A stretch of 64,000 bases of DNA, taken from a virus. The translations under genes were made by a program, and so were the position numbers. Positions 1 through 64,000 of this stretch are shown piece by piece; position 1 is the stretch's first letter, and the number at the start of each line of letters is the position of its first letter. The notes below the pieces were generated by a model. The model did not search any database and was not told the origin of the DNA. It saw nothing but the letters and a program-made list of their open reading frames with translations. Where the stretch lies: IMG/VR virus record IMGVR_UViG_3300043395_002432, positions 1-64,000 of that record, one strand, 5' to 3'.

Positions 1-49
1 CACGCTCCCGGCGACTCGTCCCCGCAGGAGGCGAGTCTTGACGCGATCC

Positions 50-631
50 CTACGACGCCACCCGAAAGCGAGGGCGCACGCCCGTGGGCTTTTGCGGGGT
101 CAGCGAGGTCTCGGGGAGCGGAGGGGGCGGGGGCTTCACCATGACCTCGGGGGTGGGCAGGGGGCGAGGGAGGGGAGCCTCAGCCTGGATCGGGGCGGGC
201 CGCACGGGAGGCGGAGCGGTGGCGACGAAGGAGGGGGGAGGAGGACGACGGAGGAGGTTCTGAAGCCCCTCTCGCTCAGGGATTTGGGCGATCCAGCCCC
301 CAGCGTAGAAATCCTTCGCCGTCCGCTCGAACCGCTCCACGCGGGGGATCGAATTCTGGGGAAGCCGGGGGACGTCGGGGTCGTTGACCACCAAGCGCCA
401 CGCGTCGACGCAGCGTTGCCATTGCCCGACGATCTCACGCGCCGTTGAGGAGATCGAGCCTCCTCCGCTCCCGAGCGAGCGATACTCCTTGCGGAGCGCG
501 TCGAGTCGGTCGAGCGCCTTCTCCAGATCCCATGCCAGGATCTGGCCGTTGTACACCCACGGACTCCAGCCGTGGCTGCGCGTCTTCTTGGGGAGGTCGT
601 CTCTCTCGCCGCTCATCTGCCCGGTTGCCAT
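50..631 (-). CDS. hypothetical protein, Pro-rich C-terminus
   Basis: 193-aa ORF with GGAGAG RBS; upstream promoter-associated repeat at ~681-696. Confidence 0.7.
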   Translation of the reverse strand: MATGQMSGERDDLPKKTRSHGWSPWVYNGQILAWDLEKALDRLDALRKEYRSLGSGGGSISSTAREIVGQWQRCVDAWRLVVNDPDVPRLPQNSIPRVERFERTAKDFYAGGWIAQIPEREGLQNLLRRPPPPSFVATAPPPVRPAPIQAEAPLPRPLPTPEVMVKPPPPPLPETSLTPQKPTGVRPRFRVAS

Positions 632-1080
632 GTACTCTCCGTTACCCCTTGAACGTAGCCACGGCTCTCGCTGAACTTCGCTAAGAACGTGTCAAGACGG
701 ATGGGGCCGAGGAGGGGCAGGAAGGGGCGGATCAGAGCCACGGGATTGTCGGCGTTGGAGGCCCGACTCGACCTCACGAAGTAGAAACACTTATATCTCC
801 CATGCTCGCCCCCTGCGCCCCTCTCCCCCCACCGCTCTGCAAGGACTGCTCAGGTCGCTCCCCTCCCCAGCGCCGGAGCATGCACCCGGCGCTTCTCGAC
901 GAATTCGACTTCGCACCAAGAACGACGTCGACGAGCGACGTCGCGGGGTCTGTTGGTGCGCGAGCCAGTACGCCCCAGGCGGGCTGCGCTTGGTGGGTTC
1001 TTGGCATGGGGTGGGGATATAAGGATTTCTTCTTCGTGAGGTCGCTCACGGCGGTCTACGCCGACAATTGCCACGAACGA

Positions 1081-1113
1081 GAAAGGGGCCAGGGACTGCT
1101 CCCTGACCCCTTC
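1081..1113 (-). terminator. probable intrinsic terminator after RNA ligase
   Basis: minus strand GAAGGGGTCAGGGA-GCAG-TCCCTGGCCCCTTTC hairpin followed by pyrimidines. Confidence 0.55.
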
Positions 1114-1131
1114 GCCTCAGACCTCAGGGGC

Positions 1132-2271
1132 TTAGCGGAGACCGCCCCCCATGAACCACGCCTTCGCCGCTGCTGTGACGTCGCCTGCGACCTGCTTCCA
1201 AGTCAGGCCACCCGCCTCCATCTCCAGCTTCGACTCCTTCTCGACGTCGGCCATGACCGCCTTGAGGAAGGGGCCGATCCCCTTCATGGAACGATCTCCG
1301 CCGACCTGCTGGAGCATCTGCTCGCAGCGGGCTGGGGTGACGAACATGGTGGCGAACTCGCTCACGCCAGCGGGCTTCTCGACCAGGGTCTTGACGGCAG
1401 CCGACGACGCCTTGACGCGGTGCTGCTCACCCTTCGCCTTGAAGCTCAGGCGGCGGAACACGGTCGTCCGCATGGCGACGAAGACCTCGTCGGCGTCCTC
1501 GTCGATCTTGAACGTCCGATCCTCCATCTCTGCGATCCCGGTCGGGTAGAAGACCAGACCCTCGCCCGCACCAAGTGCCGTCCCGTCGCTGATCGACGCG
1601 ACGTAGGGATCGACCTTCTCGATCTTCTCGATCTCGGCGTTGATCTTCTCGATCTCGGCGTTGGTCGAGGCGACGTTGACGAGGTTCAGGCGCACGCTCA
1701 GGTTCCCGTCCGCGAACTCGTACCAGGGGAGGACGCGCATGGGGAAGGGGTTCTCACCCTGCGGCTGGTCGGCGTTCGCCTTGATCCAGTCGAGGAACTT
1801 CTGGATCTGATCCGGCTCCACCAAGAGCAGGTCGTGAGGCTCGTCGTCCTCGTCGGGCTTGATCACCCGAATGGCGAAGACGTAGAACGCCGGGGGGAGC
1901 TTGGTGAGCGAGACGCCTCGCTGAATGCTGCCCCCCGCCCACTCGCCATAGATCACGACGACCGTCCCCTCCGGGTTGGTGATGCCGAGCGACAGCCCTG
2001 AAGACGCGAACGCTCGTGCGAAGCCGTAGTTATCGGCTTCGACGCTGACGTCGTTGCTCCGCGACTGCAGAGAGACGCTCCCGTCCGGGTTCAGCCGGAT
2101 CGCGGCATTGGTGCCGTGGAGCTTGATCTTGGCCTTGAAGGCCACCTCCTTGTCGAGCGGGAGGCCGATCCGCCGCACGTTGCCGAGGGTATGCTCCAGC
2201 CCCTCGATGCTGGGCCACGGGACGTGTCCCTTGGGCATGGTCTGAAGACGCGACTCGTCTGGGATGAACAT
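1132..2271 (-). CDS. RNA ligase, Rnl2 family
   Basis: nucleotidyltransferase motifs KLHGTN (I), YGEWAG (III), FYVFAI (IIIa), GEGLVF (IV), FKAK (V). Confidence 0.85.
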   Translation of the reverse strand: MFIPDESRLQTMPKGHVPWPSIEGLEHTLGNVRRIGLPLDKEVAFKAKIKLHGTNAAIRLNPDGSVSLQSRSNDVSVEADNYGFARAFASSGLSLGITNPEGTVVVIYGEWAGGSIQRGVSLTKLPPAFYVFAIRVIKPDEDDEPHDLLLVEPDQIQKFLDWIKANADQPQGENPFPMRVLPWYEFADGNLSVRLNLVNVASTNAEIEKINAEIEKIEKVDPYVASISDGTALGAGEGLVFYPTGIAEMEDRTFKIDEDADEVFVAMRTTVFRRLSFKAKGEQHRVKASSAAVKTLVEKPAGVSEFATMFVTPARCEQMLQQVGGDRSMKGIGPFLKAVMADVEKESKLEMEAGGLTWKQVAGDVTAAAKAWFMGGGLR

Positions 2272-2312
2272 GAAGGCTCCTGTGGAACGAATTCGATCTC
2301 GTTCGCCGGAGC

Positions 2313-2372
2313 AAGATAAGCCCTGGGAGGATCGAGTGAACGCCCCCAGGGTCGGCTTGACACGTTCTTGTC
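2313..2372 (-). promoter_or_regulatory. phage promoter: tandem-repeat site + 37 nt + TATCTT
   Basis: CTTGACACGTTCTTGTC at 2356; -10-like hexamer at 2313-2318; same geometry at several other genes. Confidence 0.6.
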
Positions 2373-3075
2373 AGAGTTCCTCGACGTACCCGTCGACGGA
2401 GATATCGGTGGAGCCTCCGCCTGCAGCGTTCTTGTACTCTACGGTATTGGTGCCATCGTTCGGCATCCAGATCCGAAGCTGCGCCCCTGCACGAATGAGG
2501 CGGCTGTCGAAGGAGCCTCCGTTCGGACGGACGTAAGCGTTCTGCGACGTGGGGCTGACAGTGAGCAGGAATGCCTTCGCGGTGCTTGGTGCGGTGTTTG
2601 AGAGGGACACGTCCGTGTAGCTCGTCGCTGAGCCTCCAGAGAGCGCAAGGAAGAAGCTCTGCGTGGCCCAAGTCTCGTAGGTGCGCGTCCTTCCCATGCC
2701 CACGCAGAGGAAGGGGACAATGTCGCCGTTCCCGCCGTTCATGAAGCAGCCGATGCGCCGAAAGATCGTGTAGCCGCTCGGAAGCGTAGGGCTGGTCGAC
2801 GAGGTCGAGAGGAGCGAGGCGACGGCCCCCGAGGAGGGGTTTTTGACGACGTAGACGTGGTAGAAGGTCGCGCTCGCCTCTGTTCCCGTGTCCAGCCCAT
2901 TCGCCCCTGAGGAGGTCAGGCTCGCGGTGAGCGACGTAGACACCAAGATGTCGTCCACGTTGGTGGAATCCCGACACTCCCCGACAGAGATGGCGACCGC
3001 AGAAGCGGTCGAGTAGCTCAACGCCAGCCCCTCCACGGCCCCCTGGGGCATCGAGACTGCCCGCGTCGAGATCAC
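2371..3075 (-). CDS. putative virion/tail-fibre-associated protein
   Basis: Ser/Thr/Gly-rich beta-type sequence; ANGLDTG...YHVY...PTLPSGYT..RRIG pattern resembles phage fibre-associated domains. Confidence 0.55.
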   Translation of the reverse strand: MISTRAVSMPQGAVEGLALSYSTASAVAISVGECRDSTNVDDILVSTSLTASLTSSGANGLDTGTEASATFYHVYVVKNPSSGAVASLLSTSSTSPTLPSGYTIFRRIGCFMNGGNGDIVPFLCVGMGRTRTYETWATQSFFLALSGGSATSYTDVSLSNTAPSTAKAFLLTVSPTSQNAYVRPNGGSFDSRLIRAGAQLRIWMPNDGTNTVEYKNAAGGGSTDISVDGYVEEL

Positions 3076-3998
3076 GCCACCACCTCAGGCTCCACCAAGA
3101 TCCACTCCTTCAGGGTGGGGAAGTACAGCGCCTCCCCCTCAAGGAACCTCGCCCCTTCAAGGATGGACTCTACCATCGCCTCCTCCAGATCAGCGGCTTG
3201 CGCGGCGTCAGGAGCGGGAGCGGCTGCGCTGGCTGCGAGCAGATCGAGGAAGTCCTCACCAAAGGAAAGCAGCCCTTCGGGAAGCTCAACGAGCCGAGCC
3301 TGAAGATCGACCCGATACGGAACCTGAACGTACTTGGTGCGATCCAGGCTCTCGTTCGTGTCCCGATAGTCCTTCTTGTGCTTCGGGCTACGGCGCCTGC
3401 CTGTCTCGTAGTCACGATGCTGCGTGTTCGCGTGCTTCCCTGCACCAGCCCCACCCCGCATCGTGTGCGCTGCCGCAATGGGGTTGAACGACGTGTGCTT
3501 CGGCTTCTTCTTGCCCTCGGTCATGTCCTCTTCCTCCCTTGCTCTCTGCTTAGCCACGAATACGCTTTCGATCACGGTGACTGTCCCACGCACCAAGATC
3601 TCTTCCGCGTGACTCATGAGGAGCCACTGATTCGGCTCCCAATACTGCTTGGCCCACTCTTCGGCGTCGTCCGGGCGAAACATGGCCTCCGTCCACCAAC
3701 CGCCGTCCGTTGTGAAGATCGTCCCTGTGACCTTCACCCGGTAGACATGCCGGTCGCCGTTGTGCCTACAGAAGCCCCTTCCGTTCAAAGGGCAGACGAA
3801 GACACAATCCAGCCTACTTGGTGCATCGGGAACGATCTCCTTCCGCACGCGCTCGAAGATCTCCTCGAGATCGGAGCGACGCGGACGAGCCTTCGGCACC
3901 TTGAACCCGATCTCGACCGGGTTGTCGGTGGCCCAATAGAACACCTCGCCCTTTACCTGCCGAAGCCCCGGTCGAGATTTCCTGTCAATCAGCTTCAT
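3072..3998 (-). CDS. DUF2441-like / ADP-ribosyltransferase-fold protein with basic C-terminal extension
   Basis: EEIFERVRKEIVPDAPSRLDCVFV and AKQYW...EEILVRG resemble the ART-like DUF2441 family. Confidence 0.5.
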   Translation of the reverse strand: MKLIDRKSRPGLRQVKGEVFYWATDNPVEIGFKVPKARPRRSDLEEIFERVRKEIVPDAPSRLDCVFVCPLNGRGFCRHNGDRHVYRVKVTGTIFTTDGGWWTEAMFRPDDAEEWAKQYWEPNQWLLMSHAEEILVRGTVTVIESVFVAKQRAREEEDMTEGKKKPKHTSFNPIAAAHTMRGGAGAGKHANTQHRDYETGRRRSPKHKKDYRDTNESLDRTKYVQVPYRVDLQARLVELPEGLLSFGEDFLDLLAASAAAPAPDAAQAADLEEAMVESILEGARFLEGEALYFPTLKEWILVEPEVVA

Positions 3999-4047
3999 TT
4001 CGCCCTCTCTTCAGAGGTAGCGCGAAACGAATTCGAATGCACCCTCC

Positions 4048-4563
4048 TTAGAGGAGATCGAAGCGAACGCCGGTCTCGCGGAGCCAGATCTGAAGCTCCT
4101 CCTCCGAGGAGAACCAGCCGTCCTCCCGCAAGATCTGAACGATGGCTGGCCAATTCAGAGGGGCAGCCCCCTTCATCTTGGCATGGGCTGCCTTGACCTT
4201 CTCGGGCCTCAGGAAATTCGACCCTTGGACGAGGAGGCTCTTGTGAAAGAAGACTCCATGCGCTTGGGCGATCTTGGCCCAGGTATCGATCCGACGCATG
4301 AACTTCAAAGCAGAGTACATCCCGAAGCCTGGAAGCACGGGAAGCGCACCAAGAAGGGATCGGAGCCAAGGGCGCTCGGTCTGGCAGTAGATCCGCAAGA
4401 CCCAGAAGAGGCATACGTCCGACCACTCCTCTCGAATCCCCCGAAGGTCGCCCGCCCGGATCGCCTCCTTCAGCTCCTCTACCTCGAGACCGAGGAGCCG
4501 GTCGCTGACCCTGTTGAAGGTCTTGTCAAAGAGATACGCAAACGTGATCAAAGCTTCCTCCAC
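4048..4563 (-). CDS. MazG-like nucleotide pyrophosphohydrolase
   Basis: EVEELKEA...IREEWSDV acidic helix motif; GTG start. Confidence 0.55.
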   Translation of the reverse strand: MEEALITFAYLFDKTFNRVSDRLLGLEVEELKEAIRAGDLRGIREEWSDVCLFWVLRIYCQTERPWLRSLLGALPVLPGFGMYSALKFMRRIDTWAKIAQAHGVFFHKSLLVQGSNFLRPEKVKAAHAKMKGAAPLNWPAIVQILREDGWFSSEEELQIWLRETGVRFDLL

Positions 4564-4633
4564 GAAGAAGGGGACGCCCCGCAGGACGTCCCCTCAGTAT
4601 CCACCGCCGACCGAGCGGATCGTCAAGATCCGG

Positions 4634-5887
4634 CTAAGGCTGGCGAAGCTGCAAAACCGTGCGCGCAATGTCCCGCAGGAGTGAATTGAGGCGCACGTCA
4701 TTCGCCACCCGCTCAAGCTCCTCCGAGCTGAGATTGTTCACCAAATCGGTCGCCCGAGGAAGAACCAGCGCAATGGCGTCGACGATCAGATCCCAAGCCT
4801 CCTTGAGCGGGGGCGGGGTCAAAGGACGGGGGACGGGCAGCCGGGGCTGGAAGGGCGAACGAATCTCGATCTTCGGCTCGGGCTTCTCCTCGGGCTTCTC
4901 CTTGGACTCGGACTCGGGCCTGACCTCGGACTCGGCCTCGGGCTTGACCTCGGGCTTGCTCTCGGGCTTGCTCTCGGGCTTCGGCTCCGCCTTCGGAAGG
5001 ATCGCCATTGGTGCCGCGACTATGCCCCTCGTCGCCCGATCCGGGGGAGGCGGGAACCACGCACGACGCGGAGGCTCGACCTTCACCGACTTCTCCTCGA
5101 CCTTAGGTGGGATCTCAGCCGGGATCGACGTGTCCAACATGGCTTCGATGAACGTCAGCCCTTTTGCGACGACCTGCCTGATCTGCCGCGTGATCGCGTC
5201 CGGGTAGGTCGCCCCCTCCACCAACAGCGCGACAGCAGGGATCACCTCCAAGACCTTCCACAGCTCAGCCCGCACCCTCGTCCGATCTGACAGCCCATGC
5301 GTCGCCATTGGTGCGAGGAGCGCGCAGATCTCGTCAAGGAGGCGAATTCGAACGAGGCTGGCAACGAATTCGATTGCGTCGTCGAGCGCGGCTGCCGTGC
5401 GGAAGGGAGGCAGGAACGCCTCATCCTCCTCGTCCCGATTCCGCATGGGGAACGACACCTCGAGCGGAGAAGGCAGGCGAACGTACTCGGCCATTGCGGC
5501 TTCGTCCGCGAACAGCTTGGGGTGGGAGGCGGGAAAGAGCGTCCTGCGCCGTCCTGCGTGAGACCCGAGCTTCACGCACCAACGCCCGTCGACGTAGCTG
5601 TACCCGTGGACGTCGAAGACCGCCTTGATCCCGAACAGGGGATGGCCCGCCTCAATGTCCGCGAGGTACTCCAAGAAGGTGCGATACCGGTACGCGACCG
5701 AATACCGAATGAAGCGATCCCACGTCATGCGCCGATCAGACGGCACCAAGCCCGTCTTCATCGCTTGGTGCGCCCGATACAGCATCGCCGTGGTCAGCTT
5801 GGCAGGAACGCCCTCGATCCGAGTCAGGCGCTCTCGAACCTCCTCCTTGTCGAAGAGGGGCGGAAGGGGGGGGAGAATTTCAGCCAT
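4634..5887 (-). CDS. hypothetical protein with (KPE[S/V/E])n low-complexity linker
   Basis: ORF from MAEILPP with GGAGG RBS; 12-nt tandem repeats at ~4870-4990. Confidence 0.7.
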   Translation of the reverse strand: MAEILPPLPPLFDKEEVRERLTRIEGVPAKLTTAMLYRAHQAMKTGLVPSDRRMTWDRFIRYSVAYRYRTFLEYLADIEAGHPLFGIKAVFDVHGYSYVDGRWCVKLGSHAGRRRTLFPASHPKLFADEAAMAEYVRLPSPLEVSFPMRNRDEEDEAFLPPFRTAAALDDAIEFVASLVRIRLLDEICALLAPMATHGLSDRTRVRAELWKVLEVIPAVALLVEGATYPDAITRQIRQVVAKGLTFIEAMLDTSIPAEIPPKVEEKSVKVEPPRRAWFPPPPDRATRGIVAAPMAILPKAEPKPESKPESKPEVKPEAESEVRPESESKEKPEEKPEPKIEIRSPFQPRLPVPRPLTPPPLKEAWDLIVDAIALVLPRATDLVNNLSSEELERVANDVRLNSLLRDIARTVLQLRQP

Positions 5888-6461
5888 TGCGGCCTCCTTG
5901 TGAGTCGAGAAATGCCTTAATGCGTTCCCCACCTCTGGGGTTCTTGAGATTGAAGATCGGGATCTGGTGCGCGCAAGCGATCCGAAGCGCCTGCCCCGTG
6001 CCGCCCGTCTCTTTGGTGATCTGCTCAAGGGTCTCAGCGCCATCTGCCGTCCAGCAGATCACCATTCGCACCGGGTCGGGAGCTGACACCGGAAACGGCC
6101 CCAGGATCTGATGGCTGTTCCTGGCCTGTAAAAGCGCCACCGTGCCGCGAAGGCTCGCACCTACGGGATGATGCTGAAGCATGACTTGGTGCGCCTCCTG
6201 TGAGGGTTCTGCGCGCTTGACAGCCCCGTCGTGACGACCGTTGAAGCCTGGGAAGGGAAGGTATAGCTCCAGATACCGCGAGACCTCTGCTGCACCAACT
6301 TCCCCGCGCACCCCGATCTCGAACGCCGAGTCCGCACCGCGAGCCGCACCAGAACGACAGAGCCACTTCAACTGCACCAAGCGGGCAGCCATCTTCGCCA
6401 TGAGGTGCAACGCCTCCTCAGGCGTCTCCCGCGATCCGATCCCAGCGTACTTCATCACCAC
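5880..6461 (-). CDS. DprA-like / SLOG-superfamily protein
   Basis: YAGIGSRETP, SGAARGADSAFE and GGTGQALRIA motifs. Confidence 0.75.
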   Translation of the reverse strand: MVMKYAGIGSRETPEEALHLMAKMAARLVQLKWLCRSGAARGADSAFEIGVRGEVGAAEVSRYLELYLPFPGFNGRHDGAVKRAEPSQEAHQVMLQHHPVGASLRGTVALLQARNSHQILGPFPVSAPDPVRMVICWTADGAETLEQITKETGGTGQALRIACAHQIPIFNLKNPRGGERIKAFLDSQGGRNG

Positions 6462-7063
6462 TCCCGCGTCGGGGCGTACCCGAACGAAGCATGGAGGCGC
6501 TCCTCCCTCGCTCGCTCGACGTCACTCTTCTGCGCTTCCCTGTTGCGTGCGTACCGCTGCCCCCTCGAGATCGAACGAAGGCGCGTACTCTTCATGCGCT
6601 TCACCAAGTACCTCGGCTGCTCCCGCGAAGGGTCGAAGTACCAGACCTCCTTCGGCTCGATCTCGAGCAGCCGGTAGAGCCACCCCTCCGCATGCGCGAC
6701 CGCATGCCCGAGGCTCCGAAGGTTCCGACCGAGCGGACGGTCAAGGTAATGCAGCACCGTCTTGGTGGCCTTCCGAATCTTCCACCACCAACGACCGCTT
6801 CCCTCGAAGGGCTGAAAGACCTCGATCCAGTAGCGAATTCCCTCATGGTGGTAGACCCCAACGAGAGAGGCGGTCACGCCCCGCTTGTAGCCCGGAGGGA
6901 TCTCTCCCCCAACCTCCTCGTACACGATCCCAAGCGGGGTCTGAGCGCGAAGCCACCCAGGCCGCTCACTGAGGGTGCCTTGCCCAACGACCGTACACGC
7001 GAGGGGCTTTGAGGGGAGGGGACTTCTCCCGGTAGAACTCTTTTGCGTCGTCGAAGTCGGCAC
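6455..7063 (-). CDS. hypothetical protein (true start probably near 6970)
   Basis: ORF packed between neighbours with overlapping start/stop. Confidence 0.55.
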   Translation of the reverse strand: MPTSTTQKSSTGRSPLPSKPLACTVVGQGTLSERPGWLRAQTPLGIVYEEVGGEIPPGYKRGVTASLVGVYHHEGIRYWIEVFQPFEGSGRWWWKIRKATKTVLHYLDRPLGRNLRSLGHAVAHAEGWLYRLLEIEPKEVWYFDPSREQPRYLVKRMKSTRLRSISRGQRYARNREAQKSDVERAREERLHASFGYAPTREW

Positions 7064-7610
7064 GATGCACCTTTGACTGAGCGTAGTCGATGAGAATGCG
7101 CGGCTTCCGCCCCGCTTTCAGAGATTCCTTCATCTCTTCGAAGAGGGCGGGGGCGCGCTGATCCGAGAGCCGAGGCTCCATGTCGCCGTCGATGAAGATC
7201 CAGTGAAAGAGATTCTCCGTGATCTCCCAGCCCGAGACGTTCTTCGAAGGCTTCTCCCGGTAGAGATACACCTCAATGCTCCACCGCTCCTCCATGCGAA
7301 CACCGGGCCACCAACCCTGGGCGTTCCAGCGATCAATGTCGTTCCGAATCGCCTCCGCCTCCTCGTCGTCCCCGTTCCCGTCCGCGAACCGCTCGCCGTC
7401 ATTGGTGAGGTCGTTCCATGTAGGGATCTTGGTGTCACGGAACGCCACCCACACAGGGGACTTCTCCATCGATGCCTGCACCAAGATCTGCCGAGGCTGC
7501 CTCTCCGAAGCCTTCGGATCAGGAAACCGACCCGAGAACCTCCAAGTAGAGACCTTCCCCAACCCCACGTCGTAGCGCCCCTTCTTCGTCTCCCATTCTG
7601 TCGTGAGCAT
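6966..7610 (-). CDS. hypothetical protein
   Basis: 214-aa ORF, GAGGAG RBS. Confidence 0.65.
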   Translation of the reverse strand: MLTTEWETKKGRYDVGLGKVSTWRFSGRFPDPKASERQPRQILVQASMEKSPVWVAFRDTKIPTWNDLTNDGERFADGNGDDEEAEAIRNDIDRWNAQGWWPGVRMEERWSIEVYLYREKPSKNVSGWEITENLFHWIFIDGDMEPRLSDQRAPALFEEMKESLKAGRKPRILIDYAQSKVHRADFDDAKEFYREKSPPLKAPRVYGRWARHPQ

Positions 7611-7696
7611 GCGTTCTCCTCAGAGGAGAGGTAAGCGTCGGGGAGAAAAAGCACAAGAGGGGAGACGAATTCGACTTCGTCTCCCCCCCGCCGAGA

Positions 7697-8680
7697 TCAG
7701 AAGATCATGGCCGGGTTCTTCGCGTAGAATCCCGAGGCGAAGCCCTTGTTCAGCTCGCAGGCTGCGCTGAAGGCGACCCCCTGGAGCGCCTTCTCGATCT
7801 GGCCCTTGCACCAGTCGAGCTTGCCAGCCCGACCGATCCCGATCTCCTGCCCCTTGATCCGGGGCTTGACGATCACCTTCGGCGGATCGCTGCTGTCGAA
7901 GTCGACCCGGTCGACGCTGATCTTGGACTTGGGCGTCGACAGCCGGATCTCGACGTCGAAGTCCACGTCGAGCTTGGTTCCCCCGACGTTGCCCTCGGCC
8001 TTGACCTGCGCCTTCACGCCCCCCGGCTGCCCCTGAGCGCGGGAGATCGCCCAGGTGAAGCCCCCGTTCCGGGCAGCGACGACCCGAGCCTCCTGCCGGT
8101 TCAGGGCGTTGGCGAGCTGCGCCCCAGCCCCACGCGGCCCCGCCGAGCTGGTGAAGTCGCCCACGATCCCCTGCGCCTCCTTCGTGAGGTAGGCGCGGTA
8201 CGCGGCGACATTCGTCGCCTTGAGGATCGGGCTGTGGTCGAACTCGAGGGTGCGCGGAGCCACCCCCTCCTTCTCCCCGATCTTGCCGATGCTACGCAGG
8301 AAGCCCACCAAGGTCGCCTCCCACTCCTGCGGCCCGGTCTTCTCGGGGGCGAACGCGCCCGCCGTGTAGACCGCGTTGGAGTTCGGGACGCGCCGCAGGA
8401 CGCCGTCAGCGTCGACCCGAGCCGGGTACACGCCCAGCCTGTGCCATCCCGAGTCGTCAGGCTCCGACGCGCTGCCTGAGTCCCCGAAGGCGTAGCTCAT
8501 GACGAGGTCAGTGAAGACCTCGGTGACCTTGCCCCCGACGAGGAGGGCGATGCTGAAGCTCATGCCCCAGCAATTGCCCGATTCGTCCCTGACGACCTCC
8601 ACGATGGTGGAGGTGGCCTGACGCGACGAATTCGACTTCGCCTCGACCTTCGTCTCGACCTTCGTGCTGACCTTCGGCAT
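7697..8680 (-). CDS. hypothetical protein
   Basis: 327-aa ORF, strong GC3 bias, AGGAG RBS, own promoter (8728-8787). Confidence 0.75.
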   Translation of the reverse strand: MPKVSTKVETKVEAKSNSSRQATSTIVEVVRDESGNCWGMSFSIALLVGGKVTEVFTDLVMSYAFGDSGSASEPDDSGWHRLGVYPARVDADGVLRRVPNSNAVYTAGAFAPEKTGPQEWEATLVGFLRSIGKIGEKEGVAPRTLEFDHSPILKATNVAAYRAYLTKEAQGIVGDFTSSAGPRGAGAQLANALNRQEARVVAARNGGFTWAISRAQGQPGGVKAQVKAEGNVGGTKLDVDFDVEIRLSTPKSKISVDRVDFDSSDPPKVIVKPRIKGQEIGIGRAGKLDWCKGQIEKALQGVAFSAACELNKGFASGFYAKNPAMIF

Positions 8681-8746
8681 CTTGGCTCCTGTGAAGCGGG
8701 AGGGTTCGTCTGTCTCCGCGCCCCTCCATCTTAGCCACCCCCGAGC

Positions 8747-9832
8747 CTAAGGGGAGTCATCGTCCTCCTCGTTGACACGTTCTTGACGAGAGAGGAGCGA
8801 GAAGAGCGAGGTCTGCGCGGTCTCTCGCAGGATCTGGCGCATGGAATGCCGAATGTAGTCCTTCCCGTCGAGGTCTTGCTCCGTGGTGATCTGCGTGACC
8901 CGACCCGGATCTTCTCTGCACAGCCGCTCTACGGCGAACGCCTCACGGCAGGTTCCACCAAATGGGGCGAACACCTTTCCCCCTCTTGGTGCAGAGGCAC
9001 GGATCATGCGCTCCGCGAACACGACGGGCTTCTGGCAAGGGTGGATCGAGACCCCCCTCTCGTCCCGAACGCGCTCTCGCCCCTGGATCGCCAGATGCTC
9101 CCAGACGTTGTAGATCCCCTGCGGCTCGAAGAAGGTGCGATCCTCGCGTAGCTCCTTGCGAAGCTGAACATGCTCTTCGAGAAGCTCGCGCTCCGTGTAG
9201 CGCCTCTCTTGGTGCCGCTGAAGGAAGAAGCCCGAGGAAACCCCCTCGTTCATGATCGAATGCAGCATGATCCAATGCCGAGCGGAAGGAAGCCCCCACT
9301 GCGATACCGTGAACCAGTGTCGCACCATGTTCCCCGCACCACCAAGCGCACGAACCCGCTCGTCGAGCATGCCCATTGTCAGGCCAGATCGCTCCCGCTC
9401 TTGCATGATCCAGTCACGAATCGGATTGACGAAGTCGATCTCGTCCCGCTGGTAGAACCCGCAGACCTCCGTAATGTCCGCCCAGGTGCGATACGACGAA
9501 GCCCCCTTGATCGACTGCGCGTTCGGCTTCACCCAGGTGATCAGGCTCCGATACTTCCACCCATGCCGCACCAAGACCGGATGAACGTTCGCCCAACCCT
9601 CATGCGTATTCCAGAAGTACAACGACGCCGAAGGCTTCGTGATCGTCCCCCACGCCACCACATGCGGCTCGTAGAACGCACCAAGATCCTCCTTCTGCAT
9701 CCGATCCCAATCCGCAAGCTGCATCCCATACGGCCCGTCCGAGATGATCAGATCCACCCCACCAAGCCGAGGATACGCATCCTCCACGCGCCCCTGCCAA
9801 ATTTCCCCATTGGGGAGCGAATGCACCAACAT
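8747..9832 (-). CDS. N6-adenine/N4-cytosine DNA methyltransferase (beta class) with internal HTH-like insert
   Basis: DLIISDGPYG (motif IV variant), ITWVK, HPCQKP, VFAPFGGT (motif I variant). Confidence 0.8.
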   Translation of the reverse strand: MLVHSLPNGEIWQGRVEDAYPRLGGVDLIISDGPYGMQLADWDRMQKEDLGAFYEPHVVAWGTITKPSASLYFWNTHEGWANVHPVLVRHGWKYRSLITWVKPNAQSIKGASSYRTWADITEVCGFYQRDEIDFVNPIRDWIMQERERSGLTMGMLDERVRALGGAGNMVRHWFTVSQWGLPSARHWIMLHSIMNEGVSSGFFLQRHQERRYTERELLEEHVQLRKELREDRTFFEPQGIYNVWEHLAIQGRERVRDERGVSIHPCQKPVVFAERMIRASAPRGGKVFAPFGGTCREAFAVERLCREDPGRVTQITTEQDLDGKDYIRHSMRQILRETAQTSLFSLLSRQERVNEEDDDSP

Positions 9833-9905
9833 GAAGCGCCCTCTTGGTGCCTGTAACCCGAACGAAGAAAGGGCTGAGCCGAAGCCCTGCCCTGCCCGCC
9901 CTGCC

Positions 9906-10262
9906 CTACGCGAGCGCGGGAGCGACCTGAAGCAGGTGGCGACGGTAGATCTCCTCGTCTTCCCCGAGGTCTGACCCCGCCACGTCCACGCCCTGACCGC
10001 GCAGGTACGCCACGATCAGCGCAGCCGCCATCTCCCCGTGGACGTACCCCGCTGGGCCGACCATGATCGGCACCTCACTGGTCGGGAGCAGCAGCCCTCC
10101 CTGAAGCTCCGCCTCGTAGATCCCGAAGATCCGATCCGCGCCCCACGAGGCGACGACTGGGTAGACCTTCAACACCCCCTCACACAGCGTCGCCACCGAG
10201 AGGGTCTTCCGGCCCAGGTAGGCCGAAGAATTCTCAATCACAATTGACGTCCACAGAGTCAT
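9906..10262 (-). CDS. hypothetical protein
   Basis: 118-aa ORF with RBS and promoter motif at 10284-10342. Confidence 0.65.
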   Translation of the reverse strand: MTLWTSIVIENSSAYLGRKTLSVATLCEGVLKVYPVVASWGADRIFGIYEAELQGGLLLPTSEVPIMVGPAGYVHGEMAAALIVAYLRGQGVDVAGSDLGEDEEIYRRHLLQVAPALA

Positions 10263-10346
10263 GACGTTCTCCCTTGCCCCCCAAGTCTAAGCACGGAGAT
10301 CAGACCCAGAAGCCGAGGTCGGCGGCTTGACGCATTCTTGACGAAC

Positions 10347-10386
10347 GAGAAAAGGAGCGGAACCTTGCGATCCCGCTCCCCTCTCA
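10347..10386 (-). terminator. terminator closing the tRNA cluster
   Basis: GGAGCGGGATC-GCAA-GGTTCCGCTCC-TTTTCTC on minus strand. Confidence 0.65.
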
Positions 10387-10468
10387 GTGTGGGCAAAATT
10401 TGGCCGAGGCTTGCCATGCGGCAGGAAGAAGACGATTCTTGATAACCTCAGTCCAGCGGCTCACACCA

Positions 10469-10540
10469 TGACGACAGTAGGATTCGAACCTACGACCAAG
10501 AGCTTGTAATGCTCCCACTCTCCCACTGAGCTATGTCGCC
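10469..10540 (-). tRNA. tRNA-Val(TAC)
   Basis: cloverleaf; anticodon arm GGAGC-ATTACAA-GCTCT; GGTTCGAATCC. Confidence 0.8.
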
Positions 10541-10544
10541 AGAT

Positions 10545-10618
10545 TGACACTGACCGGGATCGAACCGGTGACCTCAAGTTTAGGAAACTTGCGCTCTATC
10601 CTGCTGAGCTACAGTGTC
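10545..10618 (-). tRNA. tRNA-Arg(CCT)
   Basis: CAAGT-TTCCTAA-ACTTG; canonical arms. Confidence 0.9.
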
Positions 10619-10674
10619 GACGAATTCGAATGCGCTTCTCTCTCTCGTCTCTCTCTCGTCTCTCTCGCTTCTCA

Positions 10675-10739
10675 TGGCTCCGGTGAGATTTGCACTCACA
10701 TTCGGGCGTCCCCTGCCTTCCTTGTTAGACCACAGAGCC
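10675..10739 (-). ncRNA. tRNA-like RNA, anticodon arm reduced to GGG-GACG-CCC
   Basis: acceptor GGCTCTG/CGGAGCC, D-arm, T-arm GTGAG-TGCAAAT-CTCAC; no 7-nt anticodon loop. Confidence 0.7.
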
Positions 10740-10741
10740 AA

Positions 10742-10826
10742 TGAGACGGGCAGGAGTCGAACCTGCGTCCTTCAGCGATTGAATCCGAAGATTCTCACTG
10801 GCGCTCTACCACTGAGCTACCGCCCC
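10742..10826 (-). ncRNA. tRNA-like RNA, extended anticodon arm capped by C(UUCG)G
   Basis: canonical D/T arms; CAGTGA-GAATC-TTCG-GATTC-AA-TCGCTG. Confidence 0.8.
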
Positions 10827-10829
10827 ATA

Positions 10830-10961
10830 TGTCAGGGAGGGATCTCCCTCACCCCAGAAGAGCGTTTCCGCATGCCAACACTGTAGCCTCGACCAGATCT
10901 GCCTCCAGTCTATCTACCCCCGTGGGTATCCCATTTGGGTCTTGAACGGGCTTTCCTGACA
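10830..10961 (-). ncRNA. unidentified ~130-nt structured RNA in tRNA array
   Basis: ends pair (TGTCAGG/CCTGACA); several internal hairpins including GCG-GAAA-CGC; abuts tRNA-like units on both sides. Confidence 0.45.
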
Positions 10962-10962
10962 A

Positions 10963-11035
10963 TGCCAGGGGGGTGACTTGCACACTCATCTCCGAACCTT
11001 GTGGCTCGGCGTCCTTCTTTTTGGACGACCCCGGC
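10963..11035 (-). ncRNA. tRNA-like RNA, 7-bp anticodon stem with ACAA loop
   Basis: GCCGGGG/CCCTGGC acceptor; CCGAGCC-ACAA-GGTTCGG; T-loop TGCAAGT. Confidence 0.65.
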
Positions 11036-11040
11036 TTGAA

Positions 11041-11127
11041 TGCCCCCGACCGGATTTGCACCGGTATCTCCATGCACTTTGGCGTTCTACTCACCCCCGC
11101 TGGGGGTACCGCTTGAACTACAGGGGC
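11041..11127 (-). ncRNA. tRNA-like RNA with hairpin inserted in D-loop and 3-bp anticodon stem
   Basis: GCCCCTG/CGGGGGC; D-loop insert ACCCCC-AGC-GGGGGT; CCA-AAGTGCA-TGG; ACCGG-TGCAAAT-CCGGT. Confidence 0.65.
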
Positions 11128-11160
11128 GCTTGCTGTGGGGGCGGTTAGCAGCCGCTCCTC

Positions 11161-11700
11161 TCACCCCCAGAAGTTAGTCACGCGACGCGAAGGGTCAAGC
11201 ATCTTTCCGCACCCGAATTCCTCTCCGTCCTCGTCTTTGAACAGCGCCTCCTCCCCCTCGCGGAGAAGAGCGCGAACATACCGGTGGATCACGTCGAGCG
11301 GGTAGCCGTCACTCCGCTTCAGGTCGAAGTCGAAGTAGTCCCGCGCCACGTCCGTCACCCCAGCCGACCGCCGCTCCCCGTACTGACACGCCGCCACGAG
11401 GTTCAGATCCGCAAGCCGTACCTCGCGCAAGAAGACCGCAAGCTCTCTCGCACGCTCCTTGGTGAACCACGTCGGGGGCGGAGGGGGCGTCAACGACTGA
11501 AGCCTCACGATCTCCCTGGCGTCCGCCCCAGAGAAGAAGATCGCCTCCACCCGAGCGAAATCCTGAAGGGTCTCGGGAAGACCCGAGACCTCCCACGGCT
11601 CCGCACCAATGAGAAGCACGGCAGTCCTCGCTGGCACCAAGCCATGCGTCTTCGCGTACTGACGCAGCTCCGTCCGAGGACAATGGATCGCTATGGGCAT
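11161..11700 (-). CDS. PTP/DSP-like phosphatase (CX5R)
   Basis: LVAACQYGERRSAGV P-loop; GGAGAG RBS before MPIAIHC. Confidence 0.65.
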   Translation of the reverse strand: MPIAIHCPRTELRQYAKTHGLVPARTAVLLIGAEPWEVSGLPETLQDFARVEAIFFSGADAREIVRLQSLTPPPPPTWFTKERARELAVFLREVRLADLNLVAACQYGERRSAGVTDVARDYFDFDLKRSDGYPLDVIHRYVRALLREGEEALFKDEDGEEFGCGKMLDPSRRVTNFWG

Positions 11701-11711
11701 CTTCTCTCCAA

Positions 11712-11803
11712 AGGAGGCGGTGGGATTCGAACCCACGGGTCAGGGTGTTAGCCCGACCTCCGATTTTCAAGACCGGCGCAATCAACCGCTCTGCCACGCC
11801 TCC
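11712..11803 (-). tRNA. tRNA-Ser(TGA)
   Basis: CCGGT-CTTGAAA-ATCGG, long variable arm. Confidence 0.9.
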
Positions 11804-11807
11804 GTAA

Positions 11808-11879
11808 AAGGGGATACAGGACTCGAACCTGCGATTAGAGGGTCAAAACCTCTTGCCTTGCCAACTTGGCCAATCCCCT
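11808..11879 (-). tRNA. tRNA-Gln(TTG)
   Basis: AGAGG-TTTTGAC-CCTCT. Confidence 0.85.
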
Positions 11880-11926
11880 GCTCAAGCTATGCACAGCCCC
11901 CGCAATTTCTGTCAGGAACGTGTCAA

Positions 11927-12001
11927 AAGGGGATGCAGGATTCTCTACGACCTGCGATCAGAGGGTCAGAACCTCTTGCCTTACCGCTTGGCTAATCCCC
12001 T
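11927..12001 (-). tRNA. tRNA-Gln(CTG) with enlarged 11-nt T-loop
   Basis: AGAGG-TTCTGAC-CCTCT; T-arm GCAGG-TCGTAGAGAAT-CCTGC; paralogue of preceding Gln. Confidence 0.7.
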
Positions 12002-12024
12002 TCAGACGAATTCGAATTCGTTTA

Positions 12025-12096
12025 TGGCGGTGACTGGATTCGAACCAGCAGCCCTTCGTGTATGAAACGAATGCTCTACCCTTGAGCTACACCGCC
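12025..12096 (-). tRNA. tRNA-Met or Ile2 (CAT)
   Basis: TTCGT-TTCATAC-ACGAA. Confidence 0.85.
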
Positions 12097-12142
12097 GCTT
12101 TCCTTACTCTTCCTGCTCTTGCCCTTCTTCCTGCCCTTCTTC

Positions 12143-12781
12143 CTACTCCGCTTCAGGCTTCAGCCTCTCTTTCCAATCCTCCTCAAACATCGCACGATAC
12201 ATGCGGTAGTGTCGCAGGAGCGGTTCAGGAACCTTGTCCAGACGAGCCTCCAGATCGAGGATCTCTTGGTGCCGCCGACGCTCCCATTCGTCCCCCGTGG
12301 CTCTTCCTCGACTCTGGCCAACGAGGCGGTAATGCACCATGCACTCCAGCATCTCCGTCGTGATGCCATTCCTGAAATCTTCAGGACGAAGGGACATGGG
12401 AGCGAAGGGATATCCGTCCTTCTTGTAGACTCGGTGAAATCGCTTGCGCCCCGCTGGGGTCAGCGCACCACGAATCTCCCACACAGCGTCACTGACACCA
12501 GACCACCGCAGGGGATCATGTGCCAGATACTGCCGACGCCGCTCAGGCGTCCACTTGCGACCAGCCGCCTCCGCCTCCTCCTTGGTGGAGAAGTAGTGTC
12601 CCTGAAGCTCCTCCCGCCCCTCCCAATGCTCATGCTTGAAACCTGAAGGGCCGTCTGGATGCTCTGCCGTCACCGAGAGGTAGAACGGACTCGTCCACGT
12701 TCCAAATTCGAATTGCCACTGATCGATCTCCCAGCCCGCTGGCCGAGGAAGCGGGACGCCCTCAAACACCTTGAAGCTCAT
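12143..12781 (-). CDS. hypothetical protein
   Basis: 212-aa ORF inside tRNA cluster, ATGA-coupled to upstream ORF. Confidence 0.65.
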   Translation of the reverse strand: MSFKVFEGVPLPRPAGWEIDQWQFEFGTWTSPFYLSVTAEHPDGPSGFKHEHWEGREELQGHYFSTKEEAEAAGRKWTPERRRQYLAHDPLRWSGVSDAVWEIRGALTPAGRKRFHRVYKKDGYPFAPMSLRPEDFRNGITTEMLECMVHYRLVGQSRGRATGDEWERRRHQEILDLEARLDKVPEPLLRHYRMYRAMFEEDWKERLKPEAE

Positions 12782-12918
12782 CGCACCACCTCGACGCGCT
12801 GCACACGCTGCGGAGGAGCGTAGGTGTCAGGGTTGTAGAGCATGTAAAGCCATGCACCAACACCCAGAAGGATGATGAAGATCGCACCAAGCGCCTTCGC
12901 GGTCTCACCAGCAGACAT
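12778..12918 (-). CDS. small single-TM protein
   Basis: MSAGETAKALGAIFIILLGVGAWLY; GAGGGG RBS. Confidence 0.5.
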   Translation of the reverse strand: MSAGETAKALGAIFIILLGVGAWLYMLYNPDTYAPPQRVQRVEVVR

Positions 12919-12930
12919 TGTCCCCTCGAA

Positions 12931-13002
12931 CGGCCCGACCTGGATTTGAACCAGGGACACCCCGATTAACAGTCGGATGCTCTACCACTGAGCTATCGGG
13001 CC
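12931..13002 (-). tRNA. tRNA-Asn(GTT)
   Basis: TCCGA-CTGTTAA-TCGGG. Confidence 0.9.
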
Positions 13003-13006
13003 AAAT

Positions 13007-13089
13007 TGGATCGGCAAGGAATCGAACCTTGATTGTTCCGTAGAACGGCTGGGTTACAGCCAGCCTGCCCGCCCACGAGCCACCGATCC
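13007..13089 (-). tRNA. tRNA-Tyr(GTA)
   Basis: GCTGG-CTGTAAC-CCAGC; variable arm; short D-loop. Confidence 0.8.
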
Positions 13090-13092
13090 GCA

Positions 13093-13181
13093 TGAAGCGT
13101 GAAGGAATCGAACCTCCCATGCGAGGAGCGACCTCGCGTTCGGCTTCGCGCCGAACCCCCACCCCAGGTGGGCTACGCCTC
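13093..13181 (-). ncRNA. non-canonical type-II tRNA-like RNA with 6-bp D-stem
   Basis: CCCACC-TGG-GGTGGG D-arm; GTTCGGC-GCGAA-GCCGAAC; long variable arm; GGTTCGATTCC. Confidence 0.7.
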
Positions 13182-13186
13182 AAAAG

Positions 13187-13272
13187 TGAGAGGGGAAGGA
13201 TTCGAACCTCCTGATCAGCTCCCGCTGAAGCTGGTGTACCGCCAGCCCCTACCCCAGGCAGGGTTCCCTCTC
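13187..13272 (-). ncRNA. non-canonical tRNA-like RNA, 7-bp D-stem, loop CG-GTA-CA (Tyr-like, no U33)
   Basis: CCCTGCC-TGG-GGTAGGG; GCTGG-CGGTACA-CCAGC; TCAGC-GGGA-GCTGA variable arm. Confidence 0.7.
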
Positions 13273-13275
13273 ATA

Positions 13276-13347
13276 TGGCCAAGGCCGGAATCGAACCAGC
13301 GCATCCCGATTTTCAGTCGGGCGCTCTACCTACTGAGCTACAAGGCC
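13276..13347 (-). tRNA. tRNA-Phe(GAA)
   Basis: CCCGA-CTGAAAA-TCGGG; two U-U mismatches in acceptor. Confidence 0.8.
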
Positions 13348-13351
13348 AAAT

Positions 13352-13453
13352 TCTCAGGTGCAGGAATTGAACCTGCCACTTCGCTCGCCCGAAGGCGGGG
13401 GACGACGCCCCTGATCTCAACGATCCCTGTGTTACCGCTACACCAACCTGAGA
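13352..13453 (-). ncRNA. tRNA-like RNA with three hairpins replacing anticodon/variable region
   Basis: CTCAGGT/ACCTGAG, D-arm GTGT/ACAC, GATC-GTTGA-GATC, GGGG-CGTCGT-CCCC, CGCC-TTCG-GGCG, T-arm. Confidence 0.7.
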
Positions 13454-13527
13454 TATCCCCAGCAGGTCTTGAACCTGCCCCTGGCGCGTGACTTTATGCG
13501 CCCGCTCTACCTCTAAGCTACGGGGAT
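13454..13527 (-). ncRNA. tRNA-like RNA with 10-nt anticodon loop
   Basis: GGCGC-ATAAAGTCAC-GCGCC; intact acceptor, D and T arms. Confidence 0.7.
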
Positions 13528-13607
13528 CGCCTTCACCCCTCCAAGATAGCCCCGAGAAGCCTGCTCGGGAAGCCCCACATGGGGGGCTTGACACGTCCTT
13601 GACGAAT

Positions 13608-13846
13608 TCGGCATGGAGGGAATCGAACCCCCGTCCTTCAGAGCCTTACGCTTTCCAGGGGTAGCTTCCCCCTCCTTCAAAGTCTCTGCCTGAGCTACTT
13701 GGGGCGGCTTCTTAGGGCGGCTCATCAAGGCTTCTTGCGAGGCGTCAGGCTTCCCCACCAAGTGAGGGCGGTTCCCCGTCTGAGACGGATGCGCTAACTT
13801 TGAAAGAATCCAGTAAGGATGCCTTCTTCCACTGAATTACATGCCG
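13608..13846 (-). ncRNA. tRNA-scaffolded 239-nt RNA (tmRNA-like architecture)
   Basis: CGGCATG/CATGCCG acceptor, GGACGGGGGTTCGATTCCCTC T-arm, ~165-nt structured insert. Confidence 0.65.
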
Positions 13847-13848
13847 AC

Positions 13849-13911
<63 letters not shown>

Positions 13912-13921
<10 letters not shown>

Positions 13922-14151
13922 TTGGTGCGTTGGTTCTTTGTCAGAAGGTAGCAGTGATACGCCCGAACCCACATATGCCTGGAGTAGGTGGGCAATGTTC
14001 TGGCCCTCACCCAACGACGAGCCATCTTCGTCATGAGCTTGCGCCTCGTCGCGTAGGGCATCTTCTTGGTGGCGACCCAATACCAGCCACAGTAGTAGAG
14101 CGGTTCACGCTCCTCAATCTTCTTTCGAATCTCTGACCGCTTGATCCGCAT
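13912..14151 (-). CDS. small basic hypothetical protein
   Basis: MRIKRSE..., GAGGTG RBS. Confidence 0.5.
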
Positions 14152-14161
14152 TGCTTCACCT

Positions 14162-14725
14162 CTAAGCGAGGATAACCTTGCGGATCGGAACAAGCCCCCT
14201 GAGCGTCCCTACGGGGAGCCGATGCTTCGGCACGAAGGACGTCCAAGCGTAGTGAAAGCTTCCCTCGCGGCCCTTCAGGCGCTCTCGGATCTTGGTGTGC
14301 AGCGCTGCAAAGAGCAGACTCGCCAGACCCCGGCCCCGACAGCGCGGCAACGTGTAGAAGTTTGGTGCGATGAGCAGCGAACGAAGCTCCTCTCCCCGCC
14401 AGAGATCTGGTTCGTTGAGGTAGCTGTCACCCACGCAGATCGACACCGGGACAGAGCCTTGCAGCATGAGCGTCGACGGATAGCTCCACCCCTCGTAGCC
14501 CTCCGAACGCACCAAGGAGAAGACAGCCTCCAGATTCATCCTCTGGCAGCGAAGAGCGTCCGCACCAGGGATCGAGAGAAGGGACTTGAGTGCTGGCGCG
14601 TAGAGGATGCGATAGCCCCAGGGGGAAGCGCATTCCTCTGTAGAGAGTGAGGTCTTCGGCCCCTGATACCAGATCCGATCAGTAGGCACGGCTGAACCGA
14701 GAGCGCGGAACCTGCTGCTCTGCAT
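14162..14725 (-). CDS. GNAT-family acetyltransferase (start uncertain, possibly GTG at 14689)
   Basis: motif A: FYTLPRCRGRGLASLLF. Confidence 0.6.
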   Translation of the reverse strand: MQSSRFRALGSAVPTDRIWYQGPKTSLSTEECASPWGYRILYAPALKSLLSIPGADALRCQRMNLEAVFSLVRSEGYEGWSYPSTLMLQGSVPVSICVGDSYLNEPDLWRGEELRSLLIAPNFYTLPRCRGRGLASLLFAALHTKIRERLKGREGSFHYAWTSFVPKHRLPVGTLRGLVPIRKVILA

Positions 14726-15149
14726 CCCACACAGCCTCCTCGGGGAACGCCGACACGATCCGCCGTCGCACCAACGAATTCGGAACCCGAACCACTGCCC
14801 GCTTGGTGCAGAAGCCCAACGCAGTCGCCGCTTCCACTACGCCACCAGAACGTGAGACCCCAGCCTTACAGGCCGCCACCACGTTCAGACCCGCCTCTCG
14901 AGCCGACAACAGGAATAACGAAATCGAATTCGCCTGCTCCTCTGTGATCGCAAGATCCTCCTCGGGATCGTCAACGTCGAAGAAGCACTCCACCAAGGTG
15001 GTGGCCCAATCGGCACGAAGGATCTCCTCCACCTCAGGCTCAGGAATGCCGTCATGGATCACCAAGAGCGCACAGCCCGAAGGCTCAAGCCCAAGCTCAC
15101 GCGCACGACGCAACGCGATCATGCGCGGCACATTCACAGCGATCATCAA
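14679..15149 (-). CDS. PTP/DSP-like phosphatase (CX5R), paralogue of 11161-11700
   Basis: VVAACKAGVSRSGGV; FFDVD acid loop; PNSLV. Confidence 0.75.
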   Translation of the reverse strand: MMIAVNVPRMIALRRARELGLEPSGCALLVIHDGIPEPEVEEILRADWATTLVECFFDVDDPEEDLAITEEQANSISLFLLSAREAGLNVVAACKAGVSRSGGVVEAATALGFCTKRAVVRVPNSLVRRRIVSAFPEEAVWDAEQQVPRSRFSRAY

Positions 15150-15159
15150 CGCACCTCAA

Positions 15160-15255
15160 TGGGAGGGGTCGGATTTGAACCGACGACCTTGCCTTCTACG
15201 CGGTCATGACATGAATTGCGTAGAAAGCACGCTCTACCAAATGAGCTACCCTCCC
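15160..15255 (-). ncRNA. tRNA-like RNA with 12-bp extended anticodon stem
   Basis: TGCTTTCTACGC/GCGTAGAAGGCA enclosing TCAT-GTC-ATGA; canonical D/T arms. Confidence 0.8.
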
Positions 15256-15261
15256 TTGAAA

Positions 15262-15341
15262 TAGGGGAAAGAGGACTTGAACCTCCGACCTCACACCGCG
15301 AAGCGTCAGGCGTGCGCTCTAACCAACTGAGCTACTCCCCC
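15262..15341 (-). ncRNA. tRNA-like RNA with 13-nt anticodon loop
   Basis: CACGC-CTGACGCTTCGCG-GTGTG; body resembles Ile/Val tRNA. Confidence 0.7.
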
Positions 15342-15478
15342 AAAAACCGCCTCGTCAAGGTGCGCTTCACCTCCTGAAGGATGTCGTCTCGCACCAACGT
15401 GCGCCTCATCTCCTCCAAAAGCTCAGAGGTGCGACGCCGACGCTCGTTATACACTTTCGCTTCTCTCATGACTCCTCA

Positions 15479-15551
15479 TGGGAAAGGCTGGATTCGAACC
15501 AGCACGAGGCACATTCACCATGCCCGCCCTGACCAATTGAGCAACTTTCCC
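15479..15551 (-). ncRNA. tRNA-like RNA, loop GG-TGA-AT (no Y32/U33, short variable arm)
   Basis: GGCAT-GGTGAAT-GTGCC; perfect acceptor and T arm. Confidence 0.7.
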
Positions 15552-15553
15552 GA

Positions 15554-15630
15554 GGGGGAGGGCCGGACTCGAACCGGCTACGCAATGCGCGGGATTGCTC
15601 CCAAGTAATGCGTTTCCTAACTACCTCCCT
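15554..15630 (-). ncRNA. tRNA-like RNA, reduced D-arm, GCAA-capped arm
   Basis: GGGA-GCAA-TCCC; GCCGG-TTCGAGT-CCGGC; GGGAGG/CCTCCC. Confidence 0.6.
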
Positions 15631-15652
15631 GATCCACCTTCCTCTCGAAGAT

Positions 15653-15726
15653 TTGCGGGAGTGGGATTTGAACCCACGACCTGCAGGGTATGAACCTACC
15701 GAGCTGCCTGACTGCTCTATCCCGCG
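15653..15726 (-). tRNA. initiator-type tRNA-fMet(CAT)
   Basis: C1-A72 mismatch, CGCGGG start, GTAGG-TTCATAC-CCTGC. Confidence 0.8.
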
Positions 15727-15727
15727 A

Positions 15728-15801
15728 TGGAGACAACGGGATTCGAACCCGTGACCCTCTGCTTGCAAAGCAGATGCTCGTTCCAACTGAGCTATGTCCC
15801 C
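15728..15801 (-). tRNA. tRNA-Ala(TGC)
   Basis: TCTGC-TTTGCAA-GCAGA; G3-U70. Confidence 0.9.
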
Positions 15802-15805
15802 GAAA

Positions 15806-15878
15806 TGGATATGGTGAGAATTGAACTCAACACCTCCGGTGCCACAAACCGGCGTCCTACCCTTGGACGACATATCCC
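15806..15878 (-). tRNA. tRNA-His(GTG)
   Basis: CCGGT-TTGTGGC-ACCGG; encoded G-1. Confidence 0.8.
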
Positions 15879-15894
15879 ACAATCGGCACTTTGA

Positions 15895-15967
15895 TGAGCG
15901 CGGTGGGCATCGAACCCACGACCTGGAGATTAAGAGTCTCCTGCTCTACCGGCTGAGCTACGCGCCC
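15895..15967 (-). tRNA. tRNA-Lys(CTT)
   Basis: GGAGA-CTCTTAA-TCTCC. Confidence 0.9.
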
Positions 15968-15985
15968 GGTTCTCTCTTCCCCCTC

Positions 15986-16046
15986 AATCTACGCACCGCA
16001 ACCCTCTCGGGAAGGAGCGCGGGAGGGGCTTGACACGTTCTTGACA
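15986..16046 (-). promoter_or_regulatory. promoter driving tRNA sub-array
   Basis: minus strand TGTCAAGAACGTGTCAAG, 37 nt, TAGATT. Confidence 0.65.
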
Positions 16047-16092
16047 TGCCCCCGTTGCTTGACTCCGCTTGGTGCGACGAAGTCGACTTCGT

Positions 16093-16368
16093 TCACTCAC
16101 GCGCCGAAGCGATCTCTCTCGCCTGCTCAAGCTCTCGCTCCATATGGCGGCGAATCCACCGCATGAGCAAGATCCCCTTCTCCTCCGCACCAAAGGTCGG
16201 CTGCGACCCCTGAGCATTCTTGGTGTCCTCCACGGGGATTGGGAAGAGCCAGCCGTCGAAGGTCTTGTACCAAAGCGCATCCTCTCGAAAGAACGCGAAG
16301 ACCGCCTTCTCCTTCACCCGATCCCGACAGAGGGCGTTCAACTGCTGCACCTCATGCTTGCGTTCCAT
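16093..16368 (-). CDS. phage hypothetical protein
   Basis: LWYKT...FPIPVEDT...EKGILLMRWIR; AGGAG RBS. Confidence 0.7.
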   Translation of the reverse strand: MERKHEVQQLNALCRDRVKEKAVFAFFREDALWYKTFDGWLFPIPVEDTKNAQGSQPTFGAEEKGILLMRWIRRHMERELEQAREIASARE

Positions 16369-16381
16369 CTCTTCTCCTGAT

Positions 16382-16472
16382 TGGGTAGAGTACGATTCGA
16401 ACGAACACCTCCGAGGTACGCCCCCGTAGGAGGGCGGCTTCCACAGCGTCATTCCACTTTGACTATCTACCC
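16382..16472 (-). ncRNA. tRNA-like RNA, extended arm capped by C(UACG)G
   Basis: GGGTAGA/TCTACCC; GTCA/TGAC D-stem; CGCCCTCC-TACG-GGGGCG. Confidence 0.7.
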
Positions 16473-16475
16473 GAA

Positions 16476-16570
16476 TAGGGAGTGAAGGATTCGAACCTTC
16501 GTCATGGGCAGCGCGCCACCCATGAACCTGCACTGTTCGCAGGCGCTTTCAACCACTCAGCCAACCCCCC
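16476..16570 (-). ncRNA. type-II tRNA-like RNA, loop GA-ACA-GT (no U33), 10-bp variable stem
   Basis: CCTGC-GAACAGT-GCAGG; TCATGGGTGG-CGCG-CTGCCCATGA. Confidence 0.7.
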
Positions 16571-16641
16571 GAAAGTGTCTGCGGCAACGGAGACGCGAAG
16601 ATGAACCGCGCAAGAATCCGCAAACACTATAGCTTTGCTAT

Positions 16642-16714
16642 AGCCACCAGAGGGATTTGAACCCCCGACCCGCTGTTTACAAAACAGCCGCTCTGGCCCC
16701 TGAGCTACGGTGGC
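16642..16714 (-). tRNA. tRNA-Thr(TGT)
   Basis: GCTGT-TTTGTAA-ACAGC. Confidence 0.9.
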
Positions 16715-16718
16715 ACCA

Positions 16719-16799
16719 TGGGGTCTGCGGGACTTGAACCCGCACGCTTGTGGCAGGAGATTTTGAGGCTCCCGTGTCTGCCAATTCCACCAAGACCCC
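16719..16799 (-). tRNA. tRNA-Leu(CAA)
   Basis: loop CTCAAAA; Leu-type D-arm GGTGGAATTGGCAGACAC; variable arm. Confidence 0.85.
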
Positions 16800-16802
16800 A
16801 AG

Positions 16803-16873
16803 CAGGCCGGGAGGGATTCGAACCCTCACAAGGTGCTTTTGGAGAGCGCCCGACTCATCCTGCGCTCCAGCCT
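16803..16873 (-). tRNA. tRNA-Trp(CCA), irregular D-arm
   Basis: GCGCT-CTCCAAA-AGCAC; AGGCTGG/CCGGCCT-G73. Confidence 0.7.
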
Positions 16874-16876
16874 ATA

Positions 16877-16938
16877 CAGGGGGGAAGGGATTCGAACCCA
16901 AGAACTTGACGCTCTTCCGCCGACACCCGCCCGCCCCT
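16877..16938 (-). ncRNA. minimal/degenerate tRNA-like RNA (62 nt)
   Basis: AGGGG/CCCCT acceptor, GGGTTCGAATCCC T-arm, no clear D-arm. Confidence 0.45.
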
Positions 16939-16942
16939 ATGA

Positions 16943-26004: not shown

Positions 26005-26667
26005 TTACCGCTCAAACAGGCGCGTCATGGCGAAGCTCCGATCATGCATGAGGATGTTCCACCCCTCGTCGAAGATCGTTTCCTCTACCGAGAGCGTCAC
26101 TGTAGCCGCCCGAGGCTCTCCATTCGGAAATGTACGCTGGATCTGCTTTTCAAGACTCTTCACAATGCAGATGCAGTAATCCCGCCCCCCGTAGAAGACC
26201 TCCAGCCCACCAAAGGTGAAGAGACCCACGCGAGGCGGAGAAGGGCGCGTCCCGCTCGACGAGACCTCGTACCTCGGCAGGACGAGCTGATCGAAGAACT
26301 GGAAGTCAGCGATGATGTCCCGGTTGTATTTCCGATTCTCTGGCGAGAGCGGGTCGACCACCACGCTCGTCAAGAGCGGCAGATCCTGCCGGGGGCGAAT
26401 GTCACGAAACAGCTTGAAGGTCAGCGAGGACGAATTCCCCGTCGTCCCCGTCCATTGGTGGATCGACCCCGTCCCCCCCGGAACCTGAGTCGAGGCATAA
26501 TTCGCCTCACGGCTAAGCGAAAACTCCTCTGGCCAGGGAAACTCTCGCGTCTGCGGAGGCTCGTACCAGCCCGCCCTCGGTGACATAAGCGTAATGCTAA
26601 AGGGCTTGGCCTTGTCGTACTCAGGCCCGTTGATCATGGCTTGCGCCAACCCAAGATAGCCAGCCAT
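26005..26667 (-). CDS. tube-initiator / CIS-tube-like tail protein
   Basis: PEEFSLSREANY...VPG...QW..G...PPRV..FTFG...FPNGEPRAATVTLSVEE. Confidence 0.65.
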   Translation of the reverse strand: MAGYLGLAQAMINGPEYDKAKPFSITLMSPRAGWYEPPQTREFPWPEEFSLSREANYASTQVPGGTGSIHQWTGTTGNSSSLTFKLFRDIRPRQDLPLLTSVVVDPLSPENRKYNRDIIADFQFFDQLVLPRYEVSSSGTRPSPPRVGLFTFGGLEVFYGGRDYCICIVKSLEKQIQRTFPNGEPRAATVTLSVEETIFDEGWNILMHDRSFAMTRLFER

Positions 26668-26737
26668 CGAGACCTCCAAAAAGAAAAGGGGAGCGTTCGA
26701 CCTCGTCGAAGCCCCCCACGACCTCACACCAAGAAGA

Positions 26738-27151
26738 TCACGCCTTGGCGAACTTCCCGAACAGCGACCACACGCCGTTCTTCATGCACATGATGCAGAC
26801 CTCGTCCTGCCCGACCGTCGCGTAGGTCGTGGTCTCCCGGCGGTTCTTCACCACGAGGTTCTCCGCCGCGTCCGCCATGTTGCTGATGAAGACCCAAGCC
26901 TCCTGCGTCAGGCTCGCGTCCTCCCACAGGCGGGCGTCCTTGTGACCCCCGTTCGGATCGAGGAGCAGGAAGCAGCCATGCTCAGGCTCGATGTTGTGAT
27001 CGGCTGCGATGGTGCTGACGGTCACGCCGTTGATCACGTTCAGGACAGAGGTGATATCCGAGATCGCCCGCACCAGCTCGGTGGGCGTCCGAGAATCCAT
27101 CGGCAGCTCGACGTTGTGGGCGAGCGGATGGCTCAAGTTAGGCTGTGCCAT
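26738..27151 (-). CDS. hypothetical protein
   Basis: 137 aa, GAGGAG RBS. Confidence 0.65.
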   Translation of the reverse strand: MAQPNLSHPLAHNVELPMDSRTPTELVRAISDITSVLNVINGVTVSTIAADHNIEPEHGCFLLLDPNGGHKDARLWEDASLTQEAWVFISNMADAAENLVVKNRRETTTYATVGQDEVCIMCMKNGVWSLFGKFAKA

Positions 27152-27213
27152 TGGTTTCTACTCCTCTGTAGGAGGTAGAAAGGATCGCAGAACCTGTCAA
27201 GCCTTCCGGGCTT

Positions 27214-28332
27214 CTACGAATTCGAATTCGTCAACGGAGTCCAAGCGTCGGATCGCGTCTTCTGTGGAGTCTCGATCCAGTACGATCCCTTCTTCCGCAC
27301 CAAGAGCCTTCGGTTCCCGACGAAGAGCGATCCTTCCTCTCCGAACGGGATCAGGTGTCCGATCAAGGGGTCGTCCCAATCCCCTCCGCGAACGAGGATT
27401 CCACCAAGAGCGAGTGCCTGCTCGGCGTGATGCACTACGAGGGCGGAATGCTTCTCGACGAAGGAGGTTCGTTGCTGAGTCCAGAACCTCACCTTCGCCT
27501 CGTCCTCGCGCAAGGACGCCAGCTCGATCTCCTCGTCGAAGGGGCGTAGCATGCGCTGCATGGCCCTTGAGGCGAGCGACATCTGCGCTTCCGACCCGAG
27601 CAGGCAGAGCTGCTGCTCCCCGTCCATGTCGCACAGGGTCAACGTCACCAAGATCTTCCCCGTGCGGATCTCGACCTCGAAGCAGGCGGCACCAAACTCT
27701 CCTCTTCGCAGTCCCGAGTTGTACCTCGTCTCCCCCACCACCAAGACGACCCGATCCCCGTCCAAAGCGAGAGAGACCTCGCCCTCAGGAAGGTCGACCA
27801 GCTTGCGCGCAAGCGTGCTGGTGAGTCGATCTACCCAGATCTCCGACAACGCCTCTTGAGCCTTCTCCTCGTAAAGCCGCCGAAGGTGCGCGTGATCCGC
27901 GAGGAGGTTCTCGTAATGCTTCTCGAGTTCAGGGTGCAGCTCGCCATCGAACCAAGCCTGGACAGTCTCCTCCGAGGGATCGGGCCGGTCGTTCGCCACC
28001 AAGTCGTAGGGCCAGCCCTTCTTGTCGGCCACGTCGGCTCCGATCCTCCAGAGTCCCTCGAGCTTCTTGGTGCGCTCCTCAATGAGCTTCTCCGCGAGCT
28101 TGGCGAAGAGAAGCCCTCCTGCCTTGCCGAAGTTCTCTCGAGCCTTGTCGAGCATGTAGAGGCGGTCGAGGTAGCTCTCGCAATTCACCAAAACACCAAG
28201 CCAGGACTCAAGGAGCGCCAAGCCCTTCTTGGTGTCCCTCCAGACGTGTTCGTGATCCTGGGCAGCCCCTGCCACCCCCGTCGCTCCCGCCAGGAGCCAG
28301 AGTTCCAGCCGCCCCTTGTCAAATTCCCTCAT
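27214..28332 (-). CDS. hypothetical protein
   Basis: start MREFDKG coupled (ATGA) to upstream stop. Confidence 0.65.
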   Translation of the reverse strand: MREFDKGRLELWLLAGATGVAGAAQDHEHVWRDTKKGLALLESWLGVLVNCESYLDRLYMLDKARENFGKAGGLLFAKLAEKLIEERTKKLEGLWRIGADVADKKGWPYDLVANDRPDPSEETVQAWFDGELHPELEKHYENLLADHAHLRRLYEEKAQEALSEIWVDRLTSTLARKLVDLPEGEVSLALDGDRVVLVVGETRYNSGLRRGEFGAACFEVEIRTGKILVTLTLCDMDGEQQLCLLGSEAQMSLASRAMQRMLRPFDEEIELASLREDEAKVRFWTQQRTSFVEKHSALVVHHAEQALALGGILVRGGDWDDPLIGHLIPFGEEGSLFVGNRRLLVRKKGSYWIETPQKTRSDAWTPLTNSNS

Positions 28333-28841
28333 GAGAGCGGCGTCCTCCGCATGCAGGTGAAGAAGGTGCTTCCCCCGATCCGGCGAAGGGTTCCCGCCCC
28401 GTACTCCTCGCCAATGGAAGGCTCTGGAAAACGAAGTCGAATTCGTGCCGAATGCCAGCTCTCGAAGAGCCAATCCGTTCTCTCGAATTCGAGCCGATCT
28501 ACATCGAACGTGCGCGGGGGCTTCAATCCGAGATCCTCAGCGAATTGCGGATTGAGTCCCGAGAGGAGGTCAATCACCGGGGCTGGAGCGAGAGAAGCTC
28601 CAAAGCTCACCCCCTGATACGGCGAGAGGTACGCAATCAGGCGGCACCAATCCTCCACCGTGAGCGGGCTGACGACTTGCCCCACTCGGGGGAGGCGCTC
28701 GTTCTTGAGCCTCGCCCAATCGACCCAGAAGTGAAACGGAGCGAACAGCACGTCCAGCTCCGCCTTCGCCTTCGAACGCGCCCCCGAGTGTCGTGAGGCG
28801 TGGCTTGTCCAGAACGACGGGCTGAGCGTGACGTAGAGCAT
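28329..28841 (-). CDS. hypothetical protein
   Basis: 170-aa ORF. Confidence 0.6.
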   Translation of the reverse strand: MLYVTLSPSFWTSHASRHSGARSKAKAELDVLFAPFHFWVDWARLKNERLPRVGQVVSPLTVEDWCRLIAYLSPYQGVSFGASLAPAPVIDLLSGLNPQFAEDLGLKPPRTFDVDRLEFERTDWLFESWHSARIRLRFPEPSIGEEYGAGTLRRIGGSTFFTCMRRTPLS

Positions 28842-28902
28842 TGCGCTAAGCTGCGCTCCCCGCGCCGTCGTTCAAGGCGAACACAGCCCCCTTGACACGT
28901 TC

Positions 28903-30588
28903 TTAGCCAACCCTGTTGACCGTGTAGACGATCTCCACAGCGGTAATGGTGATCTTGGTGCCATCAACAATCGGAACCGTCAGCGAGACCTGCAAGAGCA
29001 GCCGGTTGTCCGTATCCCCAGGCTGGTGAGCATGCTCGAGGGTATCTTCAGCGGTCTGGTTCGTCGAAAGCGAAGCATCCAGCGATACCGACGCCAGGGA
29101 CGAAATCCCACCGGCATTGTCGTAGCTCCAAAGGGTTGCTACCGCAGTCGAGTCCAGCCCTGCCGCTGCAAATTTCCCAACAATGCGAAGCGTCGTGATC
29201 ACCGCATCATACGGAAGGCTGACCGGGCAGTATGCGTTGATCGTCTCGCTTGAGGCGTCCCCCGAGAATGAGATCGATGGAATCGTCCCAATCTCAATCG
29301 TGATTCCACCACCTGAAAACTGGTACACGGTCGCGCCGTCCCCGCTGTCGGTGTAGGTGAAGAGAGGAGCAAGCGCCAAGCCGCAGTAGCTCAGCACGTT
29401 GGTGACCTCAGGGACAATCGGCGCGCTCTCGAACTCGACTGCGACCTCGCTCCCAATGGTGATCGTTGTTGGTGCGGTTGCCTTGACCTGCACCGAATCC
29501 TCGGCATCAGAGTGCGCGTAGAGGTGGCCTGCACCAACATGGCCCATGAGGCGCAGGATGGAGGCGTCCACGGCCTTCGCAGAGACTCCCCGCTTGTGAG
29601 GGTGCGCGGTGGCGACGAAGACCTGGGGCTGCTCAATATAGAACGTCCCGGCGCTCAGCCCTTGCGCTCCTACCTCAATGCCGACGAAGTAGCACTCCTC
29701 AGAGGGAGCGGCAGGCACCAAGACTTCCTTCTCGTAGAGCGTCCAGTCGGCGGTCGTTGCCGAGAGCGCGGGGCCGTTGATGGAGAAGGAAATGACTGTC
29801 CGATCCGCCTTCATGAAGCGGAAGCGAAGCCCGATCTTGGTGGCCGTGCAAGCCGTCGCCTTGTAGTAGAAGCGATACCGGATCGTTGACCCTGGAGTGA
29901 CTGCACCAAGCGCTTGGAGCTTGCGGTAGACGTTCCCTGAAGCGCCAGAGGTCGTCCCCATGATCGAATTCAGCGCACCGGAGACGACGGCATCTGTGAG
30001 GACGAGCGAAGTTGCCCCGCCCTGCGCCGTGTAGTCCCCAAGCGACGTCTCGTAGCCCATGTACGGATCTTGAATCAGGGCTTCCCACTTGTCCCGATCC
30101 TCGCTGAAGGGAACCTCCTTCCAGGCACGAGAACGCACCGAGGTGTCGACGTTCGCTGCCGCAAGCGATCCAGAAGACGGAACCGTGACCGCGCAGAGCC
30201 AGATCGTCTCGGCAGGGTTGGGCGTCGAGGCGTACTCAGCCGAGGTGTAGAGCTTGTACGTCGCCACCGTGTCCGTGTCGACCGCATAGGTGACGTTGAG
30301 GGCGATGTACACTGTCGTCCCCGCATACGCCGTCAGATCGAACGTGACCGACGCGGTCTCATTCACTGTCAGCACCAAGCCACTCCCCCGCACGCGAGCA
30401 ATGGAGGCACTCAGGGTCTCGTCCACCTCAAGCTCGAGCGTCAAGCCAGCAGGCGTCGACGGAGTGAAGCCGTAGAGAATGCCAGCGGGCTGCGACGCAT
30501 GGATCTTGTTGATGTTCTGAGAGGTGTACGCCGCCCCCCAGGGCATGGAGACCTTAGAGGCGCTGATGGTGCTAAGGGTCGTGGGCAT
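28903..30588 (-). CDS. tail fibre / receptor-binding protein
   Basis: position after baseplate genes; Thr/Ser-rich; central CBM-like segment (IGLRFRF...DWTLYEKEV..P). Confidence 0.65.
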   Translation of the reverse strand: MPTTLSTISASKVSMPWGAAYTSQNINKIHASQPAGILYGFTPSTPAGLTLELEVDETLSASIARVRGSGLVLTVNETASVTFDLTAYAGTTVYIALNVTYAVDTDTVATYKLYTSAEYASTPNPAETIWLCAVTVPSSGSLAAANVDTSVRSRAWKEVPFSEDRDKWEALIQDPYMGYETSLGDYTAQGGATSLVLTDAVVSGALNSIMGTTSGASGNVYRKLQALGAVTPGSTIRYRFYYKATACTATKIGLRFRFMKADRTVISFSINGPALSATTADWTLYEKEVLVPAAPSEECYFVGIEVGAQGLSAGTFYIEQPQVFVATAHPHKRGVSAKAVDASILRLMGHVGAGHLYAHSDAEDSVQVKATAPTTITIGSEVAVEFESAPIVPEVTNVLSYCGLALAPLFTYTDSGDGATVYQFSGGGITIEIGTIPSISFSGDASSETINAYCPVSLPYDAVITTLRIVGKFAAAGLDSTAVATLWSYDNAGGISSLASVSLDASLSTNQTAEDTLEHAHQPGDTDNRLLLQVSLTVPIVDGTKITITAVEIVYTVNRVG

Positions 30589-30632
30589 TCATTTTCTCCG
30601 AATTCGAATTCGTTCGTATCCGCTTCAGGGGA

Positions 30633-31091
30633 TCACTCGCCAGAGAAGGTCACCTCGATCCGAATCTCGATCCCCTGGTAGGACTCCTTCTGGATCTTGG
30701 GAAAGGTCGAGTAGAACATAAGGACGTCGTCGGCGTTGTAGATCCCAAGCTCGTAATACTCGGGAGCTGCACCAGATCCGTCGTCTGACCCTTCGTCGGG
30801 ATCAAGGGCGCAAATGATCGTGACCTTCGCGTCGTCGGAAGTGTCAATGTCCGCTGCCTCCAGATCCTTCTCGAAGGAGAACCTGCTGTCTGTTGGGTAA
30901 GCGGAGGCGTTGTCAATGCAGTCCAGATCTTCCTGAGTCGCCTCTGGGGTGTTTGGCACCTTGGTGCCGCCCTGGTTCGTCCAGCCCCCCTCCCCGAAGC
31001 GGAAGTAGCTCGGGACGAGAGAAGCCTCTCCGTGGGCGTCCCTGAGAAGGTTCAAGTAGCCATTGGTGACGACGGTCTGAAGGGTCGGCAT
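30633..31091 (-). CDS. tail-collar/fibre attachment protein
   Basis: VVTNGYLNLL, FRFGEGG, YELGIYNADDVLMFYSTFPKIQK. Confidence 0.7.
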   Translation of the reverse strand: MPTLQTVVTNGYLNLLRDAHGEASLVPSYFRFGEGGWTNQGGTKVPNTPEATQEDLDCIDNASAYPTDSRFSFEKDLEAADIDTSDDAKVTIICALDPDEGSDDGSGAAPEYYELGIYNADDVLMFYSTFPKIQKESYQGIEIRIEVTFSGE

Positions 31092-32410
31092 TAGAGGGTC
31101 TCCTCGACGTAGGTGTCTACAGGCTGAACGTCCGCCGCAACCTCGTCAAAGCGGCTGTAGGTGCGTACTGAACCCGAGATCGACTTCGCCACGCGCACGG
31201 CGACCGCGCTCTGCATCGTGAAGACGTACTGCGCGATCTCCACATGGGCAGGAAGTTGCTTCTTCAGTTGCGCGAGCGTGCGCGGAAGGAGATCTTCGAA
31301 GAAGGCGGAGTCCCCGAGTAGAGCGGAGTCACGCACCTCAACCTCTACGCGAATCCGGTGGCTCGGACGCCAGTCCTCTTGCGGTGCCACGGCTGGCCGA
31401 ATGAGGAGCTTCCACGAGCCAGGGGCGGGCGTCAGCCTTAGGTGCGTGACCAGCATCGTGGTCGCCCCGTCATAGCTGTCCACGAAGAACTCGTTGTCGT
31501 CCGAATCCTTCATGACGATCCCGACCCACGAAGCCGCTCCAGAAAGCAGCTCTACCGGGGCGCTGAGCGTGAGTTCGTGTGTGTCCCCTGAAGCCACAGC
31601 GGTGACCGTGACGTCCTCCTCGACAGATTCCGCGTCAAGCGTGTCGACCGGAATGACGTCCGCTCGCACCAAGTCGAAGAGCGGAAGCCTCGGGTCAAGA
31701 TCCGTGTAGTACTGCCCCTCGATCTCGAACGTGTTCGCGGCAGGAAGGGCGTCGTAATACCACTTGTTGATCCAGTAGAGTCGCTTCACCGTCGCACGAA
31801 GACCTGACATCCTTGCCCGAAGCGAGATCGAATTCGTCGACCCGCGTTGTCCCCGCAGCCACATGGCCCGCTCCGTGGCCGCTCGCTGGTACGCCACGGG
31901 ATCGTACTCCTCCAGGGTGATCGCCATGTCTGCCGCAAGGTGCTTCAAGAAGCTCGGAGGTGACACCGTGAGCGTTCCTGCCGAAGGGGTCTCCGTTCCT
32001 GCGACCGTGAGGTAGCCCCCAATGGCGTTCACACTCCGCACCAACGTGCGCCGAATGCCCACGACGACGTCACCAGGGCTGATCGTGACGAGCTGATCCG
32101 GCTCCGAGACGAACAGCTCGAGGTACGCCTCTCCGGTCTCTGACTCTTCCGCAGTGACGCTGTTGGTGCTTGTGACGACGAGCGAGATCGGGGTCTGGCT
32201 CGACACCGAGAGCGCATGCCGCAAGGACGCCAGCTCGCTCGCACGCTCTCGAAGGTTCAGGGTGCTTTCCGCCATCGCTTCAATGAAGAGGCGAAACCAC
32301 CCACCGTTCTCCGGGTCGCGCTCGCGGTAGACCATTGGAATGGTTCGCCAGATCGTATCCGTCCAGCTCGGCTGGCCTACCGTTCCAGAGGAGCCAAAGG
32401 GACTCGCCAT
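31091..32410 (-). CDS. baseplate wedge / P2 gpI-like tail protein
   Basis: IPMVYRERD, FLKHLAAD, RGS..SI, QLPAHV; synteny after baseplate J. Confidence 0.65.
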   Translation of the reverse strand: MASPFGSSGTVGQPSWTDTIWRTIPMVYRERDPENGGWFRLFIEAMAESTLNLRERASELASLRHALSVSSQTPISLVVTSTNSVTAEESETGEAYLELFVSEPDQLVTISPGDVVVGIRRTLVRSVNAIGGYLTVAGTETPSAGTLTVSPPSFLKHLAADMAITLEEYDPVAYQRAATERAMWLRGQRGSTNSISLRARMSGLRATVKRLYWINKWYYDALPAANTFEIEGQYYTDLDPRLPLFDLVRADVIPVDTLDAESVEEDVTVTAVASGDTHELTLSAPVELLSGAASWVGIVMKDSDDNEFFVDSYDGATTMLVTHLRLTPAPGSWKLLIRPAVAPQEDWRPSHRIRVEVEVRDSALLGDSAFFEDLLPRTLAQLKKQLPAHVEIAQYVFTMQSAVAVRVAKSISGSVRTYSRFDEVAADVQPVDTYVEETL

Positions 32411-32414
32411 GACC

Positions 32415-33101
32415 TCACCTCCAGTAAGAGACCACCAAGACCCAATCCGTCGTATCTACCCAGGGGTCATACTCGTCGAGCGTGATCGTGTCCCCGCTGA
32501 TCTCGTAGCCCGAGGTCAGCTCCAATCCGTTCAGTGTCACCCTCGGAACGCAGTTCGCATGCGGGGTCTCGCTTAGCTCCCACTCCCATGTCTCGTTGTC
32601 GAGCGTGAATGAATCCTGCTGATCTTGTCGATAAGTACCGGCACTTTCAAACGTGACCGTATCGCCATCCCGAACCACGACCCCGTTGCGAAAGTAGACC
32701 GCATCCCCCGAACGATACGCCACCAAGACGTTCCCCGTCGTTGGTGCGACCTGCCGAACGACCGTAGGGGTCACGTCCCTTGCTCCAGAGGAGGAGCGAG
32801 TCACGCTCATGACCCACATGGCCCCACTTGGCCGCAACGTCACCGGGGAATGATCCGTCGTGATTCGCTGCTGCGCCCCCGTCGACGGCGTCACCAAGAA
32901 GAGGTCGTCCGTGAAGGTCAGCTCCCCCGTAGAGGCTGTAAACGAGATCGATCCCCCACCGTAAAGGAAGAGATTACGATCCTCCACAGAAGCATTGAGC
33001 CAAGCATCGATCTGCTCCACCATCGAGCGAAAAATCGGATGCCATTGCTGATCCGCTGACGACGGATACTGGATCGAGAGCCGGGGGCTGGATGCGGGCA
33101 T
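32415..33101 (-). CDS. putative virion structural protein
   Basis: within baseplate operon; C-terminal VTLNGLEL...YEISG.TITL beta module. Confidence 0.55.
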   Translation of the reverse strand: MPASSPRLSIQYPSSADQQWHPIFRSMVEQIDAWLNASVEDRNLFLYGGGSISFTASTGELTFTDDLFLVTPSTGAQQRITTDHSPVTLRPSGAMWVMSVTRSSSGARDVTPTVVRQVAPTTGNVLVAYRSGDAVYFRNGVVVRDGDTVTFESAGTYRQDQQDSFTLDNETWEWELSETPHANCVPRVTLNGLELTSGYEISGDTITLDEYDPWVDTTDWVLVVSYWR

Positions 33102-33110
33102 GAAGCCTCC

Positions 33111-35204
33111 TTAGAGGGACTGGATCAGGATCGTACCGGGGACGATCACCTGCTCTTGCGAAATGATCAGGTTTTGGTGTCCGTCGACGGAGACTTCCTC
33201 GCAAGCAATCGTGACATTGCACACGTCGACGCCAGGAACGGACTGAACCTCCTCGTAGACCTGCGAGATGTAAAGGTCGTCACCAAAGGCCCGCCGCTTG
33301 AGGAGTGTCCGAATGCGGGCATCGATCTGCCCTTGCACCTGAGAGAAGATGAAGCCGGTGAGCGCCCGGAACTCCACCGTAATGTCAGCCGAGACAAGGG
33401 CATCCGCCCCAGAGGAAACTCGCACGACATGGGCTACGTCACAACGCTCTTGAAGATACGTCTCGAGCGACCGGATCAGCCCGTTCGAAGGGGCGGTGTA
33501 GTCGTCGTTCTGATCGACGGACAAGATCGAAACCGAGATCACGTTGCTAAAGCCGTCCCCATCCAAGACCTCGTCCAGATGCGACCGAAGAAAGAAGAAT
33601 GCGTTCGTCACCGTCTCTCGAGCGGTTTCACCAAGAGAGGAGAGCGCGTCGGCACGCGTCTTCGAGGCTGCAGCCTCGGTGTCAATGGAGGTCATGGCCC
33701 CCTCAATGGAGGCGCGGTGCGTTCCCACCTCTGTGGTCGAGGTCTCCACCAAGGAGATCGTAGAGGTGACGCTCGAGAGCGTAGTCGTCATCTCCGAGAT
33801 CGCCGCGTCCAGGGTCTCGAGGGCGGATTCGAGATCGTCTTGCAAATCCTGTAGGTGCGTGGCGTCAGCCACGATGGAGACGTCGCTCGAAGCCTCCATT
33901 GCCGCAATGACCTGCGGGATCGTCATGTCGTAGCTTTCGCTCTCGGAGGCGGTGGCCCCGGTAAGGGTCGTCGAGACCGAGGACAAGCCCGTCACCCGCC
34001 CCTTCAGACGGTGGGTCTGCTCTCGGAGCGAGGCGATCCGAGCGGTGAGGTTGACTCCTGCCGTCTCCAGCCCGTCACACGCCGTGCCAATCGTGGTGCA
34101 ATGCCCGTCCACGTCGTCCATGCTGGCGGAGATCGTGTCCCCTGCTGAAGCGACCGCGTCGACGTAGTCTTGGTGGCCAGCCGAGGCGAGCGTGATGTAC
34201 GAATTCGCTCGAAGATCCCCACTGGTGCTGCGAGCTACGAAGGCTTTCGCTTGCGATACAGCCCCGTAATCCGCCGAGGAATACGCCGAGGCGACCGCCG
34301 TGTAGTCCTCCGTCGTAATGCAGATGTCGCGGGCTGCAGCATACGAAGGTGCCTTCGCCTTCGCCTCGTCGATCCCCTCGGGATCAGCGCCCCCCGTGCA
34401 ACGCTCGGTCTGAGAGATCGTGAAGTTGATCGCAGAAGCCCCATACGAGAACGGGGAGACGACCGCGTTGACTCCGTTGATGTTGCCCTGAAGCCCCGAG
34501 GTCACGACATAAGCGATCTTCACCTCCAGCCCGGAAGCTGGAATGGCAGCACTCTGCCCGTTGCCGAATCGCACCAAGGGAGGATTCTGGTGATACCAGA
34601 CCTCGAACTCGTTCCCCTCCTCGAAGGTGAGGTTGGTGACCTCCTCCCACTCTACGCCGTCGACCCAGACCCGCACCGAATCCTTTGCGACGTACTTGCC
34701 CACGGGGACGGGAAGCGCGAACTCCTGATCGGGAACGCCAGCCCCTGTCAAGGTGATCGAAGTCGAGTAGCCCTCTCGCACCGAAATCGAATTCGCTTCC
34801 GTAGAGGAGGCTGCGAAGCTGCTCTCCGCCAGCGTCTCCACGATGAAGCCACTCGCGTTCCTGAATTGAAAGCCAGCAGGGAGCGTGAAGGCGAAGTCAT
34901 ACGTCTGAGAGGGGGCGACCGAGATCGTACCGGCACCAGAAACCGCTGGGCGCATTCTGTAGCCAATCTGCCGACACAGGCGCTCCACGTTCGCCCGCTC
35001 CCTCGCCGTCGCAAGGTACGACTCGAGCGCCCGCCGGTCTATGTAGAAGCTCAAGGACTCGCCCACGAACGCGATCAAGTCCACCAGCATCATGCCCATG
35101 CTCGATGCCGCGAAGTCGTTGTAAGTATCCCCGTACTTCGTCTCAATTCGCTTGAGCAGTTCGTTGACGATGGTATCAAAGTCACGCGCAAGGTAGTGCT
35201 GCAT
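33111..35204 (-). CDS. baseplate wedge subunit (gpJ / T4 gp6-like)
   Basis: YLARDFD, ESYLATAR, VRFGNG, GGADPE, ITTEDY, FGDDLYISQV..VPGVD. Confidence 0.88.
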   Translation of the reverse strand: MQHYLARDFDTIVNELLKRIETKYGDTYNDFAASSMGMMLVDLIAFVGESLSFYIDRRALESYLATARERANVERLCRQIGYRMRPAVSGAGTISVAPSQTYDFAFTLPAGFQFRNASGFIVETLAESSFAASSTEANSISVREGYSTSITLTGAGVPDQEFALPVPVGKYVAKDSVRVWVDGVEWEEVTNLTFEEGNEFEVWYHQNPPLVRFGNGQSAAIPASGLEVKIAYVVTSGLQGNINGVNAVVSPFSYGASAINFTISQTERCTGGADPEGIDEAKAKAPSYAAARDICITTEDYTAVASAYSSADYGAVSQAKAFVARSTSGDLRANSYITLASAGHQDYVDAVASAGDTISASMDDVDGHCTTIGTACDGLETAGVNLTARIASLREQTHRLKGRVTGLSSVSTTLTGATASESESYDMTIPQVIAAMEASSDVSIVADATHLQDLQDDLESALETLDAAISEMTTTLSSVTSTISLVETSTTEVGTHRASIEGAMTSIDTEAAASKTRADALSSLGETARETVTNAFFFLRSHLDEVLDGDGFSNVISVSILSVDQNDDYTAPSNGLIRSLETYLQERCDVAHVVRVSSGADALVSADITVEFRALTGFIFSQVQGQIDARIRTLLKRRAFGDDLYISQVYEEVQSVPGVDVCNVTIACEEVSVDGHQNLIISQEQVIVPGTILIQSL

Positions 35205-35211
35205 TTTCCCC

Positions 35212-35571
35212 TCACAGCATCGGTACGCGCATGGACAAGGTCTGTTGAACCCCCGTCCTCGCGTAGATCAGGGTGACGTTTGCTTCGTTCCCCACGAAGC
35301 GAACCTGAATGTCTCGAATCTGAATCCGACGCTCTTGCGCCCGCAAGCTCTGCCGAATCTCCTCTCGAATGAGGTTCGCCACCACCGGGGTGGCCCCCTC
35401 GAAGAGGAATCGCTTGAGCGCGCTCCCCACGGAGGGACGGTACACACGCTCTCCACGCTGCACCAAGAGGATCTGGTGGATCGACTGCCGAATCGCCTCC
35501 TCATCCGAAGGAGGTGCTGCCGGAAGCTGATCCCCAGATGCCCACGGAAAGGAAAGTGTCTGGATCGCCAT
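35212..35571 (-). CDS. GPW/gp25 baseplate protein
   Basis: IRQSIHQIL...GERVYRPSVGS.L..FLFE...ERRI. Confidence 0.9.
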   Translation of the reverse strand: MAIQTLSFPWASGDQLPAAPPSDEEAIRQSIHQILLVQRGERVYRPSVGSALKRFLFEGATPVVANLIREEIRQSLRAQERRIQIRDIQVRFVGNEANVTLIYARTGVQQTLSMRVPML

Positions 35572-35595
35572 GTCCTCTGCTTACCGCTTCGCCCC

Positions 35596-35943
35596 TCAGT
35601 AGTCGAGCGGACAGAGCGGAAAGGAGGGCAGCGTTGGAAGCTGAAGCGAGGGCAAGTCCAGATCAATGTCGATGGAAAGCGTCGGAAGCGACGGAAGCGG
35701 GAAAGAGATCGAGAAGCGAAGATCCAAGTCTGGAAGGGTCGGCAGGTTGAGGGTCGGCAAATCCAGATCGATGTCAATGCTCAGGATCGGAAGAGTCGGG
35801 AGCGGAAGAGTCGGGAGACGAGGCAGGCGAACACTGAGTCGCGGAATCTCCGGCAACGTGAGCTTCGGCAAGTCGAGATCCAAGTCGAAGCTCAACGTCG
35901 GAAGCATTGGGAGCGGGGGGATCGGAAAGCGACACCGGCTCAG
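35596..35943 (-). CDS. Pro/Leu-repeat small protein (start uncertain)
   Basis: repeated LPTL-SIDIDLDLP units, bracketed by CRFP and CPLD. Confidence 0.55.
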   Translation of the reverse strand: MSRCRFPIPPLPMLPTLSFDLDLDLPKLTLPEIPRLSVRLPRLPTLPLPTLPILSIDIDLDLPTLNLPTLPDLDLRFSISFPLPSLPTLSIDIDLDLPSLQLPTLPSFPLCPLDY

Positions 35944-36644
35944 GGGATCACCTTCTGGCTCTTCGAGAAGAGGATCGTGAGGGGCTTGGTGAGCTTCAGG
36001 TTCTTCTCCGCGAGGAGCTTCTGGAAGGTCTTGGGGCGATAGCCGGTCTGGTTGGCCAGTGAATCCAAGCTCTCGAGCCACGCGAGGCGCACCTTGAGGT
36101 ACTGCTCGAGCCATACCAGCTCACGCCCGCCGTCACTTGGTGGAGACTCGGGGAAGCGATTCCGCAGCTTCTGCCAATCGACCCCCTGGACGTAGCTGTC
36201 CAGCACCACGGCGAAGGAGAGCGGCTCCACAAGGCCGAGCTTGGTGGCGTAGTTGTACGCGGGAAGCGCGTAGAGCTGGTGAAAGATCGTGTCCTGCGCC
36301 GCTTGCATGACCGGGTCAGAGCCAGCCGCCTCGAGCAGGGCTTTCAGGGCGGTGTTCCCCGAACCCTGATCCTGCTTCAAGATCACGACGTAGCTCTTGA
36401 GCTTCGCCGCGAGGGAACCCCCTCGCGTGATGTACTCCTCCACGATCCGATCCAGGGTGTCGGGTTTATCCGCCGCCTGGAACCAGCCATAGCTCAGCCC
36501 CCCCTTGTCCTTGGGGTGATCCGCAATTCGAGAGAAGCCCCCGGTCGGAGAGCCAGTCTCGAAGCTGCGAATGATCTGAAGGGCAGCAGCGTACCCTGGC
36601 GTCCCAATTGCGTACTGCGAGGGCGCTTGAGATGTCTCAGCCAT
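35940..36644 (-). CDS. GH46/chitosanase-like lysozyme-fold hydrolase
   Basis: FETG...DKGGLSYGWFQ...MQAAQD...YALPA...VVLDSYVQG. Confidence 0.7.
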   Translation of the reverse strand: MAETSQAPSQYAIGTPGYAAALQIIRSFETGSPTGGFSRIADHPKDKGGLSYGWFQAADKPDTLDRIVEEYITRGGSLAAKLKSYVVILKQDQGSGNTALKALLEAAGSDPVMQAAQDTIFHQLYALPAYNYATKLGLVEPLSFAVVLDSYVQGVDWQKLRNRFPESPPSDGGRELVWLEQYLKVRLAWLESLDSLANQTGYRPKTFQKLLAEKNLKLTKPLTILFSKSQKVIP

Positions 36645-36677
36645 GTCGTTTCTCCGTCATGAGTCCCTTAGCCACGA

Positions 36678-36983
36678 TCAACGAGATTCGCCCATTGGGT
36701 AGAGCATGACGTCCACCCACGCCGAGAGATGGTGCCGATCCTCGTCGCTGTAGTCGACCGCGCTCACCAAGAAGATCACCACGTCGCTCGCATGCGCCTC
36801 GATCAGATCGCACAAGTAGTCCTCGGAAGGAATCACCCGCCCCACGGATTCCTCCCACCGCTGTAGCACCAAGTAGATCCCCGGACGCCTGATCCCAAGC
36901 AGCCGAAGGGCGACCTCACCCTCGCGCTGCTGCACCTCCCGAACCTCCTCCCCCCATTCGCCCTGAAAGACCCTCATGGCCAC
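36678..36983 (-). CDS. hypothetical protein
   Basis: ORF in operon. Confidence 0.55.
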   Translation of the reverse strand: MAMRVFQGEWGEEVREVQQREGEVALRLLGIRRPGIYLVLQRWEESVGRVIPSEDYLCDLIEAHASDVVIFLVSAVDYSDEDRHHLSAWVDVMLYPMGESR

Positions 36984-36984
36984 C

Positions 36985-37494
36985 TCACTTGGTGCCGAGC
37001 TTGGAGAGACCTTCGTTCACCTCGGCGTCCAAGCGTAGCAGCGTACTGACCAAGTCGTCAAATTCACCAAAGGACTGAAGGGTCTCCAGCAAATTCGCAT
37101 GCCCCTCAGCTCCAGCAGCGGCAGCCATTCCCGTGTGCGAGCGATTCGACGGCTTGATCGTAGGATCAGCCATGATCCCCTTCAAGACCCGATTCCGAAT
37201 CCCCCCACCACGCGTCCGAGCCTCATTCGCGTCGAGGAGCGCCTCCTGCGAGATCGAATTCGCTTCGGCGGGCTGAAGGTACATCAGCCGCTCCGCACCA
37301 AGTATCTTCTCTACGCGCTCAGCCTGGATCTGCACCCGCGAGAGCATCCCCTGAAGGCTCGAAGCCAACGCCTCAAGCTGCCCCCGAGCGACCTCTCGCT
37401 CCATCGGGGAAGATTCGCGCCACAACCGCTGACGAGCGGCGTTCGCGTCCTCGGAATCCCCGTAGATCGATAGCAATGCAAGAAAGAGCCTCAT
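36985..37494 (-). CDS. hypothetical protein
   Basis: GGAGG RBS before MRLFLA. Confidence 0.65.
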   Translation of the reverse strand: MRLFLALLSIYGDSEDANAARQRLWRESSPMEREVARGQLEALASSLQGMLSRVQIQAERVEKILGAERLMYLQPAEANSISQEALLDANEARTRGGGIRNRVLKGIMADPTIKPSNRSHTGMAAAAGAEGHANLLETLQSFGEFDDLVSTLLRLDAEVNEGLSKLGTK

Positions 37495-37539
37495 TGATCC
37501 CTCCGCTCTAAGCGTATACACCAAGACCCGCCGAACGTG

Positions 37540-38145
37540 TCAAGAAGCAGCCTTGATCCCGAGGGCGTCCCGAGCCTCTCGCGCATGCTCGATCCGCTGA
37601 TTCGTCCCCTCGATCTCCAACGGCGTCACACAGTCACGCAGCGCCTCCAGCGTCGACTTCATCAGGAAGTCGGGAAGCCGCGCCTTCACCACGTTGGTGC
37701 TGATCAGGGTCACACGCCGGTGGAGCATCCGGTGCCGAAGCAGCTCGTCGAAGACTTGCTCGTTGAACCCCTTACCGTCCGCCCGCTCCTTCCCAAGATC
37801 GTCCAGCCCAAGCACCTGAACCGAACGCATGCGCTCGATCATGCTCTCCTGCGCGTCGAACATGGTGCGCTGAAAGATGAAGTCCTTGATCGCCGCACTC
37901 TCCACGAAGAGGGCAGTATGCCGGTGACGACGCGCCTCCTGCAAGGCAGCGCAGACGAACGTCGTCTTGCCGATTCCGTTGTTCCCGCAAAGGAGCAGCC
38001 CGCGCCCCGCCATGACGTGCGACTCGATCTCCCTGAGGTACGCCTGAAGGATCTCAGGAAAGCGCGTCGGATCGATCTCTTTGGGGTAGTATCGGGGCGG
38101 GATCTGCATCCGCTCCATGTCGGACAAGGTGAGGGGGCGTTTCAT
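37540..38145 (-). CDS. DnaC/IstB-like helicase loader ATPase
   Basis: GLLLCGNNGIGKT, VLGLDDLGKE, TLISTN. Confidence 0.88.
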   Translation of the reverse strand: MKRPLTLSDMERMQIPPRYYPKEIDPTRFPEILQAYLREIESHVMAGRGLLLCGNNGIGKTTFVCAALQEARRHRHTALFVESAAIKDFIFQRTMFDAQESMIERMRSVQVLGLDDLGKERADGKGFNEQVFDELLRHRMLHRRVTLISTNVVKARLPDFLMKSTLEALRDCVTPLEIEGTNQRIEHAREARDALGIKAAS

Positions 38146-38216
38146 GGAACCTCCAAGCACCAATATAGGCTCACCCCACAGATAGACAGCCCCCAGCGCA
38201 CCTCTTGACGGAGGCT

Positions 38217-38630
38217 TTACTGCACCACCGCCATGAGATCCAACACCGCCTCGGCCTGCGCGAGACTCGGCAACTTCGCACCAAAGTCCAGCTCAAGCCC
38301 CGTCGTGACGTAGACCGGCTGCATCCCAGGACGCTTGCACACCAAGAGGTACTTCTTCGACCCGGCAGCACGGCTCCAGCCGGTGGGATATCCCCGATTC
38401 GGATACGATCCGGGCGCGGGCGTCCCGTCCCAATCCTGATCCTTCAGGTAGGCCGAGATCGTCGGGTTGAACGCCCGAAGGAAGTCCCCCGGCTTCTCAA
38501 GCTCCTTCGCAGAGAAGAGGGTCATGGCCTCGTTCTGGGCGTAGAGGTTGAAGGCATCCTCTGCCCAGAACGGCACCTCCATCGGCTCGGACTCACTTCC
38601 CTCGTTGAGCGCGTCAATCAGTGTTCGCAT
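38217..38630 (-). CDS. hypothetical protein
   Basis: 137 aa with RBS. Confidence 0.65.
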   Translation of the reverse strand: MRTLIDALNEGSESEPMEVPFWAEDAFNLYAQNEAMTLFSAKELEKPGDFLRAFNPTISAYLKDQDWDGTPAPGSYPNRGYPTGWSRAAGSKKYLLVCKRPGMQPVYVTTGLELDFGAKLPSLAQAEAVLDLMAVVQ

Positions 38631-38671
38631 GGGGTCTCCCTCTCCTGGGGTAACCCCTACGAAGGCTTAGA

Positions 38672-39262
38672 TCAAAAATCATCCATGTTGAATTTGCCCG
38701 AATCGAACTCCCGCTCCTTCAGGTGCTTCTTTCCGGCGGGGACTTGGGCGTCCGCTTGCTGCGAGAGCATCTTGGTGAACCGCTCGGCAGGATTCGTCTT
38801 GTCGAGGAAGTCCTGAAGCAGCGTCGTCCGCTCCCGCACCAAGACCGGGAGCCTCGGCAGCCCCATTGGGAACTGCGCCCGAAGCTGGAGCGCGTAGACC
38901 TCGTACAGCTCAATGGCTCGAGCCATGACCGGGCCGCTGTTGTGGGCGCAAGTCAGAACGAAGCTCCGCAACACTCCCCAATCCAGAGGCTGCGCCACGA
39001 ACTTGCCTTCGGGGAGGAGGTGTCCGTACTTGCGTTCCACCCCGTCCTTGTAGGCTTGGTACGCCTCGATCCGCCACTGCTTGCGTAGCGCCTCAATGTC
39101 CGTCACCCGCTCCTTGGTGCGCTCCTTGGGCGGAGGGACACGATCCTCGAACAATGCCTGAGCCTTCCGCTCTGCTCGCTTCTCCTCCGTCCTCCGCTTA
39201 GACTCCTCCCCTCGCTCAATAGCACTCTCTACGCGAAACCGAAGCAGCTTCATGTCGCTCAC
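38672..39262 (-). CDS. hypothetical protein
   Basis: 196-aa ORF. Confidence 0.6.
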   Translation of the reverse strand: MSDMKLLRFRVESAIERGEESKRRTEEKRAERKAQALFEDRVPPPKERTKERVTDIEALRKQWRIEAYQAYKDGVERKYGHLLPEGKFVAQPLDWGVLRSFVLTCAHNSGPVMARAIELYEVYALQLRAQFPMGLPRLPVLVRERTTLLQDFLDKTNPAERFTKMLSQQADAQVPAGKKHLKEREFDSGKFNMDDF

Positions 39263-39292
39263 CCGTTCCTCCGCATTCGAATTCGTCTTAGC

Positions 39293-39805
39293 CTACCGGG
39301 CCGTCTTGAGCGTAGGACGACCGCCACTCGGCGTCGTCGAGATCAGCTTGGTCTGAATGAAGAGATCGAACTCCGCCCTAAGGTCGACCTCCGAGATCAG
39401 GATGTCTCCGCCCATGTACGCTGGGCAGATCCACGCCCCCACCTCGGCATTCCAGACCCACTCCTGCCCCTGGAGGAGCTTGCGCGCTGCCGTCATGAGG
39501 AGCGCCATTCGCTTCGCCTTCGCGTCCGTCCCCCGGTGGGCCTCTACGTCCCCCGTGAATTGCAGGACGAACATGGAATTGAGCCGCAACCGCTCGATCA
39601 GATCCGGGTAGATCTGCTCGCAGGTTCGCACCAAGGCGATGAAGATCGCCATGCCGCTGACTTGCGACACCACGCTCAGCGAAGGCTTGTACGCCTCCAC
39701 CACCAAGCCACAGCCCAGGTCGACCCGTGTGACCTGCTGCGCGTGGGCATTGATCGTGTCCGCCAACGAGACCAATCCCCCACCGAACGTATCCATGAAC
39801 GACAT
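39293..39805 (-). CDS. hypothetical protein
   Basis: 170-aa ORF, high GC3. Confidence 0.65.
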   Translation of the reverse strand: MSFMDTFGGGLVSLADTINAHAQQVTRVDLGCGLVVEAYKPSLSVVSQVSGMAIFIALVRTCEQIYPDLIERLRLNSMFVLQFTGDVEAHRGTDAKAKRMALLMTAARKLLQGQEWVWNAEVGAWICPAYMGGDILISEVDLRAEFDLFIQTKLISTTPSGGRPTLKTAR

Positions 39806-39894
39806 CAGAAGCCCTCGTCCACAAGGATACCCACCCACCCCGAATGGATCGCTAAGAACCTGCTAAGGCGGAGGCGACGACGAATTCGAATTCG

Positions 39895-40272
39895 TCAGAT
39901 CCCGAAGGGAGACTTCGTCGGCAACGCCCCTCGCGCCTCCTCCTCGGCTCGCTTCCGCTCCTCGCGCTTCCGCTCCTGCCGCACCTGACTGATCCGAATC
40001 GCCAGCTCGTTCTCCTTCCGCTTCAGCCCCCGCTCCTCCAAGAAGATCGTCGTGCGCGCCTTCTCCCGCATGCGGTAAAGCTCCTGCACCAAGTCTGACT
40101 TCGCTTGGTGCATCTTTCGCAGCTTGATCATCTCCTCCGTCGTCAGCTCGCGCCCTTTGCGAGCGTCAGACATCTCCTTGACGAACGCTCGCTGCTTGGC
40201 CGAGAGCTTGACCGCCAGCAAGTCACTGATCACGACGAGCATGCTCAGATCGTTATCGTCGAATGCGAACAT
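39895..40272 (-). CDS. hypothetical coiled-coil protein
   Basis: GGAG RBS, charged helix. Confidence 0.6.
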   Translation of the reverse strand: MFAFDDNDLSMLVVISDLLAVKLSAKQRAFVKEMSDARKGRELTTEEMIKLRKMHQAKSDLVQELYRMREKARTTIFLEERGLKRKENELAIRISQVRQERKREERKRAEEEARGALPTKSPFGI

Positions 40273-40274
40273 GG

Positions 40275-40526
40275 CTACTCCAGAAAGGGGACGAAGGGGG
40301 CGGCATGCAAAGCCTCGATCCGCATGTCGTCTATCGACATTTCCGTCGTGACCGGACTCGCCAGATCCTGTATCTCCCAATCCCCCGAAGCCTCTACTGC
40401 CCTGGCTCCGTTCAGGAAGGCATCTGGATCGAGCATGCCGATCTGCTTCAGCACCGCTGGGACGTCAGCCGGATCGCATTCAAGCACATGCACGGCGACG
40501 AATTTCAGCCTCACCTCTGTGGGCAT
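40275..40526 (-). CDS. hypothetical protein
   Basis: GAGGAGG RBS. Confidence 0.6.
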   Translation of the reverse strand: MPTEVRLKFVAVHVLECDPADVPAVLKQIGMLDPDAFLNGARAVEASGDWEIQDLASPVTTEMSIDDMRIEALHAAPFVPFLE

Positions 40527-40575
40527 AGAAAACCCTCCTCTTGGGAGAGTAACCCCAAGAGGAGGGTGGCGTTGC

Positions 40576-41475
40576 TTAGAGAAGGTCGGCCAGGGCCGAC
40601 TCCAGCCCCAAGACCTCCAAGAGATGCCGCCGTTCCGTCACTGAAGCCCCCGCCTCCGTGTCGAGGTTCCGCATGATCGACTTCCGCACGGCGTCGAGCG
40701 CGGCAGGATCGCGCCGCAGGAGGTGCGCCATGTCCTTCAGCACCTCATGCTCCATGCGAGAGAGACGAACCGCCTGCCGAATGTAGTCCTCGAACGCCTC
40801 CGCCAGGATCGGGAAAAGCACCTTGAAGTGCTTGTACATCTCCTCGGCAAGCTCGCGGATCTCTACCTGCGCGTCGTGAGCGAGACGCAAGCGAAGGAAG
40901 TTCATGAGGTTCCAAGTGTCCATCGTGAAGTGGTACACCGTAGAGGAATCGAGCGAGAGCGCCTGCCGTGCCTGCTCCCGAGCCGCTCCCGCGTCGACCA
41001 TGTCGTGGTAGAGTTCCAGCCCGTTGGTGGAATGCTCGAGGAGACGACGGAGGAATTCGTTGCTCACCTCGGCGTCCACCAAGCCCTCGCTCATCTGGCG
41101 GTTCAGGGCGCTCTGCTTGCGGAGGGGGTACGACTTGATCCGCACAGGGAAGCCGTCAGCCGACGCCTCCCCCTTAGGCCGCTTGGTGTACCGGTCGCTA
41201 CGCACGGAGAGGCTCTGCGTCCGGTGCCGCACATGCTGCCGCTCTACCATGACGCTCGTCACGACCTGAAAGTGCATCTGGCCGAACTCGAGCGGCGACG
41301 TGTGCATGTCGCGCACCAAGCGCCGAAGGAGCGCCCGATCCGACGATGCCTTCTTCACTGAAGCCAAGCCCCCTACGGAGTTACGCGCCACTTCCGCCAG
41401 AAGGGCGTCCGTCCCGTAGTGTCCCACCAAGCGAATGGAGCTTCCGTTGGGAAGCGTTACCCAGGTCTCATTCAT
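40576..41475 (-). CDS. thyX: flavin-dependent thymidylate synthase
   Basis: HTSPLEF, RQHVRHRTQSLSVRSDRY, AREQAR, NFLRLRL..DAQ.EIR. Confidence 0.93.
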   Translation of the reverse strand: MNETWVTLPNGSSIRLVGHYGTDALLAEVARNSVGGLASVKKASSDRALLRRLVRDMHTSPLEFGQMHFQVVTSVMVERQHVRHRTQSLSVRSDRYTKRPKGEASADGFPVRIKSYPLRKQSALNRQMSEGLVDAEVSNEFLRRLLEHSTNGLELYHDMVDAGAAREQARQALSLDSSTVYHFTMDTWNLMNFLRLRLAHDAQVEIRELAEEMYKHFKVLFPILAEAFEDYIRQAVRLSRMEHEVLKDMAHLLRRDPAALDAVRKSIMRNLDTEAGASVTERRHLLEVLGLESALADLL

Positions 41476-42007
41476 GCTGTCTCCTTGCCTCTTCGAATTG
41501 ATCCCACTTGAAGCGACTCCTCGCCGGAACGAGAAGACCGATCTCGCGTGAGGAGATCGGAATTCGAATTCGTTCATTCACCAAGAGCCACTCGTCCTCT
41601 CTAACCAAGGTGCCTCTGACCTCGAAGGAGTCCATCACACGGTATTCCTCTCCCACCAAGAGGAAGCCTCCGAGCGGCCCCTGCATGTCAAGGACTCTCG
41701 CCGCCGAGATGCCGACGTCGAGGTGTGCGCTCACCAAGAATGCCCGGTGGAGTGCCTCCTCCGCTCGCTCGAGCGTGATCCGGGTCGACACCGGGATCGG
41801 CTCAGGTATCCCGTCCGAGAGTCGCCACACGTCCCGCCGCTCCCCCTCTCCACCAAAGGCCGGAAGGATGGAGATCGTCTCCATCCCCTCCCGCAAGAGG
41901 CGCGGATACACCAAGACCTCTACCTCCCCAAGAGAAGCCGAGATCCGATACCACCAGCCCCGCTGAATACTGCAATGCCAAGAGGCGCGACGCACGAAAG
42001 CCCCCAT
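41468..42007 (-). CDS. hypothetical protein
   Basis: 179-aa ORF overlapping thyX start. Confidence 0.55.
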   Translation of the reverse strand: MGAFVRRASWHCSIQRGWWYRISASLGEVEVLVYPRLLREGMETISILPAFGGEGERRDVWRLSDGIPEPIPVSTRITLERAEEALHRAFLVSAHLDVGISAARVLDMQGPLGGFLLVGEEYRVMDSFEVRGTLVREDEWLLVNERIRIPISSREIGLLVPARSRFKWDQFEEARRQHE

Positions 42008-42038
42008 TCCTGGGGGCTTCTAACACGCCGAGGGCGGG

Positions 42039-42482
42039 CTACGAGTAGCGAGAGCAGACGAGCTGGATGCGACCGTCAGGCAGCACGGTCTTCTCGACCC
42101 CGTACCCCTCCGCAATCGCGGACTCCATCGTCAGCTCCTCGGCGTAGGTCGCGAGGGTCTGACGAAGCCAGTCCGTGTTATGGAACGCCCCGTCATGGTC
42201 GGGGACGTGCGGCACCCAGTGGGTGACCCCGTCCGTCACGACCCGCTCGAAGCCGACGTCGTTGTAGCCCCCAGGCGACGTCACCACGACACCCCTCCCA
42301 TGCTGCGACCCAGCCAGCACCAAGTGGGCGCGCTGCGTCTCATGGCGGTAGCCCTTGAGGTTCGTGCCGTTCTCAAAATAGAGCAGATCCTGCTCGCGGA
42401 TCTTGAGCGTTGCGGCGAGCGCCTTCTTCAGCAGGCGCAGGTTCGTGATCTGGGGACACTTGATAGGGGTGTAGGCTGACAT
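42039..42482 (-). CDS. DUF1257 / Ycf35-like protein
   Basis: MSAYTPIK..I.NLRLLKKAL, LKGYR...RAHL, DVGF, L..YA....AIAEGY. Confidence 0.75.
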   Translation of the reverse strand: MSAYTPIKCPQITNLRLLKKALAATLKIREQDLLYFENGTNLKGYRHETQRAHLVLAGSQHGRGVVVTSPGGYNDVGFERVVTDGVTHWVPHVPDHDGAFHNTDWLRQTLATYAEELTMESAIAEGYGVEKTVLPDGRIQLVCSRYS

Positions 42483-42510
42483 TTGAACTCCTGAGGTGAG
42501 GTTGGGAAGA

Positions 42511-42762
42511 TCAGCGACCCGCGCCGACCATGCCGAGGATGATCGACTCCTGCTCGTCGTCCTTCTGCTCGACGGCGACGCCTCGGGGCAGAAGCCCACC
42601 AATGACGCCCTCGACGAGCGCCACGCAGCCAGCACCACCGGGGCCACCAGCGGTGACCTCGGCGCTCACAGCGATCTTCTGCGGGCCACCCTTGAGGTCG
42701 TTCTTGTAGCGGCTCCCGATCTCGAAAGCCGAGGGATCGATGATCACGGTCACTTGTTGCAT
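42511..42762 (-). CDS. DUF2997-like protein
   Basis: EVTAGGPGGAGCVAL; synteny with DUF1257/Ycf46. Confidence 0.5.
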   Translation of the reverse strand: MQQVTVIIDPSAFEIGSRYKNDLKGGPQKIAVSAEVTAGGPGGAGCVALVEGVIGGLLPRGVAVEQKDDEQESIILGMVGAGR

Positions 42763-42763
42763 T

Positions 42764-43339
42764 TTACACTCCTTGTCGTGAGAACATATTCAGCATTCTC
42801 TGGGAAGGGAACCCCAGAAATGTCACGGAACCGTCCGGGGCGATCTGGATCTCCGTCCCCCGCTGAGCGAAGTCGAATTCGCTGAAGCGGTTAGTGAGGT
42901 GGTGAAATTGCTGGTTGGCGGAACCAGCCATGCGGACGGTCTCTGGCTGACGCAGGTCGAACGGCCCGTCGATCAGCGTGTCCACCAAGCCCTCCCCCTC
43001 GATCTGGCACCAAAGGGGGCGCTTGAGGAGGAAGGATCGCGTGCGGCCCGAGTAGAGAATGACGCTCTCCACTCGGGGGCGAGCCACGCGCAGGAACTCG
43101 AGCAGCTCAGGGAGCTGATCTGTGGGTTCCCCCCCCGAGATCGTGAGGTGCGTGCTGACGCTCAGCACCTCACGAACGAGCGCCTCAGGGGTGAAGTGTC
43201 GCACCAACACCCCAGCGGGGCTGTGGGTGTGGGGATTGAAGCACCCTGGGCAGCCAATGCTGCACCCCGCCGTGTGCAGGACAGCTCGCAGCCCAGGGCC
43301 GTCGACTCTCGACGGTACGATCTCTCCGTAGATCCTCAC
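42764..43339 (-). CDS. radical SAM, NrdG-like activase
   Basis: VDGPGLR, CSIGCPGCFN, ISGGEP, DTLIDGPF, GSANQ. Confidence 0.85.
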   Translation of the reverse strand: MRIYGEIVPSRVDGPGLRAVLHTAGCSIGCPGCFNPHTHSPAGVLVRHFTPEALVREVLSVSTHLTISGGEPTDQLPELLEFLRVARPRVESVILYSGRTRSFLLKRPLWCQIEGEGLVDTLIDGPFDLRQPETVRMAGSANQQFHHLTNRFSEFDFAQRGTEIQIAPDGSVTFLGFPSQRMLNMFSRQGV

Positions 43340-43408
43340 CCTACCTCCAGCCCCTCTAAGATAGGCACCGACGCGGGTTTGTCCGCGCCTTGACACGATC
43401 CTGACAAT

Positions 43409-45211
43409 TCAGGCGTCGAAGTCGTCGCTCTGATACGAGATCAGGGGAGAGAGCGGCGCGGGCGAAGGCTTCACAACCTCCAGCGAGCGAGCCAGACGCG
43501 CCCGATCCCGACCGAACGCCTGCATTGCCTTGATCTGATCGCCCATAGTCTTCGAGAGCGGGCGTGTCGCGTTGGCCGCTTGTGTTAGATCCGCCACCGT
43601 CAGATCCCGCATGCCGTCGTCAAAGGCGATCAGCACGGCTTCCTGCACCACGCCCTCGATCTCAGCACCAGAGAAGCCCTCGGTCGCCTCGAGGATCTGC
43701 CCCACCGAATTCGAATTCGTGATCGCGTCAGGATTGCGTCCCGTCTTCCGAATGTGAATCCCGAGGATCTCCTTTCGCTCGTCCGCGTTAGGGAGGTCGA
43801 CGAAGAAGATCTCGTCGAAGCGCCCCTTTCGCAGCAGCTCAGGCGGGAGCTTGCTGATATCGTTCGCCGTCGCCATGACGAACACAGGATCGCGCTTGTC
43901 ATTCATCCATGACAGGATCGTCCCCATTACACGCGACATCGTCCCGCCGTCCGACGACCCGCTGGAGGCGGCACCGCTCAGCCCCTTCTCGATCTCGTCG
44001 AGCCAGAGAACGCAAGGGGAAAGCTTCTCAGCGAGAGCCAGGGTCTTGCGGGTGTTTTCCTCGGAAGCCCCCACAAGCCCAGCGAAAAGCTGGCCCATGT
44101 CGAGGCGGAGACACGGCACCTCGAGGAGCGACGCGACGGCTGCGACGGAGGCGCTCTTGCCCGTTCCCGGTACACCAAGCATCAGCACCCCCTTCGGAGC
44201 CTTTACGCCGAACTTGAGCGCCTCGGGCGAGAACGCACGCTTTCTGATCCCGATCCACCGCTTGAATTCCCCCATGCCCCCGATCTCGGCCATCGGCTTC
44301 GGCGGGTAGAATGTGAGCATTCCGCCCTTCGAGATGGACTCGACCTTCGCCTTCGTGACCTCCGCGATCAGCTCCTTTGAGGGGTCTTCCGTCGCATTGC
44401 GGATCGCAATGCTGACGAAGTTCCGCATCTCCACAAGGGAGAGACCCTTGCATGCCGTCACCAATGCCGCGAGCTTGTCGGGTGCCTCGTAGGGAATGAC
44501 GACCGGGGACGTCGCCTTCGACTGGCGAAGGAGGCTGCTAAGCTGCTTGCGAAGCTCATCTGCCCCCGGCGTCCCAGGCTGAATGCGGAGCGCGTCAATG
44601 TCCAGCCCAGGGATTGACGCCTGCGTCTTAGCGTCGAGGAAGATCAGCGTCAGCCCCTGCGCCCGAAGCCGGAAGGTGAGGTCGCGCAATGCCCGCGCCT
44701 CTACCGCATGCTCCGCGACGTATCGCCAAGCGTCGAGAAACACGATCCATGGCATGCTGTTCTTGCCATAGCCCCGGAAGTCGAAAACGTCCCCGCTGGG
44801 CGACTCCTTCTCCTTGAGCGGCCCCTTGCTGATCAGGTTCGTCAGCGCGACGTCAATGTGGCCGAGGGCAGCCGCCAACTGGCGGATCGGCGCGTTGTTG
44901 AACAGCGCCGGGTTTTTGTACTGAACGACACGCTTGGTGGCGTCCGATTCCGAGATGCTCTCGGCCTTCATGATCGAGTGAGCCTCCACGGCGATCTCCG
45001 CATAGCTCCTCGCCTGCTGGAAGCCTTTGGTGGCAGTCCAGATCCAGAAGTCACGCCCCGTACCGAGGGCGGCGAGGCGGAGATCGCTGAGGTAGCGCAC
45101 CTCCTCTCGGGTCTCGACGCACACCATGCCGACGCGTGAGGCGAGGACAGCCTCGAGGTCGGCGGGAAGGAATCGAACCGGCGCATTAGGCTCGGCTTGC
45201 TGAATGCTCAT
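43409..45211 (-). CDS. Ycf46-like AAA+ ATPase
   Basis: GVPGTGKS, LDMGQLF..LVGASE, LWLDEIEK, LPPELLRKGRFDEIFFVDLP. Confidence 0.9.
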   Translation of the reverse strand: MSIQQAEPNAPVRFLPADLEAVLASRVGMVCVETREEVRYLSDLRLAALGTGRDFWIWTATKGFQQARSYAEIAVEAHSIMKAESISESDATKRVVQYKNPALFNNAPIRQLAAALGHIDVALTNLISKGPLKEKESPSGDVFDFRGYGKNSMPWIVFLDAWRYVAEHAVEARALRDLTFRLRAQGLTLIFLDAKTQASIPGLDIDALRIQPGTPGADELRKQLSSLLRQSKATSPVVIPYEAPDKLAALVTACKGLSLVEMRNFVSIAIRNATEDPSKELIAEVTKAKVESISKGGMLTFYPPKPMAEIGGMGEFKRWIGIRKRAFSPEALKFGVKAPKGVLMLGVPGTGKSASVAAVASLLEVPCLRLDMGQLFAGLVGASEENTRKTLALAEKLSPCVLWLDEIEKGLSGAASSGSSDGGTMSRVMGTILSWMNDKRDPVFVMATANDISKLPPELLRKGRFDEIFFVDLPNADERKEILGIHIRKTGRNPDAITNSNSVGQILEATEGFSGAEIEGVVQEAVLIAFDDGMRDLTVADLTQAANATRPLSKTMGDQIKAMQAFGRDRARLARSLEVVKPSPAPLSPLISYQSDDFDA

Positions 45212-45289
45212 TTGAATGCTCCGTCGCTGAAGTTAGGATCAGCCCCGACCATTCGTCGCTAAGAACGTGTCAAGGCGAAGTCGAATTCG

Positions 45290-45835
45290 TCAGATCTCTC
45301 CCAGGGGACGCTCCCCCGAGATTGGCTGCCAGTCACCAAGATCGAGGGTCTCCTCCGTGAGCGCGGGAAGGACGACCTGGGGGCGTGCCTCCTCGACCAC
45401 CAAGACCTCGTCGTCCCCGGACTCCACTTGGTGCGGTATCGCGGCGTCGAAGCCGATCTGCTCCTCTTGGGGGGTGCGCGCTCGAGCGATCCGCAGCTTG
45501 GTGGCTTGGTTCTCATTCCGCTGCGCGACTCGCTCCCGCTCCCGCAACGCGAGCAGCTTGGGGATCGCCAGTGAAGCCCCTGGAGCGATCTGGTAGCCAC
45601 ACGCGCACCGGTACGACGCACGAAGCGCCTTCAGGACGCTCCGCTCAGCCTCCGTTAGATCCACGCGGGCCAGGGCGACCTTGCAACGAGGACACGAGGG
45701 GGCGTCCCGACGCGGCTCGAGGGCAGGGATCTGCATTAGGCCCGACATGGGCCGCAGCGGCTGCTCTGCCACACCAGCCCGAGAAGGCGCAGTGGTCGCA
45801 GGAAGCGGATCGTCTTTAGCTACCCTGAACGCCAT
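45290..45835 (-). CDS. zinc-ribbon hypothetical protein
   Basis: CPRC...CACG. Confidence 0.6.
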   Translation of the reverse strand: MAFRVAKDDPLPATTAPSRAGVAEQPLRPMSGLMQIPALEPRRDAPSCPRCKVALARVDLTEAERSVLKALRASYRCACGYQIAPGASLAIPKLLALRERERVAQRNENQATKLRIARARTPQEEQIGFDAAIPHQVESGDDEVLVVEEARPQVVLPALTEETLDLGDWQPISGERPLGEI

Positions 45836-46184
45836 TCGGCACCTCCGCAGCCGCCGCCGAGACCTCGACCTCGGCTGGGCCGACGTACCGCTGGAGGACA
45901 GCGGCCACGTGCTTGCACGGGCCAGACGTCTGCCCATGATCGGCGCAGGTACACTGGAAGAACGGCACCTTGAGGTCGATCAAGACCTCGTAGTGAGAGA
46001 CGTCCCACTTCGAGTGAGACTCGACTCGCGCCTGAATGACGCGGCACTTCCGCGCCGTCGCCCTCATGACGTTGAGCTTCTTGGCCCGGTTCAGCCGAGC
46101 CTGATCCGCCTGCCCGAGCAGGTTCCTCGCGCTGACCTTGGACTCCTCCAGGGTCAGCCCCTTCTCCTCGATGTCCGTGTTCAT
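45816..46184 (-). CDS. SWIM zinc-finger protein
   Basis: CTCADH...PCKHVAAV. Confidence 0.85.
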   Translation of the reverse strand: MNTDIEEKGLTLEESKVSARNLLGQADQARLNRAKKLNVMRATARKCRVIQARVESHSKWDVSHYEVLIDLKVPFFQCTCADHGQTSGPCKHVAAVLQRYVGPAEVEVSAAAAEVPNGVQGS

Positions 46185-46254
46185 GCCCCCAAGATAGGGA
46201 CGAGCGCCGAGAGGAGGAGGGGGTCTCGGGGGGCTTAGCATGTTCTTGACACAA

Positions 46255-46920
46255 TCATGTAGCTGGCTTGAGCGGGGCCAGCGCAAGAAGCTCGACGTCG
46301 AACCAGCCTCGTACTTGGTGCGGAATGGAGCCGATCAGGAGCGTTCCCGATCCGTCGCCCTCCAGGGTGAGGATCGTCTTCTTGCCGAAGAGATCCCGCT
46401 GGAGGGGCTGCTGGAGCTTCACCCGCTGCTTGTACTGCATGGTGACCTCCACCTCCCCCTTTGCCTGAATGAATCCGTAGAGGTGCGCCTCCTCGGCCCA
46501 CATGAAGCCATGAAAGGGAGCAATGGGCCGACCGGCACGAAAGGAGACGTACCGCCAGACACGATACGAGTAGACGCGGGCCTTCCGCAGAAGGGTCGCC
46601 ACCAAGAAGCCCCACCAATGCTCAGCACTCGGACGGAGCGTCGGAGGTCTTGGTGGCGACGTCCAGCCATTCGGAAAGAAGGAGGAGACGATCCCCCATG
46701 CCTCGGGATCGTCCTCCCAAGCCGGATCTCGACCCAGGCTGTTCACCACTGCGGCGATCTCGCGCTCGATCTCCTCCGCCTCGGCAGGAGAGAATTGCGC
46801 CTGCTGCACCAATGCGGCCAGAAGATCCGCGTCAGGAGCAAACTTCGACGGCTGAGGAGGGGACTGGCTCATGCATGCATTATGCCCCCTCTGCACCAAA
46901 GGGGCGAGCGAGAGCTTCAT
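46255..46920 (-). CDS. hypothetical protein
   Basis: ORF in series; start possibly 46872. Confidence 0.55.
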   Translation of the reverse strand: MKLSLAPLVQRGHNACMSQSPPQPSKFAPDADLLAALVQQAQFSPAEAEEIEREIAAVVNSLGRDPAWEDDPEAWGIVSSFFPNGWTSPPRPPTLRPSAEHWWGFLVATLLRKARVYSYRVWRYVSFRAGRPIAPFHGFMWAEEAHLYGFIQAKGEVEVTMQYKQRVKLQQPLQRDLFGKKTILTLEGDGSGTLLIGSIPHQVRGWFDVELLALAPLKPAT

Positions 46921-47308
46921 GCGCTTGGTGCAGCAAGTCCGCGATCTTGGACGTGTCCAACCACGGGGAAGGCTTCTCCGTCAAGATCTGCCACGGCTGA
47001 TCGTCGGACTCAGACGTCGCACCAAACTCGATCACGCTGCTCCCGTCAGAAATTCGCAGCAGACTCGAATCAATCCAAAGCCCCACGCCGTCCGAAAGAA
47101 CGAAGTCGATCTCGTTCTCCGAACGAATCTCCACCAAGCCAAGCGGTAGCTCAAGGTGCTTCGGGTATGAAGCTCTGCGCTGTGTTCGAGCGTAGAGCCG
47201 CGCCACGGTAAGGCCAGCAGTGCGAAGACCTCGGAGATTCTTCATCATCTCCGCAAAGACCCTTCGCACCTGATTTTCAGGGATCAGACACAGCGACATC
47301 GTAGACAT
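46880..47308 (-). CDS. hypothetical protein
   Basis: GAGGAG RBS. Confidence 0.6.
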   Translation of the reverse strand: MSTMSLCLIPENQVRRVFAEMMKNLRGLRTAGLTVARLYARTQRRASYPKHLELPLGLVEIRSENEIDFVLSDGVGLWIDSSLLRISDGSSVIEFGATSESDDQPWQILTEKPSPWLDTSKIADLLHQAHEALARPFGAEGA

Positions 47309-47385
47309 GCACTCCTCGGTTCACCAAGAAGTACACACCAAGCGCACGCGACCTCACTCGAACCCTGTAAAGAATGTGCTAAGAG

Positions 47386-48054
47386 CTATCCGAGCCGTTG
47401 ACCGCTCTGGTACACCAGACGGTACGCATGCTGGAGCCGAGAGAAGGCGAAGGCGGTCGCCTCAGCGTTCGGGATGTACGCGAAGCCACGCTCAATGCCA
47501 AGCTCTACCCCGTCCTCCGCCAGCCAGAAGACCTCAGGGGGGAACTTCGCCGTCCACGGCTCACTGCAGCCCCGAGGGAAGAACTCCGTGCTGAAGTCCA
47601 CCAAGAAGGGATCAGCACCGACAGGAATGACCGCATTCCAGATATGGATCTCGGGAAGATCCGTGTCCGCCACAACGCTCCGATTCAGCGCGTCCTTTTG
47701 CCAATCAGGATTCCATTCGTACCCGAACGCGTTGATCTTGGCTTCAGCGTCGTCATTGATCCGCCAACAGACCGTGCCAGCCTGCGAAAGAACGCGAACC
47801 CCAAGCTCCTGACCCGCACGAATCGCAGCCAACGCATGCCAGAGACAGCGGCCAGGGGCGTCAGGAGCGAACCCCCGCATCTCCGCAATGCGCCTTAGGT
47901 GCTTCCGCTGCCGATCCTTCAGCAGCATTCGCTGCTCCCGAGAGAAGGAAACCGACCCGACGACGGAGGGGTGCCGCGTAGATCCCTCGGGAGGATAGAG
48001 GTTGTTCTGATTCTGCCAGCCCTGAGGGGTGACGCTCCGAATGAAGTCCTGCAA
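47386..48054 (-). CDS. hypothetical protein
   Basis: 222 aa, TTG start with AGGAG. Confidence 0.6.
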   Translation of the reverse strand: MQDFIRSVTPQGWQNQNNLYPPEGSTRHPSVVGSVSFSREQRMLLKDRQRKHLRRIAEMRGFAPDAPGRCLWHALAAIRAGQELGVRVLSQAGTVCWRINDDAEAKINAFGYEWNPDWQKDALNRSVVADTDLPEIHIWNAVIPVGADPFLVDFSTEFFPRGCSEPWTAKFPPEVFWLAEDGVELGIERGFAYIPNAEATAFAFSRLQHAYRLVYQSGQRLG

Positions 48055-48082
48055 ACGCTCTCCTGAGCGAAGTCGAATTCGC

Positions 48083-48652
48083 TCAAAACGAGCGTATCAC
48101 CCCTTCGGAGGCATGTGCTGGCCACTCTGGTAAAATCTCTGCAAGCTGCGAATTCGTCAGATCCTCGAACTGCTTGCCGAAGCGCACCTCGTACCAGTCG
48201 TCCTTCCCCTGGGTAGCCCGAGGGAGCGACGCGAGCCGAAGGAGGTTCGCCCGGTGAGAACGAATCATCCCCTCCGTACACCAAGAGGGGAACTCCTTCT
48301 GATACCGCTCCTCCTTTCCGAACTGCTTGATCAGACGCTCCCGAAAATCGGGATACGTCGTCTTGCGCTTGTTGGTGCCTGCCAGGAAGTCGTTCCGACC
48401 GTACAGCTCCCCAGCGTACATGATCGCCACCGTCACCAAGACCCCGCGAAAGACCCCAGCCCGCCAGCAGTTCCGCAAACGCGGAACGTCGCAGTCCCCC
48501 TCGAGGATGCGAATCGCCGTCTCCACCGAATCACGCAGATCCTCCGCATGAAGGAGACTGGCACTCCTGCTAATGCTCTCGTCGACAATCCAGAGCCGTT
48601 CGGCCCGCTCCTTGCTCGCCTTCTCCGCCTTCGCCTTCCCTGCTTTGCTCAT
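48083..48652 (-). CDS. divergent pyrimidine-dimer glycosylase / MSMEG_6728-like protein
   Basis: PSWC...IRSHRANLLR...WY...F...WP C-terminal signature. Confidence 0.45.
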   Translation of the reverse strand: MSKAGKAKAEKASKERAERLWIVDESISRSASLLHAEDLRDSVETAIRILEGDCDVPRLRNCWRAGVFRGVLVTVAIMYAGELYGRNDFLAGTNKRKTTYPDFRERLIKQFGKEERYQKEFPSWCTEGMIRSHRANLLRLASLPRATQGKDDWYEVRFGKQFEDLTNSQLAEILPEWPAHASEGVIRSF

Positions 48653-48727
48653 TGAGCCTCCAAGCTCGGAGCTATCACGCAGCGAATTCGAATGCACTGA
48701 GAATCTTGGTGCCTTGACAAATTCTCG

Positions 48728-48994
48728 TCATTCACCAAGAGGCTGGATCGCCTCAGGGGGGAGCGGGAGAGCGGCGTTGACCTCTGTCTTTGTCGCTTCA
48801 GGATGGATCAGGTAGAGGTATCGATCCAAGTACGCCTGCCCGCCAATGTAGGCTACAGCCACGAAGCCAAAGATGCTCAACGCCATGAGCTTCACCGTCA
48901 CGCTCTCCTCCCCAGACATGAGGTGCCACAGGATCATCAGCACCAAGACGGTCAGGAGGAACTTCTTCGACTCCAACGGAGAGCGCGGCTTCAT
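48728..48994 (-). CDS. two-TM membrane protein (holin-like)
   Basis: SKKFLLTVLVL...AYIGGQAY.D. Confidence 0.5.
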   Translation of the reverse strand: MKPRSPLESKKFLLTVLVLMILWHLMSGEESVTVKLMALSIFGFVAVAYIGGQAYLDRYLYLIHPEATKTEVNAALPLPPEAIQPLGE

Positions 48995-49072
48995 CTGGAA
49001 GCCTTGAACCGAATTCAGAAGAACGAGCAAGGCCACCCGAAGGTGGCCTTGGTGGCGTGAGGGCGAGGGAAG

Positions 49073-49438
49073 TTACTCCAGAGCTGCGTCGAGGTAGCCC
49101 TTCAGCGTCGGCATCGCCTGCCGCATGACCCCGTCGAGGTTGAACTCGCGCAGCAGGTACTTGTCCATCCGGTCGATCAGGTTCGCCTGCGCCTTCCACC
49201 GGTTGGAATCCTCGTCAGGAGAGGCGAAGCTCCGCCCGTCGTCACCAACGCCGTCAAGCGCCTTGTCGATCAATGCCTGCCGAAGCTGCGACAGCGCGAA
49301 CCGGACACGCTCCTCGGGGGTGTGCTTCATGCTGTAGTGCGGCCCGACGTCGGAGGCGAAGCACTCTTCCAACCGACCTGAGGCACCAAGCGGGTGCGTC
49401 GAGAACTCATGAGCCTCTTCAATGCGCGGACGAATCAT
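49073..49438 (-). CDS. hypothetical protein
   Basis: AGGAG RBS. Confidence 0.6.
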   Translation of the reverse strand: MIRPRIEEAHEFSTHPLGASGRLEECFASDVGPHYSMKHTPEERVRFALSQLRQALIDKALDGVGDDGRSFASPDEDSNRWKAQANLIDRMDKYLLREFNLDGVMRQAMPTLKGYLDAALE

Positions 49439-49470
49439 AGGGCGTACTCCTGTCTTGGTGCTTAGCAGGA

Positions 49471-49854
49471 TTACGCAGAGCCAGCGAGGTAGAACCATAC
49501 GTCTGCGACGTAGCTCGATCCGTTGCTAATGCTGATCGAGCTTACCTCAGGCGGCGTGAGCAGCAGATACCCGTAGGTGAAGCCAGCCAAGGGCCGAACA
49601 GACAAAATCGTCCCGTCGTTCAGATTGACCGTGATATCCCGCGTCGTCCGCAAGAGAATGAAGCTCACCGTCGTCAGATCACCAAGATCCAACACCTGAT
49701 CCTCAGCACCAACCGCCAAGCGGAGCTTCCGCGCCGCACCAGCGTCGACCTCCTCGTCCACCTCGTGGTTCACCCCAGGATCGAGGTTGAACACGTCCTT
49801 CTCCTCAGCCGTCGTCGAGGAGAGCGAAGAAATGAGCTTGAGCTTCAGGCGCAT
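49471..49854 (-). CDS. hypothetical (beta-rich, possibly structural) protein
   Basis: 127-aa ORF. Confidence 0.6.
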   Translation of the reverse strand: MRLKLKLISSLSSTTAEEKDVFNLDPGVNHEVDEEVDAGAARKLRLAVGAEDQVLDLGDLTTVSFILLRTTRDITVNLNDGTILSVRPLAGFTYGYLLLTPPEVSSISISNGSSYVADVWFYLAGSA

Positions 49855-49917
49855 CCGAGACCTCTCTGGGAGAGATTCATCGGTTTCGCGCCCCAGCGCA
49901 AGCGAATTCGAATTCGC

Positions 49918-50112
49918 TCAGATCCAGAGGGTGGCGACCAGAGAGGCGAAGTTCGCCTCCGTCCACTCGGGGACGTCGGCCCCGATCTCACCGTTCTCGA
50001 GATCCTCAGCGAGGATCTCGTCGCGGTCGACGCTGGCCAGCATCTCGGCCCGCTCGGAGGCGGTGGTGGCGGTGAGGTCGTCGAGGCTGTCGTTGATGAG
50101 GCAGAAGAGCAT
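49918..50112 (-). CDS. small acidic protein
   Basis: GGAG RBS and own promoter motif (50156-50215). Confidence 0.6.
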   Translation of the reverse strand: MLFCLINDSLDDLTATTASERAEMLASVDRDEILAEDLENGEIGADVPEWTEANFASLVATLWI

Positions 50113-50222
50113 CTTTTTCTCCAGGGTCGCTGCGAGGTTCGTTCCCCGCCCCCTGTATGTATCCCCCCCATGCCCCCGCGTCAGGCGCTCTCGGATGGCT
50201 TGACACGTTCTTTACAGGAATC

Positions 50223-50465
50223 TCATCTGCCCCGAACCGTCTCTTGGTGCGATTGAAGCCAGCCTTCTACCGCCTCGCTCGAAGCGAAGAGGTTGCGTAT
50301 CGTTGCGTTCCCTTTGTTCTCACTTACGACCTGAAGGATCAGAGAGACCCATTCCTCGGGCCTAAGTGGCTTCCCCGTTCGGGGATTCAGGGGGGTGTCT
50401 CTGAGTGCATTCAGGGTGTCCTCGGGGAGGACGAGAATGCTCAGGGCGCTTGGGGCTAAAGCCAC
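50223..50465 (-). CDS. hypothetical protein
   Basis: 80-aa ORF, GAGGA RBS. Confidence 0.5.
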   Translation of the reverse strand: MALAPSALSILVLPEDTLNALRDTPLNPRTGKPLRPEEWVSLILQVVSENKGNATIRNLFASSEAVEGWLQSHQETVRGR

Positions 50466-50926
50466 GAATCCTCCTCTGGCTCAGGCTCGTCGAAGTACAG
50501 GAAGGTGTCCCCCTCGACGTCGACGGGAGAGGGGTCAGCCGGGGCTGCCTGAATGTTCCCCTCAGGGGAATGGCCCTTGTAGAGAACCTGACTGCTGATC
50601 CGGTGAATCATGGAGATCGAAATCTCGTGCAAGAGCGCCCGAAGATCCGTGATTCGATTCGACCGAAGCTCGACCTCAGTCCCTCGCATGATCAGGATCT
50701 CCGCCACGCCAGGATCGGGCTGGACGATCCTCACCCCGTAGTCCAGATGAATCTCCATCCCGCTTGGTGCAGGAACGCACGAGGAGAAGACGTTGCGCCC
50801 CAGGATCTCCGCCAGCGTCGTGATCGTCCAGCCAAGATTGCCGTCGTGGATGAGGCTCTTGGGCGAATTCGACTTCGTTGGAACGGCAATCTGCGTGGGA
50901 GGCGGTGGAGGGGGGCGCTCGTGCAT
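50456..50926 (-). CDS. hypothetical protein (start uncertain)
   Basis: ORF between neighbours. Confidence 0.5.
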   Translation of the reverse strand: MHERPPPPPPTQIAVPTKSNSPKSLIHDGNLGWTITTLAEILGRNVFSSCVPAPSGMEIHLDYGVRIVQPDPGVAEILIMRGTEVELRSNRITDLRALLHEISISMIHRISSQVLYKGHSPEGNIQAAPADPSPVDVEGDTFLYFDEPEPEEDSWL

Positions 50927-50967
50927 CTCCGCCCGCTCACGTTCGAGATCCCGAGGTGCGCGCCGTG

Positions 50968-51162
50968 TCAAGAGATCTCCTTGAAGCCAGGACAGCCCCC
51001 TGGGGTCTTGGTGGGGAAGCCCTCCTCGTCGAAACGACAGCTCAGCCTCCAGGCGTTGACCTCGGGCTTGCGGGCGATCTCGCACGTCAGGCTCTTCGTC
51101 CACGTCGCGTAGATACACTCGGTGCAATTCTTGGCGTGCAGGATCGGCTTCTCGTCAGGCAT
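50968..51162 (-). CDS. small Cys-rich protein
   Basis: CTEC...C...C...CPGF; GGAGG RBS. Confidence 0.6.
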   Translation of the reverse strand: MPDEKPILHAKNCTECIYATWTKSLTCEIARKPEVNAWRLSCRFDEEGFPTKTPGGCPGFKEIS

Positions 51163-51181
51163 TGAACCTCCTCGAGATCCC

Positions 51182-52273
51182 TTAGTCGACTTCCTCTGCT
51201 CCTTCCCATGCCGACCACGGAAAGCCCTGCACCAAGGAGAGCCAACGACGCTGGGCCTGCGGCCCCTCCAGGGGAGCGTGCGGGAGGTAAGGGCGGCGGA
51301 GCGCGTTCGTCACGGAGGTCATGACGAACGTCTCCTCGGGCGTCCACGTCTCCTCGGGGAGGAACTTGTACCCTTGGTGCTGGAAGGCTTGCATCTCCAC
51401 ATGGAGCGCCATCCGGTCGATCCGAGCCATGCGATCAAAGTCCCACGGAGTAGGAACGCCGAGCGACTTCTTGATATGCCGATCCCACGCTTGGTGGACT
51501 TCCTTGAAGGGAACCACATGCACGATCCCCTGAACCACGCCCGCATGGATCATGGTGCGCGAATGCATCTTCCCAGGCAGATCCTTCAGGTACGCCTCGG
51601 GCGCGTCATGGAGCGCCGCCAGACGAATCTCATGCGCGCTCAGCCCCAAGAGCATCGCAATGTCCGCACAGAGGAGCGAATGCGCCCCAACGCTCCACGG
51701 AACCCCGCCCGCATACCGGGTCTCTCGAAAGAGGTGCTGCACCACGTCGGTGTAGATCCGAACCCACGTGCGCTCGGGGTGAAGGAGGTGAACCTCCACC
51801 CCAGAGCCGGTCGCCCAATCGAGCGAAGTCGACTTCGCTGGCTCGGGGATCTGGCTCACGAAGGTGGGGATCGGCATGAGATCCATCTCGGACGGACGAG
51901 GGTGCGCCGAGAGGAGTCGAAGGAGGTCGCTCTGCACCTCCTCCGAGAGACCGTCACGACGCGCATACACCAAAGCGTCCATCAGCTCCTCGCGGAAATC
52001 CTGCACGCCACGCCCGTCCCCATGCTGCACGGGACGACCGTACTTCAAGATCCCAAGCGCACGACGTGCCTCAAACTCTCGACGGAGCGCAGGGGGGATC
52101 TCAAGGCTCTCGAGGATCTCGAGCCAAACGTCACCAAAGCCCCCCTGTGGCGCAGGAGGGCCGAAGGGCAGGCAAGGTGAGGGGATCGCTGCCAGCGCGT
52201 CACGTTGGGCCGCTGACAGCCCCTGTGCAGCCTCTGGTGGGGCGAGGCGCGTGTAGAGGTCGAGTAGGGTCAT
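51182..52273 (-). CDS. HD-domain 5'-deoxynucleotidase-like protein with N-terminal MazG-like domain
   Basis: RYAG...WSVGAHS...ALHDAPEAYLKD; N-term RRALGILKYG...EELMDALVY. Confidence 0.7.
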   Translation of the reverse strand: MTLLDLYTRLAPPEAAQGLSAAQRDALAAIPSPCLPFGPPAPQGGFGDVWLEILESLEIPPALRREFEARRALGILKYGRPVQHGDGRGVQDFREELMDALVYARRDGLSEEVQSDLLRLLSAHPRPSEMDLMPIPTFVSQIPEPAKSTSLDWATGSGVEVHLLHPERTWVRIYTDVVQHLFRETRYAGGVPWSVGAHSLLCADIAMLLGLSAHEIRLAALHDAPEAYLKDLPGKMHSRTMIHAGVVQGIVHVVPFKEVHQAWDRHIKKSLGVPTPWDFDRMARIDRMALHVEMQAFQHQGYKFLPEETWTPEETFVMTSVTNALRRPYLPHAPLEGPQAQRRWLSLVQGFPWSAWEGAEEVD

Positions 52274-52290
52274 GGCATGGCTCCTTGAGG

Positions 52291-53184
52291 TCAGGTAGAC
52301 TTCGTCTTGCTCGTCACGGCTGGCGCTGAGATTGGGACGAGGGGAGGCGTCGTGGGTGAGCCAGCAGCGGCGGAGGTGTGCGTGTGGGTTGCGAAGAAGC
52401 TCAGAAAGCTCTCGTTCACCAAAGCGCGCATGATGCCCGTGTTGGGATCGCCCAGGTGAATGTTGCCGCTGATGATCGAGACCTTCCCGCTGCTCTGAAT
52501 GTTGACGGGGCCATGCGACATGATCGTTACGCCGTCGTCCACGGAGACCGAATTCGCCGCCCCTGAAGCTGACTTGCCGATCAGGTGGATCTTCCCGTCC
52601 TTCAGAAGGATCGTGCTGCCGTTCGCGTCCACGAGAGAGATCCCCTGCTCGCTGGCCTTGAGCTGAAGGTGCGACCCGTCAGAGGCACCAAGCAGGAACG
52701 TGCCATCCTGCTCTATCGTCAGGAACGCCCCCGAGGGATGCTCGATCAGAAGCTCGTTCGTGACCCCGTCGCTGAAGCGCAGCATGATCCCGCTCGGAGT
52801 GCGAATGCCACGATGCACTTGCGTCGCCGTCCGCGTCATGGAGGCGTGCGGCCCGGAAGCCTTCGGCCTTCCCCCGACGTAGATCGGTCGAGCTGCGTCC
52901 CCCTCCTCGAACTCGACGTAGATCACGTCGTCGATCTCGGGCAAGAAGTAGAAGCCATGCTCGTTTACGCCACCAAGCGAACCGGGACATACCCACGTCG
53001 GGTAGGGCTTGGTGCCAAACATGGGGAGAATGACTTGGACACGACCAAGCCCCTCAGGGTCGAGATTGTTGACGACCTTCGCCGGGTAGCGAGCGTAATA
53101 CCTGCCGAACTTCTCGACCCCGAACCGGCGAATCGTCTCCATGATGAAGTCAGCAGCCTCATTGGCCGTCTTCAGCAATCCCAT
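52291..53184 (-). CDS. baseplate spike (gpV / gp5 OB-fold)
   Basis: VVNNLDPEGLGRVQV, GFYFLPEIDD.IYVEFEEGD..RP, C-terminal THTH. Confidence 0.9.
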   Translation of the reverse strand: MGLLKTANEAADFIMETIRRFGVEKFGRYYARYPAKVVNNLDPEGLGRVQVILPMFGTKPYPTWVCPGSLGGVNEHGFYFLPEIDDVIYVEFEEGDAARPIYVGGRPKASGPHASMTRTATQVHRGIRTPSGIMLRFSDGVTNELLIEHPSGAFLTIEQDGTFLLGASDGSHLQLKASEQGISLVDANGSTILLKDGKIHLIGKSASGAANSVSVDDGVTIMSHGPVNIQSSGKVSIISGNIHLGDPNTGIMRALVNESFLSFFATHTHTSAAAGSPTTPPLVPISAPAVTSKTKST

Positions 53185-53212
53185 GCGCCCTCCGAATTCG
53201 ACTTCGTCGTCT

Positions 53213-54463
53213 CTATCCCGGCTTGGTGGGCAAGGTGTTCTGAGGTGCCGGTGCCTTCACCGGAGAAACCAGAATCGAATCGTAGTAGCGAGTGACCTCG
53301 AATTCCGACGTGTAGCCTGACTCCGAGACCTGATGCGTCACCTTCGTCACCGTGTACGCCCCGTCGAAGTACCGAGAGCAGCCCTTGATCTGCACCAACT
53401 CCCCTGGGAGCAGATTCGGGATGCCTATCGTAGAGCAGCTCGCCTGGAAGGACTCCGTGACCTTCGGGATCGAATTCTTGGCAAGCTGCTCCAGCGTCGA
53501 ATTCGGTACACCAAAGCCCGTCCCAGGAGGAGATACCTGCGTGGTCGCCCCCGTCTCGTCAGGCTGCATCGAGATCGAGATCTTGTTGCCCGTCTCAGGG
53601 TGGATCTGATCCTTTGGTGTGTCAGGTGCAGCGACAGCCTCTCCGTCCGCCAACGTCGACAGGGTCTCTCCTGACTTCGCCTCATACGACTGCACATTTC
53701 CGTCCATGTCCAGCCAAGCGCTGAGTGTACGATCCGACCCAGGCAAGATCATGACCTGCTGCGAGGTGCTGAAAGAGATCAGAGGATACTCGTTCAAGGC
53801 ACGATTGGGGACGCCCCACTTCACGAAGCTCCGAGAGGGCGGAAGGCTGAGCGAGTAAAGCTGCGGATAGACCGCCAGGACATTCCTGCCGTTGTCTTGA
53901 GAGTAGAAGTGAAAAGCCCGTTTGTACTTGTTGAGTAGATTGACAAGGCATGTCCAAAAACTCTCGCCATTCTGGTTCAACTCCAGAATCTCGACCTCTT
54001 CCGCACCAAGACTCGGCTTCCAGTCCACCTCCCAGCCCATGCGCTGACTCATCTCGAGGACGATGGATTGGAGCGTCCCCTTGTAGCTCTTGCTGGACGA
54101 ACGCCCCATTGCGAGCGCGCCTGCACCAAGACCGGTGAGGGAGATCTCGACCGTGTCCCCAAGCGTTACGTCGGGCTTCTGGATCAGACCTGCGTACCAT
54201 GCGGAGTAGAATCCCGACTCGGGGTATCCAAACTGCACCAAGAGGACGTTGTCCATCGCAAACAAGGTGCTTTCGAGGTACTCGATCCCGAGGTCGTAAG
54301 GCATTGCCAGCGAGATCTGGATCGTGTTGTTCTGCCCCTGCACGACCTCGACGCTGATCGACTGGAGGGCCACACCGCTGTTCGGCGTCCAGAGGTCATA
54401 GGTGCGATTGTCGATCCGGCTGTAGATCCGGGCCGACATGAAGATGCCGGTATGCGTGGGCAT
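53213..54463 (-). CDS. baseplate hub (gpD / gp27-like)
   Basis: VQFGY, NQNGES.W..L, IGIPNLLPG..VQIKG...FDGAY.VTKVTH...GYTSEF. Confidence 0.85.
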   Translation of the reverse strand: MPTHTGIFMSARIYSRIDNRTYDLWTPNSGVALQSISVEVVQGQNNTIQISLAMPYDLGIEYLESTLFAMDNVLLVQFGYPESGFYSAWYAGLIQKPDVTLGDTVEISLTGLGAGALAMGRSSSKSYKGTLQSIVLEMSQRMGWEVDWKPSLGAEEVEILELNQNGESFWTCLVNLLNKYKRAFHFYSQDNGRNVLAVYPQLYSLSLPPSRSFVKWGVPNRALNEYPLISFSTSQQVMILPGSDRTLSAWLDMDGNVQSYEAKSGETLSTLADGEAVAAPDTPKDQIHPETGNKISISMQPDETGATTQVSPPGTGFGVPNSTLEQLAKNSIPKVTESFQASCSTIGIPNLLPGELVQIKGCSRYFDGAYTVTKVTHQVSESGYTSEFEVTRYYDSILVSPVKAPAPQNTLPTKPG

Positions 54464-54472
54464 GGACGCTCC

Positions 54473-54994
54473 TCAGGAAACGAATTCGCCTGCACGGTGG
54501 ACGCTCCCCCCGCAGTCCAGGCGAAGACTGGCAGCCTGGATCGCTCGCTGCACGACCTGCATGCGGCGGGAGCCGTCCTCCTGCTCCCAGAGTCGCTTGG
54601 GCTGCGCCAAGAGGTAGCCCAGCGAGAGCTGTCCCCCGGTGCCAATGGCCCAGAAGGGCAGCGACACCTCGATCCACTGACGCCCCTCCAGCCGAAAGAT
54701 GCCTTCGCGGCGGGAGACGAGGACTTCCTCCCTCCCCGCGATCTCGAGGAGGAGGTCACGCAGCTTCTCAGGCGTCTCTACACGATCCCACGTCTGCCCC
54801 TTGACGGCTGCGAGGAAGGTCTCCTCTCGGGCCGCTTCCCTGGGATCGGTAGCACCAACGCAGAGCGTCGTCCCCTGATCCGTCAGCGCCACAATCCTCC
54901 GCAAGGGGTAGGTCAGCCCGCTCGGGCCAACCTGCTGAGAGTCGCTCGCCATTCCAAAACCATGCTTGGTGCGATACGCAACGACTACGGACAT
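54473..54994 (-). CDS. Ntn-hydrolase (HslV/proteasome-beta-like) protein
   Basis: MSVVVAY......MASDSQ; FWAIGTGGQLSLGYL. Confidence 0.65.
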   Translation of the reverse strand: MSVVVAYRTKHGFGMASDSQQVGPSGLTYPLRRIVALTDQGTTLCVGATDPREAAREETFLAAVKGQTWDRVETPEKLRDLLLEIAGREEVLVSRREGIFRLEGRQWIEVSLPFWAIGTGGQLSLGYLLAQPKRLWEQEDGSRRMQVVQRAIQAASLRLDCGGSVHRAGEFVS

Positions 54995-55043
54995 TCAACC
55001 CTCCAGGGGAGGAGCTTAGAGGGAACGAAGGAACGGAGCCAGA

Positions 55044-55634
55044 TCAGTTCACAAGCCCGCTGGCCACCTGATCAGAGCGAGTCTCTACCAAGCTCGCCTC
55101 CACCAAGAGCCACCCCATTGCAGAGGTCAGGCTGTTGATCCCAAGATCGTTCCGAACCGAGGGCAGATCTCCGTACTCACGCATGCAGTGCGGGAGGTAC
55201 TTCCGGCTGATCACCTCGATCCTCGTTTTGTCCGACGCCTCAGTCAGAACCGAGAGAACCGCAAGGACACCACCAAGATCCGGCTCCCTGAGCTTCAGCG
55301 AGAGGTACTTCAGCATCGTGTCCACACCAAGAGGGAAGCTCAGACGATACTCGGGGAACATTCCCTCCTCGTCCACCCAGGCGTGGGGAGCGTTCATGGG
55401 ACGCTGAGCAGAGTACTCGCTGGTGTGCCGAACGAGGACACGCCCCTTCACCCCCTGGCTCGAGTCCCCCTTGATCCGATGCTCCAGCCGCCCAAGATCC
55501 ACCTCCGTGAGCCGATACTCACACACCATGTCGGAGGAAGCGAAGAAGCTCTGCTTCGAGAGCCATTGGCGGAACGAGTCCCGCGTCATGGCGTAGAGCA
55601 GGTTGGCGTCGAGCGGGAACGTGAAGAGCTGCAT
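55044..55634 (-). CDS. hypothetical protein
   Basis: GGAGG RBS before MQLFT. Confidence 0.6.
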   Translation of the reverse strand: MQLFTFPLDANLLYAMTRDSFRQWLSKQSFFASSDMVCEYRLTEVDLGRLEHRIKGDSSQGVKGRVLVRHTSEYSAQRPMNAPHAWVDEEGMFPEYRLSFPLGVDTMLKYLSLKLREPDLGGVLAVLSVLTEASDKTRIEVISRKYLPHCMREYGDLPSVRNDLGINSLTSAMGWLLVEASLVETRSDQVASGLVN

Positions 55635-55659
55635 TGATCCTCCAATCGCCTCCTTGGTG

Positions 55660-55941
55660 CTACCGCAAGAGGCTCTCGCGCACATAACGCGGAGAGGGGA
55701 TGATGAGCGTCGTGCCATTGACGAGACCCGTGAGCGGATCGTCAATTCCATTCGCCACAAGGATCGGCCACCAAAGACGCGAGTTCTGGTAGTAGAGCGT
55801 TGCCAAGAGATCGATCCGATCCGTCGACCGCACTTGGTGCTGCAAGTCGTCCGCCTGAGGCTTGATCGAGCGATACGCAGGGATCGCGTAGTAGGCACGC
55901 CCGTCCTCGTCACGCTCCTGAATCGCGGGCTTCATCCACAT
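55660..55941 (-). CDS. tail gpX / LysM-like baseplate protein
   Basis: DRIDLLA..YY.NSRLWW.I..ANGIDDP...G..LIIP. Confidence 0.85.
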   Translation of the reverse strand: MWMKPAIQERDEDGRAYYAIPAYRSIKPQADDLQHQVRSTDRIDLLATLYYQNSRLWWPILVANGIDDPLTGLVNGTTLIIPSPRYVRESLLR

Positions 55942-55944
55942 TCG

Positions 55945-58900
55945 TCACCTCCTCGGGGTCGCGGCGGCTGGCCCCTGCACGATGCCAGGGCGAGCAGAGG
56001 GGATCGCCTGAAGCTGCCCGCCTCGGATCGCGGAGAGAATGTCGCGCAAGACCGCCCGCGTCTGATCCCCCTCAGACTTGAGCTGAGCTATGATCCCCTG
56101 GGCATTCCCCTTAGCGAGGTTCGCGTCATAGGTCGCCTGAGCTGAAGCGTCCGACGAAGTCGAATTCGTTCCGGTGGTCTTGATCCCGAGAATGCTGCCA
56201 AGCGACAGGCTGCGGAACACGTCCGCAATCCCCTCAATCGTCGCCGTGACCTTCCCGAAGACGCCCACGAAGACGTCGAGGATCGACTCGAAGACCCCGT
56301 AGAGCGCGTCCGTCACGCTCCCAAAGTGATCCTGAACCAGCTCAGCGCCCTTCGAGAGGACAGCACCAATGGACTCCGCAATCCACTCGAAAGCAGACAC
56401 GACGGCAGCAGGGAAGCCTGTCACCAAGTCGTAGAAGACCTGAAAGCTCGTCTTCGCGTTGTTGACGAAGAGGCGGAACAGCGCAAGGAGCGGGGACTCC
56501 GCCGAGAAGAGCTTGTTGAACACCTCAATGAGCTTGTCCTTCAGCGACGTGACCGACTGAAAGATGGTGGCGAGAGAGATGAGGATCGTCTCCTTCGTTT
56601 GGGGCCAAGCTGCTACGAGCTTGTTGTAAAACGACGAGAAGGCGGTGACGGCTGCATCGATGTAAGAAGCGACGGTGGGCCAAATCTCCACCAAGTAGTC
56701 CCCGATCTCTTTGAGAGGATCGAAGGTGGCTGAGAGATTGCCCTGCGCTGTTGGTGCGAACACCCCACTCATCATGGCGTTGATGCTCATGAGCCAGCCG
56801 TAGAAGGGGTCGATGAGCGACGTCGCCTCGCTGATCGAGGAAGTGATCGAGTCCCACCAAGAGGTGCCTTGGGCTTCCTCGTCCCCACCCCAGAGCATCT
56901 TCAGCATGGCGAAGAGGGGAGAGACGAGCGGAAGGACGGTGCCGAGGCTGTCCTTGATGTTTCGAACGTAGAGGTCGAAATACTCCCCAGCCGTCTCCCC
57001 GAACGACTTGGCGAGGACGGAAGCCTCAGAGAGCCAATCCGTCAAGCTGGTGAGGTTCGGGATCGACGCCAGAACGAAGTCGAATGCGTCGCTCACCGCA
57101 CCAAAGAAGGTCTCGTCAAGGGATGCCCCAAGAGACTTCAGCCAGTCGTACACCTCACCAAAGGTCTGCTTGAAGGATGCCGCCTGCTCGAGCCACGCAT
57201 TCGATTCCTCCTCCCCGTAGAAGATCCTCGAGATCCAAGCGACGATCTCCACCCCCTTGTCGAAGAGGAACTCCGTGAGGTTCTCAATGGCGTAGGTCAG
57301 GACGTCCCGAATGCCAGAGATCACGGAGAACGTCATGGTGAACTGGCGCGTGATCCCATGCACCAAAGTCTCCATGAGGAACGACCCGAGCATGAGCCAA
57401 TTGTCCCCATTGGTGAAGGCGCTCCAGAGAGAGTCCTTCAGCCACGGAACCACGACCGAGAGAAGGCTCTTGGTGAGAGCGGCCCAAGGCACCTCGTCGA
57501 TCACACGCTCCACAATGTCCCGAACACGGAGGGCGAGATCCTTCGCCGTCCCGAGGAGGCCCATGAGAGCCGAGCCAAGCGGAGAGCTGGCGGACTCGCC
57601 GTTCAAGTAGGCACTCAGGGACGCCACGGCCAACGAGATCGAATTCGTGATCCGATCCGCGATCAGCTTGGGGTCGACCTCCATTGCCTTCTTGAGCTGC
57701 TCCGTGAGGAAGCCCTGAAGGAATTGGACACCTTCGAGAAGCGTGTCGCGGATCTTAGTGACAATGTTCTGCGCGATAGGGCCGAATGCCCCACTCATCG
57801 CCTCGTCCACCCCCCACATAGCAGCAGTCAGCGCACCAACTGCAACAACGACAGCACCGATCCCAATTCCCCACGGGCCAAGAGCGGCCAGCATGGGCGT
57901 CAGCATCCCGAACGGCCCACCCGCAAGAAGGAGGTTCTTCAGGTAGGTGAAGGGGACGAGCAAGTCGCTGACGTTGATCCCCACGGACGCAAGGAACTCG
58001 CTCAGGGGAGAGAACGCCTCCGAAGCTGCACCAATGGCAGAGATCGCCACGCTGAGCTTGCCCGTGTCACCGATGAAGGGCTGAAGGGCTGCAGCAAGCC
58101 CTCCTGACTGCATGAGCGAAGCCGCACGCGTGAGCTTCGAGAGCGTGTCGTTCACCCCAGCGATCTGCTCCTGTGAAGCACCAAGTGACTGAAGCTGCTT
58201 GGTGAAGAGATCCAGCCCCTTCCCAGCCGCCAGGGTCTTGACCGCTGCTCCGACCTCCGCATACGCCGCACGCTGGCTCTTCACGAATTCGCGTGCATCT
58301 GGGTACGCAATGCTCTTGAACGTATGCTCGAAATTCTCCTTGATTCGCGCAAGCTGATCGTCAAGCGTCAAGCCCGTGCGATAGCCCTCCTTCCCAAGCT
58401 CTCTGAGGCTCTTGATCCCGCCCTCAATGGGCTTCTGCATCGCCTCCAGGGCCGCGACCGCGTTGTCGCCCGCCTCGAAGAAGTACTCGAAGCCGGGGCC
58501 AAGCTCTTGCGTTACCGTGTCGGACAATTGTTGAAGGAGGACGTCGTTTCGCGGCCCACCTTTCTTGAGATCCGAGTAGAGCTTCGTCATGTTCTTTGCG
58601 AAAGTCAGCGGATCGTCTGTTCCCTTCTTGAGCGCGTCCATCGCCTCAGAGAAGCCTCCAGGGAGGCCAACAGCGAGCTTCTGCAAGAGTGGGCCGAACT
58701 CGCCATCAATGCCCGCCATCATCTTGGGCAGGACGTTCGCATTCTCGGAGAGATTCTTGAAGAGGTCTATGGCGTGGGTGAGGTTCTCCTGCTGCGTCCC
58801 ACCAATGGCCGTGGTCATGGCCGCACCAAGTCGGGTCGCGGACAGGATCATCTTCTGGACGGCTTCCGGCCCCTCCGCCTTCAGCGTCGTGGCGAATGCC

Positions 58901-59661
58901 TCGTCCATCGTCGTCATCATCCCAACCAAGCCACCAAAGGCTTCCGTGCCAATGCCGAGCGCGGTGACCTGCTTCGTGAAGGTGTCGAGGAAGCCGACCG
59001 CCCCCTCCTTGGTGAAGCCATACGAACGAGTGAGGTTCGTGAAGACGTTGCCAAGATCCTCACCTGAGAGACCCGTGACCTCGAGAACCCTTCCGAGATC
59101 CTGCAAGCCGTTCAGTCCGAGATCCTCTGGTGTGATCCCGACCTTCCGCAAGGCAAGGAAGTTCTTTCCAAGCTCGCCTGCGTCCATGTTGAGCGAGCGC
59201 GCCGCACTGGAGATCTGCCCCTCGGCGCGGCGCAGCTCCTTCCCGAAGAGGCCCGCATTCGCAGCCATTCCTGCGAAGCCCTTATCGAATTGGATCGCAG
59301 CCTGTGTGATGCTGGAGACGAATTGCCCCCGGCTCTCACTGAGCTTGTTGATCAGGTCTTGCGCCTTGTCGAACGGAGCGCGCACCAAGTCCGTGGGGTC
59401 GAGCGCGTCGAAGAGCTTGGCGAGCTTAGTGACCGCCGTCTCACCGTCGTTCGCCAGACGAGTCGCGTCGTCAGAAGCTCCCCTGAGGGCGCTGCTGGTG
59501 TTTTTGATCGCCCTGGTGCTTCCCTTCGAAGCAGAAGCAACGCCACTGAGCATGCTCTGGATCGAAGCGTTCAGATCGCTGATCGACGTGTTCAGCGCAG
59601 CGACGTTCTTGTTGAACGCCTTCGTGTTCGCTGAGAAGTTATAGCCGAGTCCGATCCGCAT
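55945..59661 (-). CDS. tape measure protein
   Basis: 1238 aa, helical Ala/Leu/Gly-rich, hydrophobic central segment, periodic aromatics; synteny. Confidence 0.88.
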   Translation of the reverse strand: MRIGLGYNFSANTKAFNKNVAALNTSISDLNASIQSMLSGVASASKGSTRAIKNTSSALRGASDDATRLANDGETAVTKLAKLFDALDPTDLVRAPFDKAQDLINKLSESRGQFVSSITQAAIQFDKGFAGMAANAGLFGKELRRAEGQISSAARSLNMDAGELGKNFLALRKVGITPEDLGLNGLQDLGRVLEVTGLSGEDLGNVFTNLTRSYGFTKEGAVGFLDTFTKQVTALGIGTEAFGGLVGMMTTMDEAFATTLKAEGPEAVQKMILSATRLGAAMTTAIGGTQQENLTHAIDLFKNLSENANVLPKMMAGIDGEFGPLLQKLAVGLPGGFSEAMDALKKGTDDPLTFAKNMTKLYSDLKKGGPRNDVLLQQLSDTVTQELGPGFEYFFEAGDNAVAALEAMQKPIEGGIKSLRELGKEGYRTGLTLDDQLARIKENFEHTFKSIAYPDAREFVKSQRAAYAEVGAAVKTLAAGKGLDLFTKQLQSLGASQEQIAGVNDTLSKLTRAASLMQSGGLAAALQPFIGDTGKLSVAISAIGAASEAFSPLSEFLASVGINVSDLLVPFTYLKNLLLAGGPFGMLTPMLAALGPWGIGIGAVVVAVGALTAAMWGVDEAMSGAFGPIAQNIVTKIRDTLLEGVQFLQGFLTEQLKKAMEVDPKLIADRITNSISLAVASLSAYLNGESASSPLGSALMGLLGTAKDLALRVRDIVERVIDEVPWAALTKSLLSVVVPWLKDSLWSAFTNGDNWLMLGSFLMETLVHGITRQFTMTFSVISGIRDVLTYAIENLTEFLFDKGVEIVAWISRIFYGEEESNAWLEQAASFKQTFGEVYDWLKSLGASLDETFFGAVSDAFDFVLASIPNLTSLTDWLSEASVLAKSFGETAGEYFDLYVRNIKDSLGTVLPLVSPLFAMLKMLWGGDEEAQGTSWWDSITSSISEATSLIDPFYGWLMSINAMMSGVFAPTAQGNLSATFDPLKEIGDYLVEIWPTVASYIDAAVTAFSSFYNKLVAAWPQTKETILISLATIFQSVTSLKDKLIEVFNKLFSAESPLLALFRLFVNNAKTSFQVFYDLVTGFPAAVVSAFEWIAESIGAVLSKGAELVQDHFGSVTDALYGVFESILDVFVGVFGKVTATIEGIADVFRSLSLGSILGIKTTGTNSTSSDASAQATYDANLAKGNAQGIIAQLKSEGDQTRAVLRDILSAIRGGQLQAIPSARPGIVQGPAAATPRR

Positions 59662-59700
59662 ACGAGCCTATAGCCAACGAATTCGAATGCACCAAGCCAG

Positions 59701-59761
59701 TGTCAAGGATCTGTCAGGGTGGGAGAGAAGGAGGGGAAGGGGATCGGGGGGTGCTTAGCTT
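59701..59761 (+). promoter_or_regulatory. promoter of plus-strand island
   Basis: TGTCAAGGATCTGTCAGG, 37 nt, TAGCTT, then ATG at 59767 (leaderless-like). Confidence 0.65.
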
Positions 59762-59766
59762 GAAGC

Positions 59767-60018
59767 ATGCTCAAGACCTACGTCGTGTTCCGTCTCCACG
59801 AGATGCCTCAAGAAGTGAAAGACGCCCTCCTTCGCATGTGGCGAGATCGCTGCTACACAAACGGGTGCTTCGTCGCGTACCGCGAGTGGTACGACGGGAA
59901 TCCAAAACCCGGATCAGATCGGAGTATTGTGGAGGCTTGGCTGCTGCAATCCCCGCATCTGGCGGGGATCATGGACGGCGTGGAGTGTCCTGACGTTCTG
60001 ATCCATTACTGTTGGTGA
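59767..60018 (+). CDS. hypothetical protein
   Basis: 83 aa, first of three plus-strand genes. Confidence 0.65.
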   Translation: MLKTYVVFRLHEMPQEVKDALLRMWRDRCYTNGCFVAYREWYDGNPKPGSDRSIVEAWLLQSPHLAGIMDGVECPDVLIHYCW

Positions 60019-60027
60019 GGTGAGAAA

Positions 60028-60492
60028 ATGAGGTGGTTTGAAGCAGATGGTGTCGCTACGGCGACAGCACCCATGAGCGATCATGTCGTGCTGCGTGCGA
60101 CGGTGACGAATTGGGTGGCGAGTCTCGCTGTTGAGGATCGGGGCGAAATCCGCTGTTTCCTCTGGAGCAAGGAGGGGCTTAGCATGGAGGAGGGGAAGCG
60201 GGCGATCTCGGAGGCGCTTGGTGACCTGGGACGAAAGCTGATCGACCGCGCAGATCCTCCGACCGTGCAGTGGGTTCAGGACGGAGGAATGACGAAGGGA
60301 AGGATCACGCACCAATGCTGCGGGGTAAGTGAGGACGTTGTGATCCATCTCATGCACGGAGAGGCGCTGGTGGCGCGAGTGGGGGGCTTGCTCCTCAAGG
60401 AGGAGGGAAAGCCCTGCATCTTCGATACCGTGGAAGAGGCGAAGATCGCCGCAGAGAAGGCAGTGGCGCGACTTCACCGGAGGAAGGAATGA
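60028..60492 (+). CDS. hypothetical protein
   Basis: GAGGTG RBS. Confidence 0.65.
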   Translation: MRWFEADGVATATAPMSDHVVLRATVTNWVASLAVEDRGEIRCFLWSKEGLSMEEGKRAISEALGDLGRKLIDRADPPTVQWVQDGGMTKGRITHQCCGVSEDVVIHLMHGEALVARVGGLLLKEEGKPCIFDTVEEAKIAAEKAVARLHRRKE

Positions 60493-60692
60493 GAAAGCTC
60501 GAGGATCTCTCCCGCGAGGAGATGCATGCGCTCTTGCTCAAGGTGCGCGATCTCGTCGACGAGCTGCCGTCGTACACGCAGAAGTCTGACGACGGGAGCT
60601 TCATCTACGACCCCTACCTGTGCTGCTCGGGCCACGAAGGGGTGGGGCATGACGCTTGGTGCGTAGTGCGGAAGCTGAAGGAATTGCTTTAG
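60489..60692 (+). CDS. small Cys/His-containing protein
   Basis: ATGA coupling; CCSGH...HDAWC. Confidence 0.6.
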   Translation: MRKLEDLSREEMHALLLKVRDLVDELPSYTQKSDDGSFIYDPYLCCSGHEGVGHDAWCVVRKLKELL

Positions 60693-60865
60693 AGCCGTTC
60701 CTGCCCTTTGCTGTGGGCGGCGAGCGATTCGATGATTCGCTCCCTACGCGAGATCGGCAGCTTCCAGAGTCCCTCGACGCTCATGTTGGAATACATGAGC
60801 GTCGCTTGGAGCTTCTCGATCCGCTCTACGGCGTCTTCACGACCGATACCCCGGTCATAAAAAAA
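60689..60865 (-). CDS. tail assembly chaperone GT extension (-1 frame)
   Basis: YDRGIG...LWKLPISRRERII in -1 frame after slippery site. Confidence 0.7.
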   Translation of the reverse strand, partial: FFYDRGIGREDAVERIEKLQATLMYSNMSVEGLWKLPISRRERIIESLAAHSKGQERL

Positions 60866-61659
60866 GTGAGGACGTTGCCCACCAAGGGGATCTCTCCGTT
60901 CTCCCCGCAGGACGCGCAAGTGTACTTGCCCGAGGCGTCGAATTCGCCCCCGACCCCCTTCGCTGCCTTACGAATGGCAGCGATCTGGCGCACACTCAGC
61001 GCCCGGATGCGCTTCAGGATCTCTCCGATCTCCTCCTTCTTCTCGCCACGCACCACGGGGGTGCCTTGTAGCTCAGCGAGGTTGTGGGCGAGCGAGATCG
61101 ACGCATGGTGGTCGGGGAAGAAGGAATTGGCAGTTACCTCCCAGATCGCGTCCCGCACCACGGGAAGGCGGAGGCGAGCAAGCTGTGGTGCCTGGGGCGT
61201 GCTGACACACCAAGCAGGGTCTTCGTCAGCCTTCAGCGGGATCACCTCCAGCTCGGAGATGTCGAAGGAGTAGCGCCCATCGTTCTTGCACTTCGGACAA
61301 GTGATCGTGAAGTCCAGAACGTCCCCATGCGAAATGCGCGTCGCACCAAGAACGAGGTAGCTGAAGTCCTCCATCGGGAGGTTGAGGATCGCGTTCACCG
61401 AGAACGTCTGCGGAGGCTCCTCTCCGACGTCGTCGTCACAGCCAACGATCAGGCGACTGAGGACGAGCGCGATCCGCCGATACATCTCCTCGGTGGGGAT
61501 CTTCCCGTCCTTAGGCCGAATGGCGAGAATGTCCTGCTCCTCACCCGTCATCTCCCGCAGGCGGAACTTGCGAAGTCGAACATTGGTGCCGTCCTTCTTC
61601 GTCCAAAGGTAGCCGCAAGGCAGCTCGACCATGTCGTGTGAACTTAGCGTTGGTTCCAT
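60826..61659 (-). CDS. tail assembly chaperone (G), Zn-binding
   Basis: VELPCG, LREMTGEEQDIL, CPKC, CASCG, ends LTFF; between tube and tape measure. Confidence 0.75.
   Translation of the reverse strand: MEPTLSSHDMVELPCGYLWTKKDGTNVRLRKFRLREMTGEEQDILAIRPKDGKIPTEEMYRRIALVLSRLIVGCDDDVGEEPPQTFSVNAILNLPMEDFSYLVLGATRISHGDVLDFTITCPKCKNDGRYSFDISELEVIPLKADEDPAWCVSTPQAPQLARLRLPVVRDAIWEVTANSFFPDHHASISLAHNLAELQGTPVVRGEKKEEIGEILKRIRALSVRQIAAIRKAAKGVGGEFDASGKYTCASCGENGEIPLVGNVLTFFMTGVSVVKTP
60859..60865 (-). other. -1 ribosomal frameshift slippery heptamer T TTT TTT
   Basis: ACT TTT TTT ATG in a GC-rich gene; -1 frame open to 60689. Confidence 0.75.
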
Positions 61660-61741
61660 GAATGCTCCCTCCTCAGATCCTAACAAGAAGGGGGGACAGC
61701 ACCAAGCCATCCCCCCCCCTCGACGAATTCGAATTCGCTGC

Positions 61742-62644
61742 TTAGTGCGGAGTCAAGATCACCGTGTAGGTGCCAGCACCGGGCTGGTGCTTCCAGCCGT
61801 AAGCCGTGTTCGCCGTGGAGTTCTTCTGGATCAGCGACTTGTACGCCGCCGAGATCTTCTTGCTGACCTCCTCCTTCGAAGCTCCGGTCACCACCACGTT
61901 GTTCCCCTCGACCTTCGCACCAAGGATCGCCGCAAGCTCCTTGCTGAAGAACTGACGCGCCTCCTCTACAGGCTCCTCCACGCTCTCCTGCACCTTAGAA
62001 GCCTTCGCACGAAGGATCTTCGCAGAGGCAAGCGCGTCCTGCGCGAGGGCGTTGAGACGATCACGCGCCTCCTCGAACGGGTCGACGATGTTGGTGATGG
62101 CAAGGAGCAGACGCTTCTTGGTGAAGGCCGCGTCAATGACGGGCTTCTTCTTGTCCACGGCAGCAGCCAGAGCGGCGTCGCTGGACACCGACCTCGGCTT
62201 CCCTGGCGCATCTTGGAGCATGAGCGCCTCAGGGCTGAGCGCGTAGATCGGCTTCATGGCCGAAGCGAAGCTCCCCTGCGTCTTCGTCTTGATCTCCCTG
62301 GCTGCCGCCTCCAGCCCCTCCGCGAAGGCGATCAGTTGCTTGCGGCTCAGATCCTCCAGCGGGATTCCCATGAAGTCAGTCGGAAGCCCAGACCCCTTGT
62401 TCTTCGCAACCACCGCCTCAGTGTCCTTGTGCCGCTCGTTCTCGCGCTTGGCAGCCGCCTCCGGGGCGTCAGGATCGAAGGAACCGGGCGGATCGTCAGC
62501 CTGCTTGAACGCCTCCTCGACCTCCTCCTCCTCGTCCTCCTCGCCACCAACGTCGTCCAGATCCACCTCCTCGCTCTCAGGATCTTCCCCGCATGTGCCG
62601 TCGCACATAGCGCATTCTGCCAGATTCAGTACGCGATTCGACAT
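61742..62644 (-). CDS. hypothetical protein with acidic N-terminus
   Basis: AGGAGG RBS; poly-Glu stretch. Confidence 0.7.
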   Translation of the reverse strand: MSNRVLNLAECAMCDGTCGEDPESEEVDLDDVGGEEDEEEEVEEAFKQADDPPGSFDPDAPEAAAKRENERHKDTEAVVAKNKGSGLPTDFMGIPLEDLSRKQLIAFAEGLEAAAREIKTKTQGSFASAMKPIYALSPEALMLQDAPGKPRSVSSDAALAAAVDKKKPVIDAAFTKKRLLLAITNIVDPFEEARDRLNALAQDALASAKILRAKASKVQESVEEPVEEARQFFSKELAAILGAKVEGNNVVVTGASKEEVSKKISAAYKSLIQKNSTANTAYGWKHQPGAGTYTVILTPH

Positions 62645-62689
62645 GACCGTATCCTCCTGAAGGAGCATAGACAGGAATGGGGCTTTTCG

Positions 62690-63238
62690 TCAAACCAACG
62701 CACCAGCAGCCACCTCCGTAAAGGCATGCGGCTGCACCGTGAGCGAAAGCATCGTAATATCCCCAGAAGAAGCGTCCAAATCCCCTGGAGTGTAATTCGT
62801 CGGAATACAGTCCCACAAGATCCATGAACGCGCAGGCAGCTTGGTGACCCCTGGGATCGGAACACCAACAGAGAGGCTCCCGCCCAAGCCAAACGGAAGC
62901 TGGTTCCCAGGCATGAGCTGGATCACCAAGAGGTTCCTGCGAAATTGATCGATCCCATTGATCGAACGCTCGACCCAACGGTAAAAGTCCGTGTCGTCCG
63001 CACGCGCTCCGCGCTCGAACGTCACAGGATTGACTTGCGCCCCCGTGACGTAAGGGGTGGAGTAGTGACTGTTCAGGGGGCGATTCTGCTCGGTCTCGAC
63101 CTCCAGTCCGATCCCCGAGACGCGAGCGCAGCCGATGGAGGGCATCAGCACGAAGAAGGGGGGATTGAGGTTCGGGCTGATATCGCAGACCACGAAGCGA
63201 AATCCACCAATGTGATCCCGCCAACGCTCTCTTGGCAT
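62690..63238 (-). CDS. tail tube protein (T4 gp19-like)
   Basis: RDHIGGFRF, VSGIGLEVE, VTFERG...DFYRW, RRNL, W.L.DCIPT.Y.PGDLDASS. Confidence 0.88.
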   Translation of the reverse strand: MPRERWRDHIGGFRFVVCDISPNLNPPFFVLMPSIGCARVSGIGLEVETEQNRPLNSHYSTPYVTGAQVNPVTFERGARADDTDFYRWVERSINGIDQFRRNLLVIQLMPGNQLPFGLGGSLSVGVPIPGVTKLPARSWILWDCIPTNYTPGDLDASSGDITMLSLTVQPHAFTEVAAGALV

Positions 63239-63263
63239 TCGCTCCTCCGCGAATTCGAATTCG

Positions 63264-63719
63264 TTAGGCCGGGGTCGTCACCCACGAGTCGCCGTCCCGT
63301 GCCACGGGAATCCCCGCGAGCCGCAGCGCCCTCCGAACCTCCTCCGTCGACACCAAGTCCGAAACGACGACCGAGATCTGCATGCGCTTCTCGCCCGCGT
63401 CGGAGTCCTCGATGGAGAGGTCAGCCTCCTTCCCGATGCGGATTCCGTCCGTCTGGTAGAAACGCACCGTAGCCGAAAGATCCCGCACGACCTTCTCGAT
63501 CTTCAGCGCGCTGCCCCAGAGTGAATCCATCTGGTGCGAGAGCGAACGAACTGTCACAGGAAGGAGCATCCGGGCGCGAAGGATGATCTCCGTCCCAGGC
63601 ATGGAGGAATGCCTGCTCGTCTCGCTCCAGGGACGCACCAAGTACTCCCGAACTACACGCCCAGGGGTCACGTCCTCGTCGAGGGAAATCTCTTGCAGCC
63701 GAAGGAGAAGGTCGCGCAT
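63264..63719 (-). CDS. hypothetical protein
   Basis: GAGGA RBS before MRDLLL. Confidence 0.6.
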   Translation of the reverse strand: MRDLLLRLQEISLDEDVTPGRVVREYLVRPWSETSRHSSMPGTEIILRARMLLPVTVRSLSHQMDSLWGSALKIEKVVRDLSATVRFYQTDGIRIGKEADLSIEDSDAGEKRMQISVVVSDLVSTEEVRRALRLAGIPVARDGDSWVTTPA

Positions 63720-63772
63720 CAGGGTTCCTCTTGAGAGGGGAATTACACCAAAAGCAACTCCTGCCAAGATTC

Positions 63773-64000
63773 CTACACCAAGTCCTCACGACTCGCCTGA
63801 TCGATGGAGACGTGATTCACGACCAATGAGACGTTGCGGATCGGGATTGTGCGGTTCAATGGCGGAAGGTTTCGGATCTTTCCCTTCACGTCGTCATTCA
63901 ATGCGCCCGAGGGAAGGTAGCCAAGCGTCAGGTGCGGCCTGTACCGCAAGTACTGCTTCGAGACGTTTAGCGGATTGAACGCATGCACAAGCGCCATGTG
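63773..64000 (-). CDS. 2H phosphoesterase-like protein, C-terminal part (truncated by window)
   Basis: YRPHLTLGYL second HxT motif. Confidence 0.5.
   Translation of the reverse strand, partial: HMALVHAFNPLNVSKQYLRYRPHLTLGYLPSGALNDDVKGKIRNLPPLNRTIPIRNVSLVVNHVSIDQASREDLV

Follow-up and report, generated by a model that had tools for sequence, protein, structure and literature searches.

Known sites of this kind are parS and NBS, the consensus forms of which are given in PMC7383237 as 16-bp palindromes with a central C-G. The phage studied here, an uncultured T4-like freshwater phage represented by a 139.5-kb contig (G000), carries an 18-bp dyad, RR-CGMAKTCGAMTKCG-YY, along its whole chromosome at a mean density of about one site per 1.5 kb. 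We propose that these palindromes form a selection-kept, roughly even lattice for a symmetric dimer, and that its likeliest reader is the phage's own candidate protein of the ParB/Noc/KorB family, a reading to which we assign a probability of roughly 0.5.

The initial annotation of the window, i.e. the whole stretch of 64,000 nucleotides that was analysed, had listed 30 exact matches to the 14-bp core CGMAKTCGAMTKCG; all of them were among the 31 that we found, the one at 57075 having been missed. Its estimate that chance would yield far below one match was borne out both by 100 dinucleotide-preserving shuffles of the window (mean 0.04, maximum 1) and by an order-3 Markov model derived from the contig as a whole, which does not account for the motif frequency (0.05 exact matches expected, 69 observed; 88 sites with at most one mismatch). 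As for the near-matches, those at 4028 and 59678 have one mismatch, as does the one placed at 48684, which really starts at 48683, while 2288 has two. The degeneracy is indeed symmetric: the 138 half-sites of the contig take three forms, CGAATTC (80), CGAAGTC (40) and CGCATTC (18), which pair approximately as independence predicts. Asymmetric variants are found either way round (17 vs 13 and 5 vs 5), with no strand bias, and nearly all genes of the contig lie on one strand. The two positions 5' of the motif favour purines and the two 3' of it pyrimidines, with no excess of complementarity over chance between these two-nucleotide flanks (33 and 31 of 69 pairs), and sites within coding sequence are spread over all three reading frames (14, 9 and 4 of 27). 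These properties support the view, put forward earlier as a homodimer-type site, that the palindromes are recognised as double-stranded DNA by a symmetric dimer; they speak against hairpins in RNA and against signals with a direction.

Placement of the sites was evaluated against crude GC3-based ORF calls made in this analysis, and the site positions given here are unstranded window coordinates. Exact sites lie between called ORFs at 900..913 (CGAATTCGACTTCG), 19191..19204, 19529..19542, 21737..21750 and 24991..25004, in non-coding DNA at 17232..17245, and in an intergenic, longer palindrome of 34 nt at 7666..7679; those at 10621..10634 and 12007..12020 are flanked by tRNA genes, and that at 23448..23461 is located 3' of the beta-clamp gene (23561-24847). 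Others occupy short gaps, of 44 nt between ORFs 28903-30588 and 30633-31091 (30599..30612), 30 nt (39272..39285), 28 nt, followed by GGAGG and a start codon (53193..53206), and 31 nt (61724..61737). The start of ORF 21993-22574 lies 24 nt downstream of the site at 22599..22612, and that of the tape measure gene 16 nt downstream of the one-mismatch site at 59678..59691. Several sites follow stop codons closely: immediately at 39881..39894, at 45276..45289, where a TTGACA box stands 2 nt downstream, and at 63250..63263, where GGAGG follows and the next start is 11 nt on; 1 nt past the stop at 16078..16091 (ORF 16093-16533, minus strand) and at 48068..48081 (next start 13 nt on); and 6 nt past it, on the minus strand, at the one-mismatch site 4028..4041. 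ORF 27214-28473 carries one site as its last codons, followed by a TTGACA box (27217..27230), and another 28 nt in from its 5' end (28432..28445); similarly, the longest ORFs 7697-8680 and 19586-21316 carry sites 40 nt (8627..8640) and 94 nt (21209..21222), respectively, inside their 5' ends.

Within genes, the peptides and the protein identities were confirmed: TNSNS in the AAA ATPase (43706..43719, gene 43409-45211), SEFDF in the radical SAM protein (42868..42881, gene 42764-43396), and TNSTS (56155..56168) and DAFDF (57075..57088) in the tape measure protein (gene 55945-59661). Further coding sites are those at 50864..50877 (TKSNS, ORF 50456-51127) and 51824..51837 (AKSTS, ORF 51182-52273), together with one-mismatch sites at 5365..5378 (ORF 4634-6043), 14919..14932 (ORF 14679-15149), 18289..18302 (ORF 17577-18707), 29430..29443 (ORF 28903-30588), 34782..34795 (baseplate wedge gene 33111-35204) and 41559..41572, at the 5' end of the ThyX gene (40576-41577). 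The earlier statement that about half of the sites are intergenic was roughly right, as 20 of the 31 exact window sites are not wholly within a called ORF and 24 are outside deep coding sequence, defined as at least 150 nt from the ORF 5' end.

The spacing is more regular than expected. The coefficient of variation of inter-site distances is 0.55; random positions give 0.985 and gene boundaries drawn at random 0.875, and in neither case did any of 5000 draws come as low. At the same time, sites in this genome are strongly biased toward gene boundaries: among the 88 sites with at most one mismatch, a stop codon lies no more than about 9 nt before 22, where about 2 would be expected, and a TTGACR box is present 0-20 nt downstream of 7. 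An operator-type, KorB-like regulatory role would therefore fit the stop-codon and TTGACR placement as well.

Comparison with a relative indicates that, as judged from sequence divergence, the lattice is maintained by purifying selection. L029, 87.5% identical to and colinear with window positions 36621-55142, retains 11 of 12 compared sites, the only one absent at the aligned position being that at 49903..49916. Sites 42868, 45276, 48068, 50864 and 53193 are kept, as are 39272, where a degenerate position shows an A/C change, 39881, despite a diverged flank, and 51824, of which both flanks have diverged; 43706 has acquired one mismatch, and the one-mismatch sites at 41559 and at 48683..48696 (TGCATTCGAATTCG, minus strand) are present in L029 as the same variants. 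Invariant motif positions changed in 1 of 110 cases; for the ±20-nt flanks the figure is 59 of 465 (p = 4e-5). The three changes at degenerate positions all stayed within M/K. Synonymous positions, suggested previously as a check, behaved likewise, with 0 of 30 codon-3 positions changed within motifs vs 21% overall.

Homologous palindromes occur also in distant relatives, with portal identity of 33-45%, in the forms GCAAT-YR-ATTGC, GAAAT-YR-ATTTC (10 sites in 21 kb), GCACACGTGTGC (about 1 per 1.2 kb), GGAAATCGATTTCC, CGCAATCGATTGCG and GCAATCATGATTGC. In the 232-kb G006 (rated 76% complete), GCAAT-NN-ATTGC is found 58 times exactly and 90 times with at most one mismatch, with a coefficient of variation of 0.60, and 48 of the 58 sites are within ORFs. 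G001, a siphovirus-like phage of 27 kb (rated 94% complete), has 11 copies of the motif of the genome studied here.

A candidate reader of 307 aa is encoded on the contig outside the window, by a minus-strand gene at 82326-83249 that adjoins one for an N6/N4 DNA methyltransferase. The protein matches Pfam ParB_N (E = 9e-12); a profile search of PDB sequences retrieved Noc (2e-13 over 186 positions, covering the N-terminal and DNA-binding domains), as well as ParB and KorB, and the same three occupy the top Foldseek ranks for its structural model (pLDDT 67). Homologues are close to the portal gene in most lattice-bearing relatives, namely about 3.6 kb upstream of it in L010, L150, L151, L153-L156, L158-L161 and L186, and likewise in L261 and L263; in G009 and G010, complete relatives without a lattice, no ParB_N gene was found. 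Motif type tracks the ParB-like tree: the group with the GAAWT-type motif (this contig, L010 and L261) forms one clade (97/100), and a second, starred clade takes in 11 of the 12 GCAAT/GCAAC-type rows, with L263 standing apart. When 27 loci with ParB homologues were scanned, the top dyad belonged to the same family and exceeded the maximum of eight Markov simulations in 11; in L280 an unrelated dyad exceeded it by one, and in the remaining 15 no dyad did so. The 16 loci without a family dyad above that maximum hold mostly more distant homologues, two of them being in the L165 and L187 contigs; distant homologues can also be present where there is no lattice. All contigs positive for both gene and lattice represent one syntenic phage lineage, and therefore the co-occurrence and tree congruence may reflect merely shared descent.

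The reader might instead be another, unrecognised dimeric DNA-binding protein of the phage, for example a small, fast-evolving helix-turn-helix protein, in which case the ParB-like gene would be only a lineage marker. We regard this as unlikely. Lattice-bearing G001 and G006 show no ParB-like gene, even by permissive profile search, and it is absent from the sequence stretches examined of L011, which has a lattice, L164 and L012; moreover, 117 of 161 G000 proteins lack a detectable homologue in G006, G009, G010 and G001, and Pfam matches are lacking for the majority of small G001 proteins. On the other hand, no candidate was found, and the only proteins common to G000 and G001 (BLASTP E < 1e-4) are a tail-tube-like protein and a zinc-finger primase-polymerase.

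The latter (contig 117267-119201, minus strand; G001 counterpart 3836-5593) might itself be the reader, with the sites as origin or priming signals at about Okazaki-fragment spacing, usable on either strand; we consider this somewhat less probable still. The two proteins, from otherwise unrelated phages, are 41% identical and conserve a CPxH...CFxC zinc finger and DxD, S..G.Q and R.PG motifs; G006 encodes a primase-polymerase of different arrangement, with a CHC2-type finger, and G009 and G010, without a lattice, have no primase-polymerase. Site spacing of 1.5-2.6 kb would suit such a role, and in G001 three sites cluster in a 580-bp non-coding stretch directly upstream of the gene. However, the G006 protein matches only via the zinc finger, the viral contig L260, which encodes a distant homologue, has no lattice in 19.6 kb, and G000 also possesses an ordinary DnaG-type primase. 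Known primases read about 3 nt, which likewise counts against this protein, and half-sites are unequal in 42 of the 69 exact sites, so single-strand hairpins would be weak.

Convergence of unrelated phages of one host on a motif read by a host protein appears improbable. G001, a distinct phage that encodes a terminase, portal and capsid of its own, shares the motif and its variant half-sites with G000, and its tube gene is 80% identical to one in G000; the two probably share a host. Nevertheless, relatives of GC 0.43 to 0.65, presumably from different hosts, retain the framework G-M-A-NN-CG-NN-T-K-C, the inner bases being lineage-specific, a pattern that vertical descent with the phage fits better. 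A search of 185,579 species genomes with the strict 18-mer gave, among the matches listed (80 of at least 120 stretches), a single match per stretch, in scattered taxa.

Less credible still is methylation-dependent marking, in which a phage DNA methyltransferase or a restriction-related system would target the sites and account for their retention. A perfect site includes two GAATTC and a central TCGA, and apart from the methyltransferase adjoining the ParB-like gene, G000 encodes a D12-class adenine methyltransferase, also found in G006 and absent from G009 and G010. Yet the variant half-sites destroy GAATTC, this sequence is not avoided outside the motif (60 vs 46 expected), the motifs of relatives lack the central TCGA, and a methylation target explains neither over-representation nor even spacing. 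The least probable proposal, that transcripts carry the motif as an intercistronic hairpin involved in termination, processing or stability, draws on the excess of sites just past stop codons and on two of six folded sites that lie in longer stems (-14 and -25.7 kcal/mol), but the other four fold no better than shuffles (z -0.09 to +1.25), the variants are transversions making uncompensated mismatches and no wobble pairs, flanks do not covary, orientation bias is absent, most G006 sites are within ORFs, and no Rfam family falls on any site.

Returning to the ParB-like protein as the reader, by analogy with Noc, ParB and KorB its dimers would load at each 18-bp site and either stay put or spread a limited distance, so that with even spacing the protein could extend over the whole phage genome and mark it; such coverage could serve compaction, sorting from host DNA, protection or global control of transcription units. 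We found no description in the literature of a ParB/Noc-family docking lattice in lytic phages. In the N-terminal domain, GGEHR or GGHHR stands where Noc aligns GERR, and it is therefore uncertain whether a CTP-gated clamp cycle would operate. The earlier idea of a genome-organising protein comparable to those acting at parS and Noc sites is partly supported, and its corollary that these are not ordinary operators needs qualifying, given the gene-boundary bias that would also fit KorB-like regulation. The parS/Noc analogy now has a concrete candidate in the contig's own protein, among structures the best matches of which are Noc, ParB and KorB.

The 14-bp palindrome CGMAKTCGAMTKCG is present in 31 exact copies in the 64-kb window, compared with 0.04 in dinucleotide-preserving shuffles, and the whole contig of the phage (G000) contains 69 exact sites and 19 with one mismatch, where an order-3 Markov model predicts 0.05 and 1.55, respectively. 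Chance or codon bias as the origin of the sites is ruled out by these shuffles and Markov models; the motif frequency, which the initial annotation had taken to be far beyond expectation, does lie far above the model. All 30 exact starts listed there by eye recur among the 31, the copy at 57075 having been overlooked. Of the near-matches, those at 4028 and 59678 carry one mismatch, as does the one placed at 48684, whose true start is 48683, while that at 2288 has two. The palindrome repeat is real and under selection, and we estimate at roughly four in five the probability that it forms a lattice, evenly spaced and kept by selection, on which a dimeric DNA-binding protein docks.

The sites, which the initial annotation had put at about every 2 kb, are more evenly spaced than chance predicts. 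Random positions give a CV of site gaps of 0.985 and an equal number of randomly chosen gene boundaries one of 0.875, whereas the observed CV is 0.55; with either null none of 5000 draws gave a value as low. One overlapping pair excepted, no gap is shorter than 338 bp, and none exceeds 4.5 kb. Selection on the sites is visible in a metagenome contig (L029) that is colinear with window positions 36621-55142 at 87.5% identity and keeps 11 of the 12 sites of that stretch at the aligned position, the exception being the site at 49903. In this comparison, invariant motif positions were changed in 1 of 110 cases, compared with 59 of the 465 flanking positions within ±20 nt (Fisher p = 4e-5), and the three changes at the 44 degenerate positions each stayed within M/K. 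Conservation at synonymous sites, which the initial annotation had proposed as a check, was borne out as well: none of 30 codon third positions lying in motifs differed from L029, against 21% genome-wide. One sequencing run contained a strain that diverges by roughly 4%, and none of the 40 differences listed for it, out of 389, fell in a motif. As a separate matter, 8-mers containing CTTGGTG/CACCAAG are the commonest words of L029, CTTGGTGC occurring 32 times in 18.7 kb, and words of this type were often noticed by eye just upstream of the lattice sites of G000.

The sites reside in the genome of a freshwater myovirus that is uncultured and only distantly T4-like. The source contig comprises 139,496 bases, is rated 68% complete, and has the window as its first 64 kb; the minus strand carries almost all of its ORFs with coding-like GC3. 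Profiles matched, among others, tape measure, baseplate wedge, sheath, T4-type portal and prohead protease, together with UvsX-like recombinase, ribonucleotide reductase, DnaN-type beta clamp, ThyX and DnaG-type primase. By portal protein the nearest cultured phages are just 24-30% identical, and megablast against phage records returned no near relative. According to the run labels, all samples were freshwater or riverine, and no RNA sample is listed among the sequencing runs. A tRNA cluster at window positions 10468-17113 contains 25 genes by ARAGORN, two of them with odd anticodon loops, and 22 tRNAs by Rfam, including units that ARAGORN did not call (11927-12001 and 15160-15255); lattice sites lie between tRNA genes at 10621 and 12007. 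Several 6-bp palindromes are nearly absent from the whole contig relative to order-2 expectation (GGATCC 0 versus 79 expected, GAGCTC 0 versus 125, AAGCTT 5 versus 61, GGTACC 2 versus 45 and CCATGG 2 versus 40), which looks like restriction-site avoidance, and GATC is over-represented (1693 versus 1196 expected). Outside the window, at contig positions 127330-129945, an 871-aa protein with Hen1-like, methyltransferase and Pnkp-ligase-like regions resembles a fused RNA repair system.

Placement of the sites is biased toward gene boundaries. Deep coding sequence holds 28 of 88 sites, compared with 67% of the genome (p = 3e-11), and for 22 of 88 no more than about 9 nt separate the site from the preceding gene's stop codon, where about 2 would be expected, the purine pair of the site often forming part of a TGA or TAA stop codon. 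The tightest intergenic gaps read stop codon, site, Shine-Dalgarno sequence and start codon. A TTGACR box follows 0-20 nt downstream of 7 of 88 sites, against 1.3 expected. Sigma-70-like boxes of this kind were found 2-16 nt after lattice sites on the transcribed strand in the window (45290-45350 and 27160-27215) and elsewhere in the contig (100330-100395, 107790-107850, 113690-113745 and 120250-120312); some boxes near sites share the repeated context ctgacac-N-ttcTTGACR. For most sites, a role as a directional promoter was rejected, since the site is symmetric, a TTGACR box lies within 40 nt downstream in only 11 of 88 cases, and many sites are separated from a start codon by only 8-20 nt, which hold no more than a Shine-Dalgarno sequence.

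An RNA hairpin acting as terminator, REP-like repeat or processing element was also considered, and two of six folded sites sit in longer palindromes. The other four folded no better than shuffled sequence. The half-site variants (CGAATTC 80, CGAAGTC 40, CGCATTC 18) are transversions that in a hairpin would give A·G or C·U mismatches rather than wobble pairs, and half-sites combine as if independent: mixed AAGTC/AATTC sites number 30, where 23.2 would be expected, and double-variant sites 4, where 5.8 would be. When sites are aligned in the direction of transcription, purines occupy the two positions preceding the core (A or G in 63 of 69 sites) and pyrimidines, for the most part, the two following it, a preference that makes the element an 18-bp dyad; these flanks show no complementarity beyond that expected from their base composition (33 and 31 of 69 sites). 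An Rfam scan found tRNAs alone and no family on the sites. On account of these weak folds, uncompensated variants and flanks pairing at chance level, the hairpin was discarded. The degeneracy had been described as symmetric, and asymmetric variants do occur in both orientations (17 versus 13 and 5 versus 5) although transcription of G000 is unidirectional. Coding sites (n=27) use all three reading frames (14/9/4), and the peptides said to be forced into unrelated proteins were recovered as TNSNS, TNSTS, SEFDF and RIRIR-type stretches. Taken together, these features suggest that the target is double-stranded DNA, recognised by a symmetric protein, and the form of the element, a 14-bp core (18 bp with flanks) centred on C|G with independent half-sites, is that of parS- and NBS-type sites.

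Several other explanations were discarded. Loose ends at the motifs, seen with contigs of four runs, are not attributed to recombination: two of them, checked by eye, belong to contigs from other motif copies of the same genome that align through the short repeat, and the remaining ones are taken to be the same artefact. Restriction sites do not explain the lattice, as there is no avoidance of GAATTC and TCGA outside the motif, nor does a motif-rich host, as a scan of species genomes gave single scattered matches among those listed and no host stood out. Sites of a phage-encoded type II topoisomerase were dismissed because PF00521 was found in none of five records.

The lattice is older than phage G000. 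Relatives in IMG/VR with portals 33-45% identical have repeats of their own on the common framework G-M-A-NN-CG-NN-T-K-C. These are GAAAT-YR-ATTTC in contig L010 (10 sites in 21 kb), CGCAATCGATTGCG in L011, GCGCATGCGCATGCGC in L012, GCAATCAATTGC in L150-L156, GCAACCGATTGC in L161, GCACACGTGTGC in L159/G011 (about one per 1.2 kb), GGAAATCGATTTCC in L261 and GCAATCATGATTGC in L263. In the last of these the half-sites GCAAT/ATTGC stand 4 bp apart instead of 2, so that spacing between half-sites is altered within the family. The 232-kb relative G006 contains 58 exact copies of GCAAT-NN-ATTGC and 90 at up to one mismatch, compared with 0 and 5 for the reversed control; their spacing CV is 0.60, and at the centre CA (28) is as frequent as TG (25). 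Since 48 of the 58 sites in G006 lie inside ORFs, the bias toward gene boundaries is a feature of the GC-rich G000 and not of the system. No such repeat was found in two complete relatives (G009 and G010), and no lattice repeat in more distant T4-like contigs with portals less than about 30% identical.

As to what reads the sites, the strongest lead is a ParB-like protein of 307 aa encoded at contig positions 82326-83249 on the minus strand, outside the window (Pfam ParB_N, 9e-12). A profile built from this protein and ten homologues matched Noc in the PDB at 2e-13 over 186 positions, the alignment spanning the nucleotide-binding domain and then the helix-turn-helix region; the same search also matched ParB from several species and KorB (8qa8, 8qa9). 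Queried with the AlphaFold model (pLDDT 67), Foldseek placed Noc, ParB and KorB at the top, each aligned across more than 200 columns. The same genome that bears the lattice therefore encodes a protein with a predicted ParB N-terminal fold followed by a helix-turn-helix domain. In lattice-bearing relatives, homologues are encoded about 3.6 kb upstream of the portal gene, and their tree follows the type of site: a single clade (97/100) unites the three phages whose sites are of GAAWT type, 11 of 12 rows of GCAAT/GCAAC type fall in a second starred clade with the GCACA type as its sister, and L263 stands apart.

The correspondence has exceptions. Among 27 loci of ParB homologues that were scanned, 15 had no top dyad above simulation and one exceeded it through an unrelated dyad only; these 16 belong mostly to more distant homologues. 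Even at permissive thresholds, no ParB-like gene was found in the unrelated motif-bearing phage G001, in the available 76% of G006, or in the available stretches of L011, L164 and L012. All contigs positive for both ParB and the lattice belong to one syntenic lineage, and the association is thus not phylogenetically independent. The nucleotide-binding GERRxR motif typical of CTP-dependent clamps is altered: opposite AGERR of Noc, the family reads GGEHR or GGHHR, the last arginine being kept and the first replaced by histidine. According to the excerpted text of a 2025 survey, other ParB folds bind ATP or GTP (PMC12704722). In view of the exceptions, the single lineage and the variant GERR box, we regard the ParB-like protein as a putative reader, supported by co-occurrence and tree congruence, for which the odds are about even, and rate the general reading of the lattice higher.

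A zinc-finger primase-polymerase is another candidate for reading the sites. It is present in three large lattice-bearing records and absent from two lattice-free ones; however, the primase-polymerase of G006 is not an orthologue of the G000 protein, and a distant member of the family lies in a contig without a lattice. A word-based search recovered two close proteins of this family and an exhaustive profile search 73, and the family protein P0003 was not found in viral contigs. Proteins of G000 that occur in G006 and are absent from G009 and G010 comprise the DnaN-type beta clamp (window 23561-24847), a radical SAM protein and an AAA ATPase (window 42039-45211), ribonucleotide reductase, a D12 methyltransferase and one marginal match, none of which is an obvious site-specific dimer. 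Beside the radical SAM and AAA ATPase genes, a weak DUF1257 protein was noted.

A scan of viral contigs with the strict 18-mer returned one other multi-copy record, the 27.1-kb phage G001, which has 11 exact sites made of the same half-site variants as those of G000, and terminase, portal and capsid genes of its own. The two phages have only two proteins in common, a tail-tube-like protein (80% identity) and the zinc-finger primase-polymerase (41%). The tail-tube-like gene (Pfam Phage_tube_2; 136918-137847 in the G000 contig, where it is far from the sheath gene, and 18371-19321 in the siphovirus-like G001) shows 91% identity at the DNA level and 80% at the protein level, and this similarity suggests a recent exchange between two phages of one host. 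Three of the sites in G001 (3280, 3489 and 3735) fall in a 580-bp non-coding stretch between divergent genes (L027, 3252-3835), just upstream of the primase-polymerase gene, a layout reminiscent of an origin or operator region. A further copy within the primase-polymerase gene encodes NEFEF in a poorly conserved linker. Were the reader of the sites provided in trans, G001 would be mimicking the lattice.

If the reader behaves as Noc, ParB and KorB do, its dimers may nucleate at each lattice site and either remain there or spread over a limited distance. Were a whole chromosome to be covered by short-range spreading, selection would favour spacing of this kind, with neither clusters nor long gaps. 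Such a system might serve to compact the phage DNA, to sort or shield it from host DNA, or to control transcription units in the manner of KorB. In its most far-reaching form, which we consider rather unlikely, a whole clade of lytic T4-like phages would coat its chromosome with a virus-encoded, nucleotide-switched clamp of the ParB/Noc type, loaded from at least a hundred evenly spaced parS-like sites, as a self-marking or chromatin system that sorts or shields phage from host DNA; the small, unrelated siphovirus G001, from the same host, would have copied the lattice without the protein, in order to pass as 'self' in co-infection.

If the link with ParB is true, this would be a new use of the parS/ParB principle, in which a whole viral chromosome is covered and not a centromere marked, and the lineage-specific sites would form a natural series for the evolution of ParB-type specificity. 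Full-text literature searches returned no paper that connects a genome-wide repeat of a lytic phage with a ParB-like protein. The excerpted survey describes ParB-fold proteins as common in phages and often joined to N6/N4 methyltransferases, with their roles there unexplored (PMC12704722), and the portion consulted of another paper describes genome-wide dyad repeats in phages with neither reader nor function (PMC4351075). The case of G000 links the two, offering a conserved, even and selected lattice, homologous sites with lineage-specific inner bases, and a candidate ParB/Noc-like reader whose tree follows the type of site.

Among known systems, Noc is the best solved relative of the candidate reader by both sequence profile and fold. 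Its binding sites, NBS, number about 70 and are scattered over most of the B. subtilis chromosome without clustering. The present case differs in that the genome is that of a lytic phage, the sites are about ten-fold denser, evenly spaced and of another sequence, and the N-terminal domain of the ParB-like protein has GGEHR where Noc has GERR. In the excerpted text of PMC7383237, NBS and consensus parS are both 16-bp palindromes with a central C-G, the latter reading TGTTTCAC-GTGAAACA, and parS sites are few and near the origin. The lattice resembles ParB-parS in the protein fold and in a dyad site with central C-G, and the motif GCACACGTGTGC of a relative has the same central CACGTG; by contrast, about 90 sites are spread here over the whole phage contig. 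The phage is not known to persist as a plasmid.

KorB of plasmid RK2 is a ParB-family protein, found among the profile and fold matches of the candidate reader. Its palindromic operators, a dozen in all, are distributed over a mobile genome, some of them immediately ahead of -35 boxes, and KorB is a CTP clamp that exerts its effect at a distance. The 7 of 88 phage sites situated 0-20 nt upstream of a TTGACR box recall this arrangement, but most phage sites lie away from promoter-like boxes and their number and evenness are far greater; to our knowledge, this phage has no KorA-like partner. The stoperators of Cluster A mycobacteriophages also consist of one short site in many copies through a phage genome, often at gene boundaries, and in this the lattice is similar. 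A stoperator, however, is an asymmetric site whose action depends on its orientation and to which the immunity repressor of temperate phages binds, whereas the site described here is symmetric and its variants show no orientation bias.

Cluster O mycobacteriophages have a 17-bp dyad repeat, TGTTCGGNNNCCGAACA (TGTTCGG-N3-CCGAACA), in 34 copies in about 70 kb, located between genes, near 5' ends and in coding sequence, without meaningful orientation and conserved in relatives (PMC4351075, portion consulted). Its authors propose dimeric binding unrelated to promoter control; within that portion no reader is assigned, even spacing is not reported, and the ParB-like protein is thought unlikely to serve genome stability (PMC4351075). 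G000, too, has more than 30 copies of one short dyad repeat, in coding and non-coding sequence and without orientation, and encodes the same unusual set of genes as that account gives for Cluster O, namely a ParB-like protein, beta clamp, AAA ATPase, primase/polymerase and methylases (PMC4351075). The motif of G000 has no spacer, the two repeats are unrelated in sequence and architecture and alike in kind only, and they belong to different phage types and host phyla. Of the phenomena in print, the 17-bp dyad repeat of Cluster O comes closest to the lattice of G000.

What the first reader, a model, noticed from the sequence alone, without database searches (positions are those of the whole stretch)
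13608..13846. 239-nt tRNA-framed RNA with a pseudoknotted insert (mini-tmRNA-like)
Seen: acceptor and T-arm enclose ~165 nt containing helices CCTTAC/GTAAGG, TTCAAAGT/ACTTTGAA and GCCTGA/TCAGGC, plus a crossing GTAGCT/AGCTAC. The 3' end GGACGGGGGTTCGATTCCC resembles tmRNA. An internal frame after TTAGC reads GCA...ASVSDGEPPSLGGEA-stop. However, it lacks G3-U70 and is ~100 nt shorter than typical tmRNA, and the CAGAGACT (group I R-like) element has no downstream S partner. Inference: a divergent tmRNA or SmpB decoy, or a new tRNA-scaffolded ncRNA.
Basis: partly seen in the sequence, partly recalled or inferred. Interest (0 to 1): 0.7.

Follow-up and report, generated by a model that had tools for sequence, protein, structure and literature searches.

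The report
Oversized leucine-tRNA-shaped phage RNA gene
This is a leucine-type tRNA gene in a phage tRNA cluster whose codon-reading loop is replaced by about 163 extra bases, so it is neither a tmRNA nor a self-splicing intron but one more of the unexplained tRNA-shaped RNAs that phages carry, or possibly a decaying gene.

Summary
The 239-nt unit (minus strand, 13846->13608) is real. It has a perfect 7-bp acceptor stem, a canonical T arm, A73 and a 6-bp anticodon stem (CCUUAC/GUAAGG). It starts 2 nt after tRNA-Ala inside a 25-tRNA array of an uncultured freshwater phage.

The frame is leucine-type: all 3 IMG/VR tRNAs that share its acceptor and T-loop are tRNA-Leu(UAG), and it keeps a class II variable arm. 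A 163-nt insert replaces the anticodon loop.

It is not a tmRNA. It has G3-C70, Rfam scores it 19.5 bits against a cut-off of 47, ARAGORN makes no call, and a 2-nt deletion in a 96%-identical strain breaks the 'tag' frame. No group I or other Rfam family matches.

The insert's helices and folding energy are at chance level. It has no relative in any collection searched, and it contains copies of tRNA fragments.

The closest known thing is phage T5 RNA1, annotated 'tRNA-like stable RNA with unknown functions', which has the same layout. This scan has reported such leucine-tRNA shells before on other DNA.

Best reading (about 0.5): a non-decoding, tRNA-processed and possibly leucine-chargeable stable RNA. 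The main rival (about 0.28) is a disrupted, decaying tRNA-Leu gene. There are no expression data.

The parts
13608..13846 (-). Whole unit, 239 nt: leucine-type tRNA shell with an insert in place of the anticodon loop
   Evidence: Sequence read. It sits in register in the tRNA array, 2 nt after tRNA-Ala 13849-13921. ARAGORN finds it only with introns allowed and a lowered threshold.
13840..13846 (-). Acceptor stem 5' strand CGGCAUG (RNA 1-7)
   Evidence: 7 of 7 Watson-Crick pairs with 13609-13615. Pair probability is 0.99 without any constraint.
13819..13839 (-). U8, A9 and the D region (RNA 8-28): an 11-nt class II-type D loop CAGUGGAAGAA holding A14 and G18G19. The D stem is degenerate (AUU against GGC: one A.C and two U.G).
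   Evidence: Read and aligned by eye and by MAFFT to three tRNA-Leu(UAG). Strain L002 has A20U, giving the more usual GGUAGA.
13813..13818 (-). Anticodon stem 5' strand CCUUAC (RNA 29-34)
   Evidence: 6 of 6 pairs with GUAAGG at 13644-13649. It competes with an alternative hairpin, RNA 10-16/33-39, which has probability 0.96 in the unconstrained ensemble.
13650..13812 (-). Insert of 163 nt (RNA 35-197) where the 7-nt anticodon loop should be
   Evidence: No Rfam family matches at E<=10. Folding z-score is -0.28. No similar DNA was found in any collection searched.
13797..13806 (-). Insert helix, 5' strand (RNA 41-50), pairing with RNA 164-173
   Evidence: 10 bp including one G.U (I5). Probability is 0.99-1.00 in both ensembles. 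The strain change A170G keeps the pair as U.G.
13674..13683 (-). Insert helix, 3' strand (RNA 164-173)
   Evidence: Same as above.
13776..13788 (-). Insert hairpin CCGUC-UCA-GACGG (RNA 59-71)
   Evidence: Probability 0.99. In L002 and X6 the loop loses 2 nt and has A66G; a shorter hairpin remains, but any reading frame across it shifts.
13694..13719 (-). Tandem 13-nt repeat in the insert (RNA 128-153). Its last copy runs into an 11-mer identical to the 5' part of the neighbouring tRNA-Ala.
   Evidence: the repeat finder D3 and D4.
13657..13685 (-). Internal copy of the shell's own variable arm and T-stem 5' strand, followed by a hairpin (RNA 162-190)
   Evidence: the repeat finder D2: 18 nt, 83% identical to 13629-13646. 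In the unconstrained fold it competes with the true T stem, which then has probability 0.00.
13644..13649 (-). Anticodon stem 3' strand GUAAGG (RNA 198-203)
13633..13643 (-). Class II-type variable arm CUCUGAAGGAC (RNA 204-214): a 3-bp stem UCU/GGA with a GAA loop
   Evidence: Read. Comparable to UCUCGAAAGGGGUG in the tRNA-Leu(UAG) of L012.
13616..13632 (-). T arm GGGGG-UUCGAUU-CCCUC (RNA 215-231)
   Evidence: This is the only part that the Rfam tmRNA model aligns. The strain change U225G falls at variable T-loop position 59.
13608..13615 (-). Acceptor stem 3' strand CAUGCCG plus discriminator A73; no CCA is encoded

Best explanation
The unit is a leucine-type (class II) tRNA gene of a phage tRNA array in which the 7-nt anticodon loop is replaced by a 163-nt insert. 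It therefore cannot read a codon.

Most likely pathway (inferred, not shown):
1. It is transcribed with its neighbours.
2. RNase P cuts it at its 5' end.
3. It is trimmed after A73 and given CCA.
4. It persists as a stable tRNA-shaped RNA of about 240 nt, as phage T5 RNA1 does.

The shell keeps every element that a published LeuRS study names as needed for charging: A73, U8-A14, G18-U55, G19-C56 and a variable arm. That study found the anticodon arm dispensable for charging. The RNA may therefore even accept leucine.

Its job would then be done by the tRNA body, as a decoy or sponge for a tRNA-binding host or defence protein, or by the displayed insert. Which of the two is unknown.
For: Shown:
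- The frame is intact. The acceptor is 7 of 7 bp, the T arm and T loop are canonical, the anticodon stem is 6 bp, the variable arm is 11 nt, and the discriminator is A73.
- The unit begins 2 nt after tRNA-Ala, with the same spacing as its neighbours.
- With the insert removed in silico, ARAGORN at its default threshold calls a tRNA in 325 of 748 deletion variants.
- The frame is leucine-type. A pattern built from its acceptor and T loop found 3 IMG/VR tRNAs, and 3 of 3 are tRNA-Leu(UAG) in phage tRNA arrays.
- The LeuRS determinants named in the abstract of PMC2377443 can all be read in the shell. The abstract of PMC11028032 (seen in the listing) says LeuRS does not read the anticodon bases.
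- Phage T5 RNA1 (NC_005859 30501-30644) is annotated 'tRNA-like stable RNA with unknown functions'. It folds with the same layout: a leucine-type D arm, an anticodon stem enclosing a 47-nt insert, a long variable arm and a T arm.
- The engineered 'tRNA scaffold' shows that E. coli processes and keeps RNAs inserted in place of the anticodon stem-loop, 'at least up to 250-nt long' (PMC3753655, passages read).
- In strain X4 the unit is more conserved than the neighbouring ORF: 2 differences in 379 nt (13524-13902) against 32 differences plus 22 gapped letters in 648 nt (14053-14700) (table 8).
- All five strain changes lie in predicted loops or keep a pair.
- The same array holds other tRNA bodies with non-decoding anticodon arms.
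Against: - No RNA data of any kind exist for this unit.
- Against strain L002 the unit is no better conserved than its surroundings. It diverges by 2.4-2.9%, against 2.5% for the spacer downstream and 0% for the 240 nt upstream.
- With only five changes, their compatibility with the structure is not significant (my estimate is p about 0.1).
- The insert folds no better than shuffles, and its helices are at chance number.
- The insert looks like a patchwork: a tandem 13-mer, an 11-mer shared with tRNA-Ala, and a copy of the shell's own variable arm and T stem.
- The D stem is degenerate, and one extra base lies between the D stem and the anticodon stem.
- The tRNA-constrained fold (-79.7 kcal/mol) is 12.3 kcal/mol worse than the free MFE (-92.0). 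In the free fold the T arm and the anticodon stem have probability 0.00. T5 RNA1, by contrast, folds tRNA-like without constraint.
- No relative of the insert, and no second oversized unit with this acceptor, was found anywhere.
Confidence: 0.5

Rival explanations
1. Decaying gene: a tRNA-Leu gene was disrupted by illegitimate recombination or slippage inside a fast-changing tRNA array. The insert is junk, and the RNA, if made, has no function.
For: - The insert is built partly from tRNA fragments and repeats (D2-D4), has chance-level folding, and has no relative elsewhere.
- The D stem is degenerate.
- The alternative fold beats the tRNA fold by 12.3 kcal/mol.
- Divergence from L002 equals the local background.
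- The array is in flux between strains that are 92-96% identical. Whole tRNAs are gained or lost. tRNA-Ala(CGC) has a 4-nt deletion in L002. tRNA-Ile(GAU) is canonical in L002 but has a 13-nt loop in the window.
Against: - Acceptor, T arm, anticodon stem, variable arm and all tertiary-contact bases are intact in all four variants seen (window, L002, X4, X6). No change hits a shell helix.
- In X4 the unit is far better conserved than the adjacent ORF.
- Phage T5 makes a stable RNA of the same design.
Confidence: 0.28
2. Intron: the insert is removed from the precursor, either by proteins (an endonuclease plus the phage's RNA ligase) or by an unrecognised ribozyme, to give a decoding tRNA. Removing RNA 37-194, for example, would give tRNA-Leu(GAG).
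For: - The array has only Leu(CAA) as a canonical leucine tRNA.
- Some deletions give leucine anticodons that ARAGORN accepts, for example 5' part to 36 joined to 195 gives Leu(GAG).
- The phage encodes an RNA ligase family protein (PF09414, 50.4 bits) at 1132-2271.
- Lak megaphage tRNAs carry 'enigmatic introns' (PMC6784885, passages read).
Against: - There is no group I or other ribozyme match at E<=10.
- No junction gives a loop with U33 and a purine at position 37. The Leu(GAG) product would have C37. Junctions that satisfy group I rules (U before the 5' site, G at the intron end) give a GGA anticodon with U37 on a leucine body (read).
- ARAGORN's own intron solution needs a mismatched anticodon stem, a 3-nt variable loop and a lowered threshold.
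- The two junctions are not complementary, so there is no bulge-helix-bulge motif.
- No insert-free allele was seen in 4 runs or in L002.
- The neighbouring unit 15261-15342 shows loop replacement rather than an excisable insert, when compared with its canonical allele in L002.
- No RtcB is found in the record, which is 68% complete.
Confidence: 0.15
3. Mini-tmRNA or SmpB decoy: the RNA enters stalled ribosomes and tags proteins, or it binds SmpB.
For: - The 3' end GGAC-GGGGGUUCGAUUCCC resembles tmRNA. Rfam's tmRNA model aligns it (19.5 bits).
- blastn finds 83% identity over 41 nt to the acceptor piece of Stenotrophomonas phage tmRNAs, at E=0.8.
- The D stem is weak, as in a tmRNA tRNA-like domain.
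Against: - Position 3:70 is G-C, so the alanine identity pair is absent.
- The Rfam score is 19.5 against a cut-off of 47, and the permuted model scores 12.4 against 47.
- ARAGORN makes no tmRNA call at the unit, even at 80% threshold: 7 weak 'permuted' calls lie elsewhere in the array and none overlaps it.
- The tag frame is shifted by a 2-nt deletion in L002 and X6.
- The unit keeps an anticodon stem and a class II variable arm, which tmRNA lacks.
- The same tools detect real phage tmRNAs: ARAGORN in L013; ARAGORN and Rfam at 118.5 and 92.1 bits in L016.
Confidence: 0.02

Closest known systems
Phage T5 RNA1 (NC_005859 30501-30644) and RNA2 (32959-33083), annotated 'tRNA-like stable RNA with unknown functions'
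   Same: - It lies inside a phage tRNA cluster.
- It has an acceptor stem and a canonical T arm.
- It has a leucine-type D loop and a long variable arm.
- Its anticodon stem is kept but encloses an oversized insert instead of a 7-nt loop.
   Different: - There is no sequence similarity.
- The T5 RNA1 insert is 47 nt; this one is 163 nt.
- T5 RNA1 has a good D stem and folds tRNA-like without constraint. This unit has a degenerate D stem and a competing fold.
- T5 RNA1 is recorded as a stable RNA. This unit has no expression data.
[quoted passage not shown]
   Same: They are non-tRNA stable RNAs encoded among phage tRNA genes, and their roles are unknown (PMC3014915, passage read; PMC9697503, passages read).
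   Different: I did not fetch or compare their sequences. Whether they have a leucine-type shell was not tested here.
'Enigmatic' introns of Lak megaphage tRNAs (Devoto et al. 2019, PMC6784885)
   Same: These are phage tRNA genes interrupted by inserts with no recognised ribozyme. The inserts are conserved between strains (passages read).
   Different: There, alleles with and without the insert exist and a decoding tRNA is predicted after removal. Here no insert-free allele and no canonical product were found. Their Supplementary Table 6 could not be seen.
tmRNA, including phage-encoded ones such as Stenotrophomonas phage vB_SmaM_Bhz51 ssrA, OR797040
   Same: A tRNA-like acceptor and T-arm domain frames a long non-tRNA segment, and the motif GGAC precedes the T stem.
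   Different: This unit has no G3-U70, no conserved tag frame and no model match. It keeps an anticodon stem and a class II variable arm.
Engineered 'tRNA scaffold' for recombinant RNA (Ponchon and Dardel method; PMC3753655)
   Same: The acceptor, T and D arms are kept and the anticodon stem-loop is replaced by cargo. The chimera is processed and protected in E. coli.
   Different: The scaffold is man-made and is built on tRNA-Lys3 or tRNA-Met rather than a leucine shell. It shows feasibility of biogenesis only, not function.
Group I intron of cyanobacterial and plastid tRNA-Leu(UAA) (recalled, not fetched)
   Same: A tRNA-Leu gene is interrupted in the anticodon loop by an insert of a few hundred bases or less.
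   Different: There is no RF00028 match at E<=10. The insert has no guide sequence near its 5' end, no terminal G after a P7 helix, and no U before a splice site that would give a leucine anticodon.

Membership tests
tmRNA | G3-U70 wobble pair in the acceptor stem (alanine identity) | tested here: not met
   Position 3:70 is G-C (CGGCAUG/CAUGCCG), read.
tmRNA | Match to a tmRNA covariance model or an ARAGORN tmRNA call | tested here: not met
   RF00023 scores 19.5 bits against a cut-off of 47, with only the T-arm region aligned. RF04321 scores 12.4 against 47. ARAGORN makes no call at the unit, and none at 80% threshold. Controls: phage tmRNAs are found in L013 and L016.
tmRNA | Conserved resume codon and tag reading frame | tested here: not met
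   The frame ASVSDGEPPSLGGEA-stop exists. However, L002 and X6 carry a 2-nt deletion inside it (window 13782-13783), which shifts the frame.
Group I intron | Match to the group I covariance model (RF00028) | tested here: not met
   RF00028 is not among the 12 matches at E<=10 in 591 nt, nor among the 5 matches in 181 nt of insert.
Group I intron | P3-P7-P8 core with a terminal G after P7, and a U before the 5' splice site, giving a canonical tRNA | tested here: not met
   The only complement of CAGAG is CUCUG, which lies inside the variable arm and is followed directly by the T arm; its probability is 0.00. No junction gives a canonical leucine anticodon loop.
Decoding tRNA-Leu | 7-nt anticodon loop with U33, a leucine anticodon and a purine at 37 | tested here: not met
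   163 nt lie between the two strands of the anticodon stem. ARAGORN and the Rfam tRNA model do not call the unit at default settings.
Decoding tRNA-Leu | Leucine-type shell: A73, class II variable arm, U8-A14, G18G19 with U55C56 | tested here: met
   All are read. 3 of 3 IMG/VR tRNAs with the same acceptor and T-loop pattern are tRNA-Leu(UAG). The determinants are as listed in the abstract of PMC2377443.
Phage tRNA-like stable RNAs of the T5 RNA1 type | Encoded inside a phage tRNA cluster, in register with tRNA genes | tested here: met
   It lies 2 nt after tRNA-Ala, on the same strand as 25 tRNAs. The record is an IMG/VR virus contig with tail and baseplate genes.
Phage tRNA-like stable RNAs of the T5 RNA1 type | Intact acceptor stem, T arm and anticodon stem, with an oversized insert in place of the anticodon loop | tested here: met
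   for this unit; for T5 RNA1.
Phage tRNA-like stable RNAs of the T5 RNA1 type | Well-formed leucine-type D arm and a tRNA-like fold as the favoured structure | tested here: inconclusive
   The D loop is of the right kind, but the D stem is one A.C and two U.G. The free MFE prefers a non-tRNA fold by 12.3 kcal/mol. Tertiary contacts are not modelled by the program.
Phage tRNA-like stable RNAs of the T5 RNA1 type | Accumulates as a stable RNA in infected cells | not testable with these tools
   No RNA run is listed for this DNA.
Archaeal-type (bulge-helix-bulge) tRNA intron | Two 3-nt bulges flanking a 4-bp helix formed by the two junctions | tested here: not met
   The junction sequences (around RNA 34-40 and 189-198) share the direct repeat CUGGA and are not complementary.

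The most novel reading that the evidence does not exclude
The unit is a working member of a phage-wide class of leucine-tRNA 'chassis' RNAs. The host's RNase P, CCA enzyme and LeuRS would treat it as tRNA-Leu, because none of them reads the anticodon. The 163-nt middle, or the charged body itself, would then occupy a host tRNA-binding or tRNA-cleaving defence protein. The internal copy of the variable arm and T stem would let the RNA switch between a tRNA-like fold and a rod-like fold.
Probability: 0.25. Interest if true: 0.7.

Novelty: new member of a known kind. Interest (0 to 1): 0.35.

Why it matters
Standard tools skip this gene. ARAGORN and Rfam at default settings make no call, so phage tRNA clusters hold more RNA genes than their annotations show.

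tRNA-shaped stable RNAs have been recorded in phage T5 and T4 tRNA regions without any assigned function. This unit would be an unusually large example, at 239 nt. It also shows that the shell keeps exactly the features LeuRS needs, which suggests a concrete test: is it charged with leucine?

The matter is modest here. The kind is already known, this scan has reported it repeatedly on other DNA, and this copy has no relatives and no expression data. It may also be a decaying gene.

The report also settles that the unit is neither a tmRNA nor a group I intron.

Tried and rejected
Homologues of the unit or its insert. None was found.
- blastn (distant mode) of 13550-13930 against 50,697 phage records matched 47 records. 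All 30 rows I saw cover only the tRNA-Ala part.
- The unit alone at E<=1 matched 220 records. All 25 rows I saw cover only RNA 194-237, the 3' part of the shell.
- Exact words in IMG/VR: a 29-mer found 0. A 16-mer found 8 stretches, all chance matches of 16-28 nt; the longest lies in a coding-like repeat and no tRNA is nearby.
- A 23-mer in 185,579 species genomes found 0.
- The gapped pattern 'same acceptor and T loop with a 195-225-nt middle' found 0 in genomes and 0 in IMG/VR.
- A wider-gap version found 0 in the three phage records that hold the matching tRNA-Leu(UAG).
- There is no paralogue in the phage's own 139-kb record.

Related phages sought through proteins.
- Single-protein scans of IMG/VR with ORFs 14162-14725, 17577-18707 and 23561-24847 found nothing. 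A scan with alignment A1 also found nothing.
- The protein search found two relatives, P0001 (95% identity) and P0002 (74%).
- The metagenome scan found only L002, which corresponds to P0001.
- The contig of the more distant P0002 could not be fetched.
- tblastn of ORF 43409-45211 against phages gave only distant AAA-ATPase hits of at most 45% identity.

Expression. No RNA holder is listed among 24 runs. This says nothing about expression.

Strain data. No contig joins across the insert; the one joint listed (12995 to 13858, run X6, shorter side 22 letters) links conserved tRNA parts. Parts of the stretch have no cover in X4, X5 and X6.

Other checks.
- The promoter and terminator scan of 12800-14300 found 0 promoters and 2 terminator-like sites, against 1.3 expected. 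None lies in the unit.
- The insert is not tRNA-shaped. Its hairpin at RNA 174-190 follows the 3' strand of the 10-bp helix rather than preceding it, and its loop is not a T loop.
- The GGA and GAAGCC motifs are not clearly enriched (my rough count only).
- A 15-nt perfect complementarity between RNA 85-99 and the mRNA of ORF 50456-51127 (E=0.025 within the genome) lies inside a coding region and was not pursued.
- RtcB and T4 Rnl1 families are absent from the 68%-complete record. For Rnl1 the control rang nowhere, so that blank means nothing.
- Supplementary files of papers were not opened. Table S6 of PMC6784885 may bear on the comparison with Lak introns.
Full report
WHAT AND WHERE.
The window is the first 64 kb of a 139,496-bp IMG/VR virus contig, estimated 68% complete. 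It carries tail, baseplate and sliding-clamp genes. Its DNA is held by freshwater and river metagenome runs. On the minus strand between 10.4 and 17.2 kb lies an array of 25 ARAGORN tRNAs and 22 Rfam tRNA matches.

The finding is the minus-strand stretch 13846->13608. I number the RNA as index = 13847 - window position. It begins 2 nt after the last base of tRNA-Ala(CGC) (13849), the same tight spacing as the neighbouring genes.

THE OBSERVATION.
- The acceptor CGGCAUG/CAUGCCG is 7 of 7 Watson-Crick.
- The T arm is GGGGG-UUCGAUU-CCCUC.
- The discriminator is A, and no CCA is encoded.

What does not hold is that the insert is visibly structured or pseudoknotted beyond chance.
- The unit has 8 perfect helices of at least 6 bp, against 7.1 +/- 2.6 in 300 dinucleotide shuffles. 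43% of shuffles have as many, and 43% reach an 8-bp helix.
- The MFE z-score is -1.41 for the unit and -0.28 for the insert alone.

WHICH tRNA THE FRAME IS.
CCUUAC (29-34) and GUAAGG (198-203) sit where an anticodon stem belongs. The stem is followed by an 11-nt variable arm (CUCUGAAGGAC: stem UCU/GGA, loop GAA) and then by the T arm. That is class II architecture.

A pattern made of the acceptor strands and the T loop, with a tRNA-sized gap, found 3 places in IMG/VR. All 3 are tRNA-Leu(UAG) genes in phage tRNA arrays. The D loop (CAGUGGAAGAA) has the class II length and holds A14 and G18G19. The D stem, however, is only one A.C and two U.G.

The unit is therefore a leucine-type tRNA shell. 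163 nt (RNA 35-197, window 13812-13650) replace the 7-nt anticodon loop. When the insert is deleted in silico, ARAGORN at its default threshold calls a tRNA in 325 of 748 deletion variants. This confirms the frame. The 'anticodon' depends wholly on the junction chosen, and no junction gives a canonical leucine loop.

NOT A tmRNA.
- Position 3:70 is G-C.
- Rfam's tmRNA model scores 19.5 bits against a cut-off of 47 and aligns only the T-arm part. The permuted-tmRNA model scores 12.4 against 47.
- ARAGORN makes no tmRNA call at the unit, even at an 80% threshold. Its 7 weak 'permuted' calls all lie elsewhere in the array.
- The proposed tag frame is not conserved. L002, which is 92-96% identical across the array, and run X6 both lack 2 nt inside it.
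- The same tools do find true phage tmRNAs: a 362-nt one in L013 and a permuted one in a Stenotrophomonas phage at 118.5 and 92.1 bits.
- The weak blastn likeness of the unit's 3' end to that Stenotrophomonas phage tmRNA (41 nt, 83%, E=0.8) covers the T arm and the GGAC before it.

NOT A RECOGNISABLE INTRON.
- No group I model, nor any other ribozyme family, appears at E<=10.
- The R-like CAGAGACU pairs only through CAGAG/CUCUG. CUCUG is part of the variable arm and is followed at once by the T arm, so there is no room for a terminal G after P7. The pair has probability 0.00 in the tRNA-constrained ensemble.
- ARAGORN with introns allowed finds the unit only at a 90% threshold, as 'tRNA-Ala(GGC) with a 166-nt intron'. 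That solution has a mismatched anticodon stem and a 3-nt variable loop.
- The two junctions share a direct repeat (CUGGA at 34 and 189) and are not complementary, so there is no bulge-helix-bulge motif.
- No insert-free allele appears in four runs or in L002.

THE INSERT.
Under the tRNA constraint the model has these helices:
- a 10-bp helix (41-50/164-173), p 0.99;
- hairpins at 59-71 and 80-94;
- GCCUGA/UCAGGC, p 0.92;
- a weaker hairpin at 174-190, p 0.53.

The insert also holds three kinds of repeat:
- a tandem 13-mer (128-153);
- an 11-mer identical to the 5' part of the neighbouring tRNA-Ala;
- an 18-nt, 83% copy of the shell's own variable arm and T-stem strand.

That last copy competes with the real T stem. 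The free MFE (-92.0 kcal/mol) beats the tRNA-constrained fold (-79.7) by 12.3 kcal/mol, and in the free fold the T arm and anticodon stem have probability 0.00. The program ignores tertiary contacts and co-transcriptional folding, so this is a caution rather than a refutation.

STRAINS.
- In X4, 379 nt around the unit differ at 2 places. One is U225G at a variable T-loop position. The other is A170G, which turns a U-A pair into U.G. The next ORF shows 32 differences plus 22 gapped letters in 648 nt.
- In L002 and X6 the changes are A20U (L002 only), A57G, the 2-nt loss with A66G in a hairpin loop, and U225G.
- None of these changes breaks a modelled helix. With five events this is not significant.
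- Against L002 the unit (2.4-2.9% divergence) is no better kept than the spacer beside it (2.5%) or the 240 nt upstream (0%).

CONTEXT.
Many array members have normal acceptor, D and T arms but non-decoding anticodon arms: long rods capped by UUCG or GNRA loops, or 10-nt loops. The comparison with L002 shows that these regions change fast. tRNA-Ile(GAU) is canonical in L002, while the window's copy has a 13-nt loop that cannot be restored by deletion. The phage also encodes an RNA ligase family protein.

CLOSEST KNOWN.
- Phage T5's record annotates RNA1 and RNA2 as 'tRNA-like stable RNA with unknown functions' within its tRNA cluster. RNA1 folds as a leucine-type shell whose anticodon stem encloses a 47-nt insert, with a long variable arm and a T arm. 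That is the same layout as here.
- T4's RNAC and RNAD come from its tRNA region, and their roles are unknown (PMC3014915 and PMC9697503, passages read).
- Lak megaphage tRNAs carry 'enigmatic introns' (PMC6784885, passages read).
- Earlier reports of this scan describe leucine-tRNA shells with unrelated inserts in several other phages. I used them as leads. I tested only the leucine type of my own unit and the T5 precedent.

HOW IT MOST LIKELY WORKS.
Shown: an intact leucine-type tRNA frame that cannot decode, sitting in register in a tRNA operon.

Inferred: RNase P and 3' trimming release it and CCA is added. This is how E. coli treats engineered tRNA scaffolds that carry cargo instead of the anticodon stem-loop, which work 'at least up to 250-nt long' (PMC3753655, passages read).

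Inferred: it could be charged with leucine.
- The elements reported as critical for LeuRS are A73, U8-A14, G18-U55, G19-C56 and the variable arm. All are present here.
- The anticodon arm is reported dispensable for charging (abstract of PMC2377443).
- LeuRS does not read anticodon bases (abstract of PMC11028032, seen in the listing).

The function of the body or the insert is unknown. I favour a decoy or sponge role, but nothing here tests it.

I put 0.5 on a functional, non-decoding stable RNA, 0.28 on a disrupted and decaying tRNA-Leu gene, 0.15 on an intron removed by an unknown route, and 0.02 on anything tmRNA-like.

LIMITS.
- There are no RNA data.
- Only strain-level relatives were available.
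- Supplementary files of papers were not seen.

Noticed in passing
window 15261-15342 (-) versus L002 2142-2217: The same gene is a canonical tRNA-Ile(GAU) in strain L002 (loop CUGAUAA). In the window its loop is CUGACGCUUCGCG (13 nt, able to form a small capped hairpin), and two stem changes keep the pairing. The window form cannot be turned back by a simple deletion, so the loop was replaced rather than interrupted.
   Followed up: partly
window 11927-12001 (-) and 15554-15630 (-), versus L002: There is a reciprocal T-loop swap. The window has the 11-nt T loop (UCGA replaced by CGUAGAGA) in the tRNA-Gln(CUG)-like gene and a normal loop in 15554-15630. L002 has the reverse. Each strain therefore holds exactly one gene with the odd T loop, but in a different gene.
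   Followed up: no
window 15479-15551 (-) and 16382-16472 (-), versus L002: The capping loops of non-decoding anticodon arms differ sharply between strains while the stems are identical. One is GGUGA against GAAAG (4 of 5 bases). The other is CCCUCCUACGGGG against CCCUGGAAGGG.
   Followed up: no
window 13454-13527 (-): This is a tRNA with an aspartate-like anticodon arm but a 10-nt loop AUAAAGUCAC, that is GUC preceded by three extra bases. Rfam tRNA scores it 44.1 bits in the small search, and ARAGORN finds it only with introns allowed. No canonical tRNA-Asp is in the array.
   Followed up: no
window 10741-10827, 13092-13272, 13351-13453, 15160-15255, 16382-16570, 17019-17113 (-): These are further tRNA bodies of 85-103 nt whose anticodon arms are long rods or carry odd loops. 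15160-15255 has a 12-bp stem. 17019-17113 has a leucine-type D loop. 13351-13453 and 15160-15255 are identical in L002.
   Followed up: partly
window 13528-13607 (-): The 80-nt spacer after the unit holds two adjacent hairpins (AAGCCCC-loop-GGGGCUU and CCCGAG-loop-CUCGGG). The two changes in L002 both fall in the first loop.
   Followed up: no
window 1132-2271 (-): A 379-aa ORF matches the RNA_ligase family PF09414 (49-50 bits, above the cut-off). No RtcB is found in the record.
   Followed up: partly
window 13849-13921 (-) versus L002 3557-3625: tRNA-Ala(CGC) lacks 4 nt (GCUC) of its D stem in L002. This is either a broken gene in that strain or an assembly error.
   Followed up: no
L002 versus window 12900-17150: The array differs in gene content between strains that are 92-96% identical. 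L002 has an extra tRNA-Glu(CUC) and an extra 76-nt tRNA-Trp-like gene next to tRNA-Tyr, plus inserts of 166, 123 and 39 nt. It lacks 67 nt around the window's tRNA-Trp.
   Followed up: no
window 51007-51021: A 15-nt stretch is identical to RNA 85-99 of the unit, so the unit is complementary there to the mRNA of the minus-strand ORF 50456-51127. E=0.025 within the genome. It may be chance.
   Followed up: partly
L013 2772-3133 (IMG/VR provirus record): A phage-borne tmRNA (tag ANDNAIAYEAKAA) sits inside a tRNA array that also holds the tRNA-Leu(UAG) sharing this unit's acceptor stem.
   Followed up: no
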